From the IMG/VR virus record IMGVR_UViG_3300027710_000009: a stretch of DNA of 64,000 nucleotides; one strand, written 5' to 3'. The stretch is from a virus (lineage: Duplodnaviria; Heunggongvirae; Uroviricota; Caudoviricetes). Numbering within the stretch: position 1 is the stretch's first letter; each line of letters begins with the position of its first letter. This document shows positions 1 through 64,000 of the stretch, piece after piece. The notes below the pieces were generated by a model. It saw only the letters and a program-made list of their open reading frames with translations, searched no databases and was not told where the DNA came from. The translations under genes and the position numbers were made by a program.

Positions 1-833
1 GGTGCTTCGGGGGCTTGTGGTTGAACCAAGACATTGGCTTTCTCCTCTTTGAATGACCATATGCCTTTGCGTTGACCTTCTTTGATCAATTCAACTACTG
101 CGGCTTCTGTTGCTGATTTAACAGCATAGGTGCCAGGTTCATTGATTGTCATTCCAATCTCACCTTCAAAGGCTTTTGTGCCAGCATCAAAGAATTTCAA
201 TGCTGTCACGCTGTCTGCACTACTTAATATAGTTTTTTGCACAGTTACACTGATCAGTACTTTTCCTGTTTGTACACTAACAGCACGTAGACCAACAGTA
301 ACAATATCTTCTGAATACAATGAACTTGCGCCAATACCCAACCAACGTGCGCCTACGCCACCCGATTTGGTTGAGCTGTCATAGCCTACAATGCCACCTT
401 CAATTATCATGCCAGCAAACTGCATGGGCATGAGTGGCTTGGCATTAGGACCTTCATATGCTTCGCGCATTTGGCGAATGATAGTACGCTCTTTGGTCAA
501 GTTGTCAATGCCCACACGTTCAACAACATCAAACCACTGTCCGCGGCCTACATTTTGCAAAGCCTGAATCAGGAATGTTTCACCACCTTGAGTGACTGCT
601 GTTGATAAACTAGCAATACCCGAGGTAGGACGGCGTTGTCCTGTTTTGTCCAAGAATGAATAAACTGCTACTGAAACTGGTTTTCCGCTCGCGGGTGCAG
701 GAAGTATATCAAACTCTTTGGCCATCATGCTCTTGGTCACAACAGGTGCTTGGTCAAATTGTCCGGTACGTTGGAAACTGGCACAACCACTCAACACAGT
801 CAAAACTGACAGGGCTATTATTGCTTTTTTCAT
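1..833 (-). CDS. csgG: Curli secretion channel CsgG-like lipoprotein (partial, runs off window start; not in ORF track)
   Basis: Manual translation from ATG at 833: MKKAIIALSVLTVLSGC (lipobox) ... VAVYSFLDKTGQRRP...STAVTQGG...WFDVVER.G..NL.KER.IIR, typical CsgG motifs; directly downstream of CsgF-like gene. Confidence 0.9.
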   Translation of the reverse strand, partial: MKKAIIALSVLTVLSGCASFQRTGQFDQAPVVTKSMMAKEFDILPAPASGKPVSVAVYSFLDKTGQRRPTSGIASLSTAVTQGGETFLIQALQNVGRGQWFDVVERVGIDNLTKERTIIRQMREAYEGPNAKPLMPMQFAGMIIEGGIVGYDSSTKSGGVGARWLGIGASSLYSEDIVTVGLRAVSVQTGKVLISVTVQKTILSSADSVTALKFFDAGTKAFEGEIGMTINEPGTYAVKSATEAAVVELIKEGQRKGIWSFKEEKANVLVQPQAPEA

Positions 834-834
834 T

Positions 835-1329
835 TTACAGCCCCGGAATCTGGAATTGTGCTAGCGGTATGATAACCGTGGTAGGAACGCCATTTTGAAG
901 TATGGTCATTTCAATATTGGTTCCAATCTTTTGCCATGCAATAGATGTAAGTGGCACACCGTTTACATCTTTTTCCATGACAAACGTACCTGCACAAGGA
1001 TCTGCTGTGGTAGCACAGTTGCCATTGGCAAACATGGCTGTTGCTAGATTTTGGCTGAATTGTGCGTAGATACGCGATTCCAAGTTGTTCATAAACTTGG
1101 CAATGTTGGTGTTTTTCTTGTCAGCAATTTCTTTATCAATTGCCGCTTGTATCTTATCTGCTCTTTCTTTAGCTCTTGTCTGTTCTTGGTTTTCAATAGT
1201 CAGAACATGACTAGAATATCCAACGCCATTAAAGGCTGGACTTTTGAAAGAAAAATCATTGAGCGGTGCACCTAATACTATGGTGCAGACACTAGCAAGA
1301 AAGGTGGATAGTATTATTTTAGTTTTCAT
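835..1329 (-). CDS. csgF: Curli assembly component CsgF-like protein
   Basis: Signal peptide followed by FSFKSPAFNG (CsgF F-x-NP-x-FGG-like motif), then F.NNLESRIYAQ; adjacent to csgG. Confidence 0.75.
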   Translation of the reverse strand: MKTKIILSTFLASVCTIVLGAPLNDFSFKSPAFNGVGYSSHVLTIENQEQTRAKERADKIQAAIDKEIADKKNTNIAKFMNNLESRIYAQFSQNLATAMFANGNCATTADPCAGTFVMEKDVNGVPLTSIAWQKIGTNIEMTILQNGVPTTVIIPLAQFQIPGL

Positions 1330-1332
1330 AAC

Positions 1333-1365
1333 CCACTGCTCCTTATAGTTATTTAAGGAGGGTGG
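1333..1365 (-). promoter_or_regulatory. RBS-sequestering hairpin with a TAAATA late-promoter motif in its loop, upstream of csgF
   Basis: Minus strand CCACCCTCCTTA-AATAACTA-TAAGGAGCAGTGG; the AAGGAG SD pairs with CTCCTT. Confidence 0.7.
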
Positions 1366-1380
1366 ATTCGAAATTTTATG

Positions 1381-1722
1381 CTAAGTGATTTGTTGTTCTA
1401 TCACAAGAGATGTTGAATTATTATTTTTAGTACGTTCAAGCACTATTTCATAAAAACTATCAAGTTCGCCGCCGAACTTGCCAAACAAATTTTCACACAG
1501 TACCATGGCCTGATTGCAATCATTGTTTTTAATTGCATCAATCAGTTGTTCATGCAAGCTGACATTTTTTTCAAGACTTGACATTTCCATTGCAATTTGT
1601 TCAACTGGCAAAACACAAAATGCTGGCACAGGGCCGCCAGGATGTGGCATGGTATCTAGTTCCAGTACTGTGTATTTTTTACGAAGCTCGTCTGCTACTG
1701 CTTGTGTTAGTACAATGTGCAT
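1381..1722 (-). CDS. Hypothetical phage protein (likely start MHIVL at 1722)
   Basis: ORF in operon orientation; start abuts stop of upstream gene. Confidence 0.7.
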   Translation of the reverse strand: MHIVLTQAVADELRKKYTVLELDTMPHPGGPVPAFCVLPVEQIAMEMSSLEKNVSLHEQLIDAIKNNDCNQAMVLCENLFGKFGGELDSFYEIVLERTKNNNSTSLVIEQQIT

Positions 1723-1723
1723 G

Positions 1724-1951
1724 TTACCACCTGGCTGTTTCTTTTCTAAATTCTTCAAGTCTTGCGCTTTTACCAGTATCGGTGGCAGTGGCATGGTTGC
1801 CACCAGTCTGCACTAGATGTGCAACCATGTCGGACATTGATTGTACCTGTACTTTGAGTTCTTCAGAATCCTGTTGAAGAAAAAGTAGTTTGGTATCCAT
1901 GGCTTTGATTATACTAAGCATTTCAGTTAATTGTTGGTTTGTATCTGTCAT
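1724..1951 (-). CDS. Small coiled-coil hypothetical protein
   Basis: 75 aa ORF tightly packed between neighbours. Confidence 0.6.
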   Translation of the reverse strand: MTDTNQQLTEMLSIIKAMDTKLLFLQQDSEELKVQVQSMSDMVAHLVQTGGNHATATDTGKSARLEEFRKETARW

Positions 1952-2502
1952 TAGGAATAGGCCTTTTCGCGAGGATTTGGTACTCTTGCTAGTTTGTATA
2001 TATGTTGTACACCCAAGGCTTGATAATAACAGTCCATGAGTGCGTTGTGTGCGGCCTTGCGGTCTTTTTCACGTGGATCACCGTGTACACCAAACAGTGT
2101 ACGGCTGTCACGAATTTGCCAGAACTGCCATGGTGTGGGCTTGGATAGTTGGCGGTATAGATTTTCAAGTATAACAATGTCAAATGCAGGACCTTGACAC
2201 CAGATGTTTTCCACACCAACCAGGAACTTGTTCAGCGCACGAGTCATGTTGTCAATTCCAACACGATCGCTTTCACCCAGTGCTTCTTCACGCACTGCTT
2301 CGTCTTGTTTGCCCCACCACTCCACTGTGCTTTCTAACACATGCCGATCCAGCGCCAGTTGTTCGTCTACATTCACACGCATGTACAAACCGTTTTCTGT
2401 GTCGATGTCATCACCCCATGGATCAAACTTCACAGCGCCAATGGTAAGGATCACACTCTCTGGGCGTGTGCTCAGAGTTTCAAGATCTAGCATCACGTCC
2501 AT
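1951..2502 (-). CDS. DEDDh 3'-5' exonuclease (Rv2179c/exonuclease A-like)
   Basis: MLDLETL, FDIVIL, RDSRT, HNALMD motifs. Confidence 0.85.
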   Translation of the reverse strand: MDVMLDLETLSTRPESVILTIGAVKFDPWGDDIDTENGLYMRVNVDEQLALDRHVLESTVEWWGKQDEAVREEALGESDRVGIDNMTRALNKFLVGVENIWCQGPAFDIVILENLYRQLSKPTPWQFWQIRDSRTLFGVHGDPREKDRKAAHNALMDCYYQALGVQHIYKLARVPNPREKAYS

Positions 2503-2503
2503 G

Positions 2504-2824
2504 TTAGTTGTCCACTTCTAGTTTGACTTGCAGTGGGAAGCCGTTGTTGCGAGCCAGCACAGTTGCTTCAATGCCTTTTTGTTCTGCAATTTCAAATGGG
2601 TACACAGCAATAACACCAGATCCTTCTGCGTGAATCTGCATGGTTTTTTCGTGTGCTGTTTCTTCTTCGTAGCGGAAGATGGCTTTCAAACATTCAATGA
2701 TAAAATCCATAGTGGTCACTTCGTCGTTGACAAAGATAACTTTGAACATTCTGGGTTCCTGAATATTCAGCTTTGGATCGTGTTTCAATTCATTACGTGG
2801 TTTAATTGCAGTATCAGTTGGCAT
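2504..2824 (-). CDS. clpS: ATP-dependent Clp protease adaptor ClpS
   Basis: P.MFKVIFVNDEVTTMDFII...IH.EG.G.IAVY.FEIAEQK...ARNNGFPLQV. Confidence 0.92.
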   Translation of the reverse strand: MPTDTAIKPRNELKHDPKLNIQEPRMFKVIFVNDEVTTMDFIIECLKAIFRYEEETAHEKTMQIHAEGSGVIAVYPFEIAEQKGIEATVLARNNGFPLQVKLEVDN

Positions 2825-2837
2825 TTGAATCTCTCAA

Positions 2838-2873
2838 AAGTAAAATAGGCTACGAGATAGCCCCGTAGCCTAT
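2838..2873 (-). terminator. Intrinsic terminator-like hairpin after hsp20, overlapped by a sigma70-like promoter for clpS
   Basis: ATAGGCTACG...CGTAGCCTAT stem followed by TTTACTTTT on minus strand; TTGCAA(2902-2897)-17-TATAAT(2879-2874) immediately upstream. Confidence 0.6.
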
Positions 2874-2879
2874 ATTATA

Positions 2880-3332
2880 TTACTTAGAGTAAGTAATTGC
2901 AACCTTCTTGGGCTTCTGAGTTTCCGGAACACGGTGTTCCAAAGATATCCTCAAAATTCCAGTAGCAATGTTGGCTGTGAGAATTTCCACATTTTCATTT
3001 AATGGAAAACTGCGCTCAAAATTGCGTGTTGCTAGGCCGCGGTGTAGATATTCGTGTGTGTCATCAGTGGGGCGTTGGCGCTCACCTCTGACTGTTAACA
3101 CATTCTGTCCATATGCGTTGGTCACAGTTTCAATATCAATTTCGCTTTCTTCAAATCCGGCCACAGCCATTTCGATCAAGTAACGATTGTCACCTGTGCG
3201 AATGATGTTGTGTGGAGGATAGTTGTCTTGTTTGGACACCGTAAAAGAACGATTGATTTCTTCGAACAGTTGGTCGAAGCCTACAAAACTGCGATGTAGG
3301 GTAGGTAGGTCTAGAGTTAGATATGTTGTCAT
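2880..3332 (-). CDS. hsp20: Small heat shock protein Hsp20 (IbpA-like)
   Basis: FVGFDQLF, NYPPHNI, IEMAVAGF, YLHRGLATRNFERSF, GILRISL. Confidence 0.95.
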   Translation of the reverse strand: MTTYLTLDLPTLHRSFVGFDQLFEEINRSFTVSKQDNYPPHNIIRTGDNRYLIEMAVAGFEESEIDIETVTNAYGQNVLTVRGERQRPTDDTHEYLHRGLATRNFERSFPLNENVEILTANIATGILRISLEHRVPETQKPKKVAITYSK

Positions 3333-3420
3333 TTTATTTCTCCTTTAAGCAAATATGACTTGTAAGACCCCTAAGGCATCTTACAAATATATTTATACTT
3401 GATTCAACAGGAGATGTCAA
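3328..3420 (-). promoter_or_regulatory. hsp20 promoter (TTGACA-17-TATAAA overlapping TATAAATA) and two-hairpin ROSE-like 5' UTR
   Basis: Hairpin TTGTAAGA...TCTTACAA, then GTCAT-ATTTGCTTAAAGGAGAAATAAA-ATGAC, which can pair over the SD and AUG. Confidence 0.6.
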
Positions 3421-3421
3421 A

Positions 3422-3661
3422 TTAATACATCTTTTTTGGCAAAGTTTCTGAAGCTACTTTTTTCTGCCAGCGCCGCTTGGCTTGACTTTTTGCTTTTTTA
3501 CGAGCTGTGGTTGGCTTTTCGTAAAACTCACGTTCGCGCAGGTCTTGAAGCAGTCCGCTTTCTTGAACTTTCTTTTTGAACTTGCGTAGAGCTTTTTCAA
3601 CTTGGTCGTTGACCACTTCAACTTTTAGACCTACTAGTGTAGTTGGGTGTTTATATCTCAT
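3422..3661 (-). CDS. rpsU: Ribosomal protein bS21
   Basis: VEKALRKFKKKVQESGLLQDLREREFYEKPTTARKKAK..A.RR, canonical S21. Confidence 0.95.
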   Translation of the reverse strand: MRYKHPTTLVGLKVEVVNDQVEKALRKFKKKVQESGLLQDLREREFYEKPTTARKKAKSQAKRRWQKKVASETLPKKMY

Positions 3662-4865
3662 GTGTCTCCTGTGTCATTGTATTAGTAGTTATCATGTCTT
3701 CCGTGACCGCTAACAGTTTAACTCCATTCTTTTTTAGCTCTTGCATGCCATACATGTATGGCATCATGCTTTGTTCTAAAACAGTTTTGAGCCCTCTTGC
3801 TCCAATGTTGAGATCCAGAGCTTGTTGTGCAATAGCCAGTATTGCGGAGTCATCAAATTCAAGTTCTACATTGTCGCTGGAAAAGTAAAATTTCATCTGC
3901 CCAAGCAGGCTGTTTTTGGGCTCAATCAATATGCGAGTAAAGTCTTCTAGTGTAAGCGGATCCAGTTCAACTGCTACTGGAAACCGTCCAATAAATTCTG
4001 GAATCATTCCGTACTTCATGAAGTCTTCAGGCAACACGCCAGAGTGGTCTGTTGATTTTTCTGTGTTTCGTGTAAAACCTATACTGGTACCTTTGCGGCG
4101 CTTGTCAATAATGTCACGCATGCCATCAAATGCGCCACCTGCAATAAACAGGATATTGCTGGTATCTATTTCCACAGTTTCTATAGCAGGGTGTTTTTTG
4201 TTGCCGTTCATGGTAACACGGCATTTGGTGCCTTCAACCATTTTCAACAAGGCCTGCTGTACACCCTCACCACCAACGTCTCGATGTATACTGGCGCTTT
4301 CGCTTTTGCGGCCAATCTTGTCAATTTCATCAATGAACACAATGCCTCGTTCGCAACGGGCAACATCGTTGTCGGCTTCACTGAGCAGTCTGCCCACTAG
4401 GCTTTCAACATCTTCCCCCACGTAGCCAGCTTGTGTCAGTGTGGTTGCATCAGCAATCACAAATGGCACATTTAGATATCTAGCCACTGTTTTGGCCAGC
4501 AGTGTTTTACCTGACCCGCTGGGACCAAACATCAAGAGGTTGCTCTTTTCTAGTTCAATTTTGGGTTTGAAATACACTCGTTTGTAGTGATTGACCACTG
4601 CAACACTCAGTGCTATCTTGGCAGTGTCTTGACCAATGATATACTGATCAAGAAATTTTCTTACCTTGATTGGATCCAGAGCTTTGTTGATCTTGCGATC
4701 AGCTTTGATTGAATCCAATCTGTCATTGTCAAGAATGCTAGAACATAATTCTATACATTCATTACAAATTGATGCTTCATTGGCCACAATTAGTTTTTTG
4801 ACTTCACTGCGAGCCTTGCCGCAGAAGTCACAACTCATGTGCCTGATTTGAACTAGATCATCCAT
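3651..4865 (-). CDS. clpX: ClpX AAA+ unfoldase
   Basis: N-terminal C4 zinc domain (CDFC...CNEC), GPSGSGKT, DATTLTQAGYVGEDVES, IDEIDK, RDVGGEGVQQALLK, IGF loop, GARGL. Confidence 0.97.
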   Translation of the reverse strand: MDDLVQIRHMSCDFCGKARSEVKKLIVANEASICNECIELCSSILDNDRLDSIKADRKINKALDPIKVRKFLDQYIIGQDTAKIALSVAVVNHYKRVYFKPKIELEKSNLLMFGPSGSGKTLLAKTVARYLNVPFVIADATTLTQAGYVGEDVESLVGRLLSEADNDVARCERGIVFIDEIDKIGRKSESASIHRDVGGEGVQQALLKMVEGTKCRVTMNGNKKHPAIETVEIDTSNILFIAGGAFDGMRDIIDKRRKGTSIGFTRNTEKSTDHSGVLPEDFMKYGMIPEFIGRFPVAVELDPLTLEDFTRILIEPKNSLLGQMKFYFSSDNVELEFDDSAILAIAQQALDLNIGARGLKTVLEQSMMPYMYGMQELKKNGVKLLAVTEDMITTNTMTQETHEI

Positions 4866-5220
4866 ATGTTTTTAGAAACCAGTCAATGGGTTTGATTATT
4901 TTACGGTCGTTGCCTAGGAAATTGGTATCTCCGTAGTACCAGGTGTGCGGCCCTTTGATTAGATCACGCTTGATGTGATCAACCACTGTGGATTGCATGT
5001 TTAGAATTATATGGTCAACACGATTGATTGCTCCAGCAAGCCAAAGTTCATCCAGCATGATATCACTGTAGATGTAGATGTTGAGATTGAGTGGCGCCGT
5101 CTTGCACCACAGTGCAACACTTTCAATATCCACCCAGTCAGCATCAACAATAAGAATTGAAGGATTTGATTCTTTAACGTAGTCTGGGGGAGTTACAAAG
5201 TTGCTATAGTTCTGTGTCAT
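4858..5220 (-). CDS. Hypothetical protein
   Basis: ORF overlapping both neighbours; start uncertain. Confidence 0.65.
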   Translation of the reverse strand: MTQNYSNFVTPPDYVKESNPSILIVDADWVDIESVALWCKTAPLNLNIYIYSDIMLDELWLAGAINRVDHIILNMQSTVVDHIKRDLIKGPHTWYYGDTNFLGNDRKIIKPIDWFLKTYG

Positions 5221-7273
5221 GGTCACGTAGGTATTGATTGATTTCGTTACGTTCAGCGTCATTCAAGTCATCGATGTCATATTCACCACTACGGATTTTT
5301 TCAATCAAATGTTCAATATAGGCCTGATTGTAAGCCAGTCTGTCATTGGTACTTTTATCTATTTCAATCCACTTGGTACCATTGAATTTATAAAGCCTGC
5401 TGGGCAGATAGTCAATGCGCAAAAACACATCGCTCTTGTCAGGATCAGCAGGGAATGCACTGCCAAATCCTGCATCTCCACTGTTGGCAATTTCCACATC
5501 ATCTGCTTGTGCAGGTCTATTGTAGTTTGCAAAATACTTTTCTTCAAATCCCAGTGTGGGATCATACACTACTTCTTCGCCAGAGTCAACAGGCTCAGCC
5601 ACAACTGGGTCTGGCTCTTGCACAACTTCTTGCACTACCACTTGTTCTTCAATTGCAGGAGGTGCAACTACTTCTTCAACAAACACTGACGGAGGTGGCG
5701 GCAATAATGCAACAAGTTCATTTACTTTGGAATTGCGTTCTTCAGCCACAGTGATAGCCGCCATCAAGTCTGCTTGCAGTTGGGAAACCCAACCATTTAA
5801 TTTTTCAATCTCTTGATCTTTTTTGTCAATGTCAATACGTAAACGAGCAATGTTGTTATTGGCACCAGTTAAGTTTTTATCTAGCTGTGCTTTTTGCAAA
5901 CCAAGATCATTTGCAGATGCACTGGTAGCTTCAAATGCAGTTTTCAAATCGCTTTTGATTTGTTCGCTTTGTGCCAGTTCTGCTTCAAGTTCACCACGGC
6001 GTGTTTCGGCACCTGAAAGTTTTTGTTGTAGTGTTTCAAACTCAGCGGCCAGAGTGTCTAGCATTTCTTGCTGTTGTTGTGCTTCGGCCAACAAACGAGT
6101 TTCTTCAGCACGAGCCAGTTCTAGATCTGCAAGCACCGCATCAACGTCAGGTTCCGTTTCTAATTCTGCCAGCTGTGCATTGCCTTCTTTGGCCAGTCGT
6201 TCTGCTTCTTCTGCGTCCAGAGCTTTGGCAATCATCCGGCCACGCCAGAAAAATTGTTCAACTGCTTCCATCTCTTGTGCTTCACGTTGTTCTTCAGTCA
6301 GGGGATGCTCTGTGGATTCCGGTTCTTCAACAGGCGTGGTAGGGGTGGCCTCAGCAGTGACTTTCTCAACTATGGGTTCAGCGTCCACCACCGCAGGAAT
6401 GACCACTGCTGGTTTTTCTTCTACAGGCTTGTTGCGTCTAAAGAAGTTGACCAATGCTTCAAATGATCTCTTTTCTTCTTTTTCTTCATCCTCGTCGTGT
6501 ACCCATCCGCCTCGGCCTCGACGAGCCCATTCCAGTTGCTTGTTAGCGGCAAGAATAAGAGTGAGTGCCAATGGGTCAAACACAATAACGATTAAAATAA
6601 TAACCCAACGCACAGCGGCTTCCAGCATGTTGTTGCTGGCTTCGTCTCCGTAGATCAGTGCCGCGATGTATTTGATAGGCCCAACTTCTGCCTCCACTTT
6701 TCGGAATTCAGCACGGAGTGGCGCGGCCTCTGCACCAAGGGCGGTAATAGTTTTCTGTTCGGCTTGGATCTCGGATTGAAGTCTGACACGTTCTTTTTGT
6801 TGACTGCGTCTAATTTGCACAGCTTTGTCGGCACCTTTTTCGTCACTGCTTCGACCCATAACCTGGTCCACAGCTTCATCCATCTGTTTAAGCGCCTTCC
6901 TGTTGGCATCAATATTGTCCTTTGCTATTTTGATCTTTTCATCGTAAATGGCAACCCGGGCCATTGCATCACCTGACACAAGACTTTGGTCACCGTGTGC
7001 TTTGGACAGGAATCCAAAGATGCCCATGCTTGTGAGTAGCATGAGGAATATGATGGCAGGTATCAGATACAGCTTGAATGCTGTGCCAGCCCGCTTCCAG
7101 TTGTTGTGCAACCAAACAGTTGCTACAATTTTACCTGCTTCCAGCGCACCGCCCATGATCATCACAGGCACAACAGCGGCCGCAAAGATGGCGGTAAGAC
7201 CCACCACCGAGTACCAGGCAGCAATGGCTGAGATTATAACAGAGATGAATAGTATGAAGTATCCGAAGATCAT
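5204..7273 (-). CDS. Multi-pass membrane protein with long coiled coils
   Basis: Three N-terminal hydrophobic helices, coiled coil, fourth TM (VIILIVIVFDPLALTLILAA), long acidic coiled coil, small C-terminal beta domain. Confidence 0.8.
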   Translation of the reverse strand: MIFGYFILFISVIISAIAAWYSVVGLTAIFAAAVVPVMIMGGALEAGKIVATVWLHNNWKRAGTAFKLYLIPAIIFLMLLTSMGIFGFLSKAHGDQSLVSGDAMARVAIYDEKIKIAKDNIDANRKALKQMDEAVDQVMGRSSDEKGADKAVQIRRSQQKERVRLQSEIQAEQKTITALGAEAAPLRAEFRKVEAEVGPIKYIAALIYGDEASNNMLEAAVRWVIILIVIVFDPLALTLILAANKQLEWARRGRGGWVHDEDEEKEEKRSFEALVNFFRRNKPVEEKPAVVIPAVVDAEPIVEKVTAEATPTTPVEEPESTEHPLTEEQREAQEMEAVEQFFWRGRMIAKALDAEEAERLAKEGNAQLAELETEPDVDAVLADLELARAEETRLLAEAQQQQEMLDTLAAEFETLQQKLSGAETRRGELEAELAQSEQIKSDLKTAFEATSASANDLGLQKAQLDKNLTGANNNIARLRIDIDKKDQEIEKLNGWVSQLQADLMAAITVAEERNSKVNELVALLPPPPSVFVEEVVAPPAIEEQVVVQEVVQEPDPVVAEPVDSGEEVVYDPTLGFEEKYFANYNRPAQADDVEIANSGDAGFGSAFPADPDKSDVFLRIDYLPSRLYKFNGTKWIEIDKSTNDRLAYNQAYIEHLIEKIRSGEYDIDDLNDAERNEINQYLRDHDTEL

Positions 7274-7343
7274 AGATGTATTTAACCTAGTTTTTACTAG
7301 ACTAGTTTAACTTGACGCTGAACAAAAAGCAACCAGTTTGGTA

Positions 7344-8885
7344 TCATCCAACTAAGATTTGGAAAATTCCAGTCCATTGCCAATATACAACGCTGGTCAC
7401 AGCGGCACCAGTTGGCGCATCAAATCGAAGATTCAAAGTTTGATAACCTGGAGTTGCATTGGCTTGTAAAAATACTTTGCCGGCATTGACAGCTCCGGCT
7501 GGCCAATTTGTAACATCAGAGTTGTATACTGTTTCGCACAGTTGTTGATCTAGCACAGTATAGTTGCCAGTGGCAGTTGAATATCCAACAGTGGCTATCA
7601 GACGTTTTCGCAAACGCTTTATTCCTAATGCAGTATTACTGGTATCCTGTATATATGTACCCATGACTGCTAGTTCAATTTGTGTGGTTCCCGTGTCACC
7701 CTGGGAAAGAGCATTAAGGCCCGGTACAGGAAAATATCCCTGTAAATTTACATTTGCCCTGTCGCCGCCAGCAAATCCAGCGTAGTACATGGTAAAGGTT
7801 TGGCCAACTTTGGCTTCATAAAATGCTACGCTATAACTTTTTACAAAACCTGCTGTTGTCACAATAGGTAGTGCTGACCCATCATTTGTTATCACGTCAA
7901 AATAACCACTTAGCTGACCTGTAGGAAGTGAAGGAATCTGTTGCTGATTGAATCCTGCGGCTGTGCCATATGACCCTGCTGCGTTGACTGTAAAATTAGG
8001 TGTTGGGTTGTTACCTGTTGCAGGAATGCCAAAAAAACCTATTCCCGGATTACCAAATGGACTTGTGTAAAATTTGAAGTCGGTGGCACCCAACGAGTCA
8101 ATTGCAGTGACAGAAATTCTTGCTCGGGTATTTCCTGCATTGCGTGGTGAATTTTCTCCTGCAAAATCAATGTTGCCGTATATCTCGCCACTGGTAACTG
8201 TGCTGTCCACAGAACGCACAAAGCGTATGGTAGTTGCATCGGTTCCAGTCATGACAAGATTACCACTGGCGTTGATATTGCCTACTGTTAAATTGCCCGT
8301 GACACCAATATTGCCTGTGTAGGTGTTAACTGTATAGATATTGTCGGTGTATGTGTTGCCAGACACTATGGATCCATTGATGTTTGATGACAAATATTGC
8401 GTGGCTGTTTGCAATATTGAGATATTAATATTGGATGCAGTAATGTTTGCCCGTAAAGATGTGATGTTTAGATTGGCTGCTGTGATGTTGGCACGTAGTG
8501 CAGAGATGCTGGCATTGGCTGCTGTTACATTTGACTGTGTGGATGCAATGTTTAGATTGGCCGCTGTGACATTTGCTTGTATGCCAGTAATTGTGGAATT
8601 GACTGGCAAGTATGCTGCCACCACACTGTTACCATAACTACTGGCCGCAAACAATGCGGAAGCCAGTCCTGTATCAACATAGGTTTTCATTCCAATGTTG
8701 GCTGTGGTAATGGCAGAGTTTGCCGCTGTGATGTTGGCACGTAGCTCAGACACCGCAGAGTTTGCCGCTGTGATGTTACCAATCATGTCTCCAACAAACT
8801 GTGTTAGGTTGACCTGGTTGGTACCAGTAGTGATGTTACCAGTTACACTTAATCCTGTTGATATGCCGTAATCTTTTTGACTCAT
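7344..8885 (-). CDS. Putative virion fibre/structural protein with ANITAAN heptad repeats
   Basis: Repeated (L/I)xAN(I/V)TAAN, N/T/G-rich composition. Confidence 0.65.
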   Translation of the reverse strand: MSQKDYGISTGLSVTGNITTGTNQVNLTQFVGDMIGNITAANSAVSELRANITAANSAITTANIGMKTYVDTGLASALFAASSYGNSVVAAYLPVNSTITGIQANVTAANLNIASTQSNVTAANASISALRANITAANLNITSLRANITASNINISILQTATQYLSSNINGSIVSGNTYTDNIYTVNTYTGNIGVTGNLTVGNINASGNLVMTGTDATTIRFVRSVDSTVTSGEIYGNIDFAGENSPRNAGNTRARISVTAIDSLGATDFKFYTSPFGNPGIGFFGIPATGNNPTPNFTVNAAGSYGTAAGFNQQQIPSLPTGQLSGYFDVITNDGSALPIVTTAGFVKSYSVAFYEAKVGQTFTMYYAGFAGGDRANVNLQGYFPVPGLNALSQGDTGTTQIELAVMGTYIQDTSNTALGIKRLRKRLIATVGYSTATGNYTVLDQQLCETVYNSDVTNWPAGAVNAGKVFLQANATPGYQTLNLRFDAPTGAAVTSVVYWQWTGIFQILVG

Positions 8886-8897
8886 ATTTTATTCTCT

Positions 8898-10868
8898 TTA
8901 ATCTTCTGAAAACACCACAGCAAAAGTACAGCGACTGAGGTTAGACGAAGAAGCAATAGCAAAACTAATACTTGCACCTGGAGGCACGGTTACTCGAAAA
9001 TCACGCATGGGATAACTGACCTGGCCATTGATGGCTGTGGCAAATCGGCAAATGGCTGTGTCCACTGCGGCGTCAAATGTGCCAGTCACTGTTGACACCA
9101 TGCCGTTGTCTTTGGGTTGACTAAAATAGTCGTGTGTGGTACTAAAACTGACAGCATCATAGAACACATACAGCACAGCAGGATCGTTGCCCTGTGTGGC
9201 CACCGTGATGTCTTTCAATATAATCTCTTTGGCATTGAACACATAGTTACCGTTTTGAGCGCCACTCTTGCCATTGGTCACATAGGGATTACGCAGAGTT
9301 AACAGGTGATGCACAGAGCCAGTGTTCAAGCCGGTTTTGTTCACACTGGTTGAACGGTTTAATTCGTTTTGTCTAATGTCGCCTTCGATGGCTCCCATCA
9401 TACTGGCGCCATACACAGTGGCACTGGTAGTGGAACCCACATTCTGACTGATGTAGCCCAATCTAAAACTAGGCTGTGTAATATGCGGAACATTGTAGCG
9501 ATTGGTGTAATGTTCTTGATGAAACAGAATCATCCGACCAGTTGTGTGATCTTCTATAGCATAGCGTATCACGCCTGCTCCTAACCAGCGAAAGTTGATT
9601 TGATAAACATTCAAGTGTTCGGGAGCCAGGATCATACCACTGGGTCCGGTACCGTCCAATGGGTCTTCGCTGAAATCGTCTTGATAGGTCCAATTTTCAG
9701 TCTGTGCTACTCCCGTTTGTTTGGTGCTGAATGTGCCAGTGGCCAGTGTGCCTGCGCCAGTGCTGGAGAAACTAAAGGTGCCATTCTGTGGTCCTGTGAG
9801 CAAGGAACTGAACACTAGAGTGTTGTCCACTTGATCCACAAACCATCCCACGAACCCATCTGCTTTATTAATAGCAACTGCTGTCGCCTGTGCTGTGCCA
9901 GCAGTGATTGATATATTGTAGGCAACACCGTTAAGTGTCACTGTGGCTGTTTGTGCTTCAGTTGGTGCGGTGTTGATAGTCAGCACAGTGATATGTGTCT
10001 TGCCACCACTGGCTCGCAACGCACCAAATCTAGGACCATTGACACCATCATCGTGAATGCCTACCTGTATGGCTGCTTCTCTGTTGAACAAGCCGGCTCG
10101 TTGATTGGTCTGTGCTACAGTCGGGCTAAAGCCAGCAGTAAATCTAGCCAGAGCACCTTGTCCTGGACGATAGCGTAAAAATCTTCTCGATGTCAGTGCG
10201 GCATAGCCACTGCTGCTAGTTCCAGAACTTGTTGTGTATATTCCTATGTTGGCATCTGCTGTGCCTGTACCAAGTGTAAAAGTTTCTATAACTTCTGATG
10301 TGATACCGTAGATACTATCCAACTGCATAACAGGAGTTATGGTAATACCGTAGAGTTCTCCAAAAGCAGTTTCTTTACTGGCACCGCCTACGTCTACTGA
10401 TCCAGTTACTTCAATGGCATTTGCGTTACTAATACTAGCATCTACATAGATACGATTGGTAGTGGAGTTAACATTAGCATCCTTGCTTACTTTTTGTATG
10501 TTTGGGAATGTAACGTTGGCATTAACATTGCCGGTAATGGCTGGTAGAGATGTAATGCCAGCAATGTTGCCTGTCACTGTGACATTTGCATTGCCTGTTG
10601 TGACCCAGGGCGAGGTTCCTTGATTTACAGTTAGCACATTGCCCACAAGGTACACAGGTATGCGTTGTGCTTCTGTGTTGTTTACTCTAATTGCATCAAC
10701 CAAGTTAACGTTGCCCGATACTGTGATGTTGTCTGAACCTAGTGTCACACGAACGTGAGGCTTGCCATCAACGCTGTATTCCATGGCCTTGTGGATGTTC
10801 AAGAGATTGCTCTCTTGCGGATGTTCGTAGTCCGTGGTGTTTAGTCTGGTGTCGCCGCGAGCTGCCAT
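8898..10868 (-). CDS. Putative virion structural protein
   Basis: 656 aa, T/G/N-rich beta composition, RYRPGQG motif; co-transcribed with fibre genes. Confidence 0.6.
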   Translation of the reverse strand: MAARGDTRLNTTDYEHPQESNLLNIHKAMEYSVDGKPHVRVTLGSDNITVSGNVNLVDAIRVNNTEAQRIPVYLVGNVLTVNQGTSPWVTTGNANVTVTGNIAGITSLPAITGNVNANVTFPNIQKVSKDANVNSTTNRIYVDASISNANAIEVTGSVDVGGASKETAFGELYGITITPVMQLDSIYGITSEVIETFTLGTGTADANIGIYTTSSGTSSSGYAALTSRRFLRYRPGQGALARFTAGFSPTVAQTNQRAGLFNREAAIQVGIHDDGVNGPRFGALRASGGKTHITVLTINTAPTEAQTATVTLNGVAYNISITAGTAQATAVAINKADGFVGWFVDQVDNTLVFSSLLTGPQNGTFSFSSTGAGTLATGTFSTKQTGVAQTENWTYQDDFSEDPLDGTGPSGMILAPEHLNVYQINFRWLGAGVIRYAIEDHTTGRMILFHQEHYTNRYNVPHITQPSFRLGYISQNVGSTTSATVYGASMMGAIEGDIRQNELNRSTSVNKTGLNTGSVHHLLTLRNPYVTNGKSGAQNGNYVFNAKEIILKDITVATQGNDPAVLYVFYDAVSFSTTHDYFSQPKDNGMVSTVTGTFDAAVDTAICRFATAINGQVSYPMRDFRVTVPPGASISFAIASSSNLSRCTFAVVFSED

Positions 10869-10871
10869 TGA

Positions 10872-11558
10872 TTAGAATCCGTTTGTGACAGGATTGTAAA
10901 ACAGTCTGCCAGTGTAAGTTGTGGTTGGTGACAGCCCAGTACGAGCAATGCTGATAGTTAGTGCGCCAGGGCCAGCTGGTCCGTTGCCAAACTGCACACG
11001 AATTGGGTAGTATGTTCCTGACACTAGATTAACACTAAAAGACCAGGAACCAATGGTTGTGTTGGCATTGGCATTGCCTGTGGTGTAACCAGTCTTGGCA
11101 TTTGCACCAATCCACATGGTGCTTGCGTCATCGCTGTTGCCTGCAAATGTCCATGACCCAGTATAGTCAGCTAAAAAATATCCTAGATACTGTTGGCTAA
11201 TGTTAGGTTGTCCTGCTGTCAAAGTTGATTCAAAATTTGTTGCTACAACCAACGCCGTTGGAGTTAGAGCGTCAAAGAACGTTGCAACATTGTTGTAATA
11301 TCCAGTGTACTGACTTCTGTATATTCCTGCAGAGTATGCCACCCATGGGCGACCAATAACCAAACCACCTGTGTTGGCATTGTTGACCACGTCTGCTGTG
11401 TCGTTGTCGCTGGCTTTGTATAGTGTTGGTAGTTGTGTTGTATCATAGGCAGGACGACGACCTGTAGCGGCTCTGTCGGTTGCTGCCAGGGCCAGCTTTG
11501 CGGCCTGACGCTGTTGTTTGTATGTTAGGGTAGAAATTCCGTTAGCTGCCATGATCAC
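10872..11558 (-). CDS. PA14-domain (carbohydrate-binding) virion protein
   Basis: GYF.ADYTGSWTF...SDDAS.MWIG...V.L.SG.YYPIRVQFGN, PA14 signature. Confidence 0.75.
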   Translation of the reverse strand: MIMAANGISTLTYKQQRQAAKLALAATDRAATGRRPAYDTTQLPTLYKASDNDTADVVNNANTGGLVIGRPWVAYSAGIYRSQYTGYYNNVATFFDALTPTALVVATNFESTLTAGQPNISQQYLGYFLADYTGSWTFAGNSDDASTMWIGANAKTGYTTGNANANTTIGSWSFSVNLVSGTYYPIRVQFGNGPAGPGALTISIARTGLSPTTTYTGRLFYNPVTNGF

Positions 11559-11872
11559 ATTCCTGGACGGTGTTGATGTCCTGGATACATGCTGATGCTG
11601 TCTCCGCGGATATCTGCTGGGTGTTTGCTTTTGTGTACATCATCCCCTGACGCTAGTACTGCATCAATTGGGGCTGTCATTTCTTCTGGGCTGTTGCTGT
11701 ACTCTGTGTCGCCTGTACCAATCAGGCCAGCAATCTGGCGCATGCGCACCAGTTCAGCATCATCTCTAATAGAGTTTGGCTCAGTGCTGATCACCACTGC
11801 CATTTGGGGGTCTGGTTGCTCCACTGCGTCCACAATGTCAAGCACTCCACGGATTATATCGGTTATTTTCAT
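11555..11872 (-). CDS. Hypothetical protein, first gene of a late operon
   Basis: MKITDII start; TAAATA motif at 11891-11896. Confidence 0.7.
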   Translation of the reverse strand: MKITDIIRGVLDIVDAVEQPDPQMAVVISTEPNSIRDDAELVRMRQIAGLIGTGDTEYSNSPEEMTAPIDAVLASGDDVHKSKHPADIRGDSISMYPGHQHRPGM

Positions 11873-11890
11873 AATGATCTCGTTATCGAG

Positions 11891-11925
11891 TATTTATTGA
11901 CAACGAGCCCAGTTCAGTGTATACT
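11891..11925. promoter_or_regulatory. Back-to-back promoters: minus-strand TAAATA (11891-11896) and plus-strand TTGACA-17-TATACT (11897-11925)
   Basis: Consensus hexamers with exact 17-bp spacer. Confidence 0.75.
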
Positions 11926-11931
11926 ACAAGC

Positions 11932-12513
11932 ATGAACATCCAAACCCTACCCACTCTGCTAGAATCGGCCCAAATCACCTGTCCAAGTTCGGGCAATCAA
12001 CGTGCCTACGCTGATCTAATAGAAGAAAGTGCTTGTGCTATTGCACAGGATCAATTTCGAGAACAGTATCGCAAGTCACGTTCGGTCAAAAGCACCGAAG
12101 ATTTTGCCTTGATTGAAAACGGGCGCACCATTTACATTGATGTAAAAACACGACAGTTGGGTACGGATCTAAACATGCCCAACATGATCAGTGTGGACAA
12201 GTTGAACAAACTGCTGGATGATGTTGACACAGAATTGTACTACTGGATGATTGATTACGAAGTGCGTGAGGATGGATCTGCACAGGTCACACACACCGAA
12301 ATGCGAGCGGTATGGGACTTGCCCTGGTCAGCCCTGGCTATTCAAAACCTTGGACTAGGGCAGTTGCAAATTGCCAATTGGTCTGCAATGAGTCAACCCG
12401 GCTTGCCCAGAGCCGATTGGCATGCACGGCTCAAGCAAGAGATGCACAAATTTTATACAAAACAAGCTCAAAAGTTCCTGGATTTGGCCGCAAAAACTGT
12501 TGCAAAAAAGTAA
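11932..12513 (+). CDS. PD-(D/E)XK nuclease, restriction-endonuclease-like
   Basis: E...TEDF...IYIDVKT motif; ATG 11932 lies 6 nt after the -10 box. Confidence 0.55.
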   Translation: MNIQTLPTLLESAQITCPSSGNQRAYADLIEESACAIAQDQFREQYRKSRSVKSTEDFALIENGRTIYIDVKTRQLGTDLNMPNMISVDKLNKLLDDVDTELYYWMIDYEVREDGSAQVTHTEMRAVWDLPWSALAIQNLGLGQLQIANWSAMSQPGLPRADWHARLKQEMHKFYTKQAQKFLDLAAKTVAKK

Positions 12514-12585
12514 CACTTTTGTACTAGTTTTTGGCCCTGTAAAATCAACAGGTTAGCGGGCACTAACCCTGCAAAATCAGCCCAA

Positions 12586-12622
12586 AAAACGGTTGACCAA
12601 AAAGCCCATTTCGGCTATAATA
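12586..12622 (+). promoter_or_regulatory. Early sigma70-type promoter TTGACC-17-TATAAT
   Basis: TTGACC 12593-12598, TATAAT 12616-12621; near-identical copy at 51180-51216 on minus strand. Confidence 0.85.
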
Positions 12623-12627
12623 ATAAC

Positions 12628-12954
12628 ATGAACTTACAAAAGCCCACCCGCAAAAGACGCCAGGATACCAACCATGCTGTTTACTGTATCACCAATACAG
12701 TGACAGGTGAGCAGTACATTGGTATTACCGTGTGTGCTGGTAACGTTCGCCGGGCACTCAAAGTGCGCATCCAAAAACACGTTCGCCGTGCTGTTACAGA
12801 AAACAAAGATTGGAACTTGTGCAAGTCAATCCGCGAACACGGCACACTGGCTCACACATACGGTCTTGTAGAAATCATCCGCGGACGCAAGCCTGCTCAT
12901 GCACGTGAGCGTGAATTGATCCGTATGTACAACCCAACTCTCAACTCACACTAA
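12628..12954 (+). CDS. Small GIY-YIG nuclease-domain protein
   Basis: AVYCITN...QYIGIT, R..KH, E.ELI..YNP.LN. Confidence 0.8.
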   Translation: MNLQKPTRKRRQDTNHAVYCITNTVTGEQYIGITVCAGNVRRALKVRIQKHVRRAVTENKDWNLCKSIREHGTLAHTYGLVEIIRGRKPAHARERELIRMYNPTLNSH

Positions 12955-12963
12955 GGAGATATC

Positions 12964-13197
12964 ATGTTTGCAGTAGACGCAAAAAAGATAGCCGAAAAGT
13001 TCACCCGCCATGGCGGTGCATTTGATCGTGGTAGTGCAGACAGCTACTACCACCGCAGTCCCAATCCGCATTACTTTGCAGGTGATACCTATGCAAGTGA
13101 TCCTATCACTGCTGAGCCCGGTACCGCAGAATACGAAGCCTACATGGCAGGCTATGACTACAACGAACAGTATGGCGACAAAAAGGATTGGGGTTAA
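12964..13197 (+). CDS. Small early hypothetical protein
   Basis: SD AAGGAG; HGGAFDRGSADSYY...YMAGY motif. Confidence 0.8.
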   Translation: MFAVDAKKIAEKFTRHGGAFDRGSADSYYHRSPNPHYFAGDTYASDPITAEPGTAEYEAYMAGYDYNEQYGDKKDWG

Positions 13198-13199
13198 TC

Positions 13200-13415
13200 A
13201 TGGATATTGAAATTCACGGACTCAGTTCCAAACAAATGGCCTTGGCAGACATCATGTGGGCTATCAGCACACAAGAAGGTGTGGAAAGTTTTATCTCCAC
13301 CCTACCCAAAGCAGATCAACGTGACTGTCGTACAATCATCGAGCTCATGCAGTTGGCATTCGCAGATGAAATCACAGATACTACAGAAGCACAAGAATTG
13401 CTTGCACAGTTTTAG
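13200..13415 (+). CDS. Small early hypothetical protein
   Basis: ORF between neighbour and terminator. Confidence 0.7.
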   Translation: MDIEIHGLSSKQMALADIMWAISTQEGVESFISTLPKADQRDCRTIIELMQLAFADEITDTTEAQELLAQF

Positions 13416-13437
13416 GTGGTGGTTGGCAGTTGCTTTG

Positions 13438-13461
13438 GCCCTCTTCGGAGGGCTTTTTTTT
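13438..13461 (+). terminator. Rho-independent terminator
   Basis: GCCCTC-TTCG-GAGGGC followed by T8 at the strand convergence. Confidence 0.9.
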
Positions 13462-13463
13462 GA

Positions 13464-13706
13464 CTAGTGGACAGTGCCGTCGCCGTCAAAGTCCAGCATG
13501 TTGATGTCTTTGATGCCCAGCAGTTTGAGAATCTTTTTTACAATGGGTGGTGGGTCCAGCTGGAAATCAGCTGGCGTGAACATGTGTTTGAGTTCGCCGT
13601 CGGGCCCGATGATAAACCCATAGTCATTTTCATCTGCTACTGCTTCCAGGGCGTCGAGATCGTCTTGTTCCTGTTGCAGGTCTTTGTCTTGAATTTGTTT
13701 TGTCAT
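13464..13706 (-). CDS. Hypothetical protein
   Basis: SD GGAGG and TAAATA motif at 13733-13738. Confidence 0.7.
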   Translation of the reverse strand: MTKQIQDKDLQQEQDDLDALEAVADENDYGFIIGPDGELKHMFTPADFQLDPPPIVKKILKLLGIKDINMLDFDGDGTVH

Positions 13707-14313
13707 TGTGATCGACCTCCAGCCGTCGTAAGTATTTACTAATTTGCTTGTGTAATTTTAACACTATACTTTCATCGGTGTCAAACGTATTTACATAGAC
13801 ACTGTACATGACAATCTGGTGCATGGCCACAGGGTCAAGTGTGAAGGTGTTGTGTTTTACCACCAGTTCTGCGGCAATGCTGTAGCCGTAGGCTTCAATC
13901 TCTTCTGCACTGCCCAGGTATTCTTGATCATGCCTTTTTTGTGCGTCAGTGTCTTGACTGCGATACCTAGTGCTGGGTTTGCGTTTTCTCTGCTGTTGCG
14001 CACGATGCACCAGTTCATGACCTATGCATTCTGCCAGGTCCAGACTCAGCCTGGGCCAGTCAAGTGTGGCCATGTCAATGTGCTGTTGGTCAGGATGGTA
14101 GATAACATGTATGTCAATGCTGTCCTCATCTGAGTCATGGTGCCCACCGATACTCACGGTGTCAAAGTCAACCCCGGCGTGTCTGTGTGTAAACAAGCGC
14201 ACCCGGGGTATGTTAACATGCTTTCTAAACAGTGCAGTTAAGTCAGTAACTGCAACCACACGGCTTTGACTAGGCTTCAACTGCATGAGCTGTTGCATCA
14301 ATGCCGCTAGCAT
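13630..14313 (-). CDS. HExxH zincin-like putative metallopeptidase
   Basis: IGHELVHRAQ...YL...EIEAY. Confidence 0.6.
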   Translation of the reverse strand: MLAALMQQLMQLKPSQSRVVAVTDLTALFRKHVNIPRVRLFTHRHAGVDFDTVSIGGHHDSDEDSIDIHVIYHPDQQHIDMATLDWPRLSLDLAECIGHELVHRAQQQRKRKPSTRYRSQDTDAQKRHDQEYLGSAEEIEAYGYSIAAELVVKHNTFTLDPVAMHQIVMYSVYVNTFDTDESIVLKLHKQISKYLRRLEVDHNDKTNSRQRPATGTRRSRRPGSSSR

Positions 14314-14317
14314 GGCG

Positions 14318-14659
14318 TTACTTGAAGATCATCAGCGCCATTAAGACTGCTTGAATAGCAAATCCCAATCCAATAGTGATGATGTTTAGACCGTCTTTGA
14401 GAATTGTTGCTCTAGCAAACAATAGTAGAAGTCCTGCCCACATGAACAATACCATGTCCACGGGTGGCATGCGATCGCTCAGGCCTGCCGCTGTGGCAAT
14501 CAAGGTAGGAATAGTTGCCATGTGAATCAGTATGGCCGCAAACCAACCCATGGTATCTGCTGAGAGTCTAGCAAAGTTTTCGCTAACCCAGCGTTGGATC
14601 CAGCTACGGAATCCGTCGTAGTCAATGTGACCTTGTTCATCTTTGATTTTGAAGTTCAT
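14318..14659 (-). CDS. Small three-TM membrane protein (possible holin-like)
   Basis: Three hydrophobic helices; directly downstream of cell wall hydrolase. Confidence 0.6.
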   Translation of the reverse strand: MNFKIKDEQGHIDYDGFRSWIQRWVSENFARLSADTMGWFAAILIHMATIPTLIATAAGLSDRMPPVDMVLFMWAGLLLLFARATILKDGLNIITIGLGFAIQAVLMALMIFK

Positions 14660-14667
14660 GTTTGTCC

Positions 14668-15261
14668 TCAGTTGGTTTTGGCTTTGTTGTCTGAATAAAA
14701 GATGTGACGTCCAATGGTGGCTATCTTTTCTTTACCCCATCGTGGACTCACATAGTCTGCATGATAGTACATGGCATTCTTGAGTCCGTCCAAACGGAAT
14801 CCTTCCAACAGTACCTTTTTGGCCACTGCCATGCTTTCTTGATACGCGGCAGGATTCACTGGTTTGCGAACTCCTGCATTTTCACAGTACCAGCTGAACT
14901 GACAAATTACTTTGTCATAGATCACACTTTTCTGGAAAATTACTCCACAAACGTCATCTGGAAATTTACCAGACTCCATACGGTTGAGCGTGACCTGAGC
15001 CACTGCTACTTTACCTTCGAAGGGCTCATACCCTGCTTCGTAGTAAATGTTTTGTGCCAAGCATTTGAGTTCACGTTCGCGATCAGCAACTGTTATAAAT
15101 GTTGTTGGGGCGCTTGCGTTCTGAGCTCGCAGATAATCCATCTTGGCCACGGTGACTTTGGAAGCTACCATAAATGCAAGCACAAGGCCTGTCACTATAA
15201 ATGCAAAGCGGATCAATGCTCCTGTAAACACTCGAGGTGTTCCTTGGGCGAGATTTTTCAT
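14668..15261 (-). CDS. SleB/Hydrolase_2 cell wall hydrolase with N-terminal TM
   Basis: CLAQNIYYEA, GKVAVAQVTLNR, FPDDVCGV, CQFSW, YYHADYVSPRW, IGRHIFY. Confidence 0.92.
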   Translation of the reverse strand: MKNLAQGTPRVFTGALIRFAFIVTGLVLAFMVASKVTVAKMDYLRAQNASAPTTFITVADRERELKCLAQNIYYEAGYEPFEGKVAVAQVTLNRMESGKFPDDVCGVIFQKSVIYDKVICQFSWYCENAGVRKPVNPAAYQESMAVAKKVLLEGFRLDGLKNAMYYHADYVSPRWGKEKIATIGRHIFYSDNKAKTN

Positions 15262-15435
15262 ATATTTCTCCTTTCAATTCACGGATTGCTAAATCCGTAG
15301 TTCTATTTACGGACTCAATAATATACTAATAATACACTATAAGTCGGTGCTTGTCAAGGCTAACTAATGCCAGACGCCATAAACTGCTCAGTTTATGGCA
15401 GATATAATGGGTGTTTACTCCATTATGTATGCTGT

Positions 15436-17541
15436 TTATGTGTTGCCAGTCTGCTGTCTCGCGAAACGAGATCTTTCAAAGAAGCCAGCAGTGTTCTCAA
15501 AAAAGTGACGCTGGTATCCATAGTATGCATTGATAAAAAACAAGTCTTGAATTTCGTTCGTACTCAAACCTCTACTTCTACCGTAACTGGTAATGATGGT
15601 TTGCTGTTCGATGGTGAGGCCAAAACCAAAACGTGCTCGTTTTTTGGCTGCTTCGTCTTCAATATTCACAGACGGAATATTCATTCCAATTGCGCCCAAG
15701 GTCTTGGCATTGTAACTTTCGGCTATCAATGCTTTCATGGCCTGGCCACCTGTGGTGTTGGGATTGCAACATTCCAACAACAGGTCGGTGATACCAGTGG
15801 CATCGCCCACTGCATCAAATATCTGTCGCACCATTCGTAGCGCACCTTTGAATGCCGCTGTGAAAAATCCTTCGGGCCATGCTGCCGCTTGTACCAATCC
15901 AATGTTTAACTCAGCAGTGGTTGCTGCCGGTCCACTAGAACCCAAACTTGCAGCCTGTGCCTGTATTGCTGTGCCAATTTTTGTAGCTGTGGCCAAGATG
16001 GCCAACACACTGGTATACAATCCATATCCAATTGCAAGAGCACTGGTAATTTCACCTACCAATTGCAATGCACTTTCTAAAATACTTTTGTCAGCTTCTC
16101 CGGCTGCGGCCTGCACCTGAGGATCTTGTGAACCTTTGACTGCTTCAAGTGCGGCAATTAAATTGGTTTCTGCTAGATCGTTTTCTGGGTCTGAAGGGTC
16201 CGAGTGTAACTCATAAAACTCCAGCGCAACTTTTAGTGCTTGCCCTTCCGCTGTTCTCTCTAGTGCATCATTGGCCGCACTGAGTCTAGCATAAGCATCT
16301 GTGTGAGCTTTTCCAGCGGCAGTTCCTAAAAAATCATACAAAGTTGAATCACCAAACAGTCCACTACCTGTGCCTAGATAAGTACTGAGAATATTCATGT
16401 CATTGGAATAGGTGGGTTGATCAATCAACCCAATGTCTGGTAGTTCCAATTGGTCCAGTGCATCAGCGACCAGTTCCCAGGTGACTTTGTTTTTGATACC
16501 AAAGCTAGCAAAGCTTCTTCCAAAATTTTCCAAGTCACCATATGGAATGTTATCCAGTGCTTCTTGCCCAATCAATATATCACCCTGGCACAGGTCGGCC
16601 GCAGTTTGCACACGGTTTGGTGCAAACGGAAAACAATTGGTTGTGCGTACCAAAAACTTGAGATAATTGCCATTTATGGTCTTCAATGCTTCTAGCGCAG
16701 AGTACTTGCTGTCTGTACGTGTGTCGAACTCGTCGTCAACAAAGATACCATTTTGCTCCAGAACTGAACGGAAATCACCTAGTTTATCAATCAAACCTTG
16801 GTTGTTCAAGCTCAAAATCAACCCTATAGGAGTGCCAACTGTGTCAGGGTCGTTTACATCCCATAACGTGCCAAGTCGGCGCATGGCATTGCTCACTGTG
16901 GCAATACCAAGACGAATTTGATCACCGGATACTGTGATACCTGCGGCGCGAAGTCTAGTACCTGCCGCAGTGCCATCTGCATTGGGACCTATACGTGCGC
17001 TGACTCCGCCACTGAGTAAATCACTGAGCGTTTTGCAGGCCTGAAGCAATTGGCTTACACTACGTAACGCACCAAATACTTCTGAAACGCCAGATCCAGT
17101 AAAGCTGGCTTGTGCATATGATCTTGCACGAAACGCATTTTCTAGAAATTTTATTGGAGTGGTAATAAGCTCATTGGCCTTGGCAATTGCACTGCCAACC
17201 ACGTCATTGGGATTAACACCGTTATCTCTTGCAATTTGACTAACAACACCTAGTCCTACCATGAGTGCAAATCCTGGGGTATTTTGCCTAATAGCGTTGA
17301 CAAGAACAACTGATGTTGTGGCCGCATTGACAATTCTAGTCAGCTTGCCGCAAACACGACTAACACTTTGCAGGCCACTAGCAACTGAACTAAAATCAGT
17401 GGGCGGAATAAACACATTATTCTGAGATAACAATAGCGCAAGGCTTTTGGCCTGCATGGGGCTAACTGATGCAGAATCTTTGCCATCAGTTGGATACGGG
17501 CTGGCCCCTTGAGGTTGTATACCCCATTGTAATTTAGTCAT
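15436..17541 (-). CDS. Large hypothetical protein, probably virion-associated
   Basis: 701 aa ORF; TAAGTA late-like motif upstream. Confidence 0.7.
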   Translation of the reverse strand: MTKLQWGIQPQGASPYPTDGKDSASVSPMQAKSLALLLSQNNVFIPPTDFSSVASGLQSVSRVCGKLTRIVNAATTSVVLVNAIRQNTPGFALMVGLGVVSQIARDNGVNPNDVVGSAIAKANELITTPIKFLENAFRARSYAQASFTGSGVSEVFGALRSVSQLLQACKTLSDLLSGGVSARIGPNADGTAAGTRLRAAGITVSGDQIRLGIATVSNAMRRLGTLWDVNDPDTVGTPIGLILSLNNQGLIDKLGDFRSVLEQNGIFVDDEFDTRTDSKYSALEALKTINGNYLKFLVRTTNCFPFAPNRVQTAADLCQGDILIGQEALDNIPYGDLENFGRSFASFGIKNKVTWELVADALDQLELPDIGLIDQPTYSNDMNILSTYLGTGSGLFGDSTLYDFLGTAAGKAHTDAYARLSAANDALERTAEGQALKVALEFYELHSDPSDPENDLAETNLIAALEAVKGSQDPQVQAAAGEADKSILESALQLVGEITSALAIGYGLYTSVLAILATATKIGTAIQAQAASLGSSGPAATTAELNIGLVQAAAWPEGFFTAAFKGALRMVRQIFDAVGDATGITDLLLECCNPNTTGGQAMKALIAESYNAKTLGAIGMNIPSVNIEDEAAKKRARFGFGLTIEQQTIITSYGRSRGLSTNEIQDLFFINAYYGYQRHFFENTAGFFERSRFARQQTGNT

Positions 17542-17591
17542 GCGATACTCCTACAGTAATAACTGTACTTATCAAAAAAAATAAGCGTAGA

Positions 17592-17912
17592 TTAAACAGT
17601 TATGATGCCACCGGGATTAACGGACTCAATTCCAGTAGTGACTTTGACATAGTAGTCCCGTACTTCGCTGGCACTGGGTGCATGAAACAACACATGGTTC
17701 TTGCTGATAGAGATATCCATGGCTGGGTCTGCTGTGAACAAGCTGGCAATCAGCATGATACCTTTTTGACTAGGTACCACTGTGCATGGACGTTCAATTT
17801 TGTAATGTGTGTCAGTGTCTTCTGCCACACGGCCAACTAGTTCGTCGCCGTTGGCAAGTTTGAATGTCACGAGCGTGTTTGCATCGTACGTGGTTGATTT
17901 TGAAATTAACAT
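17592..17912 (-). CDS. Small beta-barrel (Sm-like) phage protein
   Basis: VTFKLANGDELVGR...YVKVTTGI. Confidence 0.6.
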   Translation of the reverse strand: MLISKSTTYDANTLVTFKLANGDELVGRVAEDTDTHYKIERPCTVVPSQKGIMLIASLFTADPAMDISISKNHVLFHAPSASEVRDYYVKVTTGIESVNPGGIITV

Positions 17913-17913
17913 T

Positions 17914-18159
17914 TTAGCCTTTGAGTGTTTGGAAAAATTCGGAGTCTTTTTTAGCAAGCCCCTGGTAGCCACCTTCAACTAGTAGCCGACCATCTTTGTA
18001 GATTTGAGGAACGGTACGATGACCTTCTGCCAGAACAAAATCCTTGGCAGCGGTGTCCTCGTCGATTTTTATTTCTTGAAATTCCACGCCCTTGAGCTTG
18101 AGCAAGTTCTTTGCTTGTACACAGAACGGGCAGTTGTTTTTTGAATATACTGTTACCAT
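17914..18159 (-). CDS. grx: Glutaredoxin
   Basis: CPFC, RTVPQI, GGY; next to nrdB. Confidence 0.95.
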   Translation of the reverse strand: MVTVYSKNNCPFCVQAKNLLKLKGVEFQEIKIDEDTAAKDFVLAEGHRTVPQIYKDGRLLVEGGYQGLAKKDSEFFQTLKG

Positions 18160-19284
18160 TTATAAACTGAATCCTTTGAACGTGTTATTGTCGACGTCTT
18201 GTTTGGTTCCGCCGATCACGTATGTAGTTATCTCAGTTTCCTGGGGAGCAACTTGAACTTCCGCTCCTGCAATCCATTTGGCTGTCCAAGGCAGGGGATT
18301 TGATCCTGTCTTGATTCCGCACTTGAGGCCCACCGCAGTCATGCGCTTGCAGGTCAACCAGTCAATGTAGTCGCACAGCAGTTGTTTGTTCAAACCGATC
18401 ATGCTGCCATCTTTGAATAGATATTCAGCCCATTCTTTTTCCTGAGCCGCTGCCTGCAAGAACATAGTCTCGCATTCGTGCAATGTTTCTTCCTTGATCT
18501 TGATATAATCAGGATCATCCTGTGGCAACAATTTTAGCAGAGTCTGAGTTGAGCCTAGGTGTACGTTTTCGTCGCGGCAGATCAGTTTGATAATTTTGGC
18601 ATTGCCTTCCATTTTCTTTAGTTCAGCAAAAGCCCAGGAGCAAGCAAAGCTCACATAAAATCTTATGCCTTCCAGTGCGTTCACACTATTCAAACACATC
18701 CATAACTTTTTCTTGAGATCGTATAGATCCACAACAACTTGTTTTCCGTTCACAGTGTGTGTGCCAACTCCCAGCATGTTGTACCATGCACTGGCTTCTA
18801 TCAAGGCATCATAGTATTTGCTAATGTCTTTGGCACATTTAACAATTTCGTCAATCTCAGTCAATTGATCAAAAATAATACTTGGATCACTGTATACATT
18901 GCGAATGATGTGAGTGTAACTGCGGCTGTGGATGGTCTCGTTAAAGGTCCATGTTGCAATCCAAGTTTCCAGTTCTGGCAAGCTCACAATTGAGCCAAAA
19001 GCCGCACTGGGTGCGCGGCCTTGCACTGAGTCTAGTAGGATTTGTCTTTTGAGATTGCTGGTAAAAATATGTTGTTCAAAATCTGTTAGTTCTTTGAAAT
19101 CCTTGCTGTCATGGCCAACATCAATTTCTTCTGGTCTCCAGAAGAAACCCAGTTGCTTGTCAGTGAGTTTATCAAATTGCCTGTATTTGAGTGTGTCGTA
19201 GCGTTGCAAAGTCACGCCACCGGCGGGATCAAAAAAGGCAAGGCTGTTGATGTGTGATTTGCTGTTTAGATTGAATACGGACAT
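18160..19284 (-). CDS. nrdB: Ribonucleotide reductase class Ia beta subunit
   Basis: FFWRPEE, LDSVQGR, ETIHSRSY, EGIRFYVSF, RDENVH, VAPQETEI..Y. Confidence 0.98.
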   Translation of the reverse strand: MSVFNLNSKSHINSLAFFDPAGGVTLQRYDTLKYRQFDKLTDKQLGFFWRPEEIDVGHDSKDFKELTDFEQHIFTSNLKRQILLDSVQGRAPSAAFGSIVSLPELETWIATWTFNETIHSRSYTHIIRNVYSDPSIIFDQLTEIDEIVKCAKDISKYYDALIEASAWYNMLGVGTHTVNGKQVVVDLYDLKKKLWMCLNSVNALEGIRFYVSFACSWAFAELKKMEGNAKIIKLICRDENVHLGSTQTLLKLLPQDDPDYIKIKEETLHECETMFLQAAAQEKEWAEYLFKDGSMIGLNKQLLCDYIDWLTCKRMTAVGLKCGIKTGSNPLPWTAKWIAGAEVQVAPQETEITTYVIGGTKQDVDNNTFKGFSL

Positions 19285-19294
19285 GGTGTCTTCC

Positions 19295-21595
19295 TTAAAT
19301 TACGCAACTGTCGCAATCTTCTTGCTCGATTGCTTCTAATGGTAATTCTTCTTTGTTGTTTAGTTTGTCGATGTCAATTTCGCCTTGACCATCGTAGGTG
19401 TTGAAATAATACAGTTGTTTGCCGCCGTATTTGTAAAACTGTAACAGGTGCTGTAGCATGGTGCTCATTGGGATTTTTTCATCACCGTAGTACTGTGGAT
19501 TGTAACTGGTGTTTACTGAGATGCCTTGATCAATGTATTTTTGTAGCACAGCACAGATGTTCATGTAACCTTCTGGGCTCTTTTGATCCCACAACAGTTC
19601 ATACTTGTTTTTTAGTCGACGATACTCAGGTACAACTTGTTTGAGTACACCGTGTTTGCTCTGCTTGATACTGACATAACTGCGTGGTGGTTCAATGCCA
19701 TTGGTAGCATTGGCAATTTGCGCACTTGTTTCTGCTGGCATCAAAGCCATTAGTGTGGCATTGCGAATACCTGTTCTAAGAATCTGTTCACGCAGACCCT
19801 GCCAATTCATGCGCTCTTGATGCGGCACCAATTCGTCAATGTCTCGCTTGCGTGTGTCAATGGGCAACAGGCCATCTGCATACTTTAGATCTTGCCACCG
19901 CTTGCAAGGACCTTGCTCCTCGGCTAAATCTGCGCTGGCTTTAATCAAATAATAACTCCATGCTTCTGCATACTCGTCAACCAGTGGCAAGGCACGAGGA
20001 TCTGAATAGCTGACGTCATTCTTGGCCAAGAAGTAGGCTAGGTTAATAATTCCAACACCTAGTGGGCGAAACTCTTCTGTGGCCAAACGTGCGGCTTTAA
20101 CTGGATAGTCTTGATACGATAATAGAGCATCCAAGCCACGTACTGCCAAGCGACCAATGCGTTCGAAATCATGTGGGCTTTTTACATTGCCCCAATTGGC
20201 TGCACTCAAGGTACAGAGAGCAATCCTACCATCTTCGTCATTGATATCTTTCAATGGTACAGTTGGCAAATCAATTTCAGTACACAAATTGCTCATCTTG
20301 ATAGGAGCAACCTTTTCTTTGAACGGGGAGTGGGTGTTAGCATGATCCACGTTCATCAAATAAATGCGGCCAGTGTCTTTGCGCTCTTGCATAAAGCTAG
20401 AGAACAAGGTCACGGCTTTGATAGTCTTCTTGCGAAGTTTGGTATTGCGTTCTGCACGTTCGTACAGTTCTTTGAAACGATCTTGATCATTGAAGAATGC
20501 TTCATACATCTCGGGTAAGTCGTGTGGTGAGAACAATGTGATGTCTCCACCTGTGAGCAGTCGCTCATACATGAGCTTGTTGAACTGCACACCATAGTCC
20601 ATGTGACGCACACGATTGTCTTCTGTGCCTTTGTTATTTTTCAATACCAATAGGTCTTCAACTTCCAAATGCCAGATGGGATAGTACAAGGTTGCGGCAC
20701 CATTGCGTACACCACCTTGTGAGCAACTACGAGTAGCTGTTTGAAAGTGTTTGTAGAAAGGCACTACGCCTGTGTGGTAAGCATCCCCACGTCGAATGGG
20801 ACTGCCTAGGGCACGTATTCGTCCTGCACCAATGCCAATACCTGCTTTTTGTGAAACATACTTGACAATTGAACTTGCTGTGGCGTTGATGCTGTCAAGA
20901 CTGTCGTCTGTTTCAATCAACACACAGGAACTAAATTGTTTCTGCGGAGTGCGCAGGCCTGCCATGATAGGAGTAGGAAGACTAATGTCGTGATGACTGA
21001 TAGCATCATAATAATCTTTGACCCACTGCAAACGTGTTGCTGTTGGATAATTCTGAAACAGTGTTGCGGCAATGAGAATATAACTCATTTGTGGGGTCTC
21101 GAGGATCTCCCCAGTCACACGATTTTGTACCAAATATTTGCCACGCATCTGTTCCATGGCAACATAGGTCAAACGTTCGTCTCTTTCGTGCTGAATAAAA
21201 CTATTGATCTTTTCCCACTCTTCTTGGCTGTAGGCTCCCAGTAGTCCTCGATCATAAAAACCATTTTCTACATTTCGCTTCACAAGATCCAGCAGGGGCC
21301 ATGGTTCATAGTTGTTGTAAACTTGTTTACGCAAATGGTAATTAATCAGCCTGCCGGCCACATATTGATAATTTGGAGTTTCTTCAGATATCAAGTCAGC
21401 CGCACTCTTGATCAGCGTTTCTTGAATTTCTGATGTTTTAATTCCGTTGTAAAACTGTATGTGACTTTTGATTTCTACTTCGCTTGCACTTACACCCGTG
21501 ATGCCTTCTGTGGCCCAAAATACTACTTTGTGTAATTTTTCTAGATTTAACGGCTCTTTTGTGCCGTCTCTTTTTGTAACTTGTATCTGACTCAT
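19295..21595 (-). CDS. nrdA: Ribonucleotide reductase class Ia alpha subunit
   Basis: ATP cone, QFSSCV, SNLCTEI, GGKQLYY, C-terminal CDSC. Confidence 0.98.
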   Translation of the reverse strand: MSQIQVTKRDGTKEPLNLEKLHKVVFWATEGITGVSASEVEIKSHIQFYNGIKTSEIQETLIKSAADLISEETPNYQYVAGRLINYHLRKQVYNNYEPWPLLDLVKRNVENGFYDRGLLGAYSQEEWEKINSFIQHERDERLTYVAMEQMRGKYLVQNRVTGEILETPQMSYILIAATLFQNYPTATRLQWVKDYYDAISHHDISLPTPIMAGLRTPQKQFSSCVLIETDDSLDSINATASSIVKYVSQKAGIGIGAGRIRALGSPIRRGDAYHTGVVPFYKHFQTATRSCSQGGVRNGAATLYYPIWHLEVEDLLVLKNNKGTEDNRVRHMDYGVQFNKLMYERLLTGGDITLFSPHDLPEMYEAFFNDQDRFKELYERAERNTKLRKKTIKAVTLFSSFMQERKDTGRIYLMNVDHANTHSPFKEKVAPIKMSNLCTEIDLPTVPLKDINDEDGRIALCTLSAANWGNVKSPHDFERIGRLAVRGLDALLSYQDYPVKAARLATEEFRPLGVGIINLAYFLAKNDVSYSDPRALPLVDEYAEAWSYYLIKASADLAEEQGPCKRWQDLKYADGLLPIDTRKRDIDELVPHQERMNWQGLREQILRTGIRNATLMALMPAETSAQIANATNGIEPPRSYVSIKQSKHGVLKQVVPEYRRLKNKYELLWDQKSPEGYMNICAVLQKYIDQGISVNTSYNPQYYGDEKIPMSTMLQHLLQFYKYGGKQLYYFNTYDGQGEIDIDKLNNKEELPLEAIEQEDCDSCVI

Positions 21596-21608
21596 TGATT
21601 CCTCTAAT

Positions 21609-22055
21609 TCAGTAGTTGTCCAGCTTCAGCTCAGAGCTGGCGTAATCGATTACATGTGCTAGGTCGTCTGGTATTGATTTTTTATTTACGACTTCTTCGG
21701 GTTCCAAATTAAGAACATATTTTCCATCGTCGATCCAAACTAAATTATACTGATACAACGTACCCTTGCGTCTAAGCACACGCAAGCATAGATCATGCCC
21801 GCTATGGTCACTTAGATGTATAGTATACAGGATTCCCAGGGCGCGAGCAAGATCACAATAGTAATTCTCGGCAATTAAAGTCCAGGGATCTGGCCAACTA
21901 TCGGGCTTGTCGTGATCAAGATAGAAGGGAGTGAACGGTGCGCGACTCCAAAACTTTGCAGTCTGCTCCAATGCTTGTTCAAAAGGTAATAAATTGATTT
22001 CACGCCTAAAACGTTTCCACTGTTCTAGGCGATCTGCCGACGGCAACTTCCACAT
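21609..22055 (-). CDS. Hypothetical protein
   Basis: 148 aa ORF (WPDPW...YC motif); TAAGTA upstream. Confidence 0.7.
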   Translation of the reverse strand: MWKLPSADRLEQWKRFRREINLLPFEQALEQTAKFWSRAPFTPFYLDHDKPDSWPDPWTLIAENYYCDLARALGILYTIHLSDHSGHDLCLRVLRRKGTLYQYNLVWIDDGKYVLNLEPEEVVNKKSIPDDLAHVIDYASSELKLDNY

Positions 22056-22070
22056 GCAGTTACTTATGTG

Positions 22071-23696
22071 TTATATTAATCGTGTGATAGAATATACCAA
22101 ATTACCTGTGCCATTTGAGTCGCTGGCATAATTTAGTACGGCAGTGGTAGCGTTTACACTGGTAACTGTGAACGTCACTCCGGTTGGGTTGGTCCTGTTG
22201 GGCCATACTCCAGTGGCATTTGGGTACTCAGTGTATTCATCTGTGTATTGAATATTTGTGCCTTGACGAACAACATCAAGCCGACCCTGTCTGTATGCAT
22301 TTATACCTTCTCTCTTGAGCAGATAGTTCATGCTTACTGAGGTAATGGTGCCATCAAATACTATGCCAGTGTTTCCAGTGGCCTGGCTGGCGCTGAGTGT
22401 GATAACGCGAGCTGGCGATTGTGTTTGCATGCCCAGTGTGATACCAGTGTTTGCATCAAAGCCTACACTGACACCACGGTCTTGGATAAACACTCTTGAC
22501 TGTATACTTGCATCATCATTAGGACGTTCAAACACGTCACTGATGCTGTGATTGCCACTGCCACCAAATCTAATTACTGGAGTAAAGATATTGCCATTGA
22601 TACCAGTGTACACTGTGCCAACATCACCAAAATAGTTCATGGTACTCATTACAGAGCTGACAACATCAACATTGGGCACGTGTACATTAACAGCGTGTCT
22701 TGCGATGCCGTCAAATGTACTGCCTAGGATTTTTATATTCTTTGTTTCAACTGGCGATGCAACCTTGTCAACCAACACAGCTTGACTCAACTGCTTGAAT
22801 CCACAACCAAGTAAACGAACGTCGGTGCCATTGATAACCAAGCCTTGTGTGCAGTTGTTGAAATCGCATTCGGTGAATGTTACGTTACGAATAAATCCAG
22901 CATTGCTGATTGGTCGAGCATATACAGCATTTTGACCAGTGATTGAATAGGTATTTGGATTTGTTTGACTGCCTTTGAACACCACTCGAACAAATTCCAC
23001 ACGCTCAGTGGTGTCTAGTCTAACAATGTCTTGATTTTGCAAATGCTCAAGAGTCATTTCAGCAACAGTAATATCTCTTGCTACTGTGGCGCTGCCAGTG
23101 CCGTAGTTTGCGTCAAATTTGTTTTCACTATCTTTAAGTTGAATCAATGGTGCTAGGTTACTGTTTTGACGTAGAACTGTTCGCCCTTTGCCTTCGCCTA
23201 GTAGGTAAACAAAGCTGGGAAGTTTGAGACTAGCACTGATCAAATATGTTCCAGCTGGCACGTGAATCACACGGCGCAGTCTTGGTGTGGTCAATGCAAA
23301 GTTACCAAATTCAATTTCGTCAATTGCACGTTGCAATGAAGCAGTGTCGTCTGTGTTACCATCGCCTGTTGCGCCAAAGTCACGCACATTGACATAGTCG
23401 TCTAGTTTTTGTTGCAGGGTACGCTTGATTGGTGTGTCAGACGTTGCACCAGTACGGCTGGTATAACCAGATTGTGAACCTTTGAACGTGTAAGCATCAC
23501 TGATGTTCAATAGGTCAGAAAATTGTGTGAGAATTTCTGTAACACCAATTTGTGGTGCGCCCTCGGCAATAGTACCATTACCAATGTACAATTGGCGAGT
23601 ATCTACTGCCCAGCCCAGTTCTGCAGACGCTAGTTGTGGTAGATCTTGTTGTAGCCCTTTACGGTGCTGGATTCTTGATATCTGAATAACGGCCAT
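22071..23696 (-). CDS. Tail fibre/spike with Mtd-like N-terminus and pectate-lyase-like beta helix
   Basis: MAVIQISRIQHRKG...ELGW.VDT.QLYIGNG; VNVRDFGATGDGNTDDT; VPAGTYLIS. Confidence 0.8.
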   Translation of the reverse strand: MAVIQISRIQHRKGLQQDLPQLASAELGWAVDTRQLYIGNGTIAEGAPQIGVTEILTQFSDLLNISDAYTFKGSQSGYTSRTGATSDTPIKRTLQQKLDDYVNVRDFGATGDGNTDDTASLQRAIDEIEFGNFALTTPRLRRVIHVPAGTYLISASLKLPSFVYLLGEGKGRTVLRQNSNLAPLIQLKDSENKFDANYGTGSATVARDITVAEMTLEHLQNQDIVRLDTTERVEFVRVVFKGSQTNPNTYSITGQNAVYARPISNAGFIRNVTFTECDFNNCTQGLVINGTDVRLLGCGFKQLSQAVLVDKVASPVETKNIKILGSTFDGIARHAVNVHVPNVDVVSSVMSTMNYFGDVGTVYTGINGNIFTPVIRFGGSGNHSISDVFERPNDDASIQSRVFIQDRGVSVGFDANTGITLGMQTQSPARVITLSASQATGNTGIVFDGTITSVSMNYLLKREGINAYRQGRLDVVRQGTNIQYTDEYTEYPNATGVWPNRTNPTGVTFTVTSVNATTAVLNYASDSNGTGNLVYSITRLI

Positions 23697-23724
23697 TTGC
23701 TAAAAACCCCGGTGTATGGAGTAT

Positions 23725-24435
23725 TTAGCTCATCAGGTAATATAGCTCAACTCGCTTGAGCCACTCTTCTCTCCAGTGGGCAAATTCGTCGCCTTCAATG
23801 ACAAATTCCATGTATTGCGGGGTGGTATAGGAGCCATCTTCCAGCAATTTAGGCTGTACAGCCATTAGAATTACACCGGTGTCTATACTAGTACCATGTG
23901 TGTCATTGTGTGCTTCTGCATAGGCCGCAAGCTGAATAAAGTAATCATCAATGTATTCACGCTTTTTGGGTTTGTTGCTTTGCTTGAAATCCAGGATAGC
24001 TGGCTTGCCTTTCCACACGCCCACACAGTCTGTGGTGCCAGCATATAACCCACTATAATAAACAGGCACTTCGCTTCCCCAAAACTCGTCCACATTGGAA
24101 AGACCGTTGAGGATAACTTCTGCGGCCATGAACCACGAAGGATGTGCATAAGGGTTTGTGGGCAAGGGTTTCATGTCATCGCTAAGGATATATGATTCCA
24201 GGTAACTGTGCATGCGTGTGCCACGATTGGCAGCTTCTGTGGTGATGGCTTGCGCACGTTCATGCCCGATGGCCTTGCGCCAGTTCTCTAGTGCTTGTTT
24301 GCTTTCCTCGCTTTTGGTGCGATCCAGGATTGTTGTCACACTAGGAACTTTGTCACCGTTGGGCAAACAATAGTGTCGTTTGCCTTCTAAGGTGGTACGC
24401 TGTAACGGCTTGTAGTCAAATTTTTTGATAATCAT
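23725..24435 (-). CDS. PD-(D/E)XK exonuclease
   Basis: PSVTTIL, RGT.MH..LE, YAGTTDC, ILDFKQS, QLAAY. Confidence 0.88.
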   Translation of the reverse strand: MIIKKFDYKPLQRTTLEGKRHYCLPNGDKVPSVTTILDRTKSEESKQALENWRKAIGHERAQAITTEAANRGTRMHSYLESYILSDDMKPLPTNPYAHPSWFMAAEVILNGLSNVDEFWGSEVPVYYSGLYAGTTDCVGVWKGKPAILDFKQSNKPKKREYIDDYFIQLAAYAEAHNDTHGTSIDTGVILMAVQPKLLEDGSYTTPQYMEFVIEGDEFAHWREEWLKRVELYYLMS

Positions 24436-24762
24436 TTATACTCGAAAACTTTCCCCGCATCCACAGCGGTCTCGTTCGTTGGGATTTGAAAAGTCAAACC
24501 CTTCATTCAATCCATTGCGCACGTAGTCTACTTCTAGACCATTCAAGTAAACTGAGTCTTTACCGTTTACCCAAATTGTTGCGCCATGGTGTTCATACTT
24601 GAACCAGTCTCTTGTGACTGGCACATGATCTATGTATTCTAACACATAAGCCATGCCAGAGCAACCAGTAGTTCTAACTCCTATGCGTATGCCCACCCCA
24701 GTGCCACGCTTGGCTATGTTGTCTGTGATTTTCTTTGCCGCACGTTCAGTTAGAGTGATCAT
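24436..24762 (-). CDS. iscA: Fe-S cluster A-type carrier IscA
   Basis: ITLTE.AA, TGCSG.AY, F.F.NPN...CGCGESF. Confidence 0.95.
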   Translation of the reverse strand: MITLTERAAKKITDNIAKRGTGVGIRIGVRTTGCSGMAYVLEYIDHVPVTRDWFKYEHHGATIWVNGKDSVYLNGLEVDYVRNGLNEGFDFSNPNERDRCGCGESFRV

Positions 24763-25129
24763 GTTTGCTCTTATAATCAATTATGGCTGCTTTGATAGCA
24801 TCTTCTGCTAGAATTGAACAATGTATTTTTACTGGAGGTAGAGCTAGTTCTTCGGCGATGTCAGAGTTTTTGATTGATCCTGCTTCGTCAAGTGTTTTTC
24901 CTTTGACCCATTCAGTAACCAAACTCGAGCTTGCAATGGCTGACCCGCAGCCATACGTCTTGAATTTTGCGTCCGTGATGATGCCATCTTGCACCTTTAT
25001 CTGTAGTTTCATTACATCACCACACGCAGGTGCTCCTACCATGCCGGTGCCAACTGTGTCGTCAATTTCTAACTTGCCCACATTGCGTGGGTTTTCATAA
25101 TGATCAATTACTTTGTCGCTGTATGCCAT
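24746..25129 (-). CDS. iscU: Fe-S cluster scaffold IscU
   Basis: YSDKVIDHYENPRNVG, GAPACGDVM, KTYGCGSAIAS, LPPVKIHCS. Confidence 0.97.
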   Translation of the reverse strand: MAYSDKVIDHYENPRNVGKLEIDDTVGTGMVGAPACGDVMKLQIKVQDGIITDAKFKTYGCGSAIASSSLVTEWVKGKTLDEAGSIKNSDIAEELALPPVKIHCSILAEDAIKAAIIDYKSKHDHSN

Positions 25130-25132
25130 TGG

Positions 25133-25735
25133 TTATCCTAGGTTACCTGCTACACTGATACGCACACCGTCGGAGGTATAAAACGGTGATACTGTGTGTT
25201 TCATCTTGGCTGGAAATATTGCCATGCGTCCTTCCCAGCTTTTGTCAATTCTAAGAGTTGCTGTGGCAATGTCACCAAGCACTGTGGTGTAGGCAAATGA
25301 AAACATACTGACGTCTTGGTTCTTGGCAAGAGGAAACATTTTTAGTTCTTCTTCGAGATCATAGGGAATGTTTACCCAGATCACCCAACTCAACACACCC
25401 GAATGATCATGCAAGGGATTGTATTCGTGCTTGACCTGTAGGTTCACCCAGGACTCTTGAAATTTCACTGGTTGATCCGATACCATATGATTTCTTTTGA
25501 GATATTCGGCGCCAAGCAGTTCTATCAGTTGCTTGGCTTTGTCGCTTAACTCCAAGGAAAACTCGCCTTTGATTTGTCCAGCAAGTCTACTATTAAACAG
25601 TATGGCTTGTTTGTTTCCAGACATGATCTGATGCACTTGCTCGTGTATTTCAGTCATTACCAGTTCTGGTGCATTCACTAGAATATAGTCAATGTTTGGT
25701 AATACATGTGTTTCAAATTGAAAATACTCGGCCAT
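25133..25735 (-). CDS. Putative 2OG-Fe(II) oxygenase
   Basis: WVN...EYNPLHDH..LSWV...FPA.MKHTV.PF...RISVAGN. Confidence 0.8.
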   Translation of the reverse strand: MAEYFQFETHVLPNIDYILVNAPELVMTEIHEQVHQIMSGNKQAILFNSRLAGQIKGEFSLELSDKAKQLIELLGAEYLKRNHMVSDQPVKFQESWVNLQVKHEYNPLHDHSGVLSWVIWVNIPYDLEEELKMFPLAKNQDVSMFSFAYTTVLGDIATATLRIDKSWEGRMAIFPAKMKHTVSPFYTSDGVRISVAGNLG

Positions 25736-25737
25736 GA

Positions 25738-26265
25738 CTATTTGCCTGGAGGGTTATATGTTTGTTCGTACTCGGCCTTGGCAATTCTGTAGTATCCTGC
25801 ATCACCGTCTTTGACCAGATAATCGCCTGGCTTGATTACCATGCTTTCGCCCCAAGGCGCTGTAAATTGCACAGCCTGCGGTGCTGTGTACACTGCCACT
25901 TGCCTGGGGCTCTGCTCAGGAATCACTGTGCTGCCAATTTCACCTTGGTACAGTTTGCCAAACTTGGCGCTTTTGATCACATAGTTTTCTTGGCTGGGCC
26001 CACTCAGCATGATATCGCCGGGTTCAGCTGTGTTGGTTGTTTCTTTACCATCACCTGTGATGGTATCCACTTGCATCTGTTGTTGAACTTGTGTGTAGGT
26101 CATTGGCGGCATCTTGTGCGGCTGACCATTGTCAACATACTTGTATTGTTTGGCAAGTTTTGTTGTGGGCAAAAATTCCAAGCCGGAAGCAACTTGATTG
26201 ATGTCAACCAAGTTTTCAGCTTCGACTATCATGTCTGAATACTTTCGAAAAAATTTTGGATCCAT
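25738..26265 (-). CDS. PGDYG-like protein
   Basis: Two repeats ending PGDIM and PWGE...PGDYLV...YYRI...F/Y..TY. Confidence 0.65.
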   Translation of the reverse strand: MDPKFFRKYSDMIVEAENLVDINQVASGLEFLPTTKLAKQYKYVDNGQPHKMPPMTYTQVQQQMQVDTITGDGKETTNTAEPGDIMLSGPSQENYVIKSAKFGKLYQGEIGSTVIPEQSPRQVAVYTAPQAVQFTAPWGESMVIKPGDYLVKDGDAGYYRIAKAEYEQTYNPPGK

Positions 26266-26315
26266 TGTAAATACCCCTAGCTTATTGTAAGGTATTTATT
26301 TGGCTATGTCAATGG

Positions 26316-26699
26316 TCAGGAGCGATTGGCAGCGGCTTTTTTAGCCATTGCGTTGACAATACTTGTGGGATCTTTGGCACTGCCACCCGAACCAGTGTCG
26401 GCTGGTTCCTGTGGTGAGCCTGGCTCGTCGCCAAAAGCCTTGAGACTAAGATTGTCTCTATCCATATTGGATATTAGATTTCCAATATCGGCATTGTCGT
26501 TTTTCATTGCGTCAAACAATTCATAGGTCAAGGCATCATAACCAATGATATTGTTTATCATGGTTATAACGCCCGACGTTGTGTGATTGGGCAATCGTTT
26601 TTTGTTGTGGTCCCGGTTGCGCAAAAACTCTAGGACAGTTAGTATCTGCGCTTTGAGTTCGTCTTCCGAGGCACTCTCAAAGAGTTCTCGTAAACGCAT
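26316..26699 (-). CDS. Hypothetical (putative head-associated) protein
   Basis: MRLRELFE start. Confidence 0.7.
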   Translation of the reverse strand: MRLRELFESASEDELKAQILTVLEFLRNRDHNKKRLPNHTTSGVITMINNIIGYDALTYELFDAMKNDNADIGNLISNMDRDNLSLKAFGDEPGSPQEPADTGSGGSAKDPTSIVNAMAKKAAANRS

Positions 26700-26701
26700 G
26701 A

Positions 26702-27409
26702 TTATCTCTTGGCGCGACCTAGTGCTTCTTCACCGCCAGTGGCTGCATCAGTGGCTGCAAACTCGTCGCCACCCATTGCTGGCTCAGTGGCCATGTCAGG
26801 AGCACCGCCCATGTCGCCACCTGGTGCTGGAGGCATGCCGCCAGCTGCCATTGGGTCTGCGCCTGGCATGCCCATTGGTGCAGCCACTTGCTCACCGGCC
26901 AGTGTACGTGCGGCACCGTCTGCTGTTTCACGAGCAGTTTGCAGTTGCCCAACCAACTCAGTCAACAAAGGTACAACTGTGCCTTTGAATGCATCAGCTT
27001 GTGGTTGACCAATTTGATCACGAATAGTGTCTAGCAGTGCAGGCAGTTGTTCATTCTGCATTTTGCTAATGTCTTCCAACATGTCTTGGAAACTGTCCAC
27101 AATATCTTTGGCAGCTAGAATAGCACCTGATTTGGCAATTTCGCTTTCTGTTAAAGGACGGTTTTCATCCAGCCAACGATTCAATCCTTCACGCACCATT
27201 AGAAGTTCCATGTATTTAGGATTCTTCTCAGCGGTGTGAACACCAAAGCTGTGCTTGAGTTTGGTAAGATTTTCAGCTAGAGCTTTGTTCAATGAACGTG
27301 CTTTAGCAACAGTAAGTTGATCATAATCAATTCTAAAGCCAAAGCGGCTTTCATTGATTTTGTTAATCTTACGTGATGTTGGTCTTGTGGCTATATCTTG
27401 TAGTTTCAT
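26702..27409 (-). CDS. Putative prohead core/scaffold-like protein
   Basis: Helical, low-complexity acidic/Pro tail ending LGRAKR; TAAATA at 27436-27441. Confidence 0.55.
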   Translation of the reverse strand: MKLQDIATRPTSRKINKINESRFGFRIDYDQLTVAKARSLNKALAENLTKLKHSFGVHTAEKNPKYMELLMVREGLNRWLDENRPLTESEIAKSGAILAAKDIVDSFQDMLEDISKMQNEQLPALLDTIRDQIGQPQADAFKGTVVPLLTELVGQLQTARETADGAARTLAGEQVAAPMGMPGADPMAAGGMPPAPGGDMGGAPDMATEPAMGGDEFAATDAATGGEEALGRAKR

Positions 27410-27923
27410 GGTTCGTTTCCCATACGTGTTTAGAGTATTTAGCCGCTGTAATCGTTTTCTGCATATTAGTTTGCAGAGTTTCTAGCAGTGGACGAGCATA
27501 GCTCAGGCGAGCAAGGTACAAATCAATAGCAAAACCGTCACCTTTGCGCTGTGCTTGTTGCAGTTTTTCAGTGTAATGATTTACTTCATCTGCTATCTTG
27601 CCCAGTTGTTCATCGCCTTGCAAGAAGTCTGCGCTGTTTTTGAACTTGGCTTGAGTTTCGTACAAGCAGAAAAACACAGCGGCCTGCCTGATGTAAAAAT
27701 CATGCACCCTGCGCTGATCCATGTCTGTTACTACCCAGCTGGTATCATGACGTTTGTGCAAATTAAATTTGCCCACACGATATTGATTTTTTCCAATTTC
27801 AATGCATACAAATCCATGTTGGCGGCTGAGTGTATTGACTTGATCTAGACTCCACTGACTTACTAGCCTTAACAGCACTTCAGTCATTGCTTCGCCTTGT
27901 GCTTGATGCGTGGCTCGACGCAT
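27369..27923 (-). CDS. Hypothetical protein (start uncertain)
   Basis: ORF in operon. Confidence 0.65.
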   Translation of the reverse strand: MRRATHQAQGEAMTEVLLRLVSQWSLDQVNTLSRQHGFVCIEIGKNQYRVGKFNLHKRHDTSWVVTDMDQRRVHDFYIRQAAVFFCLYETQAKFKNSADFLQGDEQLGKIADEVNHYTEKLQQAQRKGDGFAIDLYLARLSYARPLLETLQTNMQKTITAAKYSKHVWETNHETTRYSHKTNIT

Positions 27924-27939
27924 GAGCTTTTTGTTTACA

Positions 27940-28152
27940 TTATTGCGAGATTTTTTTGGTGTACGTGACACGCCCATCGTTATTGATCCTTGCCAGCACG
28001 TCTTTGGTCACTAGGTTATTTGCTATAACAATCTCACGTTCGTTGAGATCTTTCCTAGACACGCTGTTTCCTTCATGGAATTTTGATAAGAGGTCTGTTT
28101 CCTCGTTTGTAATGGGCAACAATAAACCCCGAGTGACCTCTACTATTTTCAT
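27940..28152 (-). CDS. Small hypothetical protein
   Basis: 70 aa; ATGA overlap with upstream gene. Confidence 0.7.
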   Translation of the reverse strand: MKIVEVTRGLLLPITNEETDLLSKFHEGNSVSRKDLNEREIVIANNLVTKDVLARINNDGRVTYTKKISQ

Positions 28153-28406
28153 TTGTTTATAAAGTGTACCAGGACCGTGATTAGTCCGGTTATTAACACA
28201 CTGACAATGGCTGTACCAATAGCAATCAATTGTTTGCTTTGTTTGTCACCGGCGCCAGCTAGTGCTTGTTTGATTTCAAGCACGTGAGTTTCTAAACGTT
28301 CAACCTTGGTCTCTACGCTTTGTATTTTGTTTTCCAACTTCTCATACCTTTCCGCACATAATTCTACATGGGCCTCAAGGTTATTCTTTTCTATATTCGT
28401 TGACAC
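28149..28406 (-). CDS. Coiled-coil protein with C-terminal TM (XhlA/holin-like architecture)
   Basis: LEAHVELCAERY heptads then hydrophobic helix; GTG start with GGAG SD. Confidence 0.65.
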   Translation of the reverse strand: MSTNIEKNNLEAHVELCAERYEKLENKIQSVETKVERLETHVLEIKQALAGAGDKQSKQLIAIGTAIVSVLITGLITVLVHFINK

Positions 28407-28498
28407 CGATTTTGCTCCGTTAAGTTTTAACGATGCTGTTTGTTGAGCCTTGATATGAGCCTTAATAGTTTGCCTATGGATGCCGTTGCATCTGTCAG

Positions 28499-28939
28499 TT
28501 ATGTATTTAACCCAGATGGCGGAATCTTAAAATATATGTTTTTGATTGCACCAGACGTGTAAAATAATGGAAGCATAAAACGTGCTGTTTCTGTTAGATA
28601 TGTAATAACCGGAATTTCATCAAAATCATCATGCAACAATCCCACAGGGTCTGTTGCAGATTCATACGCACCTGCATGATCCACAGTGAACGCAAAACTC
28701 CATACCTTGTGAACGCCCTTGTACATTTCGCCAAATTCATAATTATCTAGCGAAACTTCGTCCATTCTACATACTATGTCCACGGGTATGTTGCGAATAC
28801 CAATACATTGCAGTATGGTTTCCCAGTTGCGTTGTTGATTACGTTCTAGTTCTTTGTTGCCTGTGTCACGTATCACTCCTGTGGGGGTGACGTCAACCAA
28901 GGTGTATCCAATAAACGTTTTATCTTGCATGATATTCAT
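28499..28939 (-). CDS. Hypothetical protein
   Basis: TLVDVT.TG...RNQQRNWET; TAAATA at 28945-28950. Confidence 0.75.
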   Translation of the reverse strand: MNIMQDKTFIGYTLVDVTPTGVIRDTGNKELERNQQRNWETILQCIGIRNIPVDIVCRMDEVSLDNYEFGEMYKGVHKVWSFAFTVDHAGAYESATDPVGLLHDDFDEIPVITYLTETARFMLPLFYTSGAIKNIYFKIPPSGLNT

Positions 28940-28955
28940 ACAGATATTTAGTCAC

Positions 28956-28979
28956 AAAAAAAGCACCTTGCGGTGCTTT
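28956..28979 (-). terminator. Rho-independent terminator
   Basis: AAAGCACC-GCAA-GGTGCTTT followed by T-run. Confidence 0.85.
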
Positions 28980-28999
28980 CTCTGTCACGGTGAATGTGA

Positions 29000-29443
29000 T
29001 TATGCAATGCTGTGTGAAGAACCAGTAGCAACTGTACCACGGACCAAGTTGAAACCCTTGTCGCCGTATACACGAACACCACTCAAGCTCAAGCCATTGA
29101 CTGTACCAGCGGCTGCAATAACTGTTGCTAGAGCGGCATTGCTGGTCCAAGCTGAACGCTCGACTAGAATTGATACTTGGCTACCCAAAGCGCCAGCATC
29201 TAGTGTGCTGTCAATTTGATAACCCATTACTGTTGCGTTTGCTGAGACTGAGTTGAGAATAGACTCAACTGCACCACCTGAACCCAATTGAGCTGCCAAG
29301 TTACCACCAACTTCAACACGGATAAAGCTGATTGGATTAGCAATACCTGTTACGATAACTGCCGCGTTAGCATTTGCTTTGCTAGCTGAACCCAAATTAT
29401 TGATGCCTTGTGCATCACCATTTACTCTTGTAAAAACTGCCAT
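29000..29443 (-). CDS. Probable abundant virion structural protein
   Basis: Own TAAATA promoter (29483-29488), strong SD AGGAG, own terminator, A/G/V/N-rich. Confidence 0.7.
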   Translation of the reverse strand: MAVFTRVNGDAQGINNLGSASKANANAAVIVTGIANPISFIRVEVGGNLAAQLGSGGAVESILNSVSANATVMGYQIDSTLDAGALGSQVSILVERSAWTSNAALATVIAAAGTVNGLSLSGVRVYGDKGFNLVRGTVATGSSHSIA

Positions 29444-29485
29444 TTTATTTCTCCTATTATGTAGCGACTGTGCGCTTAAAGATAT

Positions 29486-30040
29486 TTATGATCTTGGCAA
29501 GAAATCTATTAAATCAAGCCTTACAGCATGTCTTGCTAGTTCTCTGCGTATATTATGCATGGCAAATGTACGATCGTTTTCGTTGTGTAGTTTCCAGTCC
29601 AGCACCACTCTACGCACCTGCGCCAGCGTGGCATCATGTATGTTCATCATGGTTTCAATGTTCATGAATGTTTGTCTATCACGTCCATGATACCAAGTGC
29701 CTTGCCATACACCACGCAAATAGCTTTTTATCTGTAGCACAGGCGCACTGATGTCAAAGTTGGTTTCTATTCTGTCTTCCCAGTCACGCTGGTTGCTTAG
29801 TACAGCAATCAAGTTTGCTAGATCTGTTGCAGTGCCGCGCATGTGATCAAAATCACCCCATTGAATTGTTAGAGCCGCATAGTGTTTGGCCGCTGGCTCA
29901 TCAAACTGTCGGATTGCTTCTATACTCAGCAAGCTCAGGTATATTATTCGTGCCAGCTCTTCTGCTGTTTTGCCTTGAATGCCCACAGGTGCTCGAAACA
30001 TCCTGGCTTCAAAGATTTCACGTTTTATAAAATCAAACAT
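29486..30040 (-). CDS. Hypothetical (putative head-associated) protein
   Basis: MFDFIKREIFEARMFR start. Confidence 0.75.
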   Translation of the reverse strand: MFDFIKREIFEARMFRAPVGIQGKTAEELARIIYLSLLSIEAIRQFDEPAAKHYAALTIQWGDFDHMRGTATDLANLIAVLSNQRDWEDRIETNFDISAPVLQIKSYLRGVWQGTWYHGRDRQTFMNIETMMNIHDATLAQVRRVVLDWKLHNENDRTFAMHNIRRELARHAVRLDLIDFLPRS

Positions 30041-31191
30041 TATCCGTTTTTAGCAAAGTTGGCTTTGCTAAATCCCAATCTGTCAATCAACTTGAACTTG
30101 TCTGCGCCGCCGCCTACCACATAGCCCTCGTGCCCAGGATCGTTGCCTGTGAATGCTTGCACACCGCTTGCGGCCTGCTGTGCGTCAATTTGTTTCTTGA
30201 TGTCTAGTTTGAAGTTGTACAATGCTACCCAAATGGCAAACATGCCTGCTAAGCCTGCACGACCTTCTTTGTACAGCCAGCCCTGTCCACCGCCCAGTAG
30301 CTTTTGATTGGCGCCCGGCGATAGGTTGCTGTTTAGATATGTGTAAAATCCTTCCAACATTTGATCAAAGTTGCCTGCTGTGATCTTGCTGGTAATGTAC
30401 TTGCTGGCCAAGCCAATGATGCCCTTGGCTTTTAACACAGTGAGTTCATTCATGAATGAATCTACAGCTTGTTCGTAGCTGGCAATAACTTTGTTTACAG
30501 AGTCGGTGGATGCTTTTTCAATGTTGACTTTGGGCACTGGCATTTCACCGCTTACAAACCATATGGGGTTTCCATCAGCAGGCAATCCGCCTAGGCCTTT
30601 GAGTGGTTGATCTGGCTCGCCTATGCCTGGAATAAATGTGTGTACTGCAATGCCACCAATGCTACTGGAAATGTTATTCGCAATAGGATTTGGCTTGTCT
30701 CCCAGTTTGACTGGTACCTTGTAGGTCACTGTGTTGGGTTTGAATACATAGAATCCATCAACTGGTTGTAGTCGGCCTGCATACAACAGGTCACCAAAGT
30801 AAAAGCCGCGGAAGTTGCCTGGAATAATTGATTCCAGTGCAGGCCATAGCACATTGATTTTGCCATATAGGTCAGCACGGTCAGCACCACGATTGATGTC
30901 GTACTGTTGAAATGCCTCCGGACTGGTCACACGCCCTGAGCCGTCTTTTTTATCAAACATGTGTTTGTCTGTGACCATAAGCTGGCCATCAACATTGCGT
31001 CCAAATATCAGTGCTGGAAAGCCGTCCCACTTGATTGTGGTAAGTTCTTTTCCGCTTGTCATTTTAGACAAGTTGGCCACTGCTGTTCGTGCGCCTGCAA
31101 TGCCATCTGTCCAGATTGAATCTTCAGGATGTACAATACCTTCTTTGAGTACAGTAGTGGGTTTGCGTTCAAATAGTTCTGTTATCTTCAT
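30040..31191 (-). CDS. ATP-dependent ligase/nucleotidyltransferase-like protein
   Basis: Motif I-like KWDG, GDLLY, motif IV-like EGYVV, motif V-like KLIDR. Confidence 0.6.
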   Translation of the reverse strand: MKITELFERKPTTVLKEGIVHPEDSIWTDGIAGARTAVANLSKMTSGKELTTIKWDGFPALIFGRNVDGQLMVTDKHMFDKKDGSGRVTSPEAFQQYDINRGADRADLYGKINVLWPALESIIPGNFRGFYFGDLLYAGRLQPVDGFYVFKPNTVTYKVPVKLGDKPNPIANNISSSIGGIAVHTFIPGIGEPDQPLKGLGGLPADGNPIWFVSGEMPVPKVNIEKASTDSVNKVIASYEQAVDSFMNELTVLKAKGIIGLASKYITSKITAGNFDQMLEGFYTYLNSNLSPGANQKLLGGGQGWLYKEGRAGLAGMFAIWVALYNFKLDIKKQIDAQQAASGVQAFTGNDPGHEGYVVGGGADKFKLIDRLGFSKANFAKNG

Positions 31192-32207
31192 ACAAAATAT
31201 CCTTTGACCATTTTTAGACCTTGCAGGATTTTTTTGCGATCTTCTTCTGCACGTGCAATAGCATCTGGCGTTTGTGCTTTGTCACGTTTCTTACCTTGTA
31301 TATCTATCATGGCCTTTTCTTCATATCGTTGCCAAAACTTATTTAAGAAGTCTCCAGCACTTGAAAATCCAGATAGATCAGTTTTTCCAAACATGCCATT
31401 GGCTTCTGCACTGGCCGCAAAACCTTTCATGCCTTGCACCAGTTTGTTTATTTTTACATCATTGATGTCGTTGCCAGGAAACTGTTTCAGCAGTGGAGAC
31501 ACCTGAGGCTGTTCAAGTCCTTGCTGTTGGGCCAGATACATGAATGTGTCAAGTATAAATGTTTCTGGGTCAATTGACACAGTCATTACCTGTGTGTCTT
31601 TTTGCTTGCTGAATGGTACACGTTGTCCGTCAATGACTTTTAATTGTACGCCAGCATGCTGTATGCTCATGTCCAGCAGTTCACCAAACACACTGTACAT
31701 GTTGCCTGTTAGCAGGCCTTTGACGCCATGCTCAGGTGTGACTCTAGTGGCACCCCAGTTGCGTAGTTTCTCTTCGTGCCACATGAAGTCAACTTGTACA
31801 TAAGAGTCTGCGCCTATCTTCATGATAGGATGCCCTGGCTTGCTTTCAACAGGATGCACATAGCTGGGACGTTGTGTTTTTACAAACTCGTCTGCAAGTT
31901 TGTTCCAGTGACTGGTAAACTGTCCGTATGTCATGCCTTCCACAGGAGGCGCAATCATCTGCAGGTCAATATCTCCGTAGACTTTATCAGGATTTTCTTT
32001 GGTGTCTTTTTCATGGTAAGCACTGGAACCAGTAGGACGACCCATTTCAACAGGGCCTTGATCTTTGCTTGACAAGAACTGGTTAAAATCTTGAACAAAC
32101 TGTTGTACGGTATCAAGAGTTACTTGGACCACACGTGGATTGATCACAGTGCCTTGTGTGACTGTGGTATCCCAGCCACCTTCAATCAAGAACTCGTAGC
32201 TTTTCAT
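31188..32207 (-). CDS. Pol-beta superfamily nucleotidyltransferase
   Basis: TGSS...YGDIDLQM...VQVDFM. Confidence 0.7.
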   Translation of the reverse strand: MKSYEFLIEGGWDTTVTQGTVINPRVVQVTLDTVQQFVQDFNQFLSSKDQGPVEMGRPTGSSAYHEKDTKENPDKVYGDIDLQMIAPPVEGMTYGQFTSHWNKLADEFVKTQRPSYVHPVESKPGHPIMKIGADSYVQVDFMWHEEKLRNWGATRVTPEHGVKGLLTGNMYSVFGELLDMSIQHAGVQLKVIDGQRVPFSKQKDTQVMTVSIDPETFILDTFMYLAQQQGLEQPQVSPLLKQFPGNDINDVKINKLVQGMKGFAASAEANGMFGKTDLSGFSSAGDFLNKFWQRYEEKAMIDIQGKKRDKAQTPDAIARAEEDRKKILQGLKMVKGYFV

Positions 32208-32978
32208 TTATCTCACCAGTACTGATTGCATCTGGCGAAACCAGGTGGGAGATCCTTCTTCAAGTTTCTTGGGCAATGTGATCAAACCTTTTGCTTCATC
32301 GCCACGAGCTTGTGCTAGTTTTTGTTCGCGTTCGGGATCGTTGGCCAATGCTTGAAGGATATTTTTCACACTGTTGAGATCATCACCAGTGGCTTTGGGA
32401 TTTAACAAAATCTTGGCCACGCTGTCACGATCACGTGCTACCACTGTGTTGTCATCACGGCGCAATAGTTTGCCACCAAATGCATCAAACTTGAGTCCTA
32501 GTGCTTTGCCAATTGAATTCATTACTATAAAGATTGGCTGTCCTGCAAACTCAGGATCCTTGTAGCTGCCACGTGGACCGTGTTGGTGATACGGAGCCAC
32601 AATGCTGGCATCATGTATGACCATGACGTCGACTTGTGCCACTGCACCTTTGTAGGGAATGCCAATGCTGACATTGTTGCCGTTGGTTTTGGCTTCAATG
32701 CCTTTGCCGCGGAAATAAGCTTCTAGTGCTTTTTTGGCAGCTAGTACAGGATTTTTTTCATCCTGTGTGCGAAACAGTGCCACAACATCTTCTGCTTCGA
32801 CCATGACGTCAATGTCACCAGACTCAACCTTGTAGCCAGCTGAGCCAATGTCTGTTTGCAGTCTGCGTAGCAGTGCTTCAGGCATGATCTTTCGTGCTGT
32901 GGCCACAATGGTTGCAACATCGTTTTTTGCAACAGGTATGCTGGATGGGATAGCGTTACCGCCTTCGTTCAAACGCAT
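32208..32978 (-). CDS. Pol-beta superfamily nucleotidyltransferase
   Basis: IGSAG...SGDIDVMV...AQVDVM. Confidence 0.7.
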   Translation of the reverse strand: MRLNEGGNAIPSSIPVAKNDVATIVATARKIMPEALLRRLQTDIGSAGYKVESGDIDVMVEAEDVVALFRTQDEKNPVLAAKKALEAYFRGKGIEAKTNGNNVSIGIPYKGAVAQVDVMVIHDASIVAPYHQHGPRGSYKDPEFAGQPIFIVMNSIGKALGLKFDAFGGKLLRRDDNTVVARDRDSVAKILLNPKATGDDLNSVKNILQALANDPEREQKLAQARGDEAKGLITLPKKLEEGSPTWFRQMQSVLVR

Positions 32979-32981
32979 TGT

Positions 32982-35900
32982 TTACTCCATTGCCAATACA
33001 AACTTTTCAAATTCACGTGCAATCTTGGCATCAGCTGATTCTTTGATGTATTTGCCGCCAAACACTTTGCGTGACTCGGCTACTCTAGATACCGGAGGAG
33101 CTTCGCCTCCGCCACCCGGAATAACTCTTGATGGTCCTAGTTCAGCAGGTGGTGCCGCTGTATCAGTGGCCGGTGCTGGTGCACCTGGCTTTTTCTTTTT
33201 CTTTGTACGTGTGATTATGTCTTGCGCTTTTTCACGTTGCTTGCCAGTGCTTGTTCCACGGAACTGTGCCATTTTTTCTCTGTAGGCAGTAGGAGCACTA
33301 CGTTGCAACACACTCAATGCTGTGTCAACAATAGTAATCAAGTCATCTGCATAAGCAGGGCCAGTCATGCGAGCCAGTTGTGGTAAAATGGTTGTGGTTG
33401 CGCTGGTAATCTGTCCATCGCCAGACGAGCCACCCGGTGCAGTTCCACCCACAGCGCCTGGTGCAGTTCCACCAGTCACGCCTGGTGCTGTGCCTCCAGC
33501 GGCACCTCCAGCGGCTCCGCCACCACCGGCAGCTGATGGGTCAGCAACTGGAGCATTCACTGGGCCAAGACCTTGACGCTTGCGAATTGCATCCAGTCTT
33601 ACTTTTTGTGCCGGTGTCAGTGCAGGACCGCCACTCATAGCGGCATTGGCTGCATCAATAATGTCATCGTCTGAAAACTCAGTTTTGGCTGGGGTAAGAT
33701 TTTGTGGAGCAGGTAATCCCATGGTGCTGAACAAGCTCATGATGTATTCTTGCGGAACACCATTACGTGCTAGGATTTGTCCAACGCTGTCAACATCTGT
33801 TGGACTGCCTGCGTCTTTCCACATACGCATGAGACGTTCTTTGTTGACCTTGGTTGTTCCTCGATTCCACCCTCTTGCAATTTGGGCACCAGCTGTGGAC
33901 AAACCTTTTTCAACCTTGTCCATGAACTTGTTGCCCACTTGTCCAGTATAGTTGGTCTGTGGCGGTGTGGCAGGTGCAGTGTCAGCTGTTGGAGCGGCAT
34001 CAGCTGGTTCGTCACCTGTTGGTGTAAACATTCGAGACAGATCCTGCCGTGCTTGTACCGATCCAGCTGGCTTGTTGGCCATGCTGTCACCAGGTTGTTG
34101 CATGCGATAGTCATTGCTGGTTGGGTTGGCTGTGGCCACTGCGGCGGCAGCTCTTGGGCTTGTTTGTGCAAACTGTTGTGCTGTTTGCCCAGTTCTACCA
34201 GCTTGCTGACCCATTGCAGTAGAAGTTTCACGACCGTAGTTGTTTCTGCGAGCTTCTGTAAAATCTCTTTCCCAGAGCTTTTCAATGTTGTCAAACAAAG
34301 TGTTGAGACCACGTTCACTTAGATACAGTGGACGACCTGAGCGGCCAAGACTTTCGTTTAGTGCCCACTTGTGTAGTGTTGTAGCTCTGTCAAACATCTC
34401 ACTCTTGGCAAGATAGCCCACAGTAATACCTTCAAGCACGCCGCGACCTTTTGTGACTTTGATTTTGCTAAATCCTTCAAATTCTTTGGTTTGCTTTTCT
34501 CTTTTGGCTTCGCCAGCTTTGTTTGTCTTGTCAATTAATGCCTTGGGAGTAATGTAACCATAGCTAACGTCAGACAGTTTTCCGGTAGTTGGATTTGATC
34601 TTGGAGGCATTATTGAAATAATCACATCCTGTACAACCCATTCCATTGAGGCTACTTCGCCTTTATTTGGACCAGCTACGTACCTCTCTTCTTTAGAAGG
34701 TTTTCCGTATTTTTTAGAAACAATACTTTCAAAGTCCATAACATTGCCGGGACCGGGGTATGTATTGATATTTACTAATCTTCCTTGCTCAAATTTTGCA
34801 AGCATTTTTATATCAGCAACATTAAACACATAACCAAAATCTCCAAATTTTTCAGTGCTTATTTTTTTGAAATCCTCTTCAGACATTCCAAATCTAATAG
34901 TTCCATTTTTCAAAGAAAATTTAGATAACTCACCTGGTGTATTTGGTTCAGCTGCCATGGGTTCAGCTGCCATGGGTTCAACAGCCTTTGGCTTAACCTG
35001 CGCAATGCTTCTGCCAATTGCACTACCACTGCTGGAATTATCTGCGCTAATTGGAGTAACTTTTTTAGTGTCTGTGTCTACCACAAACTTTTTAACCGCA
35101 TCAACTGGAATAGCTTTTTCGCTACTGACGGCTTTTATTTTGCCGGCACTGTCAACATAGGTGTATACCTTGTCTGCATAAGCGCCTGTGCTTGTTGCAA
35201 ATGCTAGTGCTGCCGCCGCTAGTTTGCTGGCCATGCCTTCATCTAGCTGGTCTTCATTCATGGCGGCTCTGGTGGCATCGGTGGCAATTCTGTTAGCAGC
35301 CATGCCTTGATCTGGTCCCAGCTGTCCAGCTTTCATCTTGTTATAGATATTCTGTGCTGTCATGGCATTGTCGCCTTGATATGCACCTTTATAGGCAGCG
35401 GCATCTATGTTTTTAGGCAACACAATTTTATCACCTGGATTCAAAATATTAGGATTGCCTTGAGGGCCAAATTTGTCTGGATTGAGTTTTGCTAGTTCGT
35501 CTGGGTTTACCTTGTACTTGTCAGCAAAGCCTGTCATGGTGTCGCCTTTTTTGGCAACTATAGTTTGTGTTTCGCCACCTGTCACTGCTGGTTTAGGTGG
35601 GGTTGTACCTCCGCCACCGCCTGGGTTAGTTTCGCCACCTGTCACTGCTGGCTTGGGTGGGGTTGTTGTGCCTCCGCCACCGCCTGTTGTGGCATCTGCC
35701 GCGCTGGCATCGGGAATTAGCCCCTTGGTAGTGTCTGCAAAATTCTGCGCACCTTGTGATATGGCACTGCCAAGTTTGTTGGCACCTGCTTGTGCCGCTT
35801 GACCTAGATTGCTTATGCCTTGACCAATTTTGTTTACCACAGGAGTTGCCGCATCAATAGCCGCACCAGCCGCAGTTTTTGCACCCACCATTGCTGCCGC

Positions 35901-36467
35901 CGCGCCACCTTGCATGGTACCAGCACCAACAGATCCTGACAATGATTTGTTCTTTAACAGGTCATCAGCTGTTTTTGTAGCACCCAACAAGATTGGTCCT
36001 GTAACGCCAGCAGAAGCATATCCAGTTAGCACTGTGAGCAAACCGTACATGAATTTGCCTGATACAGGGTACTTCTCCCAGAACTGTCTGTAGTGATCAA
36101 GTTTTTGTAGTACTTGTGCGCCACCTTCACTTTTGCCCATTTTTGCCGCAATCTTGGCCTTGGCATCGTCAAAGTGTTGATCCATGTTGCGAACTAGTGT
36201 GGTGTCTTGTAGCAGTCTACCAAGGCCCTTGACTTTGTCCACCACAGCACCTACGCCAGCACCCACTTTGCCCAAAAAGGTTTTGTTGTTACCGGTACTG
36301 GTCATGGTTTCTTCTGCGGCTGCAAACAGTTGTTCAATCTGTGCTGGTGTTAGTGCTTCAGCTTCTAATAGCAGATTAAACTGTTGGCCAATCATGTATG
36401 CTTCGTGATACAACGGGCTTGAAGCCAGGTCGTGATATGGTGTTTCTGTTAAATGCGTGGCTTTCAC
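32982..36467 (-). CDS. Large modular LysM-containing protein (putative head/ejection polyprotein)
   Basis: LysM: IVAKKGDTMTGFADKYKV...LAKLNP...PNILNPGDKIVLP; TM segments; low-complexity linkers; multiple (L/F/I)xE sites. Confidence 0.75.
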   Translation of the reverse strand: MKATHLTETPYHDLASSPLYHEAYMIGQQFNLLLEAEALTPAQIEQLFAAAEETMTSTGNNKTFLGKVGAGVGAVVDKVKGLGRLLQDTTLVRNMDQHFDDAKAKIAAKMGKSEGGAQVLQKLDHYRQFWEKYPVSGKFMYGLLTVLTGYASAGVTGPILLGATKTADDLLKNKSLSGSVGAGTMQGGAAAAMVGAKTAAGAAIDAATPVVNKIGQGISNLGQAAQAGANKLGSAISQGAQNFADTTKGLIPDASAADATTGGGGGTTTPPKPAVTGGETNPGGGGGTTPPKPAVTGGETQTIVAKKGDTMTGFADKYKVNPDELAKLNPDKFGPQGNPNILNPGDKIVLPKNIDAAAYKGAYQGDNAMTAQNIYNKMKAGQLGPDQGMAANRIATDATRAAMNEDQLDEGMASKLAAAALAFATSTGAYADKVYTYVDSAGKIKAVSSEKAIPVDAVKKFVVDTDTKKVTPISADNSSSGSAIGRSIAQVKPKAVEPMAAEPMAAEPNTPGELSKFSLKNGTIRFGMSEEDFKKISTEKFGDFGYVFNVADIKMLAKFEQGRLVNINTYPGPGNVMDFESIVSKKYGKPSKEERYVAGPNKGEVASMEWVVQDVIISIMPPRSNPTTGKLSDVSYGYITPKALIDKTNKAGEAKREKQTKEFEGFSKIKVTKGRGVLEGITVGYLAKSEMFDRATTLHKWALNESLGRSGRPLYLSERGLNTLFDNIEKLWERDFTEARRNNYGRETSTAMGQQAGRTGQTAQQFAQTSPRAAAAVATANPTSNDYRMQQPGDSMANKPAGSVQARQDLSRMFTPTGDEPADAAPTADTAPATPPQTNYTGQVGNKFMDKVEKGLSTAGAQIARGWNRGTTKVNKERLMRMWKDAGSPTDVDSVGQILARNGVPQEYIMSLFSTMGLPAPQNLTPAKTEFSDDDIIDAANAAMSGGPALTPAQKVRLDAIRKRQGLGPVNAPVADPSAAGGGGAAGGAAGGTAPGVTGGTAPGAVGGTAPGGSSGDGQITSATTTILPQLARMTGPAYADDLITIVDTALSVLQRSAPTAYREKMAQFRGTSTGKQREKAQDIITRTKKKKKPGAPAPATDTAAPPAELGPSRVIPGGGGEAPPVSRVAESRKVFGGKYIKESADAKIAREFEKFVLAME
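34945..34980. repeat. 15-bp tandem repeat (EPMAA)
   Basis: GGTTCAGCTGCCATG twice plus a partial copy. Confidence 0.8.
35570..35687. repeat. Two ~60-bp tandem copies encoding GGGG.TTPPKPAVTGGET
   Basis: TTTCGCCACCTGTCACTGCTGG...CCTCCGCCACCGCCTG twice. Confidence 0.85.
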
Positions 36468-36706
36468 TTGCGTATTCTCCTAATTCCTCTGATGAATTTA
36501 TTTGGATCCTGCGCACGAATGCTGTTTAACAGTCGTCGTTCAAGCTCTGACGCCATGTCTGGGTCGTAGCTTTCCCTTATGGTATTGATTAGATTAATTG
36601 CGCCCTGGATGACATGGTCAGCGCGGCTTTCTAGCACATTTTCTTTGTCTTTTTCAATGAAATGGCTATCAAGTTCTTCCAGGAGGCTACGTGTTTTTTT
36701 AAGCAA
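36464..36706 (-). CDS. Small hypothetical protein
   Basis: TTG start with GGAG SD; TAAATA at 36728-36733. Confidence 0.75.
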   Translation of the reverse strand: MLKKTRSLLEELDSHFIEKDKENVLESRADHVIQGAINLINTIRESYDPDMASELERRLLNSIRAQDPNKFIRGIRRIRK

Positions 36707-36761
36707 AATCAGGCTCCAATTCTGTATTATTTATCGAAACCTGCGGTAGGTCGTACTCAAG

Positions 36762-38159
36762 TTACCCTTGTCCAGTTTTGATAGCAGCCAGCATGCTTTT
36801 GAGCTTGTTGTTGCCTACTTCAGCGTGTATGGGTGCTGTGTCTTTTATTTCACCAGTGCTGACATCCACTGTGCTACGTGCTTTGATTTGATTCATGATG
36901 CTGGTTGCTTGTGGTTGGTAGCCACTGGCTTCTTCACCTTCATCTGTGATACGCATGGTTTCGATGTTGTAGGTTAGATCCACTTTCATGCCCACGCCTG
37001 TTGAGCTTCGACTTTTCATACACTGTATTTGATAGCGTCCACGTTCACGCATGGCTCTGCTAGTAAAGATACCAAACACATTATCTGCTGTGTTAATTTT
37101 ACTAATACCACCTGAAATATGACTGTGGTCAAATTCAATTTCATCCACAGCACCACGATTAAGCTGTGACGCTGTTACCATTAGTATGCCCAGCTCTTTG
37201 GCCAAGTTACGCAGTTCTTCACTCACATACTTGTCCTTCACAAACAAGTCGTTAGGACTGACCTTGGCACTCACTGGCATCAGCAGATCCAAGTAGTCAA
37301 TCATGATAAAGTCTACCCGGCGATTTGTCTGTATTTGATACTCTTTCAAAAATGCACGAATGTCATTGATATTGCTTTGCGCTGGCAAACCCTTGACCTG
37401 ATATGTGCCTGACTTCTTGCCCACCATCTTGACTTTGAGTGTTGTGGTATCAATGTCCTTGCGAATATCTTTTGTGCTCATGCTACTTAACATTGCATCA
37501 GTACGCAAGCTGGTTAGTTCTTCACTCAGTTCTAGTGTGACATACACACCATGCAATCCTGTTTGAATCCAGTTAAGAGCAATGTTCATCATCACAAGAG
37601 ATTTACCTGATCCTGACCCGCCTGCAAAGATGTTGAGTTCGCCGCGACTGAAGCCACCGTACAACAATTTGTCCAGCTGTGGCCATCCTGTTGACACTTG
37701 CCCGCCTGAGTTGAAATACTTGTTGATGCGTTCTGCAGGATCTGCAAAGTAGTCTGTGCCTAGGTCTTTTTGCAAACTGATCTGCACAGCATCTTTGATC
37801 AGTTTTTCTACAGGATTGAAATCACCGTTTTCAATTAGATCAGCGGCTTTGAGAATTGCACGTTCTAGTTCTTTTTGTTTGGTAAAGTTTTCAAACTCTT
37901 CCAGGAACCAGCTGGTGTGTCCTTCATTTAGATCCGGCACTGGTCTCAGTTCCACACCAGTTGTGGCACGTATTTGATCTAGGTTGGGTAGAGTCTTGTG
38001 TTTTTCGCTGTGTTCTTTGATAAACTTTGCCACTGCACGTAAACTGCGATCAAAGTTTTCTTCGTTGTAGATGTTCTGCACACGCACATAGCTACCTGCG
38101 TCATGCAACATCATTTCAAGAAATAACTTTTGTAAGTCTGGATTGTAGTCTTTTGTCAT
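36762..38159 (-). CDS. Replicative DnaB-like helicase (T4 gp41-like)
   Basis: STGW..LD..LYGG, GGSGSGKS, TLELSE, IDYLDL, TASQLNR, KSR. Confidence 0.95.
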   Translation of the reverse strand: MTKDYNPDLQKLFLEMMLHDAGSYVRVQNIYNEENFDRSLRAVAKFIKEHSEKHKTLPNLDQIRATTGVELRPVPDLNEGHTSWFLEEFENFTKQKELERAILKAADLIENGDFNPVEKLIKDAVQISLQKDLGTDYFADPAERINKYFNSGGQVSTGWPQLDKLLYGGFSRGELNIFAGGSGSGKSLVMMNIALNWIQTGLHGVYVTLELSEELTSLRTDAMLSSMSTKDIRKDIDTTTLKVKMVGKKSGTYQVKGLPAQSNINDIRAFLKEYQIQTNRRVDFIMIDYLDLLMPVSAKVSPNDLFVKDKYVSEELRNLAKELGILMVTASQLNRGAVDEIEFDHSHISGGISKINTADNVFGIFTSRAMRERGRYQIQCMKSRSSTGVGMKVDLTYNIETMRITDEGEEASGYQPQATSIMNQIKARSTVDVSTGEIKDTAPIHAEVGNNKLKSMLAAIKTGQG

Positions 38160-39223
38160 AGCTTATTATATAGTGTTTTGCTCTTGAGCTCAATCTTTAA
38201 GGCACTCGTCTCACGAGCGTCCAGTATGCTTTTGAGAACAAACAAAGGGCCAAGGTGTTCCACCGCAGAAGCTGTGTCTTTGTATTTTTCGCTCCACACC
38301 GGAAAGCTCACAGTCCATCCATAGCCTATTGCCGCATCAATAAGACTGCGCCCGGGCCAGACTTTTTTACCTGTGCGTTCGTTCACGTGTACATCAAAGT
38401 CGGGCACCACTATGACTTCTCTACCAAGGCTTTCAATGATGTCTGCTTGTGTATCATTTATTTCGTTGCTCAAGATAGCCACACCATCTATGCTCATGGC
38501 ATCAAATGGGCCTTCTACCACAATAACAAACTGCGAAGTTGGCCGCTGTTTGTCAACGTTGAACACAAAGTTTGGTTCGTGGCTGTTGTGATACTTGGGC
38601 TTTACTCCGTCTACTAGTGCTCTAGCAGTGTAACCAATGATTTGATTTTTCCAAGTAAACGGAATTATCACACGACGATCCAGGTTGTAACTGGACTCAT
38701 CAGTTATGTAAAAGTCATATTTGTTTGTGTTTATCTTGCGATTATAAACATACTCCACTGCATTGTTAAGCTGTTCGGGCACAACATAATCATCGTCAGT
38801 TAGACCTAGCATGGTTGCCCACTCGCTGAAGCTGGCGCTGTCCTCAGGCAAGGGTCTGGGCTTGAACGTTATTTCAACTTCGGGCACTGGCGCACGTTCG
38901 GCTACTGGTACCAGCTCTTTGATACGCAAGGCCTCCATGACCAGTCGCTGTACAGTGTTGTCATCTGCACCTAGCCATTTCAACAACTTGCGGAATTTGA
39001 ATCCAATTGGACGCCCAGGATAGAAGCCTGTTTTGAATCCGCAATTGAAACAATGATAGCTGACAGATCCATCTGCGTTTGGTCTGACGCCGCCGCGCTT
39101 GCGAGTGTCTACGCTTTCGCCGTTGTGCGGGCAACAAACTGCATTGAAGCTGATCCAGTCGTTGGATTGCTTACGCCGGGCTGGCAGTAGTTGCAGTAGC
39201 TCTTGTTGTACTATATCATACAT
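38156..39223 (-). CDS. DNA primase (T4 gp61-like)
   Basis: Zn finger (CC...YHCFNCG), RVIIPF, GYTAR, VEGPFDA, PDFD TOPRIM; start 39223 or 39226. Confidence 0.9.
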   Translation of the reverse strand: MYDIVQQELLQLLPARRKQSNDWISFNAVCCPHNGESVDTRKRGGVRPNADGSVSYHCFNCGFKTGFYPGRPIGFKFRKLLKWLGADDNTVQRLVMEALRIKELVPVAERAPVPEVEITFKPRPLPEDSASFSEWATMLGLTDDDYVVPEQLNNAVEYVYNRKINTNKYDFYITDESSYNLDRRVIIPFTWKNQIIGYTARALVDGVKPKYHNSHEPNFVFNVDKQRPTSQFVIVVEGPFDAMSIDGVAILSNEINDTQADIIESLGREVIVVPDFDVHVNERTGKKVWPGRSLIDAAIGYGWTVSFPVWSEKYKDTASAVEHLGPLFVLKSILDARETSALKIELKSKTLYNKL

Positions 39224-39307
39224 CATGCAAGTGTAACATCAGTCCAAAGAATAATCAAGCCTGATGGCCGATTGGTAAATAATTTGGAGACTAAACTCGG
39301 ACTATAC

Positions 39308-39682
39308 GTGGACGACATTCTAAAAGAATTCATTAAGAAGTACCCCTTTCTAAGCTACGTGGCTTATGGCGGAAACGAATATATTGGCATTGTACAAAAT
39401 GTTGACGATATCCTAACCACCGTGTATGACTACGGTTCCTTGCGAACAGAAACTGAAAAAATAAATTTCCTAGCACTTGGCGAGACCTGGTGGTGGGAAA
39501 GCAATCGCACTATTCCAATCAATGTATTTTTGAGAGCTGACTGGGGACCATTCCGCTACTGCCTTAAAACCATGAATAGCCGTGACGTGGAAATTAGACT
39601 TGGCCCTTATGTTAGCCTCAAAGAAATTGCAGCCAAAAAAACCAAACGTCGATCCATTGTTTTAGTTCGCAAAACTGAGTAA
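39308..39682 (+). CDS. Hypothetical protein (likely GTG start 39308)
   Basis: KYPFLS...YIGIVQN...WWWESNR.IPINVFL; TAAATA at 39276-39281. Confidence 0.75.
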   Translation: MDDILKEFIKKYPFLSYVAYGGNEYIGIVQNVDDILTTVYDYGSLRTETEKINFLALGETWWWESNRTIPINVFLRADWGPFRYCLKTMNSRDVEIRLGPYVSLKEIAAKKTKRRSIVLVRKTE

Positions 39683-40243
39683 GTTCATATTTACTACTAC
39701 CAATTGAGCATATGCTATGGCATGGCTTTTTTTGAAATAGTAGGAATCATCCTGTGGCTTTTCCCAAACTGTGACAGCAATATCACGCCAGGCCTGCCCT
39801 ATTAGGTGTCGTTTGGCAGGACGTATAACACTGAGCAACATGGCCAGGCGTGGAATTGAATCCACAGGTTCTGGCATTTTCTTCAATGTGTTCCAGTGAT
39901 TGTTCACATGTATCAGCTGTTCAAAGAACCCTTGATCTGTGTTGAAACGATTCCAATCTGGTGGCGCTTGCATGAGTTCTTGCAAATGTGCTTCATTGCG
40001 TATCTGCTGATAAAGAGTAACATTCAAGAAATCCAGTTTTAGATATCCACGACTTTCCGCAGTTTCATAGTCTAGGCTGGCAATGCCCAACACAGGATCC
40101 ACAGGAACGTCTGTGACATATACGCCTGTGTTGTGCGGTACCAGTTTTGTATCTTTGAGCTGGCTAGCAGGCACGTGTTTTACCAGTGCTAGAATCTTTT
40201 GCCTGTCAGCAAAGTCAATATCAATGTCTGATTGGAATTTCAT
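39662..40243 (-). CDS. Miniature DNA polymerase III alpha (DnaE) catalytic-core-like protein
   Basis: SDIDIDF, HNTGV, KLDFL, IRPAK, FKKSHAIAYA; about 193 aa. Confidence 0.8.
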   Translation of the reverse strand: MKFQSDIDIDFADRQKILALVKHVPASQLKDTKLVPHNTGVYVTDVPVDPVLGIASLDYETAESRGYLKLDFLNVTLYQQIRNEAHLQELMQAPPDWNRFNTDQGFFEQLIHVNNHWNTLKKMPEPVDSIPRLAMLLSVIRPAKRHLIGQAWRDIAVTVWEKPQDDSYYFKKSHAIAYAQLVVVNMNLLSFAN

Positions 40244-40941
40244 AGCCCTGCTTGCCCTAGCACATGCTTGCACCATTCAGTGTCAGCCACGTAGTCTTTG
40301 AATTTTCGTTGCCAAAAGTCTGGATCAATCCAGTCAATCAGTATGGCCACTTGACCTTCGTCCAGCCCGTCAAGAAACTCAACTCCAGTATCACAAGAGT
40401 ATATGATCCAAGGACTTATCCTGCCAGTGACCACATGATGACAAATGCGGTTGGCATTGGCATACCTGAAGTAATCCCTAAAGCCGTTTTTAAGTTCAGG
40501 ATGTTCGTCTGCATAACTCTGCATCTCATTGAGCGCACGTTCAAGCGCATCCTGTGGAGATTCTTTCTTTAGATACTCATGCAACCACTCTTCGTAAAAA
40601 CTGTCCTTGCACCAGTGATCTATTTTCTTGTTGTTCTTTAACAACCAGTCAGTAAAGTGCTGGCTGTTGATTGCTCTGATACCCACCATGTACCGCCCAA
40701 ACTTAACAAATGCATTGTAATAAGGACTGGTCACAAAGTCTTCATAGCTTTTGAGTCGAGCACTGCCTTGTGTGGTTTCATAAAAACGCAAGTATGCTCG
40801 TAGACCCAGTTGCACCCCTGTTTCTTTTTCCTGTTGCCACCTGCGCTTTTGCTCGCAAAGATGCGCCGCAAGTGTTGACTCCTTGCGAAACTCTTTTTCA
40901 CAATAACGACACTTAAAGGTCTGACTTGATTCGCTTGTCAT
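40240..40941 (-). CDS. Zinc-finger-containing hypothetical replication protein
   Basis: CRYCEKEF..ESTLAAHLC. Confidence 0.7.
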   Translation of the reverse strand: MTSESSQTFKCRYCEKEFRKESTLAAHLCEQKRRWQQEKETGVQLGLRAYLRFYETTQGSARLKSYEDFVTSPYYNAFVKFGRYMVGIRAINSQHFTDWLLKNNKKIDHWCKDSFYEEWLHEYLKKESPQDALERALNEMQSYADEHPELKNGFRDYFRYANANRICHHVVTGRISPWIIYSCDTGVEFLDGLDEGQVAILIDWIDPDFWQRKFKDYVADTEWCKHVLGQAGL

Positions 40942-41377
40942 CCCACCCTAGTTCCTTTGCCGTGCGTTTGATATCTTCTTTGCTGTTGATGCTGGCAAGC
41001 AATTCAAGATCATCTCGCTTGAGATGTGGATACAACTGATTCAAAAACTTTAGATGCTTGTTTTCGTAGCCAGCATTTTTTTTCTTGTTTGGAATATACT
41101 GATGCTTGAATGTACCAATGCCAGGACTTACTGCCGTGGCACATAGCCATTGTAACTTTGGATGTTTGCTGATGTCAAAGTAGTTGGTGTTGAGATTTTC
41201 ATTACAACTCATCACATAGTAAGCCTGGATGTTGCTGGGCGCTTGCACTTGACTGCTCCAACGCAACATCAAATACAAACTAAATTTCTTCTTTTCTTCG
41301 TCAGTCAGCTCATCGTAGAAGTCTCGATTCTTACGATCCAGCTGTGCCATTTCGTTGTTGATGTTTAGCTTATCCAT
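40913..41377 (-). CDS. Possible clamp-loader small subunit (gp62-like)
   Basis: Size, replication context, Y.MLRW.S and HPKLQW motifs; homology not verified. Confidence 0.45.
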   Translation of the reverse strand: MDKLNINNEMAQLDRKNRDFYDELTDEEKKKFSLYLMLRWSSQVQAPSNIQAYYVMSCNENLNTNYFDISKHPKLQWLCATAVSPGIGTFKHQYIPNKKKNAGYENKHLKFLNQLYPHLKRDDLELLASINSKEDIKRTAKELGWDDKRIKSDL

Positions 41378-41618
41378 TTTGTTTCTTCAGCGTGTAGAGT
41401 ATTTTAGCACGTTCTAGACATTCTTGCAAGCCAGGATCATCCCGATAGCGAGCATCAAACATCATGTTGATAAAGTCGTTTAGATCGTACAAGGCATCTG
41501 CCACAACCATTTCTTGTAGATCTGGATGCTTGATGTACACAGTATCCGCACCATCTGTGTGATGCATGATATTGATAGTTGTACAGTTCTTAATGGTTGC
41601 GTTTGCCATCGAACACAC
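41370..41618 (-). CDS. Small hypothetical protein (start uncertain)
   Basis: ORF in operon; ends LQECLERAKILYTLKK. Confidence 0.6.
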   Translation of the reverse strand: MCSMANATIKNCTTINIMHHTDGADTVYIKHPDLQEMVVADALYDLNDFINMMFDARYRDDPGLQECLERAKILYTLKKQNG

Positions 41619-41928
41619 AGTTGAAAAGCAAATGCATTTCGCCGTCGTTGATCACCCGATGGAAAGCACCGTCTGGAATAAGCACAACGTCACCGCCTAC
41701 AACTGCAAACGGTTCTGAATCTTCTTCACCCACAATCATTTTGCCTGATCCCTGTACAAAGAAGTACACTTCTTCTTGGCCAGGATGTCTATGTCCTCTA
41801 GTGCTTTGATCACGATACAATTTTGTTGAACTTAGCACAAGATTGTTCAAGGTCTTGTTGTCTTTGAGCAGGTAAGTTTCATTGTCCTTGACAATTTCGC
41901 CACCAATATCATGTACATTGAGTTTCAT
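41590..41928 (-). CDS. Cupin-domain protein
   Basis: GHRH...EEVYFFVQGSG...GDVVLIPDGAFHRVIN. Confidence 0.9.
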   Translation of the reverse strand: MKLNVHDIGGEIVKDNETYLLKDNKTLNNLVLSSTKLYRDQSTRGHRHPGQEEVYFFVQGSGKMIVGEEDSEPFAVVGGDVVLIPDGAFHRVINDGEMHLLFNCVFDGKRNH

Positions 41929-42429
41929 TTACCATACCTTTCCGTAGTCTACTACTTCACATTGTCTGCTGATCTCTTTCACAAAGTATGCACACACAGG
42001 ATTGTCTCCGGTGGTTAGTGGAATGGCCAACAGTTGTCCTGGGCGCAGTTTAGGAAAGTACCATTTGGTGTCATGATAGATGTCCATGATGTCCACTGGA
42101 AAAAACTCTGGCTTAAAACTCTTCAGCGGGTTGAATGTAAACACACTAAAGCCACGATCGTTGATACTGGTCAATGGCACAACTTCTAGGTCTCCAAAGT
42201 CAGGTTCGCCAATCAGGATCTGCCAGTCCACAGGCATTTTAATTGTGTGCGGTCCTATGCGTAATACCAAGGCCGGCGAGTTGAAACTTTCTAGGAATAT
42301 CAGTGGAATAAAAAAGTAGTCTGGGTCCTTGGGATTGCTGTTGTCAAAAACACAAAAGCGCAGATCATCTACTTCATCCGGTATTTCATCCATTTCAAAA
42401 CTTGTGTTGTCTAAGGTTAAAATTCTCAT
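41929..42429 (-). CDS. Hypothetical protein
   Basis: 166 aa ORF downstream of UvsW. Confidence 0.75.
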   Translation of the reverse strand: MRILTLDNTSFEMDEIPDEVDDLRFCVFDNSNPKDPDYFFIPLIFLESFNSPALVLRIGPHTIKMPVDWQILIGEPDFGDLEVVPLTSINDRGFSVFTFNPLKSFKPEFFPVDIMDIYHDTKWYFPKLRPGQLLAIPLTTGDNPVCAYFVKEISRQCEVVDYGKVW

Positions 42430-42442
42430 TTTTCTTCTTTCA

Positions 42443-43897
42443 TTATTGCCATTCTGTTTTTTCTACCGCAAAAGGATAGTTAGCTTCTTTATAAAATTGT
42501 TTACGTTTGGTCAAATGGCGTTTGGCAAACTTGCATGTGCTAGTAATGTCCCATATCTGCACAAAGTCTTTGTCTTCTGCTTTGCGAATACCACGTCCAA
42601 TACTTTGTATAACCCTAACAAAACTCTTTCCAGGTTCAACCAAAACCAAGTTAAAGATCCTGGGTATGTTGATACCCACAGCAGCCACACCGTATGTGGC
42701 CACAATGATTTTGCCTGTTGCTGTGGCCACGTCATCGTATTCATCTTGTCTGTCCTTTGCTTTGGTTGCACCCGACACAAATACTGCATTGTCGCCCAGG
42801 CGTTTGACCAGTTCTTGTCCTGCGGCCACACGGTCTACCAAGATAAGAGTATTGCCTGTGTCTTTGATGGTGCCTGCTAGCTTGGCAATGTAGTCCAATC
42901 GCTCAGGTGTGTCTAGTAGGTATTTGAGTTCGCTTTGATAGTTTGAGTATTCCACATGGTCCACAAGTTGCACCACGTTCACGTGACATTGACTAAGGTG
43001 TCCTGCTTCTTGTAGTGTTGCGGCCTTCAAACTGCCCACAACCTCGCCAAGAGCACACTTGATGCTCATCCACTCATATTGCTCTTTGGGTATGGTTCCT
43101 GTGAGTCCCCAGCGAATAGGAATGTGCCCCATCACTCCTGTCAGCAGAGTCTTTAATGCATCTGCTTTGGCCATGTGTACTTCATCTACAATAACACACA
43201 CAACATCTTCCAAAAACTCACCAATGGTGATATCTGCTTCTGCATTTTTTGTGTTCTTGAGCAAGATGTTTAGACTTTGCCAGGTGCAGATTGTGTGCTG
43301 GCGACCAAACTCTTTGAGATCTCCAAAGTACACACCAACGTCAAGCCCCATGTTGAGATAGTCTTTGTGTGTTTGTGTCACTAGACTCTTGTTGGGCACA
43401 ATAACAATACTACGACCATAGGGTGTGACTGCATCGCTTAGTGCGGCTGTGATAACAGTTTTACCTGCACCTGTTGCCACTTCTTGCACACTTTGCGGAT
43501 TCTCAAAGAAACGATTTATAATCTCCACCTGATAGTCACGCATGGCCATGGGCTGACCTTCCATTGGGTGACCCTTGGGCCAGGCAATGTGCCCGTAACT
43601 GTTTTCAGTTACTGCGGTAAAATCAAATGTGGTCTTGTAGTCGCGAGTGTCTTCAACATCAATATCATAACCTTGTTCGGTTAGATAAGGCAGAATCTCA
43701 GGCAGCAGATTGATGTAAGTGCTACCCCCTAATTGGAAAAAGCTAACCTTGCCATCCCAACGTCCCAGTCGCACTGCGGGCAAGTATCTTGCTCCAGGAA
43801 TATCAAACTTAAATTTATCTACTAGTGCTTTGCGTTCAGCAAGTTCTAGTCCTTCAATTTTTACGTTTACTTCGTCTTTAATAATCAATTTTGCCAT
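42443..43897 (-). CDS. uvsW: SF2 DNA helicase UvsW-like
   Basis: G.WDGK, RDYQ, ATGAGKT, DEVH, GLTGT, GINIP, QSIGRGIR. Confidence 0.92.
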   Translation of the reverse strand: MAKLIIKDEVNVKIEGLELAERKALVDKFKFDIPGARYLPAVRLGRWDGKVSFFQLGGSTYINLLPEILPYLTEQGYDIDVEDTRDYKTTFDFTAVTENSYGHIAWPKGHPMEGQPMAMRDYQVEIINRFFENPQSVQEVATGAGKTVITAALSDAVTPYGRSIVIVPNKSLVTQTHKDYLNMGLDVGVYFGDLKEFGRQHTICTWQSLNILLKNTKNAEADITIGEFLEDVVCVIVDEVHMAKADALKTLLTGVMGHIPIRWGLTGTIPKEQYEWMSIKCALGEVVGSLKAATLQEAGHLSQCHVNVVQLVDHVEYSNYQSELKYLLDTPERLDYIAKLAGTIKDTGNTLILVDRVAAGQELVKRLGDNAVFVSGATKAKDRQDEYDDVATATGKIIVATYGVAAVGINIPRIFNLVLVEPGKSFVRVIQSIGRGIRKAEDKDFVQIWDITSTCKFAKRHLTKRKQFYKEANYPFAVEKTEWQ

Positions 43898-43938
43898 AAT
43901 AGCACTATAACATGAACGTTAACAAAAAGCAATACCCC

Positions 43939-45069
43939 TTACCCAAGTTTATGGTTAAAATAAATAATCTTCCGGCTGTTCTGCACCATGAGTGATTTTT
44001 CTGCGCCGGCCAACAACCCAGCATGACTGATCAGTAACGGGATAGTGTCAAGCTCTCGCATGACCTTGTGTGTCCATATCACTGGTGCATCAGATACATT
44101 TGTTTTGTTTTTGTTGCCTTGAACTTCTACGTTTTCTGTGCCCAATAGCTCAAGGTATTTTTGATCACTGCCGCTGGCACTAGGGTCAAACACAATCATG
44201 GGCAATCTATTTACCAGCTGTGCATAGGCAAACAGCCTGGGTATTTGTCCAAAATCTCCAATGAGTTCGTAACTGGACTTGCGTATGAACACACTGATGT
44301 CTGGACCAGCAATGTGATCAACTTCTGCCCACACACTGTCACTGATAGTGTAGCCTAGCTCACTGCCTAGGTCAGCCAGTCGCAGTAGATTATCATCTGT
44401 AAAATCCACACCTTGTTCTGCCAAGTACTCTAGCAAACTTGATTCAGCGTTTTCAATTCTAAGTTGACCATTGATTCGTGTTAGTTCAATTGCATAAGTC
44501 TGTTGTTCTGCGGCTAGAATCTCATCCATGATCTCACTCAGCTCTTCGCTGATCTCAAACTGGTTGGCCTTGGCCCAGGCCACAACAAAATTTACATTGA
44601 ACTCGCTCAGTGCAATGTTCCAGCTTTTTTCTTCTTTGTCAAATTGTGCAAAGCCTTGTCGTTGTTGTAGCAACTCTCTCAACTGTTGAATCATTTTAGT
44701 GTCGTAAGGAAACTTCAACACCATATGGTCGCCGTCAACCCAACAACGTCGACTCCGGTCAAGCATGCGCAAGGGTTTACGATACTGTGGCGCCGCCATT
44801 GGCTCAATGTTGATTCCTTTGCTGGCCAGTTGTCGTTGATACTTGAATATCAACTTCAAGGCAAGGTCGGCTTGACGATCAGTTAGTGCGCCTGAGCCGA
44901 GTGTGTGGTCAGTAACACTGTCAAGAAAGGATGTGTCATAACGTGCTAGGCTTACAATAGGATCAAACTCATAGCCAAGCCAACCAGAGCTCTTGACATT
45001 GCCTTGTGCAATATCTCTTTTGCCGGCTATCACTTCTAAATAATCTTCGACCGTAGGAAAGGTTTTCAT
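43939..45069 (-). CDS. Hypothetical protein (likely start MKTF at 45069)
   Basis: Long ORF; TTGACT-17-TACAAT promoter just upstream of 45069. Confidence 0.75.
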   Translation of the reverse strand: MKTFPTVEDYLEVIAGKRDIAQGNVKSSGWLGYEFDPIVSLARYDTSFLDSVTDHTLGSGALTDRQADLALKLIFKYQRQLASKGINIEPMAAPQYRKPLRMLDRSRRCWVDGDHMVLKFPYDTKMIQQLRELLQQRQGFAQFDKEEKSWNIALSEFNVNFVVAWAKANQFEISEELSEIMDEILAAEQQTYAIELTRINGQLRIENAESSLLEYLAEQGVDFTDDNLLRLADLGSELGYTISDSVWAEVDHIAGPDISVFIRKSSYELIGDFGQIPRLFAYAQLVNRLPMIVFDPSASGSDQKYLELLGTENVEVQGNKNKTNVSDAPVIWTHKVMRELDTIPLLISHAGLLAGAEKSLMVQNSRKIIYFNHKLG

Positions 45070-45101
45070 GCTGTATTGTAACACCTGCATAAACAGAAGT
45101 C

Positions 45102-45132
45102 AAAAAAAAGCCCTATCATTTCTGATAGGGCT
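45102..45132 (-). terminator. Rho-independent terminator of the AAA gene
   Basis: 10-bp stem, GAAA tetraloop, T-run. Confidence 0.9.
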
Positions 45133-45200
45133 GTTAAGGGGGTTGTGGAAAGGAGCTAACAAACCACAACCATTAAACGGAATAGTATCCGCTTAATTCT
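45102..45200 (-). ncRNA. Structured 3' UTR / candidate sRNA: two hairpins plus terminator, middle loop carries anti-SD GCUCCUUU
   Basis: GGTTGTGG-TTTGTTAGCTCCTTT-CCACAACC then AGCCCTATCA-GAAA-TGATAGGGCT-T7. Confidence 0.5.
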
Positions 45201-46244
45201 TTACGCAACCTTCATACAGGTTGTACGTGCCATTTTTTCCCAGCTGTTAGGAAAGCTCTTGTACAGTTGAGCAATCTTGATTGCCATACGCAAGCTCATT
45301 TCACGCAATGCATTCTTGTTGGCATCCATGAACTCAATAATCATGTCTTGACCAACATCGCTGATGTCCATGTCTTCGAACAAAGCACCAGTCTTGGCAA
45401 TTTGCTTGATACGCAACAACTTGTCACGCATGGTGTCCAGAGTCAAGTCAAGATAGTGACAACGTGACTGCAATGCATCCAAGTGGTCCTTGAGCTTCTG
45501 GCTCTTCATCTTGTCAAACTTCATGTTGGTGATAAACACAACAGAGCCTTTGAACTCAAAGCTGTCTGGGATGCCTTCGCGGCGCAATGCACTTGACTCT
45601 GACAACCAAGAAATCTTACGCTTCTTGCCCGAGTCCAAGGCACCCTTTAACAGGTTCAAACTAACGTCATCTAACAAAATACTGTCGCAGTCGTCAAACA
45701 CAACCACACAATTCTCATCCGAGTACTTGTACAGAGTTTGGAACAAGCCAATAGGAGTAGCAGAGCCTTTGACAACTTCTGCGCGAAGCCTGCGGCCTGC
45801 GATAGTGTCAAACAGGGTAGCCTTTTCGATCTCTTGCTCTACACCGTATGACTTACCAACTCCAGGAGGGCCACTCACAATCATTGCACGGATGTCGCCA
45901 GCCACAGCGGCCTTGGTCATCTCTGTAAGCATTTCAAAACGCTCGGCAATATCAGCCATGCGTTCTTCGTCAGTTTGTGACGCTTGCACAACTGCTTCAA
46001 CATCTGAGTCCATGGGTGCAACAACACCTTCAAAATCGCCTTCACCGGCAAACTCGTAGTCTGTCATGCCTTCAACTTTGACACGGATTTCTTCTGGAAA
46101 GCCAGGAAACTTGCCACCGTTCTTCACAGTAACATAACCACCTTTGGCAGTCATCTTAAACTGCTCTACGAGCTGGAACACTTGTCCAGACACGTCTGTT
46201 GCACGATAAGCACCTGACTTGATACGGATGAATGCTGTTGACAT
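45201..46244 (-). CDS. AAA+ ATPase, early
   Basis: GPPGVGKS, VFDDCD, FITN, ALQSR; own sigma70 promoter and AAGGAGC SD. Confidence 0.88.
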   Translation of the reverse strand: MSTAFIRIKSGAYRATDVSGQVFQLVEQFKMTAKGGYVTVKNGGKFPGFPEEIRVKVEGMTDYEFAGEGDFEGVVAPMDSDVEAVVQASQTDEERMADIAERFEMLTEMTKAAVAGDIRAMIVSGPPGVGKSYGVEQEIEKATLFDTIAGRRLRAEVVKGSATPIGLFQTLYKYSDENCVVVFDDCDSILLDDVSLNLLKGALDSGKKRKISWLSESSALRREGIPDSFEFKGSVVFITNMKFDKMKSQKLKDHLDALQSRCHYLDLTLDTMRDKLLRIKQIAKTGALFEDMDISDVGQDMIIEFMDANKNALREMSLRMAIKIAQLYKSFPNSWEKMARTTCMKVA

Positions 46245-46286
46245 TTAAGGGCTCCTTTTTTATGTCGTTTGTTTAACTTAACCTAT

Positions 46287-46315
46287 AGTATAGCAAAAAC
46301 GGGCTTATTGGTCAA
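46287..46315 (-). promoter_or_regulatory. Early promoter TTGACC-17-TATACT
   Basis: Consensus hexamers, shared spacer GCCC motif. Confidence 0.85.
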
Positions 46316-46451
46316 CCGTTTGTGTTGCTTGTTCTACAAGAATTTGTTGCGAAAAAACAACACCGCCGTTGGCTACTTTATACATCTCTGCTACATCTTT
46401 GACGTAAAATTGCATGATTTTACCTTGTGCAGTGATAAGAGTGTATTGCAT
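46305..46451 (-). CDS. 48-aa early peptide MQYTLITAQGKIMQFYVKDVAEMYKVANGGVVFSQQILVEQATQTVDQ (not in ORF track)
   Basis: Own promoter (46484-46512) and GGAGC SD. Confidence 0.75.
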   Translation of the reverse strand: MQYTLITAQGKIMQFYVKDVAEMYKVANGGVVFSQQILVEQATQTVDQ

Positions 46452-46483
46452 TTAGCGGCTCCGTTTGTTTAACTTATGCATAT

Positions 46484-46512
46484 ATTATAGCAAAACGGGC
46501 CATAATGGTCAA
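46484..46512 (-). promoter_or_regulatory. Early promoter TTGACC-17-TATAAT
   Basis: Consensus hexamers. Confidence 0.85.
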
Positions 46513-46531
46513 CCACTAAAAACCCCAGTGT

Positions 46532-47020
46532 TTATGCGGGTTCTGCAGGGGTGTTTTGGGCAGATAGCTTGCAAAGTAGCTGAAAATGCTCGTATGCAGC
46601 CTTAATACTTTCGTTTGCTAGCAGTTTCTGCGCTTCTTCTTGTAGTGCTACACCAGCGGCTTCTGCGGCTTCGCGGGCTGAAGGCCACTCCAACTGACGT
46701 GCATCCTCGCCAAATTCCTTGATCAAGTTAGCCCATGCTCGGCGTTGCCCAGGAGTCATTTCCTTTTGACGCATGCGATAGTTGGCACGAAGCTCTGTGG
46801 CTTCCATGATTTTTTTGCTCACAGCATCTTCGCAGTATTTGGCCGCGGCCATCATGGGCACGATATCAGGGTCCACACTGTAGCAACGACTGGTTATACC
46901 TTTTTGCTTGATAATAACAGTCGTGCCTAACGGAATGTAGTCCATCATCTCGTTGTCGTACTCGCCAATCTCAACGTATCGACGCCCAACTTTTTTGTAA
47001 ATTCCTGTTGGCTTTTTCAT
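46532..47020 (-). CDS. Hypothetical protein
   Basis: YKKVGRRYVEI start motif; ATGA overlap. Confidence 0.75.
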   Translation of the reverse strand: MKKPTGIYKKVGRRYVEIGEYDNEMMDYIPLGTTVIIKQKGITSRCYSVDPDIVPMMAAAKYCEDAVSKKIMEATELRANYRMRQKEMTPGQRRAWANLIKEFGEDARQLEWPSAREAAEAAGVALQEEAQKLLANESIKAAYEHFQLLCKLSAQNTPAEPA

Positions 47021-47847
47021 ACTCGTTCCAATAACTTTTTTACACCAAACATCTGCGATCTATCCATGCTCTGCGCCACGTGAATCATTGCAGTTGGTCG
47101 CAAATACAAGTGCTGGCACATGGCCATGTACCGATCATGAAAGTGAGTCCACACATGATCGGGCTGAACACATCTAATGTATCTCAATCCAGTTTTCAAC
47201 AATGCACTGGGTATCATACCATGTTGATTGTAAATGGTCACAGGGTTAGTGTCAACTTGTTTTTTGGTATAACGTATGCCAATTCTGTTCCACCAAAGAT
47301 CCATGCTCTTGCTTAGACTCATAAACACACTGGTCACAGCAGGATGTGAAAAATCAAACTTGATGCCACGGGCCGCACCCAACCAAGCACAATCCAAATG
47401 CACCTCACAGCCTTTGCTCAGTGCTTCGTCTAGAATTTCATACTGCTTTGGATGCAAGCCCAGATATCCAGGACTGGGCAAGGCCATTAGTATGGGTTTC
47501 CTGGGCACCAGATACCCTAACTCCGCATAGTCGATAACAGGATCCAGACGCTGATAGTACTTGTAATCGTGTTCAAATATTTGCAGTCCGTCCAATCCGT
47601 GTTGCATGATCAAACTGTCAATGGCATGATTACATCCCATGATTGCTTCGCGCACAGAGAACGTGTTCAGGCCTGTGATGGTGTTTAGTTTTGTGGCTTG
47701 GAAATAACGATCTGCTTCTTGTATGAACGTTTGCTGTAGTTGATCAAAATTTTGATCATATACCGAGCACTGGCCTGTGTGCAGATTCTTCAGCCACGGC
47801 GTGGATATGGTGGGCAGATCTGCAGTCAGTAGTTTTGCATCAAACAT
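47017..47847 (-). CDS. PLP-dependent class I/II aminotransferase-like protein (short)
   Basis: VHLDCAW (DxAY-like) and SLSK...NRIGIR motifs. Confidence 0.55.
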   Translation of the reverse strand: MFDAKLLTADLPTISTPWLKNLHTGQCSVYDQNFDQLQQTFIQEADRYFQATKLNTITGLNTFSVREAIMGCNHAIDSLIMQHGLDGLQIFEHDYKYYQRLDPVIDYAELGYLVPRKPILMALPSPGYLGLHPKQYEILDEALSKGCEVHLDCAWLGAARGIKFDFSHPAVTSVFMSLSKSMDLWWNRIGIRYTKKQVDTNPVTIYNQHGMIPSALLKTGLRYIRCVQPDHVWTHFHDRYMAMCQHLYLRPTAMIHVAQSMDRSQMFGVKKLLERV

Positions 47848-48373
47848 AGGTATGTATCACAATGGCCTGCTTGTTTTGAAACTGATCAAACACTCCACCG
47901 CTGTGATACAGTCGTGTGTCCCACCATACCAAATCACCTCTATGCCACTGGTATCGTGCTTGCAATGTTGGATTTGTGGGTGGTGTACCACCTGTGTCTA
48001 GTTCACAAAAAACATCAGTGGTGGCAAGATTGCACAAGGCAGGATCATAATTCACACTTACCGGAATCAAACAACTGGCATATACTTCACCGTCTACTGG
48101 GCGTATGTCACTATGCACACCAAACGGCTGATCAAGATCAGCGTACATGCCAAACACCAGTTTCAGATCACGTTGAAAATACTCACACAGTCGTGTCATG
48201 AACTTTTGTTTGAACCAAAGATATCCTCGGTGTTGATGGTCAACGCCATAACAGAGTCCACTGGGGCGGGCGGGCTGACTAGGAAATCGTAGAAAAATGT
48301 CAACTGCTTGTTGCAGTTCTTGTTCAGGGTAAAAGTCTACTACTAGTCCTGTTTCATTTTTTACTTTTATCAT
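47840..48373 (-). CDS. 2OG-Fe(II) oxygenase-like protein
   Basis: VHSD...LIP...W.RGDL.WWD..LYH. Confidence 0.6.
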   Translation of the reverse strand: MIKVKNETGLVVDFYPEQELQQAVDIFLRFPSQPARPSGLCYGVDHQHRGYLWFKQKFMTRLCEYFQRDLKLVFGMYADLDQPFGVHSDIRPVDGEVYASCLIPVSVNYDPALCNLATTDVFCELDTGGTPPTNPTLQARYQWHRGDLVWWDTRLYHSGGVFDQFQNKQAIVIHTYV

Positions 48374-48488
48374 GTTTCACCTGGTTATGATAACCTGGTT
48401 TGCCGTCGATGTCTACTAAAAATTTGTATGCATGATAACCAGCAAACAACACTGTAAGCATCGCCGCCCACCCAAAAATTTCTCTCAT
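48354..48488 (-). CDS. 44-aa membrane peptide (not in ORF track)
   Basis: MREIFGWAAMLTVLFAGYHAYKF...; ATGA overlap with upstream gene. Confidence 0.5.
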   Translation of the reverse strand: MREIFGWAAMLTVLFAGYHAYKFLVDIDGKPGYHNQVKHDKSKK

Positions 48489-48868
48489 GTTACATTAGCA
48501 ATCCACAGTACCATTGCAATGTACGTAAGGCAATGGGCAAGTTGGTCAGCGCCAAGCCACATCCAGAATTCATTGTCTTTGACAGACAACTTGCGCCAAC
48601 GGTTGATGTTCATTTTCAACCAGTCAATGTGATAATGTACTAGACTATCAAACAGTGCTGTGAATACTGCTATAAAGGTATTTTGGAAAACTGCGTACAT
48701 TATGATCCACGTCAACAGACCATGTATCAAACTGTGATGAATGCCACCCTCGGCACCATAGGTGCCTTTTTGTTCCACCATGTAGTTGAACTGCACCACA
48801 AAGTCTGCAAACCAGTGTTTGATAAACAATAAGGTCAGCACCAATAGTGCCAGTTGAACATCAGTCAT
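48485..48868 (-). CDS. DUF3307-like membrane protein
   Basis: KHWFADFVVQ, HSLIH, HYHID, G.DQLAH. Confidence 0.8.
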   Translation of the reverse strand: MTDVQLALLVLTLLFIKHWFADFVVQFNYMVEQKGTYGAEGGIHHSLIHGLLTWIIMYAVFQNTFIAVFTALFDSLVHYHIDWLKMNINRWRKLSVKDNEFWMWLGADQLAHCLTYIAMVLWIANVT

Positions 48869-49254
48869 AGTTGATCCTCTGGAATGGGCAGATCATCATA
48901 GTACATGTCGCCAATGTCTTTTGTATAGCTCAAGACCAGATCTTCTGCAATCATTGTGTATTTAACCGAGTCCCAGGCCACATTTGATTCAATTCCCCGT
49001 TCTGCACACTCAGCAACATACGCTGGTTCAAAGTCAGGATTGATCCATTTGAATGCCTGTTCCTGACCAGGCACATGCAGATTAACTTCATATACTATTT
49101 GTGTTCTGCAGTCAAATACCACAGAACAATAGTCTGAACTGGCGACGTCTACAAAATCAATGTATCGTGAATTTGGTCCATAGCAGTTCCAAAGATAATC
49201 TGATCCATCTGAAACACGTGCGCCTGTGGCAGTGATAATTTCAAGTAAGGTCAT
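48865..49254 (-). CDS. Hypothetical protein
   Basis: GSDYLWNCYG motif. Confidence 0.75.
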   Translation of the reverse strand: MTLLEIITATGARVSDGSDYLWNCYGPNSRYIDFVDVASSDYCSVVFDCRTQIVYEVNLHVPGQEQAFKWINPDFEPAYVAECAERGIESNVAWDSVKYTMIAEDLVLSYTKDIGDMYYDDLPIPEDQL

Positions 49255-49370
49255 GGGTTGTTCCGTTTGGTTGGGTCTGGTGTTTTGGGTGTGGGCACAA
49301 TAGGCTCCACTCGCCGTGGCTGTTTTGGCGGTGAGTAAACAGGAGGGGCAACAGGGGTAATGGGTATCAT
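49251..49370 (-). CDS. 39-aa proline-rich peptide (not in ORF track)
   Basis: MIPITPVAPPVYSPPKQPRRVEPIVPTPKTPDPTKRNNP; ATGA overlaps at both ends. Confidence 0.55.
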   Translation of the reverse strand: MIPITPVAPPVYSPPKQPRRVEPIVPTPKTPDPTKRNNP

Positions 49371-49573
49371 CTGATCAACATCAAATTCATTTTGCGCATG
49401 AGTTGAGATTCAACCTGGCGCCAAAAACGATGCGCCCAAGTGTCTGGGTACACCGTGTTTAATACACCACGCACATTGTCCAGTTTGCGTCCAATAGATT
49501 CGATATCGTCGCCCACTATAGTTGCTCCTCTAGTGAATTCTAACATTGAAATTTTACGATTTCTGTTGCGCAT
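49367..49573 (-). CDS. Small hypothetical protein
   Basis: GGAGG SD before ATG 49573. Confidence 0.65.
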   Translation of the reverse strand: MRNRNRKISMLEFTRGATIVGDDIESIGRKLDNVRGVLNTVYPDTWAHRFWRQVESQLMRKMNLMLIR

Positions 49574-49575
49574 TG

Positions 49576-49746
49576 TCAAGCCTCCCAATCAGTGCTCCGG
49601 AGCTCAAACTCTTCCTGTATCTCTTCCTGCACCTGCTCCAGTTTTGCTAGTATAGCATCACGCACAGGCTCGGGCAAGAACAAACTAGGCACTTGATAAA
49701 TCAAATTATCAAAGTCCTCTAACCATTGTTCATTACGAGTTGCCAT
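49576..49746 (-). CDS. 56-aa acidic hypothetical protein (not in ORF track)
   Basis: MATRNEQWLEDF...DWEA; GGAG SD; fills the gap between neighbours. Confidence 0.65.
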   Translation of the reverse strand: MATRNEQWLEDFDNLIYQVPSLFLPEPVRDAILAKLEQVQEEIQEEFELRSTDWEA

Positions 49747-49748
49747 GG

Positions 49749-49946
49749 TTAGGCTCCGTAGTAAGGACTGTAGATTTCGTCCACTTCAGGCACATCCACA
49801 ATGTCTTGATTGCTTACGCCAAATGTTTCTAGTGTAGCAAGTACATCTTTGAGCGGACAATTCAAAAGCTTCGCAATCATGCGAGCATCATGTCCATCAA
49901 TAAACATTTCTTGGATGTCATAATCCAGTTCAGCCATTTTGCTCAT
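49749..49946 (-). CDS. Small hypothetical protein
   Basis: MSKMAELDYDIQEM; GGAG SD. Confidence 0.7.
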   Translation of the reverse strand: MSKMAELDYDIQEMFIDGHDARMIAKLLNCPLKDVLATLETFGVSNQDIVDVPEVDEIYSPYYGA

Positions 49947-49965
49947 ACATTTCTCCAATTAAAAA

Positions 49966-50451
49966 TTAACGCCAAACACGATGCTTTTCAGCAACCCATT
50001 CGCTACCATCATACTCATCAATTTCCCAGTCTACATCTGCTGGAATCTCAACAACCTTTAGTTCTGCGTGACGTCCGTTTGCACGATCACCCAGTTCTTC
50101 TACCACTTGCACAAGATACGGATCATCACGTGCTAGATCGCGATCATGGAACACGGTGCGACTGTATGCGGCATTGTGTGCTTGGCGTTCTGCCAAAGTC
50201 ATCTCATGCCAGTTGTCAGGGTCACCCTTGATCTGTTCCTCTGGCGGTACTAGATAGTAGTTAAACGGAATCAAGCCGCCAAACTTCTCGTTGGCTTGTG
50301 TCCACACAGGGATGCCACACTTGTCAAGATATGCCAGGATACCTTCATGACTGAGTCCAAAGCCACCGTGACAACTATTGATCACCACCTTACGCACACC
50401 TTTGAGGTGTGCAATAAAGCGTTCTTGTTCTTGTACTGTCAACTGCGACAT
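49966..50451 (-). CDS. Conserved phage hypothetical protein
   Basis: KVVINSCHGGFGLS...RDDPYLVQVVEELG...EYDG.EWVAE. Confidence 0.8.
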   Translation of the reverse strand: MSQLTVQEQERFIAHLKGVRKVVINSCHGGFGLSHEGILAYLDKCGIPVWTQANEKFGGLIPFNYYLVPPEEQIKGDPDNWHEMTLAERQAHNAAYSRTVFHDRDLARDDPYLVQVVEELGDRANGRHAELKVVEIPADVDWEIDEYDGSEWVAEKHRVWR

Positions 50452-50452
50452 A

Positions 50453-50779
50453 TCAATCTGCTCGTGAGCTCATGTATGCATCGATACCAAATTGGCGCAA
50501 GGTGTCGGCATAGGCTTGTGCGCCTGCTTCTTTGATGTCCATGCTCTGCGTGAAGCTACCACCTGGGTTCCACAAGCTCAGGCCACCACTGTATTCTTTG
50601 CGGAAGCCCACGCCTTTGAGCGCACGGCCTAGTTTGGTTGATGCTTTTTCACGCACCACTACCCAGGCAAAACCACAGTAGCCAGGCTCGCCGTGTTTGG
50701 CGCGGAACTCTGCTTCTGCCTTTTGTGCGGCCGCGGTTGCAGTATTGTGGATAGATTCGATGTTGTCAAGTGCAATCAT
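50453..50779 (-). CDS. Conserved phage hypothetical protein
   Basis: CGFAWV...TQSMDIKEAGA.AYA..L...GI. Confidence 0.8.
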   Translation of the reverse strand: MIALDNIESIHNTATAAAQKAEAEFRAKHGEPGYCGFAWVVVREKASTKLGRALKGVGFRKEYSGGLSLWNPGGSFTQSMDIKEAGAQAYADTLRQFGIDAYMSSRAD

Positions 50780-51150
50780 TATGCTACCTTTCTGAAATAA
50801 CCGTAGGGCAGGCCTACACAAAAACAAAAATATTCAAAGTCGCCTGTGGCGCCTTCGGCATCCATAAGCCATGCAATCACACGCTCACGGTTGGTACCAG
50901 GGTGCATGAGATTTGCCACACGGTCTTCAAACTCCACAATGGCACGAGCTTCGGCCTCTCGGCGAGCAATTTCTTCTTGCTCAATGGCACGACCCAGCAC
51001 CTTGAACTCAGCGTCAAAGTCCTCAAGGGTCCAAGCGGACGTATCAACACCACGTGGGCGAACGCCATAGGCATCCTTGTACATGTCCCAATACATGCAT
51101 TGGGCTTGCTCTAGTGCAGACAACTCTTCCCAACTTTTGAACTGTTCCAT
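50779..51150 (-). CDS. Conserved phage early hypothetical protein
   Basis: DMYKDAYGVRPR...GLPYGYF; AAGGAGC SD. Confidence 0.8.
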   Translation of the reverse strand: MEQFKSWEELSALEQAQCMYWDMYKDAYGVRPRGVDTSAWTLEDFDAEFKVLGRAIEQEEIARREAEARAIVEFEDRVANLMHPGTNRERVIAWLMDAEGATGDFEYFCFCVGLPYGYFRKVA

Positions 51151-51179
51151 CTTGGCTCCTTATTACTTAATATACTTCG

Positions 51180-51216
51180 TATTATAGGTGAAATGGGCTT
51201 TTTGGTCAACCGTTTT
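51180..51216 (-). promoter_or_regulatory. Early promoter TTGACC-17-TATAAT
   Basis: Shares AAAAACGGTTGACCAAAAAGCCCATTTC with the promoter at 12586. Confidence 0.88.
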
Positions 51217-51545
51217 TATACCTTGGCAATCCTGTACGTAACCCCTTGATTTGTTAGTACTTTTGTAATACCTTGGGCTTCGTAGTCCTGCTCCAACAGG
51301 GCTAGATTCTTGCGATCCCGAACTGTGGGCTTGTCAATTTTGATTGCAATAAACTTGGTGCGAGGGTTGATGTAGATGCCTTTTGCAGAGTAGCAAAGTT
51401 CCAGGCCCAGCTTCATGCGTTCGGCACGAACACGCTCGGCGTCGGTGTAGTGACTCCACATTGCAGTGGCTCGCATGCGAGCGTCACGTGCGGCGGCGTA
51501 GGCATAGTAGCCTGCGCTTTGTGTGTCTAGCTCTTTTTCTTTCAT
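51216..51545 (-). CDS. Early hypothetical protein
   Basis: Own promoter and AAAGGAGC SD. Confidence 0.8.
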   Translation of the reverse strand: MKEKELDTQSAGYYAYAAARDARMRATAMWSHYTDAERVRAERMKLGLELCYSAKGIYINPRTKFIAIKIDKPTVRDRKNLALLEQDYEAQGITKVLTNQGVTYRIAKV

Positions 51546-51574
51546 GCTGGGCTCCTTTGTTTAACTTAGCCTAC

Positions 51575-51603
51575 AGTATAGCAAAAGGGCAAATAATCGT
51601 CAA
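51575..51603 (-). promoter_or_regulatory. Early promoter TTGACG-17-TATACT
   Basis: Consensus hexamers. Confidence 0.8.
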
Positions 51604-51630
51604 CCAAACTGTTGTTGCAAAAAACCCACA

Positions 51631-51659
51631 AAAAAACCCTAGCAAATACTAGGGTTTTT
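51631..51659 (-). terminator. Terminator ending the glycosylation operon
   Basis: AAAAACCCTAG-caaata-CTAGGGTTTTT. Confidence 0.85.
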
Positions 51660-51662
51660 GTA

Positions 51663-52493
51663 CTACTTTTGTAATACTGCTAACAGTTCGGGTTTTCTGC
51701 TGAGTTGATGCTTGCTAACCAACTCAATGATGTCTGGCAGTAGCTCAGGCTGATTTGCTTTCAGCTTGTCTACTGCAAACTCCACTAGATCCATGTGCTT
51801 GCGTTGGAACAAGGCATTGATGATGTGATGCCAGTAATGGTAGTTCCATCCTGTCCATTTTAATTCTTTGCAGTAAAGTTCAGCAGTCTCGCGCTTGCTG
51901 AATCCAAGTACATTCCATATGCCATGAAAACCAAATGAGTTATTGTAGAAGCCAAGTTCGTAGCTGAAGTGACTTGCAACATGTGTGGGTGCGAACTCAA
52001 CGTTATATCGTTGTTCTAGCAAAGGACGAAAGTTGCGTCCAATGCTTGCATCTTCTTGTGCAAAATTATGTTCTGGCAACAACACAACTTCGGGATCTAA
52101 ACAAGCATTCAGTAGCTTGCGGCTACGCAAACTAAAGCCGCCGTTGCCTACATCTCGTCCTTGTGGTTCGTTGGGCCAAGGTGCGCCAATGTAATCGTAC
52201 TTTAAGAAATCGTCTGTCCAACGGTCAGGTTTGTTGGCCATACCGTCCCATTGTACATACAACGCATGATCTGTTTGAATTAAATCTGCAATACCTTTCA
52301 ACATGATCAAATTGTATTGGGTCATGTCATTCACAGGTGCAGTTTGTATCAGTCCTGCACCAGGTAGGATTTCTCTGTCACTAATGGTCAGTACATCTTT
52401 AACATCCACACATTTCATTGTTTGCTCAATGGCAAACTTTGTTAGTTCGTGATGCTGGTAATCAATGGCAACAATGGTTATGCTTTTGGTCAT
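51663..52493 (-). CDS. DUF5672-like putative glycosyltransferase
   Basis: Q.DG, YDYIGAPW, VGNGGFSLRS, ED, FGFHG. Confidence 0.75.
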   Translation of the reverse strand: MTKSITIVAIDYQHHELTKFAIEQTMKCVDVKDVLTISDREILPGAGLIQTAPVNDMTQYNLIMLKGIADLIQTDHALYVQWDGMANKPDRWTDDFLKYDYIGAPWPNEPQGRDVGNGGFSLRSRKLLNACLDPEVVLLPEHNFAQEDASIGRNFRPLLEQRYNVEFAPTHVASHFSYELGFYNNSFGFHGIWNVLGFSKRETAELYCKELKWTGWNYHYWHHIINALFQRKHMDLVEFAVDKLKANQPELLPDIIELVSKHQLSRKPELLAVLQK

Positions 52494-53326
52494 GACAGTA
52501 GTTGTATGGTTCGTTGTTTGTTTGGAAACTCTTCTTGTTGCATCCAGTCCACAAGCTCTTGACGCACAGCACTTGCTTTGATGTGTTGCACTTGAGATTC
52601 TAGTAGATCCATGTAACCCATTGCGCTCATGGTAACAATAGTATGGTGAGCACGATGTACTTCATTCCAGGTGTTGGCAGGGGCATTGTTGACAAAATAC
52701 TCCACTGTGTCGCGAGGCATAAACTGTACAATGTTCCAGAAGCCATGATGCGCCATGGCATTGAATCCACCTTCGTTAAGTTCCATTGCAAATTGATCTG
52801 CAACAGGGGCCTGTGCAAACACAATACCTTGTGACTCTAGCCACGGACGATGCTTGATAGCAATGTAGTTGTCTTCTTGTACACCGTGTTCTGGATCGTT
52901 AGGGTCCAATTGAATGTGCGGTGCTTGTAGTGCTTCTAGCAGTCGACGGCTACGCAAACTAAAGCCACCATTGCCTACATTTTGGCCATGTGGTCTCCAA
53001 GGCCATGTTGCACCAATATAGTCGTTTAGTAAAAAGTAGTCGCGCCACTTGCTACCGTCATGCACCATTGCATCCCATTGTTGGAAGATAACAAACGGTG
53101 TTTCCACATGCTCCAACATGCCTTTGAGCAACAGATTGCAATAGCTGAGCATGTCGCCATGTTTGATTGGCACGTGTTTTGCGCCGGGCAAAAAGTCTTG
53201 ATCACTAAACACTAGGGCGTGTTTGAATGGCACACGAGCCAGAGTTTCCTCCATTGCTCGCTTGGCCAAGCCATGATACATGGTTTCGATTGTAACTAGA
53301 GTTACGTCATCGCGGGTGTATGTCAT
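52490..53326 (-). CDS. DUF5672-like putative glycosyltransferase (paralog)
   Basis: QWDA, DYIGATW, VGNGGFSLRS, QED. Confidence 0.75.
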   Translation of the reverse strand: MTYTRDDVTLVTIETMYHGLAKRAMEETLARVPFKHALVFSDQDFLPGAKHVPIKHGDMLSYCNLLLKGMLEHVETPFVIFQQWDAMVHDGSKWRDYFLLNDYIGATWPWRPHGQNVGNGGFSLRSRRLLEALQAPHIQLDPNDPEHGVQEDNYIAIKHRPWLESQGIVFAQAPVADQFAMELNEGGFNAMAHHGFWNIVQFMPRDTVEYFVNNAPANTWNEVHRAHHTIVTMSAMGYMDLLESQVQHIKASAVRQELVDWMQQEEFPNKQRTIQLLS

Positions 53327-54561
53327 TGAATATCTACTTTAGGAAAGTATTTTAGGAACTTGTCATTTGTGTTATGACGCCGATCAACGATCTTTTTCTT
53401 GATATCATCAAAGTAGTTCCATGCTAGAGGAATAAACAACACCTTGTCATCTGCACCGTACTTGTCCAAATAGCTGATAGGCACAACAGGAATACTCATG
53501 CCAGGTGAGAATGTGCCTTGCTTGAGTTCGTTGTCGTCAATGATAAAGTCTAGTTTGATCTTGCTGAAGTTCAGCAGAGTATTGCCTTTGGCGGCAGCAC
53601 CATATCCGCCCAGCACATAGCCCTTGCGTTTGTACAACTCAACAAAGGTTTTGAGTTCATCTACCAGGCGTAGGGTGTTTGCGGCCCAGGCCGCATACGT
53701 GTTGTCGTTGTACAAACCAATGGCATGTTCCATGGCCACAATGTTTTTCACACGCTCACGCTGTGGCCGGCGGCTTAGAATAAACACATAGCTGGTGCCA
53801 TGGATAGGTGTTTTGATTGCATCAACTAGATACAAGCCTGCACGTTCTGCCAGTGCGCTCATGCTCTTGACATTGAAGAAGCTGATGTGCTCATGATAGA
53901 TTGTGTCAAACTCTGAGTTAGGAACCATGTCTGCTTGACTGGTTGAAATAAACATCAAGCTGTGGTCACTCATGATACTGCGCACTGTTTTCAAGTATGC
54001 CAGTGGATCAGGAATGTGTGCAAACGCATTCTGGCTGGTGATAATATCCACTGTACCATCCACTGTACGTGCGGCAATTTGTCGAGCAGTATCGTCATTC
54101 CAGAAACTGACTTGCACATCATGTCCATTGCGACTGCTGGTCTTGTACAAGTTCTTGGCAGGATCGACACCGTAGGTCTTGACTCCAAGATCTGCAAAGA
54201 AGTTCAGCTGACTACCGTCGTTGCAACCAATGTCTAGTACAGTTGCAGGAAAGCGACTTGCTGTTGACACAAACGTTTCTTGTGCAAACTTGGCATACCA
54301 AGACATGTACTTCATGTAGCTTGGACTTGTGCCCGAAACATACAGATAGTGTTCGTAAATCAACTTGGGATTAACAGCATGTGTCAATTGCAAGTGATGG
54401 CATTCCTCACACATGTTAACAGCAAGCGGAAAATACGGCTCGCTGTCTGTGGCTTCTTCTTTGAACGCATTGGCCAATGGCTGATCGTTTAGATCAAGAA
54501 TGGGTACCAGTTCACCGCTACCGCATGCCAGGCAATTGCCTAGTTTGGTTGTATCTTTCAT
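53323..54561 (-). CDS. NDP-hexose C-methyltransferase
   Basis: Zn site CLAC...CEEC, DIGCNDG, IYHEH, YGAAAKGNTLLN, LAWNY. Confidence 0.88.
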   Translation of the reverse strand: MKDTTKLGNCLACGSGELVPILDLNDQPLANAFKEEATDSEPYFPLAVNMCEECHHLQLTHAVNPKLIYEHYLYVSGTSPSYMKYMSWYAKFAQETFVSTASRFPATVLDIGCNDGSQLNFFADLGVKTYGVDPAKNLYKTSSRNGHDVQVSFWNDDTARQIAARTVDGTVDIITSQNAFAHIPDPLAYLKTVRSIMSDHSLMFISTSQADMVPNSEFDTIYHEHISFFNVKSMSALAERAGLYLVDAIKTPIHGTSYVFILSRRPQRERVKNIVAMEHAIGLYNDNTYAAWAANTLRLVDELKTFVELYKRKGYVLGGYGAAAKGNTLLNFSKIKLDFIIDDNELKQGTFSPGMSIPVVPISYLDKYGADDKVLFIPLAWNYFDDIKKKIVDRRHNTNDKFLKYFPKVDIQ

Positions 54562-55481
54562 TTGTCTAATATCGCTTCCAGTGCGTTAAAAATTTTAAGG
54601 TTATCAAAACTCTTTGAGCAAGCCCATTGTGTTTCATTTTCGCAAGTGAGATTGTTCACTGGCGGTGTTTGTCTAGCATAGCACCCTGTACAAGAAACAT
54701 CGCTCAATACCACAGTGATGTCTTTACCAAATTCTCCACCACGCCATGGCAGGATCTGTTCAGGAAGTAGGTGGCTAATTAATGCCACAATGGGAGTGGT
54801 TGTGGTTCCAGCAATATGGAACGGTCCTGAATCTGGTCCAACAAATGCACGTGCGCGGCTAATAAGATATTGAATTTCTCCCACTGACAACTGACCAACC
54901 AAGTTGATAAACTCAGTGGTGTTGGGTGGAACAGTGTAATCATACTTGGCGCCAACTGATACAATTTTAACACCTGGATACTTGTTTTGCAACCTAGTGA
55001 ACAATGAACTCCAGATTTCTAAATCAATGTTTTTGTTTTCCCATGCCCAACGGCGCATGTGAACCACAATGTAATCGCTGCCAATTTCTGCCACAGCATC
55101 GTCTACTGCTTCTTTTTCTTCCGCAGTAGGAAACATCTCAGGACTGTGATCAATTGCATCAATGTTGGCGCCAAATGCACGATGTAAGTAGCTGTCTACA
55201 TAGTGGCTGGTCACTTGTTTTTCATATGCATCATTGAGATTTAGATATATGTCCCAGGGATCAGATTTCTGCATGTCAGCAGGCATGACCACACTGTCAA
55301 CATGTGGATTGTTTTTTAGAATGCCTGGTTCATCAGTTACCACTTGCATCCAGGCTTCGGGGTATCTCTTGCGCATCTCGCGAAGCACAGGAGTGATCAT
55401 CACAAGATCTCCCAGTGCCGCACGGCGGTCAATCAATACACGTGTTTGGTGTCCACCCTTATACGGTGCTGGTTTGTACAT
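54558..55481 (-). CDS. GT9 (heptosyltransferase-like) glycosyltransferase; likely start 55481
   Basis: ALGDLVM.TP, NNPHVD, FVGPDSGPFHIA, C.GC...C. Confidence 0.85.
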   Translation of the reverse strand: MYKPAPYKGGHQTRVLIDRRAALGDLVMITPVLREMRKRYPEAWMQVVTDEPGILKNNPHVDSVVMPADMQKSDPWDIYLNLNDAYEKQVTSHYVDSYLHRAFGANIDAIDHSPEMFPTAEEKEAVDDAVAEIGSDYIVVHMRRWAWENKNIDLEIWSSLFTRLQNKYPGVKIVSVGAKYDYTVPPNTTEFINLVGQLSVGEIQYLISRARAFVGPDSGPFHIAGTTTTPIVALISHLLPEQILPWRGGEFGKDITVVLSDVSCTGCYARQTPPVNNLTCENETQWACSKSFDNLKIFNALEAILDK

Positions 55482-56190
55482 ATTCGCTTTCTGGGTAAAG
55501 ATTGTCAAAGTGCCAGCCTGGTGTGTGCTTGCCTGGTGTGCTGGCAATTTCAAACCAAGTTGGATTCTTGCTAGCAATCCAGGCTTCGTGATCATAACGG
55601 AAGTTGCCGCCATCATACACTGCACCTGTATAAGGACTTGGAGTGTTCCACGGCAGTTGTTCTGGTGCCACCAGTGCATCTAGTTTGGTAACATAGTCGC
55701 TGTGACTCCACCAAAAGTTGCCTGAACTGTGCAACCACGGTTGTTCAATAATGTTGGTGCCCACTAGGTCGTATCCTGAGTCTAGTTTTTCCACGCATTC
55801 TTGCCAACGGTCAATCATGTTGTATTCCATGAAGTTGCGCCAATCAATTACTCGTTGATCTCCTAGTCTACTCAAACCTTTAAGGTGAAAGTAAAGCATA
55901 TTAAAACTATCGCCATTGGCAGCATCGGCATTGCGTTTTACCAAATCCAAGGTAGGGTATTCCCACAGGTCTGTGCGGTTGCTGGTATGGTACCACTTGA
56001 CATTGCGGTATTCCGACATCACCTCTTGAGCTGGTACAAAATTATCTGGATTGCCATTGGAACACATGAGAACTGTGTGTGCTTGTTCCAACAGTCCGGT
56101 ATCTAGCAAACGTGTGAGTTGTTCGCCTAGTAGATCAAATGCACCTGGCATGTCGTTCAAGTGCATGAATATTTTAATAGGTTTTGTCAT
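55459..56190 (-). CDS. Hypothetical glycan-related protein
   Basis: EYPTL, LYFHLKG, WR.FMEY, HSSGNFWW. Confidence 0.7.
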   Translation of the reverse strand: MTKPIKIFMHLNDMPGAFDLLGEQLTRLLDTGLLEQAHTVLMCSNGNPDNFVPAQEVMSEYRNVKWYHTSNRTDLWEYPTLDLVKRNADAANGDSFNMLYFHLKGLSRLGDQRVIDWRNFMEYNMIDRWQECVEKLDSGYDLVGTNIIEQPWLHSSGNFWWSHSDYVTKLDALVAPEQLPWNTPSPYTGAVYDGGNFRYDHEAWIASKNPTWFEIASTPGKHTPGWHFDNLYPESEYVQTSTV

Positions 56191-56981
56191 TTTAGTCCCT
56201 TGTACATTTTTTCTGCGGTAGCTTCTGCGCCACGCAATTTAATTAACTCTAATATTGCAGGATCATCTGCTTGAACACCATGTGGCACAAACAGCGCACG
56301 ACTACGTGTGTCAGCTGAATCAGCTGGTTCAGTCACATAGTACACTGCCATGCTTTGACGCATTGTACCTTGTGGGCAATTCAAATCTTTTGGTAAGCCG
56401 TGCCATGATTGTTGTGTGGTATCAAACAACACAGCGCGATTGAATTTGTTTTCAATTGTGTTTGCTAACACGCTTGGTGTACCATCTTCATTGTGATCCC
56501 AAACTTCCAGTCCGCCGCCCCAGCTTGATTGCCAATCAGGTGTGATGTACACAATCAAGTTGTAGTGACGTTCTAATTGTAGCTTGGGATGTATGCTGTA
56601 GTCAAGATGTACGTTCAGTTTTCCTGCTGTGGCATGGGCATGCCAACCGCCTCCGTGTAGGCCAACATCTGCTTGTACGCCTGGATTGCCTGTGATTTGT
56701 GATATGATGTTTTCAAACTCGAAGCTACAGAGATAGTGAAAAGTCGAGTAAGTAGTTCTTGGGAACTTGTCCCAGTGGTTACAGGCTTTTTTGTTTTCGA
56801 TGGGGTTGTTGTAGTGGGCATTCCAAATTCCTTCTGCTTCGTATGCAGGAAACTCTTTGACCAATTGTTCAACAACTTCTGGTGCAAAGAAGTCGTCCAT
56901 GACAATGTGATTGAATGGTTTGTTTGATAAGAACTGGCTTTGTAATGCTTTCCAGTCTCTGTCGTTTAGAAATTTAGTCAT
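56187..56981 (-). CDS. 2OG-Fe(II) oxygenase; likely start 56981
   Basis: PFNHIVMDDF, HGGG.H, VHLD, WGGGLE.W, FNRAV.F, WHG, R.S. Confidence 0.85.
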   Translation of the reverse strand: MTKFLNDRDWKALQSQFLSNKPFNHIVMDDFFAPEVVEQLVKEFPAYEAEGIWNAHYNNPIENKKACNHWDKFPRTTYSTFHYLCSFEFENIISQITGNPGVQADVGLHGGGWHAHATAGKLNVHLDYSIHPKLQLERHYNLIVYITPDWQSSWGGGLEVWDHNEDGTPSVLANTIENKFNRAVLFDTTQQSWHGLPKDLNCPQGTMRQSMAVYYVTEPADSADTRSRALFVPHGVQADDPAILELIKLRGAEATAEKMYKGLK

Positions 56982-56988
56982 GCGTTCC

Positions 56989-57714
56989 TTAGTTGATAAT
57001 AGGTTGTCCGTTGGGTGCAATGTTGCCATACACACCAACTTCGTCAAGCTCATGCACAAGTTCTCTAGGAATGCCATGATACAAACAGTGTTCAATATCT
57101 GCATATCCGCCAACGGCCATGCGATTGACCATGTAGTTTCTACCAATGTTGTAGTATTCAATCATGTCCTGATGTCTTGAAGTTGGCCAACTGAGCAAAC
57201 GGCACATGTACTGCATGTGCATGCCCACTACTTCAAACGGAAACTGACTGCGTACACTTTTACCAATTACTACTTTGTCTTTGATTTCTTCTTGCTCGTA
57301 CATGGACAGATCAAATTTTTCGTTTAGTAAGTAACGTCCACTCATTTTGAAAATACGATCTTGATCTTGTATTTCACCTGCATCCCAAAGAGTTTGTAGA
57401 CTCTGTGGGAATGTTGTGAGCTCTGTGAGATTTTTAACAATGTCCCAGTTGTTGTAAAATTGCGGAGTACTGTAGATATATTGCACATCTGAATTTTTTG
57501 TAAAATCCAAAAATATATCCACAGCATCCATCAATGCGTTTTCAGTTTCGGGTGTGTAACCGCTACCACTGACTTCGTTGATTACAATTTTGCATTCTGG
57601 AACACGATCTCTAAGACATTTAATAGTGTCCAGAGTCTGTTGTAGTCGCTGGGTGTGATTGTACACACCAAAGCGAGTGTGAATGGCAGATGTTACAATA
57701 AACGTTGTTTTCAT
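56989..57714 (-). CDS. Hypothetical glycosyltransferase-like protein
   Basis: FIVTSAI, R..QT..TI, IFKMSGRY.L, DIEH. Confidence 0.65.
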   Translation of the reverse strand: MKTTFIVTSAIHTRFGVYNHTQRLQQTLDTIKCLRDRVPECKIVINEVSGSGYTPETENALMDAVDIFLDFTKNSDVQYIYSTPQFYNNWDIVKNLTELTTFPQSLQTLWDAGEIQDQDRIFKMSGRYLLNEKFDLSMYEQEEIKDKVVIGKSVRSQFPFEVVGMHMQYMCRLLSWPTSRHQDMIEYYNIGRNYMVNRMAVGGYADIEHCLYHGIPRELVHELDEVGVYGNIAPNGQPIIN

Positions 57715-58742
57715 TTGCGCAACCACCGATCATTGATCAATGTCCAATCCACAACTTCTTTCACACGCTCGCTGAGTTTGATCTTAGGAATCCAACCCAG
57801 AGTTTCCAGCAAGCCGCCGTCTAGTGCATAGCGCAGGTCATGTCCTGGACGACTGGTATGGAAGTCCACCATCTCGTGCTTGAGTGGTTTGCCTTGTGCA
57901 GTGGCAATAAGTTGTGCCAGCTGTAGGTTATCAATTTCTTCTGGCCCAACCAAGTTGAACTTGGGACACTTGGCGCCACCGTAGTCGCTTTCGTGTTTGT
58001 AGTTTTGTAGTTTTTCAAGAATAAACATCAAGCCATCTGCCACATCCTTGGCGTGGATGTAGTGGCGTGAACCTGCTTGAGTCTTGCTTGGATCGCTGTG
58101 TACAGTAACAACTTCACCGTCACGAACTTTCTGGATCACCATTGGAATATACTTTTCTGGGTGCTGGCGTTCGCCAAACACGTTCATGGTATGTGTGACC
58201 ACAATGGGCATCTTGTAGGTGTTTTCAAATGCCACGCACAGTTCTTCTGCGGCTGCTTTTGATGCTGAATACGGATTGGTTGAATTGTAACGATCGTATT
58301 CTTTGTAGTTCACACCAGGAGGTGCTGGGCCAAACACTTCGTCTGTTGAGAAGTTGATAAAGCGTTCCAGATTTGGAAGTGTACGTGCCCACTGTAGTAG
58401 ATTGACTGTGCCTACCACATTGTCCATGACAAATTCCATTGGATATTCGATTGAACGATCCACGTGTGATCCTGCCGCAAGGTGCAACACATAATGTATG
58501 TCACCAATCATGCCACTGGTGAGTGGGCTGATTTCTGCTTTGAGATCATGAAACACCGGACGCACACGTTTACGAGTTTCCGGATCATGTTCTTGCATCA
58601 TGTCTGCAAGACGATTTAGGTTACCACTGAAATCCAAACGATCTAGCGTGACTATGTTCCAGTCAGTAGTTGTTAGGATACGATCAATGATGTGATGGGC
58701 GATGAAACCGGCGCCGCCGGTAATTAGAACGTTCTTTGACAA
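57711..58742 (-). CDS. rfbB: dTDP-glucose 4,6-dehydratase-like
   Basis: GGAGFI, AA.SHVDRSI, STDEV.G, YSASK, QHPEK, RPGHD.RYA. Confidence 0.9.
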   Translation of the reverse strand: MSKNVLITGGAGFIAHHIIDRILTTTDWNIVTLDRLDFSGNLNRLADMMQEHDPETRKRVRPVFHDLKAEISPLTSGMIGDIHYVLHLAAGSHVDRSIEYPMEFVMDNVVGTVNLLQWARTLPNLERFINFSTDEVFGPAPPGVNYKEYDRYNSTNPYSASKAAAEELCVAFENTYKMPIVVTHTMNVFGERQHPEKYIPMVIQKVRDGEVVTVHSDPSKTQAGSRHYIHAKDVADGLMFILEKLQNYKHESDYGGAKCPKFNLVGPEEIDNLQLAQLIATAQGKPLKHEMVDFHTSRPGHDLRYALDGGLLETLGWIPKIKLSERVKEVVDWTLINDRWLRK

Positions 58743-58773
58743 TTTGAATTCTCCAATGCGTAATTGATATCAA

Positions 58774-58846
58774 TATTTATAGGTGCAGTTTTAGCTGGCA
58801 TTGATTTCTCTAAGCACTTGCTCTACACACATTAAATAGCTATACT
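58774..58846. promoter_or_regulatory. Divergent promoter region of the glycosylation cluster
   Basis: Minus TATAAATA 58774-58781; plus TAAATA 58833-58838 inside TTGCTC-17-TATACT. Confidence 0.6.
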
Positions 58847-58879
58847 CAACACTATACATTATTTTTCAATGGAGCACAA

Positions 58880-59932
58880 GTGAAAAAGGCACTCATCACC
58901 GGTATTACCGGACAAGACGGATCATACCTAGCAGATCTACTGCTGGAAAAAGGCTACGAAGTTCATGGACTGGTACGCCGCAACTCAAATTTTGAGTTCA
59001 TACCCAACATCATGCACATACGTGATAAAATCACATTGCACTACAGTGATCTCACTGACGGAAGCAATCTACGCAACATCATGCTCAAGGTGCGCCCAAA
59101 CGAAGTTTACAATTTGGCCGCACAAAGTCACGTGCATGTGAGCTTTGATGTTCCGGTGTTCACTGCCGAAACCAACGCAGTGGGTGTGCTCAACATACTA
59201 GAAGCTGTTCGTGCGCTGGTTGAAGATCAGCGCCGAAACAACGAACCAGAAACACGTTTCTACCAGGCCAGCACAAGCGAAATGTTTGGTAAAGTGCAGG
59301 AGGTTCCACAAAAGGAAACCACTCCATTCTATCCACGATCACCATATGGTGTTGCTAAACTATACGCCTACTGGATCACAGTGAACTACCGTGAGAGCTA
59401 TGGTATTCATGCATCAAACGGCATCTTGTTCAATCATGAAAGTCCACGTCGTGGCGAAACATTTGTTACTAGAAAAATCACATCTGGACTGGGCAGGCTG
59501 TTTGCTGGTATCCAAAATGATCCAATCAAACTGGGCAACATGGATTCCATGCGTGACTGGGGACATGCCATGGACTTTGTGGAAGGCATGTGGCTGATGC
59601 TACAGCAAGATGAGCCCGACGACTATGTACTGGCCACAGGCGTACAACATTCAGTACGTGATTTCCTTAACATGTGTCTAAACTGGTACAAATGCACCTG
59701 GGGTTATTTTGGAAACGGCCCAACTGAATATGCAATTGACATGATTAGTAAACGGACTATTGTGCAAGTTGACCCAGCATTGTATCGACCTGCTGAAGTA
59801 AACACCTTGCTGGGTGACAGTACCAAGGCACGTGAAAAACTAGGATGGAGTCCAAAGTTTAATATTGAAAGTCTTGTACGTGACATGTGCTCGGCAGACT
59901 ATCGTGGTCTGCAGGATGGGTATCGCCCATGA
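58880..59932 (+). CDS. gmd: GDP-mannose 4,6-dehydratase
   Basis: [58 protein letters not shown]. Confidence 0.97.
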
Positions 59933-60699
59933 AAGTAGTTGTAGCCACAGGAGGCTTTGATCCTGTACACTCAGGGCACATCGCCTATTTCAAACATGCC
60001 GCTACCCTGGGAGATATCCTGCTGGTAGGGCTAAACTCAGATGCTTGGCTGCGCCGTAAAAAGGGTCGTGCATTCATGCCCTACACAGAACGTTCAGCAG
60101 TGATTGGCAATCTGGCCATGGTGCATCAGGTGTTGGAACTAGAAGACAGTTGTGGCACAGGTGCAGACGGTATTCGTCAGGCTCGTGCGCTGTATCCAGA
60201 CGCAGAGATTGTGTTTGCCAATGGCGGCGATCGCGGAGCAGGCAATGTACCTGAGCAAACAGAGTTTGCTGATGATACCAAAGTGCTATTTGAGTTTGGT
60301 ATCGGAGGAGACTGGAAGCAAAACAGTAGCCGTTGGATTCTAGACGAGTGGAAAGCACCACGCACAGAAAAGCCCTGGGGCGAGTTTCGCCTGCTACATG
60401 ACTACGGTGCAGAAACAAAACTAAAAGAACTCACTGTGCAACCTGGACAAAGACTCAGCATGCAGAAACATGCCAAGCGTTCGGAGTTCTGGTTTGTTGC
60501 AGAAGGACAAGCAACTGTGTATACTATCAACTCCCGCACCACTGATGCAGAGCTGGTAGGTGTATTTGGCAAGCATCAGAGCGTATGGATTAGCAAAGGC
60601 GAATGGCATCAATTAGTTAATGATACCGATAAGCCACTACAGCTGGTAGAAATACAGTACGGCGAAGACTGCGTCGAAGAAGATATTGAAAGGAAATAA
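59929..60699 (+). CDS. Cytidylyltransferase (RfaE-II/TagD-like) fused to type II mannose-6-P isomerase cupin
   Basis: [17 protein letters not shown]; then KPWG, LSMQKH..RSEFW, EIQYG...EEDIER; ATGA overlap with gmd. Confidence 0.88.
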
Positions 60700-61875
60700 A
60701 TGTCACAACCACGTTGGCCCCTAATGAAGAATGCGATTACCTGGGGTGATCGCTTGAGCATGGTAAAGTTTTTGCTTACCAGTGAGAAATACACAAACGG
60801 ACCACGTGTTCGTGAATTTGAAGCGCAATGGGCAGACTGGGCAGGTAGCAAACATGCTCTCATGGTCAGTTCAGGTAGCACAGCAAACACCTTGATCATC
60901 AGTGCTGTTAAAGAGAAAATGGGTTGGAAAAACGGCGATAAGATTCTTGTGCCCGCTTGTACCTGGGTTACCAACATCAGCCCTGTGTTCCAATCAGGAC
61001 TAACACCAATCTTCTGTGATGTTAACTTGGACAACTTCAGCTTTGATGTTGAACACATGAAACAGATTGCAGTCAAGCATCCTGACATCAAGGGTATCTT
61101 TGTAACTCACTTGCTGGGCTTCTCGGCTGAGAATGAAAAGTATCAAGAAATCTTCCCCAAAGCAGTTATCCTAGATGACGTGTGTGAGAGTCACGGCTGT
61201 ACTGACACCAGTGGTGTTCGTCGTGGTGGTAAAACCACCACAGCAGGTAGCTTTAGCTTTTACTTTGGTCATCACATGACCACAATCGAAGGTGGTATGG
61301 TCAATGTAAACGACAGTGAACTATACGAACTAATGCGTATGAAACGCAGTCACGGCTTGGCACGTGAATCAGGCAACTTAAAAAAGTATGCAGATCAGCA
61401 CCCAGAGATTCACCCACAGTTCTTGTTCATGACAGACGGCTATAACCTACGCAGTTCAGAAATCAACGCTGTGCTGGGTATGAGCCAGTTACCACGCTTG
61501 GATGGCATGATTGAACAGCGCCGTGATAATTTTAGACAGTTCTGCTCTATCATGTGGAATCACCAAGACAAGTTCCATCCTGTTACATGGCAAGAAGGCA
61601 ACAGTAACTTTGCTTTCCCATTCATTTGCAAGACACCAGAAATGGCCAAACAAATGAAACAAGTGTTTACCCGCGAAGGTGTTGAGCATCGTCCTATTGT
61701 GGGCGGCAACTTGCTACGTCAACCATTCCTGGCAGGGCACAAGTTTGGTGTTCCTAAAAAGAACAGCAACGTTGACTTGCTGAACGACAACGGTGTTTAC
61801 ATTGGCAACAGTCACTTTGTCACAAGCAAGGATATGGATTGGCTAGAAGAGACCTTGGAGAAGATCAGTGCATAA
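60700..61875 (+). CDS. ColD/RfbH-like PLP-dependent sugar 3-dehydratase (DegT family)
   Basis: SSGS.AN, DD.CESHG, SFYFGHHMTTIEGG with His at the usual Lys position, RPIVGGN. Confidence 0.82.
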   Translation: MSQPRWPLMKNAITWGDRLSMVKFLLTSEKYTNGPRVREFEAQWADWAGSKHALMVSSGSTANTLIISAVKEKMGWKNGDKILVPACTWVTNISPVFQSGLTPIFCDVNLDNFSFDVEHMKQIAVKHPDIKGIFVTHLLGFSAENEKYQEIFPKAVILDDVCESHGCTDTSGVRRGGKTTTAGSFSFYFGHHMTTIEGGMVNVNDSELYELMRMKRSHGLARESGNLKKYADQHPEIHPQFLFMTDGYNLRSSEINAVLGMSQLPRLDGMIEQRRDNFRQFCSIMWNHQDKFHPVTWQEGNSNFAFPFICKTPEMAKQMKQVFTREGVEHRPIVGGNLLRQPFLAGHKFGVPKKNSNVDLLNDNGVYIGNSHFVTSKDMDWLEETLEKISA

Positions 61876-62275
61876 AGTAAACGAGTTACTTGCGCCTATT
61901 TCGGTAGGCGAGTTGTACGACAAGATCTCTATCTTGGAAATCAAACTCATGCACGTGGGCGACAACGAATCCAAGCGGGCAAACATTCAAAAAGAGCTTG
62001 ATAAACTAAACCGTATCAAGCATGACCTCAAGTTGCCAGACAGCTTGAACAAACGTGCCGAAGTTGAGGAAGTATACCAAGAGCTAAAGAACATCAATTT
62101 GGCTCTCTGGAAGATTGAAGACATGAAGCGCCGTCACGAAAAAGAACAGAATTTTGATCAGACATTTATTGCGCTGGCTCGTCAAGTTTACATCAACAAC
62201 GACCGCCGTGCAGAAGTCAAACGCAAGATTAATGAAATGTTGCACAGCGACATTGTAGAAGAAAAGATCTATTGA
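61868..62275 (+). CDS. Conserved hypothetical protein (DUF6165-like)
   Basis: PISVGEL.DKISILEIK...LW.IED..R...AR.VY..ND.RA.VK..IN...EEK.Y. Confidence 0.8.
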   Translation: MHKVNELLAPISVGELYDKISILEIKLMHVGDNESKRANIQKELDKLNRIKHDLKLPDSLNKRAEVEEVYQELKNINLALWKIEDMKRRHEKEQNFDQTFIALARQVYINNDRRAEVKRKINEMLHSDIVEEKIY

Positions 62276-63216
62276 TGATACATACTATTTGTTTTTTTAA
62301 TTACTGGCACAACGGTGATGTCTATGCAGGCAAAGGCTACATGCAAGACATCATTCGTCAAATGCCTACTGTGAAGTTCCAACATGCTCAACTCAACAGT
62401 TTGAAGACCATGAGTGATCTCAACTGTGAACACATTCACACTGACACGCTGGGCACAGGTGTGCCTAGTTCTGTTCGTTATGTTGACCTCAACGGTGTGC
62501 TATACATCAACACCTGGGTAGGCGCATACGGCAATGCTGTTATTCCGCAAGGACAACATCATGCCAACTGGGTCAGCTTATACAAGATGTGGATGCACAT
62601 CTATGATGTAATTGATCAGGTGTTTGGTATTGCACTTGAACGCACAGACGACATTACTCATTACATTCCAACCACTGACTGGTCAAAATTTGATATTGCT
62701 CCTGCGAATCGTTTCCTGGGCCAACACCAAAATATTGTCCTGATGTGTAACGGACTTGTTCGTAGTACCCAAAGCAATTTAGGTGCCATGGATGATGTTA
62801 TTATTCCACTTGCATTAGAAAATCCAGAAATTGACTTTGTTTGCACTAGTAAATTTGACACAACTGGAGTAGATGCCACCAACATCTATTTTACAGATGA
62901 TATTTTTAAGGATGTGCAAAACGGTGACATTAACGAAATTGCATATCTAAGTACCCGAGCATTTTTGATCATGGGTAAAAATTCAGGTCCGTTTATGTTT
63001 ACTCATATACAAGAAAACATCTTGGATCCAAACAAGATCTTCATGAGTATGAGTCATCGTAGCAGTGACAGCTATGCATGGGGTGTGCAAGGATTTGAAT
63101 GTCGTTATTACCATTACTCAGGTGACGATGCACCCAATGCGGCCGGTGTGTTGCGCGAGGCCATAAAAAACCGGAACGTGTTAGGTCCCGGTGCTATTGA
63201 AGAAGTTGGTATTTAA
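62272..63216 (+). CDS. Hypothetical GT-B-like protein
   Basis: HNGD near N-terminus, G.NSGPF near C-terminus. Confidence 0.6.
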   Translation: MMIHTICFFNYWHNGDVYAGKGYMQDIIRQMPTVKFQHAQLNSLKTMSDLNCEHIHTDTLGTGVPSSVRYVDLNGVLYINTWVGAYGNAVIPQGQHHANWVSLYKMWMHIYDVIDQVFGIALERTDDITHYIPTTDWSKFDIAPANRFLGQHQNIVLMCNGLVRSTQSNLGAMDDVIIPLALENPEIDFVCTSKFDTTGVDATNIYFTDDIFKDVQNGDINEIAYLSTRAFLIMGKNSGPFMFTHIQENILDPNKIFMSMSHRSSDSYAWGVQGFECRYYHYSGDDAPNAAGVLREAIKNRNVLGPGAIEEVGI

Positions 63217-63371
63217 CTTTCCTCAGTACCTTTGGCATCAAGGTACTGTTTCAACACACGCATGAGCTTGCGACTGGTATCGTACACATACTCACGTGTG
63301 TCACCATCTTCGCCAGTGATGCTCAAAATGTAGCCGTTTGCGGCTTTGCGAATTTCCATATTTTCAAACAT
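63213..63371 (-). CDS. 52-aa hypothetical protein MFENMEIRKAANGYIL... (not in ORF track)
   Basis: Clean ORF, TTGATT-17-TAATAT promoter upstream. Confidence 0.7.
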   Translation of the reverse strand: MFENMEIRKAANGYILSITGEDGDTREYVYDTSRKLMRVLKQYLDAKGTEES

Positions 63372-63425
63372 GTCAGCCTTTCAGTTTAGTTGGATAATGT
63401 ATTATACTACCTACTGAATTAAAAA

Positions 63426-64000
63426 TCAACCTTTGATATAGCCGTATTGTTGAGTGGCAAGCAATGCTCGCTGTATCTTCATGGTCATTGGGTGTCTAGG
63501 AAGTTCTTCGATGATTTCTACTATTCTTGGACGTTCGTGTGATTTTAGTTTGTTGGTATGGATTTTAATTTTTCTTTGTAACACTGATAAATCAATGGCA
63601 TCTAATAGGACTATACAGACTTTTACACAACTCAATCCGTTGCCATCTAAAGCATGAACTGCAACGACGTCATCAACTTCGGGCAGTTCTCGTATGGTAT
63701 CTTCAATCACAACAGGACTAACAAATAATCCATTGGTCTTAAAGGTATCTCTACTTCTGCCTTGCATGTAATAAAAGTCTTGTTTCTTTATAAACACGTC
63801 ATGTGTGGTTACCCATCCGTCAACAAAACTTGGCGCACCTTGTGTTATTTCTCTCACAGCATTGCATTTGGACCTGGTCCATACCTCGCCGGGTTCACCG
63901 TCTGCTACAACGTAGCCTTGTTGATCTCGAAGTTCAAGTTCTAATTCACTGTCAACCAATCTCAATGAGCCCAACGGGTTGCCAGGTAGTTGTACCATGG
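63426..64000 (-). CDS. AMP-binding (acyl-CoA synthetase-like) enzyme, C-terminal part; runs off window
   Basis: GEVW.R, W.TTHD, GRSRD.FK.NG..VSP..IE, ELPR....KIQR. Confidence 0.85.
   Translation of the reverse strand, partial: MVQLPGNPLGSLRLVDSELELELRDQQGYVVADGEPGEVWTRSKCNAVREITQGAPSFVDGWVTTHDVFIKKQDFYYMQGRSRDTFKTNGLFVSPVVIEDTIRELPEVDDVVAVHALDGNGLSCVKVCIVLLDAIDLSVLQRKIKIHTNKLKSHERPRIVEIIEELPRHPMTMKIQRALLATQQYGYIKG

Follow-up and report, generated by a model that had tools for sequence, protein, structure and literature searches.

Few cases are known in which a pairing between the 5' and the 3' part of a message has been tested as a control of bacterial translation, for example icaR, OppZ and CarZ. 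According to the available part of PMC3868564, the icaR mRNA of Staphylococcus aureus has a long 3' UTR with an anti-SD motif, which base-pairs with that mRNA's own SD within ~40 nt of complementarity and leads to cleavage by RNase III. In Vibrio cholerae, CarZ and OppZ are stem-loops at the 3' ends of operons that pair with the initiation region of their own operon, the target of CarZ being the first gene of its operon (PMC7398697, in part). In the stretch analysed here (64,000 nucleotides of an uncultured giant tailed phage, IMG/VR record IMGVR_UViG_3300027710_000009; hereafter the window), the message of an AAA+ ATPase has a tail that resembles both (Table 1), and its 3' hairpin is likely to be a device of translational self-repression of the icaR or CarZ kind. 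We put at roughly 60% the reading that the loop pairs with the ATPase's own ribosome-binding site and limits ATPase translation, the phage-encoded bS21 and the leaderless starts being independent of it.

Table 1. Features of the window with coordinates, strand and basis or remark
Feature	Position	Strand	Basis or remark
Ribosomal protein bS21, SD-led, between ClpX and Hsp20/ClpS	3422..3661	-	PF01165
Gene with TAA(A/G)TA late-type box 4-7 nt before ATG, predicted leaderless	28499..28939	-	outside replication block
DnaB-like helicase, predicted leaderless in window	36762..38159	-	profile match
Primase, predicted leaderless	38156..39223	-	profile match
UvsW-like helicase, predicted leaderless in window	42443..43897	-	profile match
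376-aa gene of no known family, predicted leaderless, -10 box 5 nt before ATG	43939..45103	-	
Intrinsic terminator, stem and U run	45102..45132	-	fold, covariation
Hairpin 2, 15-nt open loop at 45149-45163	45141..45171	-	fold, stem covariation, leader-loop covariation
Hairpin 1, directly 3' of ATPase stop	45172..45197	-	fold, covariation
AAA+ ATPase, 347 aa, T4 NrdC.10 homologue (phrog_1250)	45201..46244	-	profile match, identity
ATPase leader, 13-mer and AAAGGAGC (46251-46258), predicted loop target	46245..46280	-	
Predicted sigma70-type promoter of ATPase gene	46287..46315	-	
Second promoter-leader cassette and 48-aa gene	46305..46512	-	5 nt of SD complement to loop only
Fourth early cassette, TAAGGAGC, without 13-mer, 123-aa gene (50779-51150)	50779..51209	-	7-nt loop complement
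Third promoter-leader cassette and 109-aa gene	51216..51603	-	8-nt complement to loop

The ATPase matches phrog_1250 with E = 9.8e-84 and full-length homology including the P-loop motifs; it shares 31% identity with T4 nrdC.10 over 96% of its length and 39% identity with the PA5oct protein, and searches of the PDB and the Atlas gave nothing else than weak likeness to clamp-loader/Cdc6-type AAA proteins or unnamed clusters. In the ATPase transcript, the RNA element comes after the last stop codon and before the terminator, whose tail overlaps the -35 box of the next gene. The RNA folds with z = -6.6. In an alignment of 21 loci, which were chosen via the ATPase and of which only those sharing the loop seed and spacing were retained, changes on both sides are found in 14 of 26 stem pairs and 98.3% of the cells are paired. 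The 8-bp stem of hairpin 2 is 100% paired in these loci, with both-side changes in 4 pairs, and hairpin 1, which is seen in the window's closest subclade, has such changes in 6 of 10 pairs. The RNA with an anti-SD loop claimed by the sequence-only reading is thus confirmed as a structure. The first sequence search had the loop as its query and was left out of the evidence for loop conservation. A reading as a CsrA sponge on the opposite strand was rejected because the G-U pairs and the U run fix the strand. No Rfam family reached its gathering score in the window or in 8 related loci, the best sub-threshold matches being PyrR (30.1 of 54 bits) and RF02278 (23.7 of 50 bits). A scan of all terminators for anti-SD hairpins, insensitive because it missed the known loops in genomes G004 and G019, gave a single strong copy for the window and likewise for 6 of 9 relatives. 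Among four small-share runs, analysed as assembled contigs, the hairpin was covered by none of the three RNA runs, which are uninformative either way.

The partner that is always kept across the phage family is the ATPase's own leader, and sequence, covarying stems, complementarity and the covariation of this complementarity across lineages are all shown. Among 179 unique leader/3' pairs, drawn from 398 loci selected by protein alone, the longest complement between the loop and its own leader averages 8.9 nt and reaches at least 8 nt in 144, versus a mean of 6.9 nt (7.33 at best in 2000 permutations) and 67 pairs on average (88 at best) when the pairs are permuted, a comparison that treats the loci without correction for relatedness. 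Several distinct classes of leader and loop exist, including the window type, a GGAGCCAACC type and a GGAG-less type, and the columns after the GG anchor are compensatory (AT149/GC15, GC143/CG14/AT3, CG141/TA19 and CG70/TA43/AT16). Independent changes on the tree are few: one column has 3 of 3 and another ~5.5 of 7 (median p 0.03), and significance was not reached in two further tests (p 0.125). The loop is kept just upstream of the terminator, though the inserted sequence reaches ~4.5 kb. In three genomes the own leader ranks first among the early leaders (G004, 1 of 27; G019, 1 of 15; G005, 1 of 8), and the loop of G019 forms a 10-nt pairing with its GGAG-less own leader, with the other early leaders far behind; the rank is lower elsewhere (window, 2 of 5; G001, 6 of 29; G002, 5 of 15; G015, 10 of 18). 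Compensatory change with the own initiation region is present across the loci but weak inside the window's subclade (55 rows), where the loop is near-invariant and the own spacer drifts past GGAGC, and there the 8-nt seed probably touches other early leaders too. The complement is shorter than 7 nt in 14 of the 179 pairs, and one locus, L463, combines mismatched classes. In G003, the leader is without GGAGC and no loop was found. T4 and cultured phages with NrdC.10 have a complement of at most 6 nt in 9 of 13 cases; the 7-8 nt matches of Roth17 and EJP2 are located in the next gene or its start region. A match of similar kind is seen in the cultured Roseobacter phages RDJL Phi 1, Phi 2 and RDJL6.

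By analogy, we assume that the effect of the pairing is repressive and not protective. Host sigma70 polymerase would make the ~1.2-kb ATPase transcript early in infection, and the first rounds of translation would run unblocked because the loop exists only in the finished message. Binding of the loop to the SD, whether through a long-range pseudoknot in cis or by the mRNA tail or a cut fragment in trans, would then block 30S loading, so that ATPase would be made in a pulse under delayed negative feedback. A fold of the whole transcript gave 0.6% leader-loop pairing, a value set aside because this pairing is a pseudoknot, which the folding program cannot form.

The leader itself belongs to a repeated cassette. 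The 13-mer TAAGTTAAACAAA occurs three times in the window (46268-46280, 46464-46476 and 51556-51568), against 0.03 copies expected and with three or more in none of 100 shuffles, and each copy is preceded by a TTGAC-N18-TATA(A/C)T promoter and followed by GGAGC. The 8-nt complement of the loop is found in two of these leaders, while the third has GGAGC only. The claim of a stereotyped leader on the earliest small genes holds for the repetition but not for gene size, since the three include the gene of the 347-aa ATPase. Similar repeated early-promoter cassettes before small variable genes are the PeSL of T4-like phages, described in the accessible parts of PMC4122927 and PMC2839356 as composite terminator/promoter units, whereas the cassettes here are known as repeated promoter plus leader; repetition of the PeSL type would be sufficient to account for the stereotyped leader.

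Several other explanations of the hairpin have to be weighed. The pairing could be real and yet protective or structural, setting the half-life of the mRNA through 5'-3' closure or a nuclease site; covariation is silent on the sign of the effect, the icaR pairing yields an RNase III substrate (PMC3868564, in part), and at loci L282, L289 and L299 the pairing sits just upstream of the SD. In most classes, however, the paired stretch extends over the SD and on through the spacer to the start codon and would occlude the 30S subunit, and we consider a protective role improbable. That the complement is a mere by-product, either an inverted leader copy left as a relic or a chance match in a loop rich in pyrimidines, could be argued from the short match in the window (just 8 nt), from the same 19-mer in an unrelated phage record and from its position on the strand opposite an SD-like sequence in two GTDB genomes; but both sites change together between lineages, across kilobases of inserted genes, and the stems covary with the loop fixed, by which this explanation is largely refuted and scarcely credible. 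More weight, though still as a doubtful possibility, is given to a class-wide action in the window's subclade, where the hairpin could be a trans-acting sRNA that silences all early mRNAs with an AAGGAGC leader. A self-regulating tail might there have turned into a phage-wide antisense timer, turning off ~10 early mRNAs via AAGGAGC while leaderless middle and late messages escape. The model for this is RegB of T4, which inactivates early mRNAs, its own included, via the GGAG of the SD; unlike an RNA loop, it is a protein nuclease that needs S1 and, in the part of PMC3014915 available, involves no antisense RNA. This action is conceivable because the loop of the subclade is frozen, with its own spacer drifting, and because 24 of 30 GGAG leaders there have GGAGC, the complement of the loop, after the early promoter (G001, 11 of 14; G002, 9 of 10). 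The complementarity of the loop to early-gene ribosome-binding sites, noted by the sequence-only reading, is supported. GGAGC is found in none of 6 such leaders in G003, where no loop was found, in 1 of 9 in G019, which has a non-GCUCC loop, and in ~25% of other ORFs (Fisher p 0.02 for G001 and 0.0007 for G002); furthermore, orthologous early genes mostly have it in genomes with a GCUCC loop and never in G003. Against this, the early leaders are duplicated cassettes that are nearly identical, and common ancestry would be expected to yield such a pattern too. Class B has the C in only 36 of 71, with identical cassettes found with C and with T, and lineages without a detected loop can also have GGAGC neighbours (3 of 4 GGAG leaders). 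The loop pairs as strongly at the starts of G003 (-18.2) as at those of G001 (-16.8), and the duplex-energy ranking of trans targets gives no support because a genome without the loop scores equally well. In addition, a search of the last 300 nt for internal promoters found none, and the perfect 10-nt targets of the window-type loop in five records are confined to its own opposite strand (G001, G002) and one coding match (G003). Host shut-off, which had also been proposed, finds no support from anything tested here.

The widest explanation, that of the sequence-only reading, joins the RNA with leaderless replication genes and bS21 in one switch that shifts translation from SD-led early and host mRNAs to leaderless phage mRNAs. 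The encoded bS21 is confirmed (PF01165, E = 9.6e-17, 60.9 bits against a cut-off of 27; 32 PDB sequences matched) and occurs in 6 of 6 near-complete relatives. The window contains all three parts, as do 4 of the 5 near-complete relatives that were examined completely, and the distance from -10 box to ATG peaks at 6 nt (47 of 345 promoters). But the features separate in G003, which is 100% complete and has bS21 and 13 leaderless sigma70 units with no loop found. In the window, a -10 box lies 5-6 nt upstream of the ATG in the genes for UvsW, primase and DnaB, in agreement with the claim of leaderless replication genes, whereas the polymerase fragment, two exonucleases and nrdA/nrdB are without such a box and glutaredoxin is SD-led by the classifier; nrdA, nrdB, Hsp20 and bS21 are all SD-led in the window. 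Nor is the leaderless status conserved: of 9 genomes in which the UvsW start was called, 3 have it leaderless, and DnaB is leaderless in 3 of 8. For DnaB of the window, translational coupling is also possible because its start overlaps the primase stop. Primase is leaderless in 6 of 9 genomes, with the box 8-9 nt away in two more, the 376-aa gene in all 8 genomes that have a homologue, G003 among them, and the late-type gene outside the replication block in 9 of 10. Leaderless starts also serve DnaJ-like, UvsE-like, HAD-like, GIY-YIG, IscA-like and late-type genes; they are real but not specific to replication genes. As for bS21, its loss eases the passage of leaderless mRNA in E. coli (PMC10491246), an effect opposite to the one that such a switch would require, and to judge from published structure bS21 would give leaderless mRNA no advantage. 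Pairing of the loop is weak both with a generic SD (-10.2) and with the ribosome-binding site of bS21 (-7.2). The RNA loop, the leaderless starts and bS21 exist, but a single circuit is not supported and seems very improbable to us; bS21 is probably not part of the RNA element, and in this phage family it and the leaderless starts are probably features independent of the loop. The accessible part of PMC9723584, a survey of 900 bS21 phages, describes large freshwater phages with Hsp20 (127) and Clp proteases (50 and 47) as neighbours of bS21, as here, and cites a report of the HTVC008M bS21 in host 30S subunits. The clades it details have predicted Bacteroidetes hosts and bS21 among structural genes with late expression, and unlike them the window phage uses GGAG SD sequences. 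These two parts add little beyond published work, though the conserved leaderless starts are still worth recording.

Self-repression by the 3' hairpin, in comparison, would provide a phage case of 5'-3' pairing with natural compensatory changes over ~180 variants, which are ready cognate and swapped pairs for reporter work, and would suggest that the dose of NrdC.10, a widespread T4-family ATPase without a known role, may need limiting. A class-wide action in the subclade, if true, would be a new phage route to ending the early phase, with RNA alone doing in a large tailed phage what RegB does in T4. Among small RNAs, the Betaproteobacteria toxic sRNA family RF02278 is similar in being a short CUCC-containing RNA that ends in a terminator, but its members are stand-alone small RNAs (PMC4603805, in part), while the phage element is an operon tail that scores below the family's gathering threshold. 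CarZ and OppZ are released by RNase E, bound by Hfq and tested (PMC7398697, in part), whereas the phage element rests on evolutionary covariation. With icaR, as far as the available part of PMC3868564 goes, the phage element shares that cis and trans are both candidate modes; it is unlike icaR in that its complementarity is 7-13 nt long and lies within a hairpin loop just before the terminator.

In the window, the stop codon of the gene for an NrdC.10-like AAA ATPase is followed first by hairpin 1, next by hairpin 2 and finally by a terminator (z = -6.6). Among 21 close loci, 98.3% of the cells in their stems are paired and both sides have changed in 14 of the 26 pairs; this was matched by none of 500 shuffles, and slid controls were 34–50% paired. 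The 15-nt loop of hairpin 2 is predicted to be open. The ATPase gene is homologous to T4 NrdC.10; the AAA motif was the sole remark found in a literature search for this name. In addition, the U run of the terminator overlaps the -35 box (TTGAC) of the predicted leaderless gene that comes next, and this overlap is seen again in most relatives examined. Other loci contain a second RNA-like motif, 15–900 nt past the ATPase stop and often upstream of a ribosome-binding site or terminator. This motif is conserved, is about 50 nt long and has a fixed loop; it is absent from the window and had no Rfam match in the four loci scanned. The ATPase operon of the related record G023 also holds a small gene, the N-terminal motif of which we take to be pilin-like.

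Features in the window and in compared loci (L) and records (G)
Feature	Position	Strand	Remark
ATPase gene	45201..46244	-	347 aa
ATPase leader	46245..46280	-	
Hairpin 1	45172..45197	-	
Hairpin 2	45141..45171	-	loop 45149-45163
Terminator	45102..45132	-	
U run and -35 box	45075-45113		
376-aa gene	43939..45103	-	no known family
bS21 gene	3422..3661	-	
GIY-YIG protein gene	12628		predicted leaderless
Genes with TAA(A/G)TA box	28499-28939, 21609-22055, 5204-7273		predicted leaderless starts from the box
CsgF-like gene	within 1-1329		Pfam E = 1e-5
IscU, IscA, 2OG-Fe(II) oxygenase genes	24436-25735		
Sugar-nucleotide/glycosyl-modifying block	52490-63216		judged from translations
DNA polymerase fragment	39662-40241		phrog_11778
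Second motif	L024, L039, L248, L250, L265, L295, L296, G003		partial in G023, G024
RDJL Phi 1, Phi 2, RDJL6	L181:1255-2330, L185, L186		NrdC.10-like gene
PA5oct	L100:2480-3700		
Loop in unrelated phage	L008:1490-1530		G022, 64% GC
Pilin-like gene	G023, near 281766		

The match between loop and leader was followed in 398 loci gathered by protein alone, the window included. Removal of 12 partial or cut loci left 386, which gave 212 unique pairs; 181 of these have a terminator no more than 2.4 kb away. For 179 pairs, the score was the length of the longest stretch of the ATPase leader complementary to the 50 nt upstream of the terminator. The gene's own leader and tail are complementary over at least 8 nt in 144 of the 179 pairs (at least 7 nt in 165, at least 10 nt in 76), while permuted pairs gave 67 at 8 nt or more and the best of 2000 permutations gave 88. 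The 31 pairs with no terminator in range were left out of the scoring, and some of them will be misses, because the loop in G023 lies 5.5 kb from the leader. Distinct leader classes, among them GGAGCCAACC, AGGAGCTGAC, GGAGTTGGC and GGGCTAGAAA, the last of which lacks GGAG, each have their own matching loop. When mapped on a tree built with FastTree, independent changes were few: three of three were concordant in one column and about 5.5 of seven in another (median p 0.03), and two of the tests listed stood at p 0.125. Moreover, in two classes (seen in the window and in locus L059) the 5' block of the loop has another complement, situated upstream of the SD sequence, in an order that precludes one continuous duplex.

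The cultured Roseobacter phages RDJL Phi 1, Phi 2 and RDJL6 have an 8–9 nt complement between the leader of their NrdC.10-like gene and the short 3' UTR upstream of the terminator, which is retained in RDJL6 despite its diverged UTR and was not seen in RcSimone-Hastad, RcRudolph and loci L191 and L192. It could be a chance match; these phages would offer a culturable test system. In Pseudomonas phage PA5oct, an 8-nt complement joins the ATPase leader to a hairpin arm past the stop codon, in the stem and not the loop. An unrelated phage carries the identical 15-nt loop on a perfect 8-bp intergenic hairpin, and a full-length target of the loop was not found in its 34-kb record.

Most likely, the tail of the ATPase mRNA would exert a delayed negative feedback on ATPase translation, and this effect may spill over onto sister leaders; the mode of action (cis or trans), any processing and the direction of the effect are what we infer. 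A wider role, in which the loop would act class-wide on early mRNAs in the window's subclade, appears rather unlikely, though the sequence-only reading may be right on this point. In its favour, the loop is nearly unchanged in this subclade (55 rows) while the spacer of the ATPase's own leader drifts, and other leaders match the loop better than that of the ATPase, whose rank is 2 of 5 in the window, 6 of 29 in G001, and 5 of 15 in G002. Furthermore, among GGAG leaders after an early promoter, those with GGAGC number 24 of 30 in the subclade, 36 of 71 within the class of GGAGCCAACC, 1 of 9 for G019 and 0 of 6 for G003 (elsewhere 0/4, 0/2, 2/4, 2/7, 2/5, 3/12, 1/3 and three single leaders; 9 of the 34 records counted have no such leader), and orthologous early genes mostly repeat the contrast. 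However, cassette duplication predicts the identical pattern, C and T are both found in identical cassettes, and the predicted duplexes are equally strong in G003, in which the loop was not found.

As to the stereotyped early leader proposed in the sequence-only reading, TAAGTTAAACAAA has three copies in the window versus 0.03 expected, each located 6–7 nt downstream of a strong predicted promoter and upstream of GGAGC. Relatives have other A-rich strings in place of this 13-mer, and entire promoter-plus-leader blocks recur within one genome almost letter for letter, which is the appearance of duplicated early cassettes. The PeSLs of T4-like phages have been described in this way (PMC4122927).

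In the window and nine related records, the -10 box stands most often 6 nt from the ATG (47 of 345 promoters; 60 of 345 at 5–7 nt), so the leaderless signal is real as a prediction. The sequence-only reading had held the replication genes to be leaderless, which stands for UvsW, primase and DnaB but not for the polymerase fragment, two exonucleases, nrdA and nrdB. The start is kept in 3/9, 6/9 and 3/8 genomes for UvsW, primase and DnaB, respectively, and in 8/8 for the 376-aa gene. The predicted leaderless genes are no replication class; another of them encodes the GIY-YIG protein, and further ones presumably encode DnaJ, UvsE, HAD and IscA proteins. The TAA(A/G)TA late-type box, which we take to be a T4-type late promoter, stands directly before ATG in 9/10 and 8/10 genomes for two of its three genes. 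A leaderless start from this box is possible for bS21 in G023 and G024.

The gene for bS21 was found in 19 of the 37 records searched and in all six at least 90% complete. Four of these six (G001, G004, G023 and G024) have the loop, G009 being covered over 3 kb only. Co-occurrence was not seen in G003, which has bS21 and retains 13 leaderless units; no loop was found there, GGAGC is missing from its ATPase leader, and upstream of the 376-aa gene stands a bare terminator. The bS21 neighbourhood with ClpX/Hsp20 has been described before (PMC9723584). Since leaderless mRNA passage is eased in E. coli ribosomes without uS2 and bS21 (PMC10491246), an additional supply of bS21 would more probably favour initiation led by an SD sequence; a divergent phage bS21 could act differently.

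The window is a portion of a large phage: an identical bS21 protein is present on a 371-kb sequence, and complete related records are 350–375 kb. Nearly all genes are on the minus strand, and scans of the window found no tRNA and no Rfam family. The sigma70-type promoters and GGAG SD sequences would fit a proteobacterial host; for bS21, the top PDB matches score about 54 bits, which is weak. The short stand-alone polymerase fragment suggests a split polymerase. CsgF-like and iron-sulfur genes are also present, as is a long block of apparent sugar-nucleotide and glycosyl-modifying genes.

In a literature search that covered few subscription journals, neither the RNA element nor the three-part combination was found described. 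The motif was not found in six supplementary files of a large phage structured-RNA screen (PMC10690425), and may be listed in three further ones. Judged by its position and complementarity only, the window element would work in the manner of CarZ or icaR.

Follow-up and report, generated by a model that had tools for sequence, protein, structure and literature searches.

The early nrdC.10-like AAA operon of a family of large, uncultured phages ends in what, judged by comparison across relatives, is a conserved RNA structure, and the loop of its central hairpin is complementary to the translation start of the AAA gene at the head of the same operon. That this pairing between loop and AAA start is real we regard as very likely. 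Its probable consequence is repression of AAA translation, and feedback on the operon's own start by a 3′ hairpin loop is the explanation that we consider best and hold to be probable. The element was identified in a window of 64,000 nucleotides (the whole stretch of DNA that was analyzed, IMG/VR record IMGVR_UViG_3300027710_000009, Caudoviricetes).

On the minus strand of the window (45102-45203), the AAA stop codon (TAA, 45203-45201) is followed by hairpin 1 (10 bp, 45172..45197), hairpin 2 (an 8-bp stem with a 15-nt loop, 45141..45171), and an intrinsic terminator (45102..45132; a 10-bp stem at 45132-45109 and U8 to 45102). The three consecutive hairpins described in an earlier note on this DNA, including the perfect middle stem and the strong terminator behind it, are thus all present. 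The three stems appear in both the MFE and the centroid fold (z -4.9), none of 200 shuffles folds equally well, and the terminator at 45132-45109 is also called by a scan. The arms of hairpin 2, GGUUGUGG (45171-45164) and CCACAACC (45148-45141), enclose the loop UUUGUUAGCUCCUUU (45163-45149), of which 14 of the 15 bases are predicted to be at least 0.75 unpaired. The loop part GCUCCUUU (45156-45149) is complementary over 8 nt to AAAGGAGC in the AAA translation start region (AAAGGAGC-CCUUAA-AUG, 46242..46258, minus strand), which is the predicted loop target. Shuffled loops reach a match of at least 8 nt in 633 of 20,000 trials; by itself, the 8-nt match in the window is weak evidence, and it is counted as nonrandom because of the comparative data across relatives. 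At the target, four bases of AAAGGAGC are predicted to be merely 0.01-0.2 unpaired owing to a small local stem. A 4-bp mini-hairpin, AAGG/CCUU, is possible at 46257-46247 (minus strand), and CCUU or CUUU spacers occur in many starts of this clade; these spacers may account for the lack of complementarity between loop and spacer in the window. Searches of Rfam 15 (including Cuckoo/ar14, C4, and 6C) with window positions 44900-45400 and with 13 loci of different types gave no match at the gathering score. The contigs of four RNA runs cover parts of the AAA gene and of downstream genes, and the element lies outside their coverage.

The AAA gene itself (45201..46244, minus strand) encodes an AAA-type ATPase of 347 aa, a homolog of T4 nrdC.10 (PHROG 1250), with full-length similarity to T4 NrdC.10 (30.7% identity, E 5e-41) and a P-loop AAA core. 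The match to Pfam PF00004 (23.2 bits) is just above the cut-off of 21.2, RFC is the sole match in a PDB profile search (E 0.065-0.077), and an Atlas search returned viral AAA clusters without names and nothing else. For T4 nrdC.10, the relevant passages of PMC1524935 note the AAA motif and nothing more. The gene is preceded by a sigma70-type early promoter (46287..46315, minus strand; TTGACC-17-TATACT, extended TG) 42 nt upstream, with a predicted start near 46280, and the same layout is found before AAA homologs. Upstream lies an early gene of 48 aa, the start region of which (46449..46462, minus strand; from sequence and promoter scan) carries GGAGC; transcription of this gene would continue as far as the AAA-operon terminator. 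Downstream, the terminator U-run doubles as the -35 box of the next gene's promoter (45069..45103, minus strand), in which TTGACT overlaps the U-run and TACAAT stands 5 nt before the ATG at 45069. This arrangement recurs in 183 of the 227 loci carrying the element, and the next gene is predicted to be leaderless. Predicted leaderless genes, with a -10 box 5-7 nt before the ATG, are found in the window at 45103-45069, 43897, 38159, 12628, and 11932, two helicase genes among them. Elsewhere in the window, an IscU-like gene (24749-25129, minus strand) is ~85% identical to Burkholderiales proteins, which are the closest among the matches listed (4 of 64 parts scanned); this is a hint at a Burkholderiales host, not an identification. 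Judged by translation, its neighbors resemble IscA, ClpX, ClpS, and a small heat-shock protein.

AAA loci of relatives were taken from contigs of viral and metagenomic origin, in overlapping sets that comprise the best 80 of 166, 80 of 193, and 80 of 401 matches, 10 of 10, and 17 pattern matches, and genome-wide tests were made on relatives' genomes; the contigs reach 374 kb, and one is a complete genome of 355 kb. Of 267 loci in which the gene end is complete, 227 have a loop hairpin ahead of their first terminator according to an automatic rule. RNAalifold on 12 close relatives gives 26 pairs with two-sided changes in 13 and a nearly fixed loop, and G-U pairs are kept among the covarying stem pairs. 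In hairpin 2, all alignment cells (100%) are paired and three of eight pairs show two-sided changes; hairpin 1, which is present only in this subclade, shows them in 6 of 10. A 19-mer spanning the loop has 17 exact matches, 16 of them just behind an AAA gene. Where small genes are inserted behind the AAA gene, the element still closes the operon, as much as 1578 nt beyond the stop, and gene and element have the same orientation in every locus read.

The stem covariation anticipated in the earlier note is therefore borne out in relatives (13 of 26 pairs), whereas the invariant CUCCU loop that it expected gives way to about ten loop/start types, each loop being complementary over 8-12 nt to its own AAA start. 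The window's clade combines loop GCUCCUUU with start AAAGGAGC. The other types pair GGUUGGCUCC with GGAGCCAACC, GUCAGCUCCU with AGGAGCUGAC, CUAGCUCCU with AGGAGCUAG, UGGCUCCUU with AAGGAGCCA, GACUCCA with UGGAGUC, ACUCCUG with CAGGAGU, UGCUCCC with GGGAGUA and, with a bulge, GUUC-GGCUCC with GGAGCC-U-GAAC. A further type, loop UUUCUAGCCC and start GGGCUAGAAA, is not anti-Shine-Dalgarno (SD) at all. A quick protein tree with 78 rows places the origin of several types inside clades of a different type and shows two of them interleaved. When this non-SD loop (UUUCUAGCCC) was used as the query of a loop-first scan, 87 matches were obtained, 29 of them behind an AAA gene; the rest comprise 49 without a stem or an AAA gene in the fetched DNA and 9 with a stem and the upstream part cut off. 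All 23 visible starts of this loop type read GGGCTAGAAACCATG, the loops standing behind GGGCUAGAAACC-AUG.

The same relation is seen in a blind test that compared the 45 nt ahead of the first strong terminator with the locus's own start. From 266 loci, 13 without a start and 20 without a called terminator were removed, leaving 233 and, from these, 123 distinct pairs (the starts of five loci were set by hand). Perfect complementarity of at least 7 nt was found in 109 of the 123 pairs compared with 207 of 2460 shuffles (8%), and of at least 9 nt in 77 of 123 compared with 16 of 2460, counts that overstate independence because the loci are related and partly redundant; the longest perfect match among the 123 is 12 nt. 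The 14 low pairs comprise six in which the rule took an earlier hairpin (the true element there matches over 10-11 nt), three with an inserted terminator, and five real exceptions (loci L018, L022, L211, L356, and L360). L018 pairs only with a bulge, and L022 and L042 reach 6-7 nt. Across 16 hand-picked types, exceptions included, the duplex of a loop with its own start is at -14.9 kcal/mol compared with -12.1 for foreign starts (permutation p 6e-5), and the longest loop/start match gives p 5e-6; only three rows and four columns of the 16x16 matrix have the own loop as best partner. Moreover, GGGCTAGAAA occurs only twice in the 114-kb genome G006, once in the start site and once in the loop. 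The sole clear mismatch is L211, a 1496-nt contig that joins a GGGCTAG start to the GGUUGGCUCC loop. The 5′ half of its AAA gene is 90-99% like that of L048 and the 3′ half 85-100% like that of L020, a pattern that would fit either a crossover inside the AAA gene or an assembly chimera. Since the loop tracks its own start both across the types and in the blind test, the conserved target is the AAA gene's own start and not the host SD.

The element has limits within the wider group of nrdC.10 homologs. No element was found within 3 kb of the AAA gene in L013 and L014, nor in the distant loci L356-L360. The AAA start of L013 and L014 (genomes G008 and G016) has no GGAG and their early genes almost never carry GGAGC; it is possible that the whole circuit was lost there. 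In the cultured homologs T4, VAP7, and PBECO4, the best 3′ match is only 5-6 nt (5 nt for T4 nrdC.10), and in two Rhodobacter phage homologs, it is only 4 nt. The Roseobacter phages RDJL Phi1, Phi2, and RDJL6 (L365:2284-2340, L369:1430-1490, and L366:1424-1490) have GTCGCTGG(T) between the nrdC.10-like stop and the terminator. In all three, it is an 8-9-nt complement of the gene's own 5′UTR adjoining the SD, and in RDJL6, it reaches CTCC. In Pseudomonas phage PA5oct, an 8-nt complement of the gp126 start lies 23 nt past the gp126 stop (L081:4176-4183), inside a 9-bp stem without a terminator, and may be a chance match. The start of the distant relative L355 is a near-perfect complement of the window's entire 15-nt loop (-23.1 kcal/mol), as though an earlier version of the target were still preserved in the window loop. 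Finally, a 34-kb record (G013; L162:2501-2519, minus strand) from an apparently unrelated virus, with no AAA homolog at the locus, has between two of its genes a perfect 8-bp stem that encloses the very same 15-nt loop. One start there carries AAAGGAGC and gives the second-best duplex of 25 genes, and either convergence or chance would account for the identity.

How might such a pairing work? The operon runs from a sigma70-type promoter through the AAA gene, behind which small genes are in some cases added, to the loop hairpin and the intrinsic terminator. Because the loop is transcribed last, its action would be delayed and would scale with transcript number. Ribosomes would load freely until the tail exists; pairing of the tail over the SD and spacer would then shut initiation, so that output would follow ongoing early transcription. 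Together, the delay and the rising number of transcripts would amount to negative feedback on the ATPase. The tail may also reach further molecules of the same message, probably in the form of a ~95-nt fragment cut at GA/AUU past the stop, in the manner of CarZ, and in the window's clade the same RNA might, if so, also damp some ten further early genes led by GGAGC.

Whether the tail acts on its own molecule or on others bears on the most probable of the alternatives, a strict head-to-tail closure of the kind suggested for icaR, in which the tail of the finished mRNA folds back over the start of that molecule, without a free small RNA and without further targets. We consider this doubtful rather than improbable; it is a variant of own-start feedback that differs in mode only, and its probability is counted inside that of the broader explanation. 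It agrees with the position of the element at the AAA operon end (16 of the 17 exact 19-mer matches), with the UUUCUAGCCC type, in which no other early GGGCTAG start was seen, and with a pairing length of 8-12 bp, about the capacity of a 12-20-nt loop. It also agrees with the promoter data: a scan of the minus strand from 46244 to 45200 detected no sigma70 site, and TAAATA within 70 nt of the loop stem is absent in 123 of 123 loci. A stand-alone RNA transcribed from its own sigma70 or TAAATA promoter was therefore rejected as a candidate, neither promoter having been found; the element is accordingly either the end of the operon transcript itself or a fragment cleaved from that transcript. Three observations point away from strict closure. 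First, a terminator and early promoter cassette is inserted directly after the AAA stop in L224, L234, L235, L239, and L241. In L224, L234/L235, and L241, this terminator-like hairpin (-12 to -13 kcal/mol, U6) and new early promoter separate the AAA gene from the loop, and the loop/start match is still 11 of 11. The inserts have diverged from one another. The retained match favors action in trans, although read-through or a (recent) module exchange could also be its cause. Second, GAAUU at the foot of hairpin 1 (45195..45199, minus strand) fits the RNase E consensus RN/WUU (given in PMC7398697) and may be the site at which a 3′ RNA of ~95 nt is released. In the three-hairpin subclade, it reads GAATT in 16 of 17 distinct variants and GATTT in the 17th, so that RN/WUU fits all 17, while family-wide this degenerate motif precedes the loop stem in 59 of 123 loci compared with 32% in shuffles. 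Third, GGAGC is enriched at early starts, as described below. On balance, we lean slightly toward an element capable of acting in trans over one closed strictly within its own molecule.

Action in trans raises the question of which other starts the loop could read. On the minus strand of the window, AAAGGAGC occurs only at 46258 (AAA gene) and 51558 (early gene 51545, start region 51543..51558, a possible second trans target), in agreement with the complementarity reported in the earlier note. The shorter matches given there were also found, AAGGAGC at 51161 (early gene 51150, start region 51148..51161, minus strand, a possible further trans target) and GGAGC at 46462 (gene 46451); an additional AAGGAGC at 1344 went unmentioned and belongs to a gene without an early promoter. 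The plus-strand copy of AAAGGAGC is, as had been stated, no real RBS, start codons being absent after it; an antisense ORF using this copy was considered and rejected, as there is no start codon in the window and a chance ORF in G003 only. The complementarity of the loop to the early starts of the AAA gene and 51545 is confirmed. With a crude gene caller, the AAA start ranks third among the window's 91 genes, the best loop duplex being that with gene 51545. In three relatives, G003 (470 genes), G005 (251), and G006 (198), no real loop partner surpasses the AAA start; the entry above it in G003 is an ORF antisense to the loop. The rank of the AAA start is 9 of 246 in G001, 12 of 489 in G011, and 6 of 73 in G009, and in G004 this start lies outside the top 14 of 324. 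The window's clade has the least specific loop, with a match confined to the shared 8-9 nt AA(A)GGAGC. A dedicated second target for the 5′ half of the loop was rejected: an early gene of G011 pairs over 14 nt with a bulge, its homologs do not retain the pairing, and of 121 matches to AAGGAGC(N)TAACAAATG (about a quarter of the collection scanned), none stands behind the family's early promoter.

In the window, G001, and G011 pooled, C follows GGAG in 11 of 13 early genes except AAA compared with 35 of 156 other genes (p 1e-5), and in G003 in 7 of 10 compared with 9 of 62. In G006 and G008, which have no GCUCC loop, the counts are 0 of 10 early genes compared with 9 of 99, and in a complete genome where no element was detected, GGAGC stands at 0 and GGAGU at 7 early sites. 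The enrichment is not significant in G004, G005, and G009, in which the loop does carry GCUCC and early GGAGC amounts to 2 of 10, 1 of 4, and 0 of 2; in four GCUCC-loop contigs, 22 early sites read GGAGC and 23 otherwise. Early promoter cassettes resemble each other, and the enrichment is possible without selection because similar cassettes could be copied. Damping in trans of about ten other GGAGC-led early genes in the window's clade is a tentative proposal. Its extended form would be a phage-private riboregulon, which we put forward with some reserve: GGAGC would tag early genes, and the RNA from the operon tail would read the tag and damp the early class in trans without a repressor protein. 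The RNA has G where the host 16S tail has C, which on this doubtful reading would make the tag private to the phage. Host-like and late GGAGA/G starts as well as leaderless genes might then be spared, a possibility of similarly low standing, and, just as speculatively, loop and tag might drift jointly into private codes, even non-SD ones.

A different outcome of a real pairing would be that it protects or stabilizes the message, or shields GGAG from a RegB-type nuclease, rather than repressing it. The Bacillus subtilis hbs message, as presented in PMC7821165, is a precedent for protection, and a hairpin-rich 3′ end would favor stability. The paired region in the phage operons, however, spans the SD and the spacer up to the start codon. 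Pairing over this stretch normally blocks initiation. Moreover, the GGGCUAG type has no GGAG to shield; a search for RegB gave no match in five genomes, although it carries little weight since the control was equally silent. We therefore judge protection improbable.

Less probable still is the role proposed in the earlier note, a general anti-SD small RNA that, as it builds up, represses SD-led messages of the host and of the phage's early genes; leaderless phage mRNAs would then be spared. The loop end GCUCCUUUC is one base off the 16S tail CCUCCUUUC of five of five Burkholderiales genomes, leaderless genes are present in the window, and the Betaproteobacteria toxic sRNA (RF02278) gives a weak Rfam match of 23.7 bits, which is carried mostly by the terminator part and is far below the cut-off of 50. 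Opposite the position of the host consensus GGAGG, however, the loops carry G or A and not C, and an entire loop type is not anti-SD and tracks the AAA start only. In contigs with this non-SD loop, the other early genes keep GGAGU, GGAGA, or GGAGC (two of these contigs have two GGAGC sites each), and because they do so beside such a loop, a general anti-SD role is not the conserved feature; neither it nor a role directed at the host is upheld by the comparison. That there is no RNA function, only a DNA-level inverted repeat or co-inherited flanks, is very improbable: double crossovers inside the gene do leave the flanks of one parent joined, a possible cause of the matched types that are interleaved on the tree, and there is one mismatched recombinant (L211), but co-inheritance cannot newly create complementarity in about ten types, the stems covary as RNA pairs with G-U kept, and the orientation of gene and element is identical in every locus read.

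Feedback on an mRNA by its own 3′ end is documented in a handful of bacterial cases (CarZ, OppZ, and icaR), and the phage family supplies what these lack, namely natural compensatory changes at two sites separated by 1.1-2.6 kb, among them a change to a code that is not SD. The naturally matched and mismatched loop/start pairs could be used to address action in cis or in trans, and the RDJL Roseobacter phages offer a cultured system for testing. Synthetic biology may also find in the element a compact, orthogonal part for feedback control, and the element would be a sign that the dosage of the widespread, uncharacterized NrdC.10 ATPase must be kept tight. The regulon reading, if true, would represent a protein-free end to early gene expression in large phages. 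A search of the open-access literature found no description of the element and no phage precedent, although this leaves absence unproven.

Among known systems, T4 nrdC.10 encodes a protein homologous over its full length, and the T4 gene, unlike the operons described here, has no such 3′ element. The Betaproteobacteria toxic sRNAs of RF02278 are described as short, stand-alone intergenic RNAs with a CUCC motif before a terminator (PMC4603805). The phage element shares a CUCC motif and a terminator in a short RNA and likely the host group; it differs in scoring below the gathering threshold, in that a sigma70 or TAAATA promoter of its own was not found, and in that CUCC is not constant in the family. 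In Staphylococcus aureus icaR, a pyrimidine motif in a 3′UTR of ~390 nt pairs with the SD of the same mRNA through a complementary region of ~40 nt that is an RNase III substrate, and cis and trans action were left open (PMC3868564); this pairing is reported not to be conserved even in S. epidermidis (PMC7821165). Here, too, a 3′UTR motif is complementary to the SD of its own mRNA. In contrast to icaR, the element has no RNase III-type duplex of ~40 nt (the longest perfect match among the 123 pairs being 12 nt), and it is a compact structure of 100 nt whose match of 8-12 nt persists, with covariation, throughout a large family of phages.

CarZ derives from the 3′UTR of carAB and pairs with the carA 5′UTR in Vibrio cholerae, and OppZ is released by an RNase E cut right behind a stop codon (Hoyos et al. 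2020, PMC7398697). Like both, the phage element lies in an operon 3′UTR and shares its intrinsic terminator; like CarZ, it can be matched to the start region of the gene that heads the operon from which it derives; and at the position past the stop where OppZ is cleaved, it carries a conserved RN/WUU, which is a motif only. Unlike CarZ and OppZ, it is found in large phages with an AAA ATPase of uncharacterized role, its seed is presented in a dedicated loop of 12-20 nt, and its support comes from natural compensatory change and not from experiment. We do not file the element in the CarZ/OppZ or the icaR class. Nevertheless, it likely works most like CarZ and like the 5′-3′ pairing of icaR.
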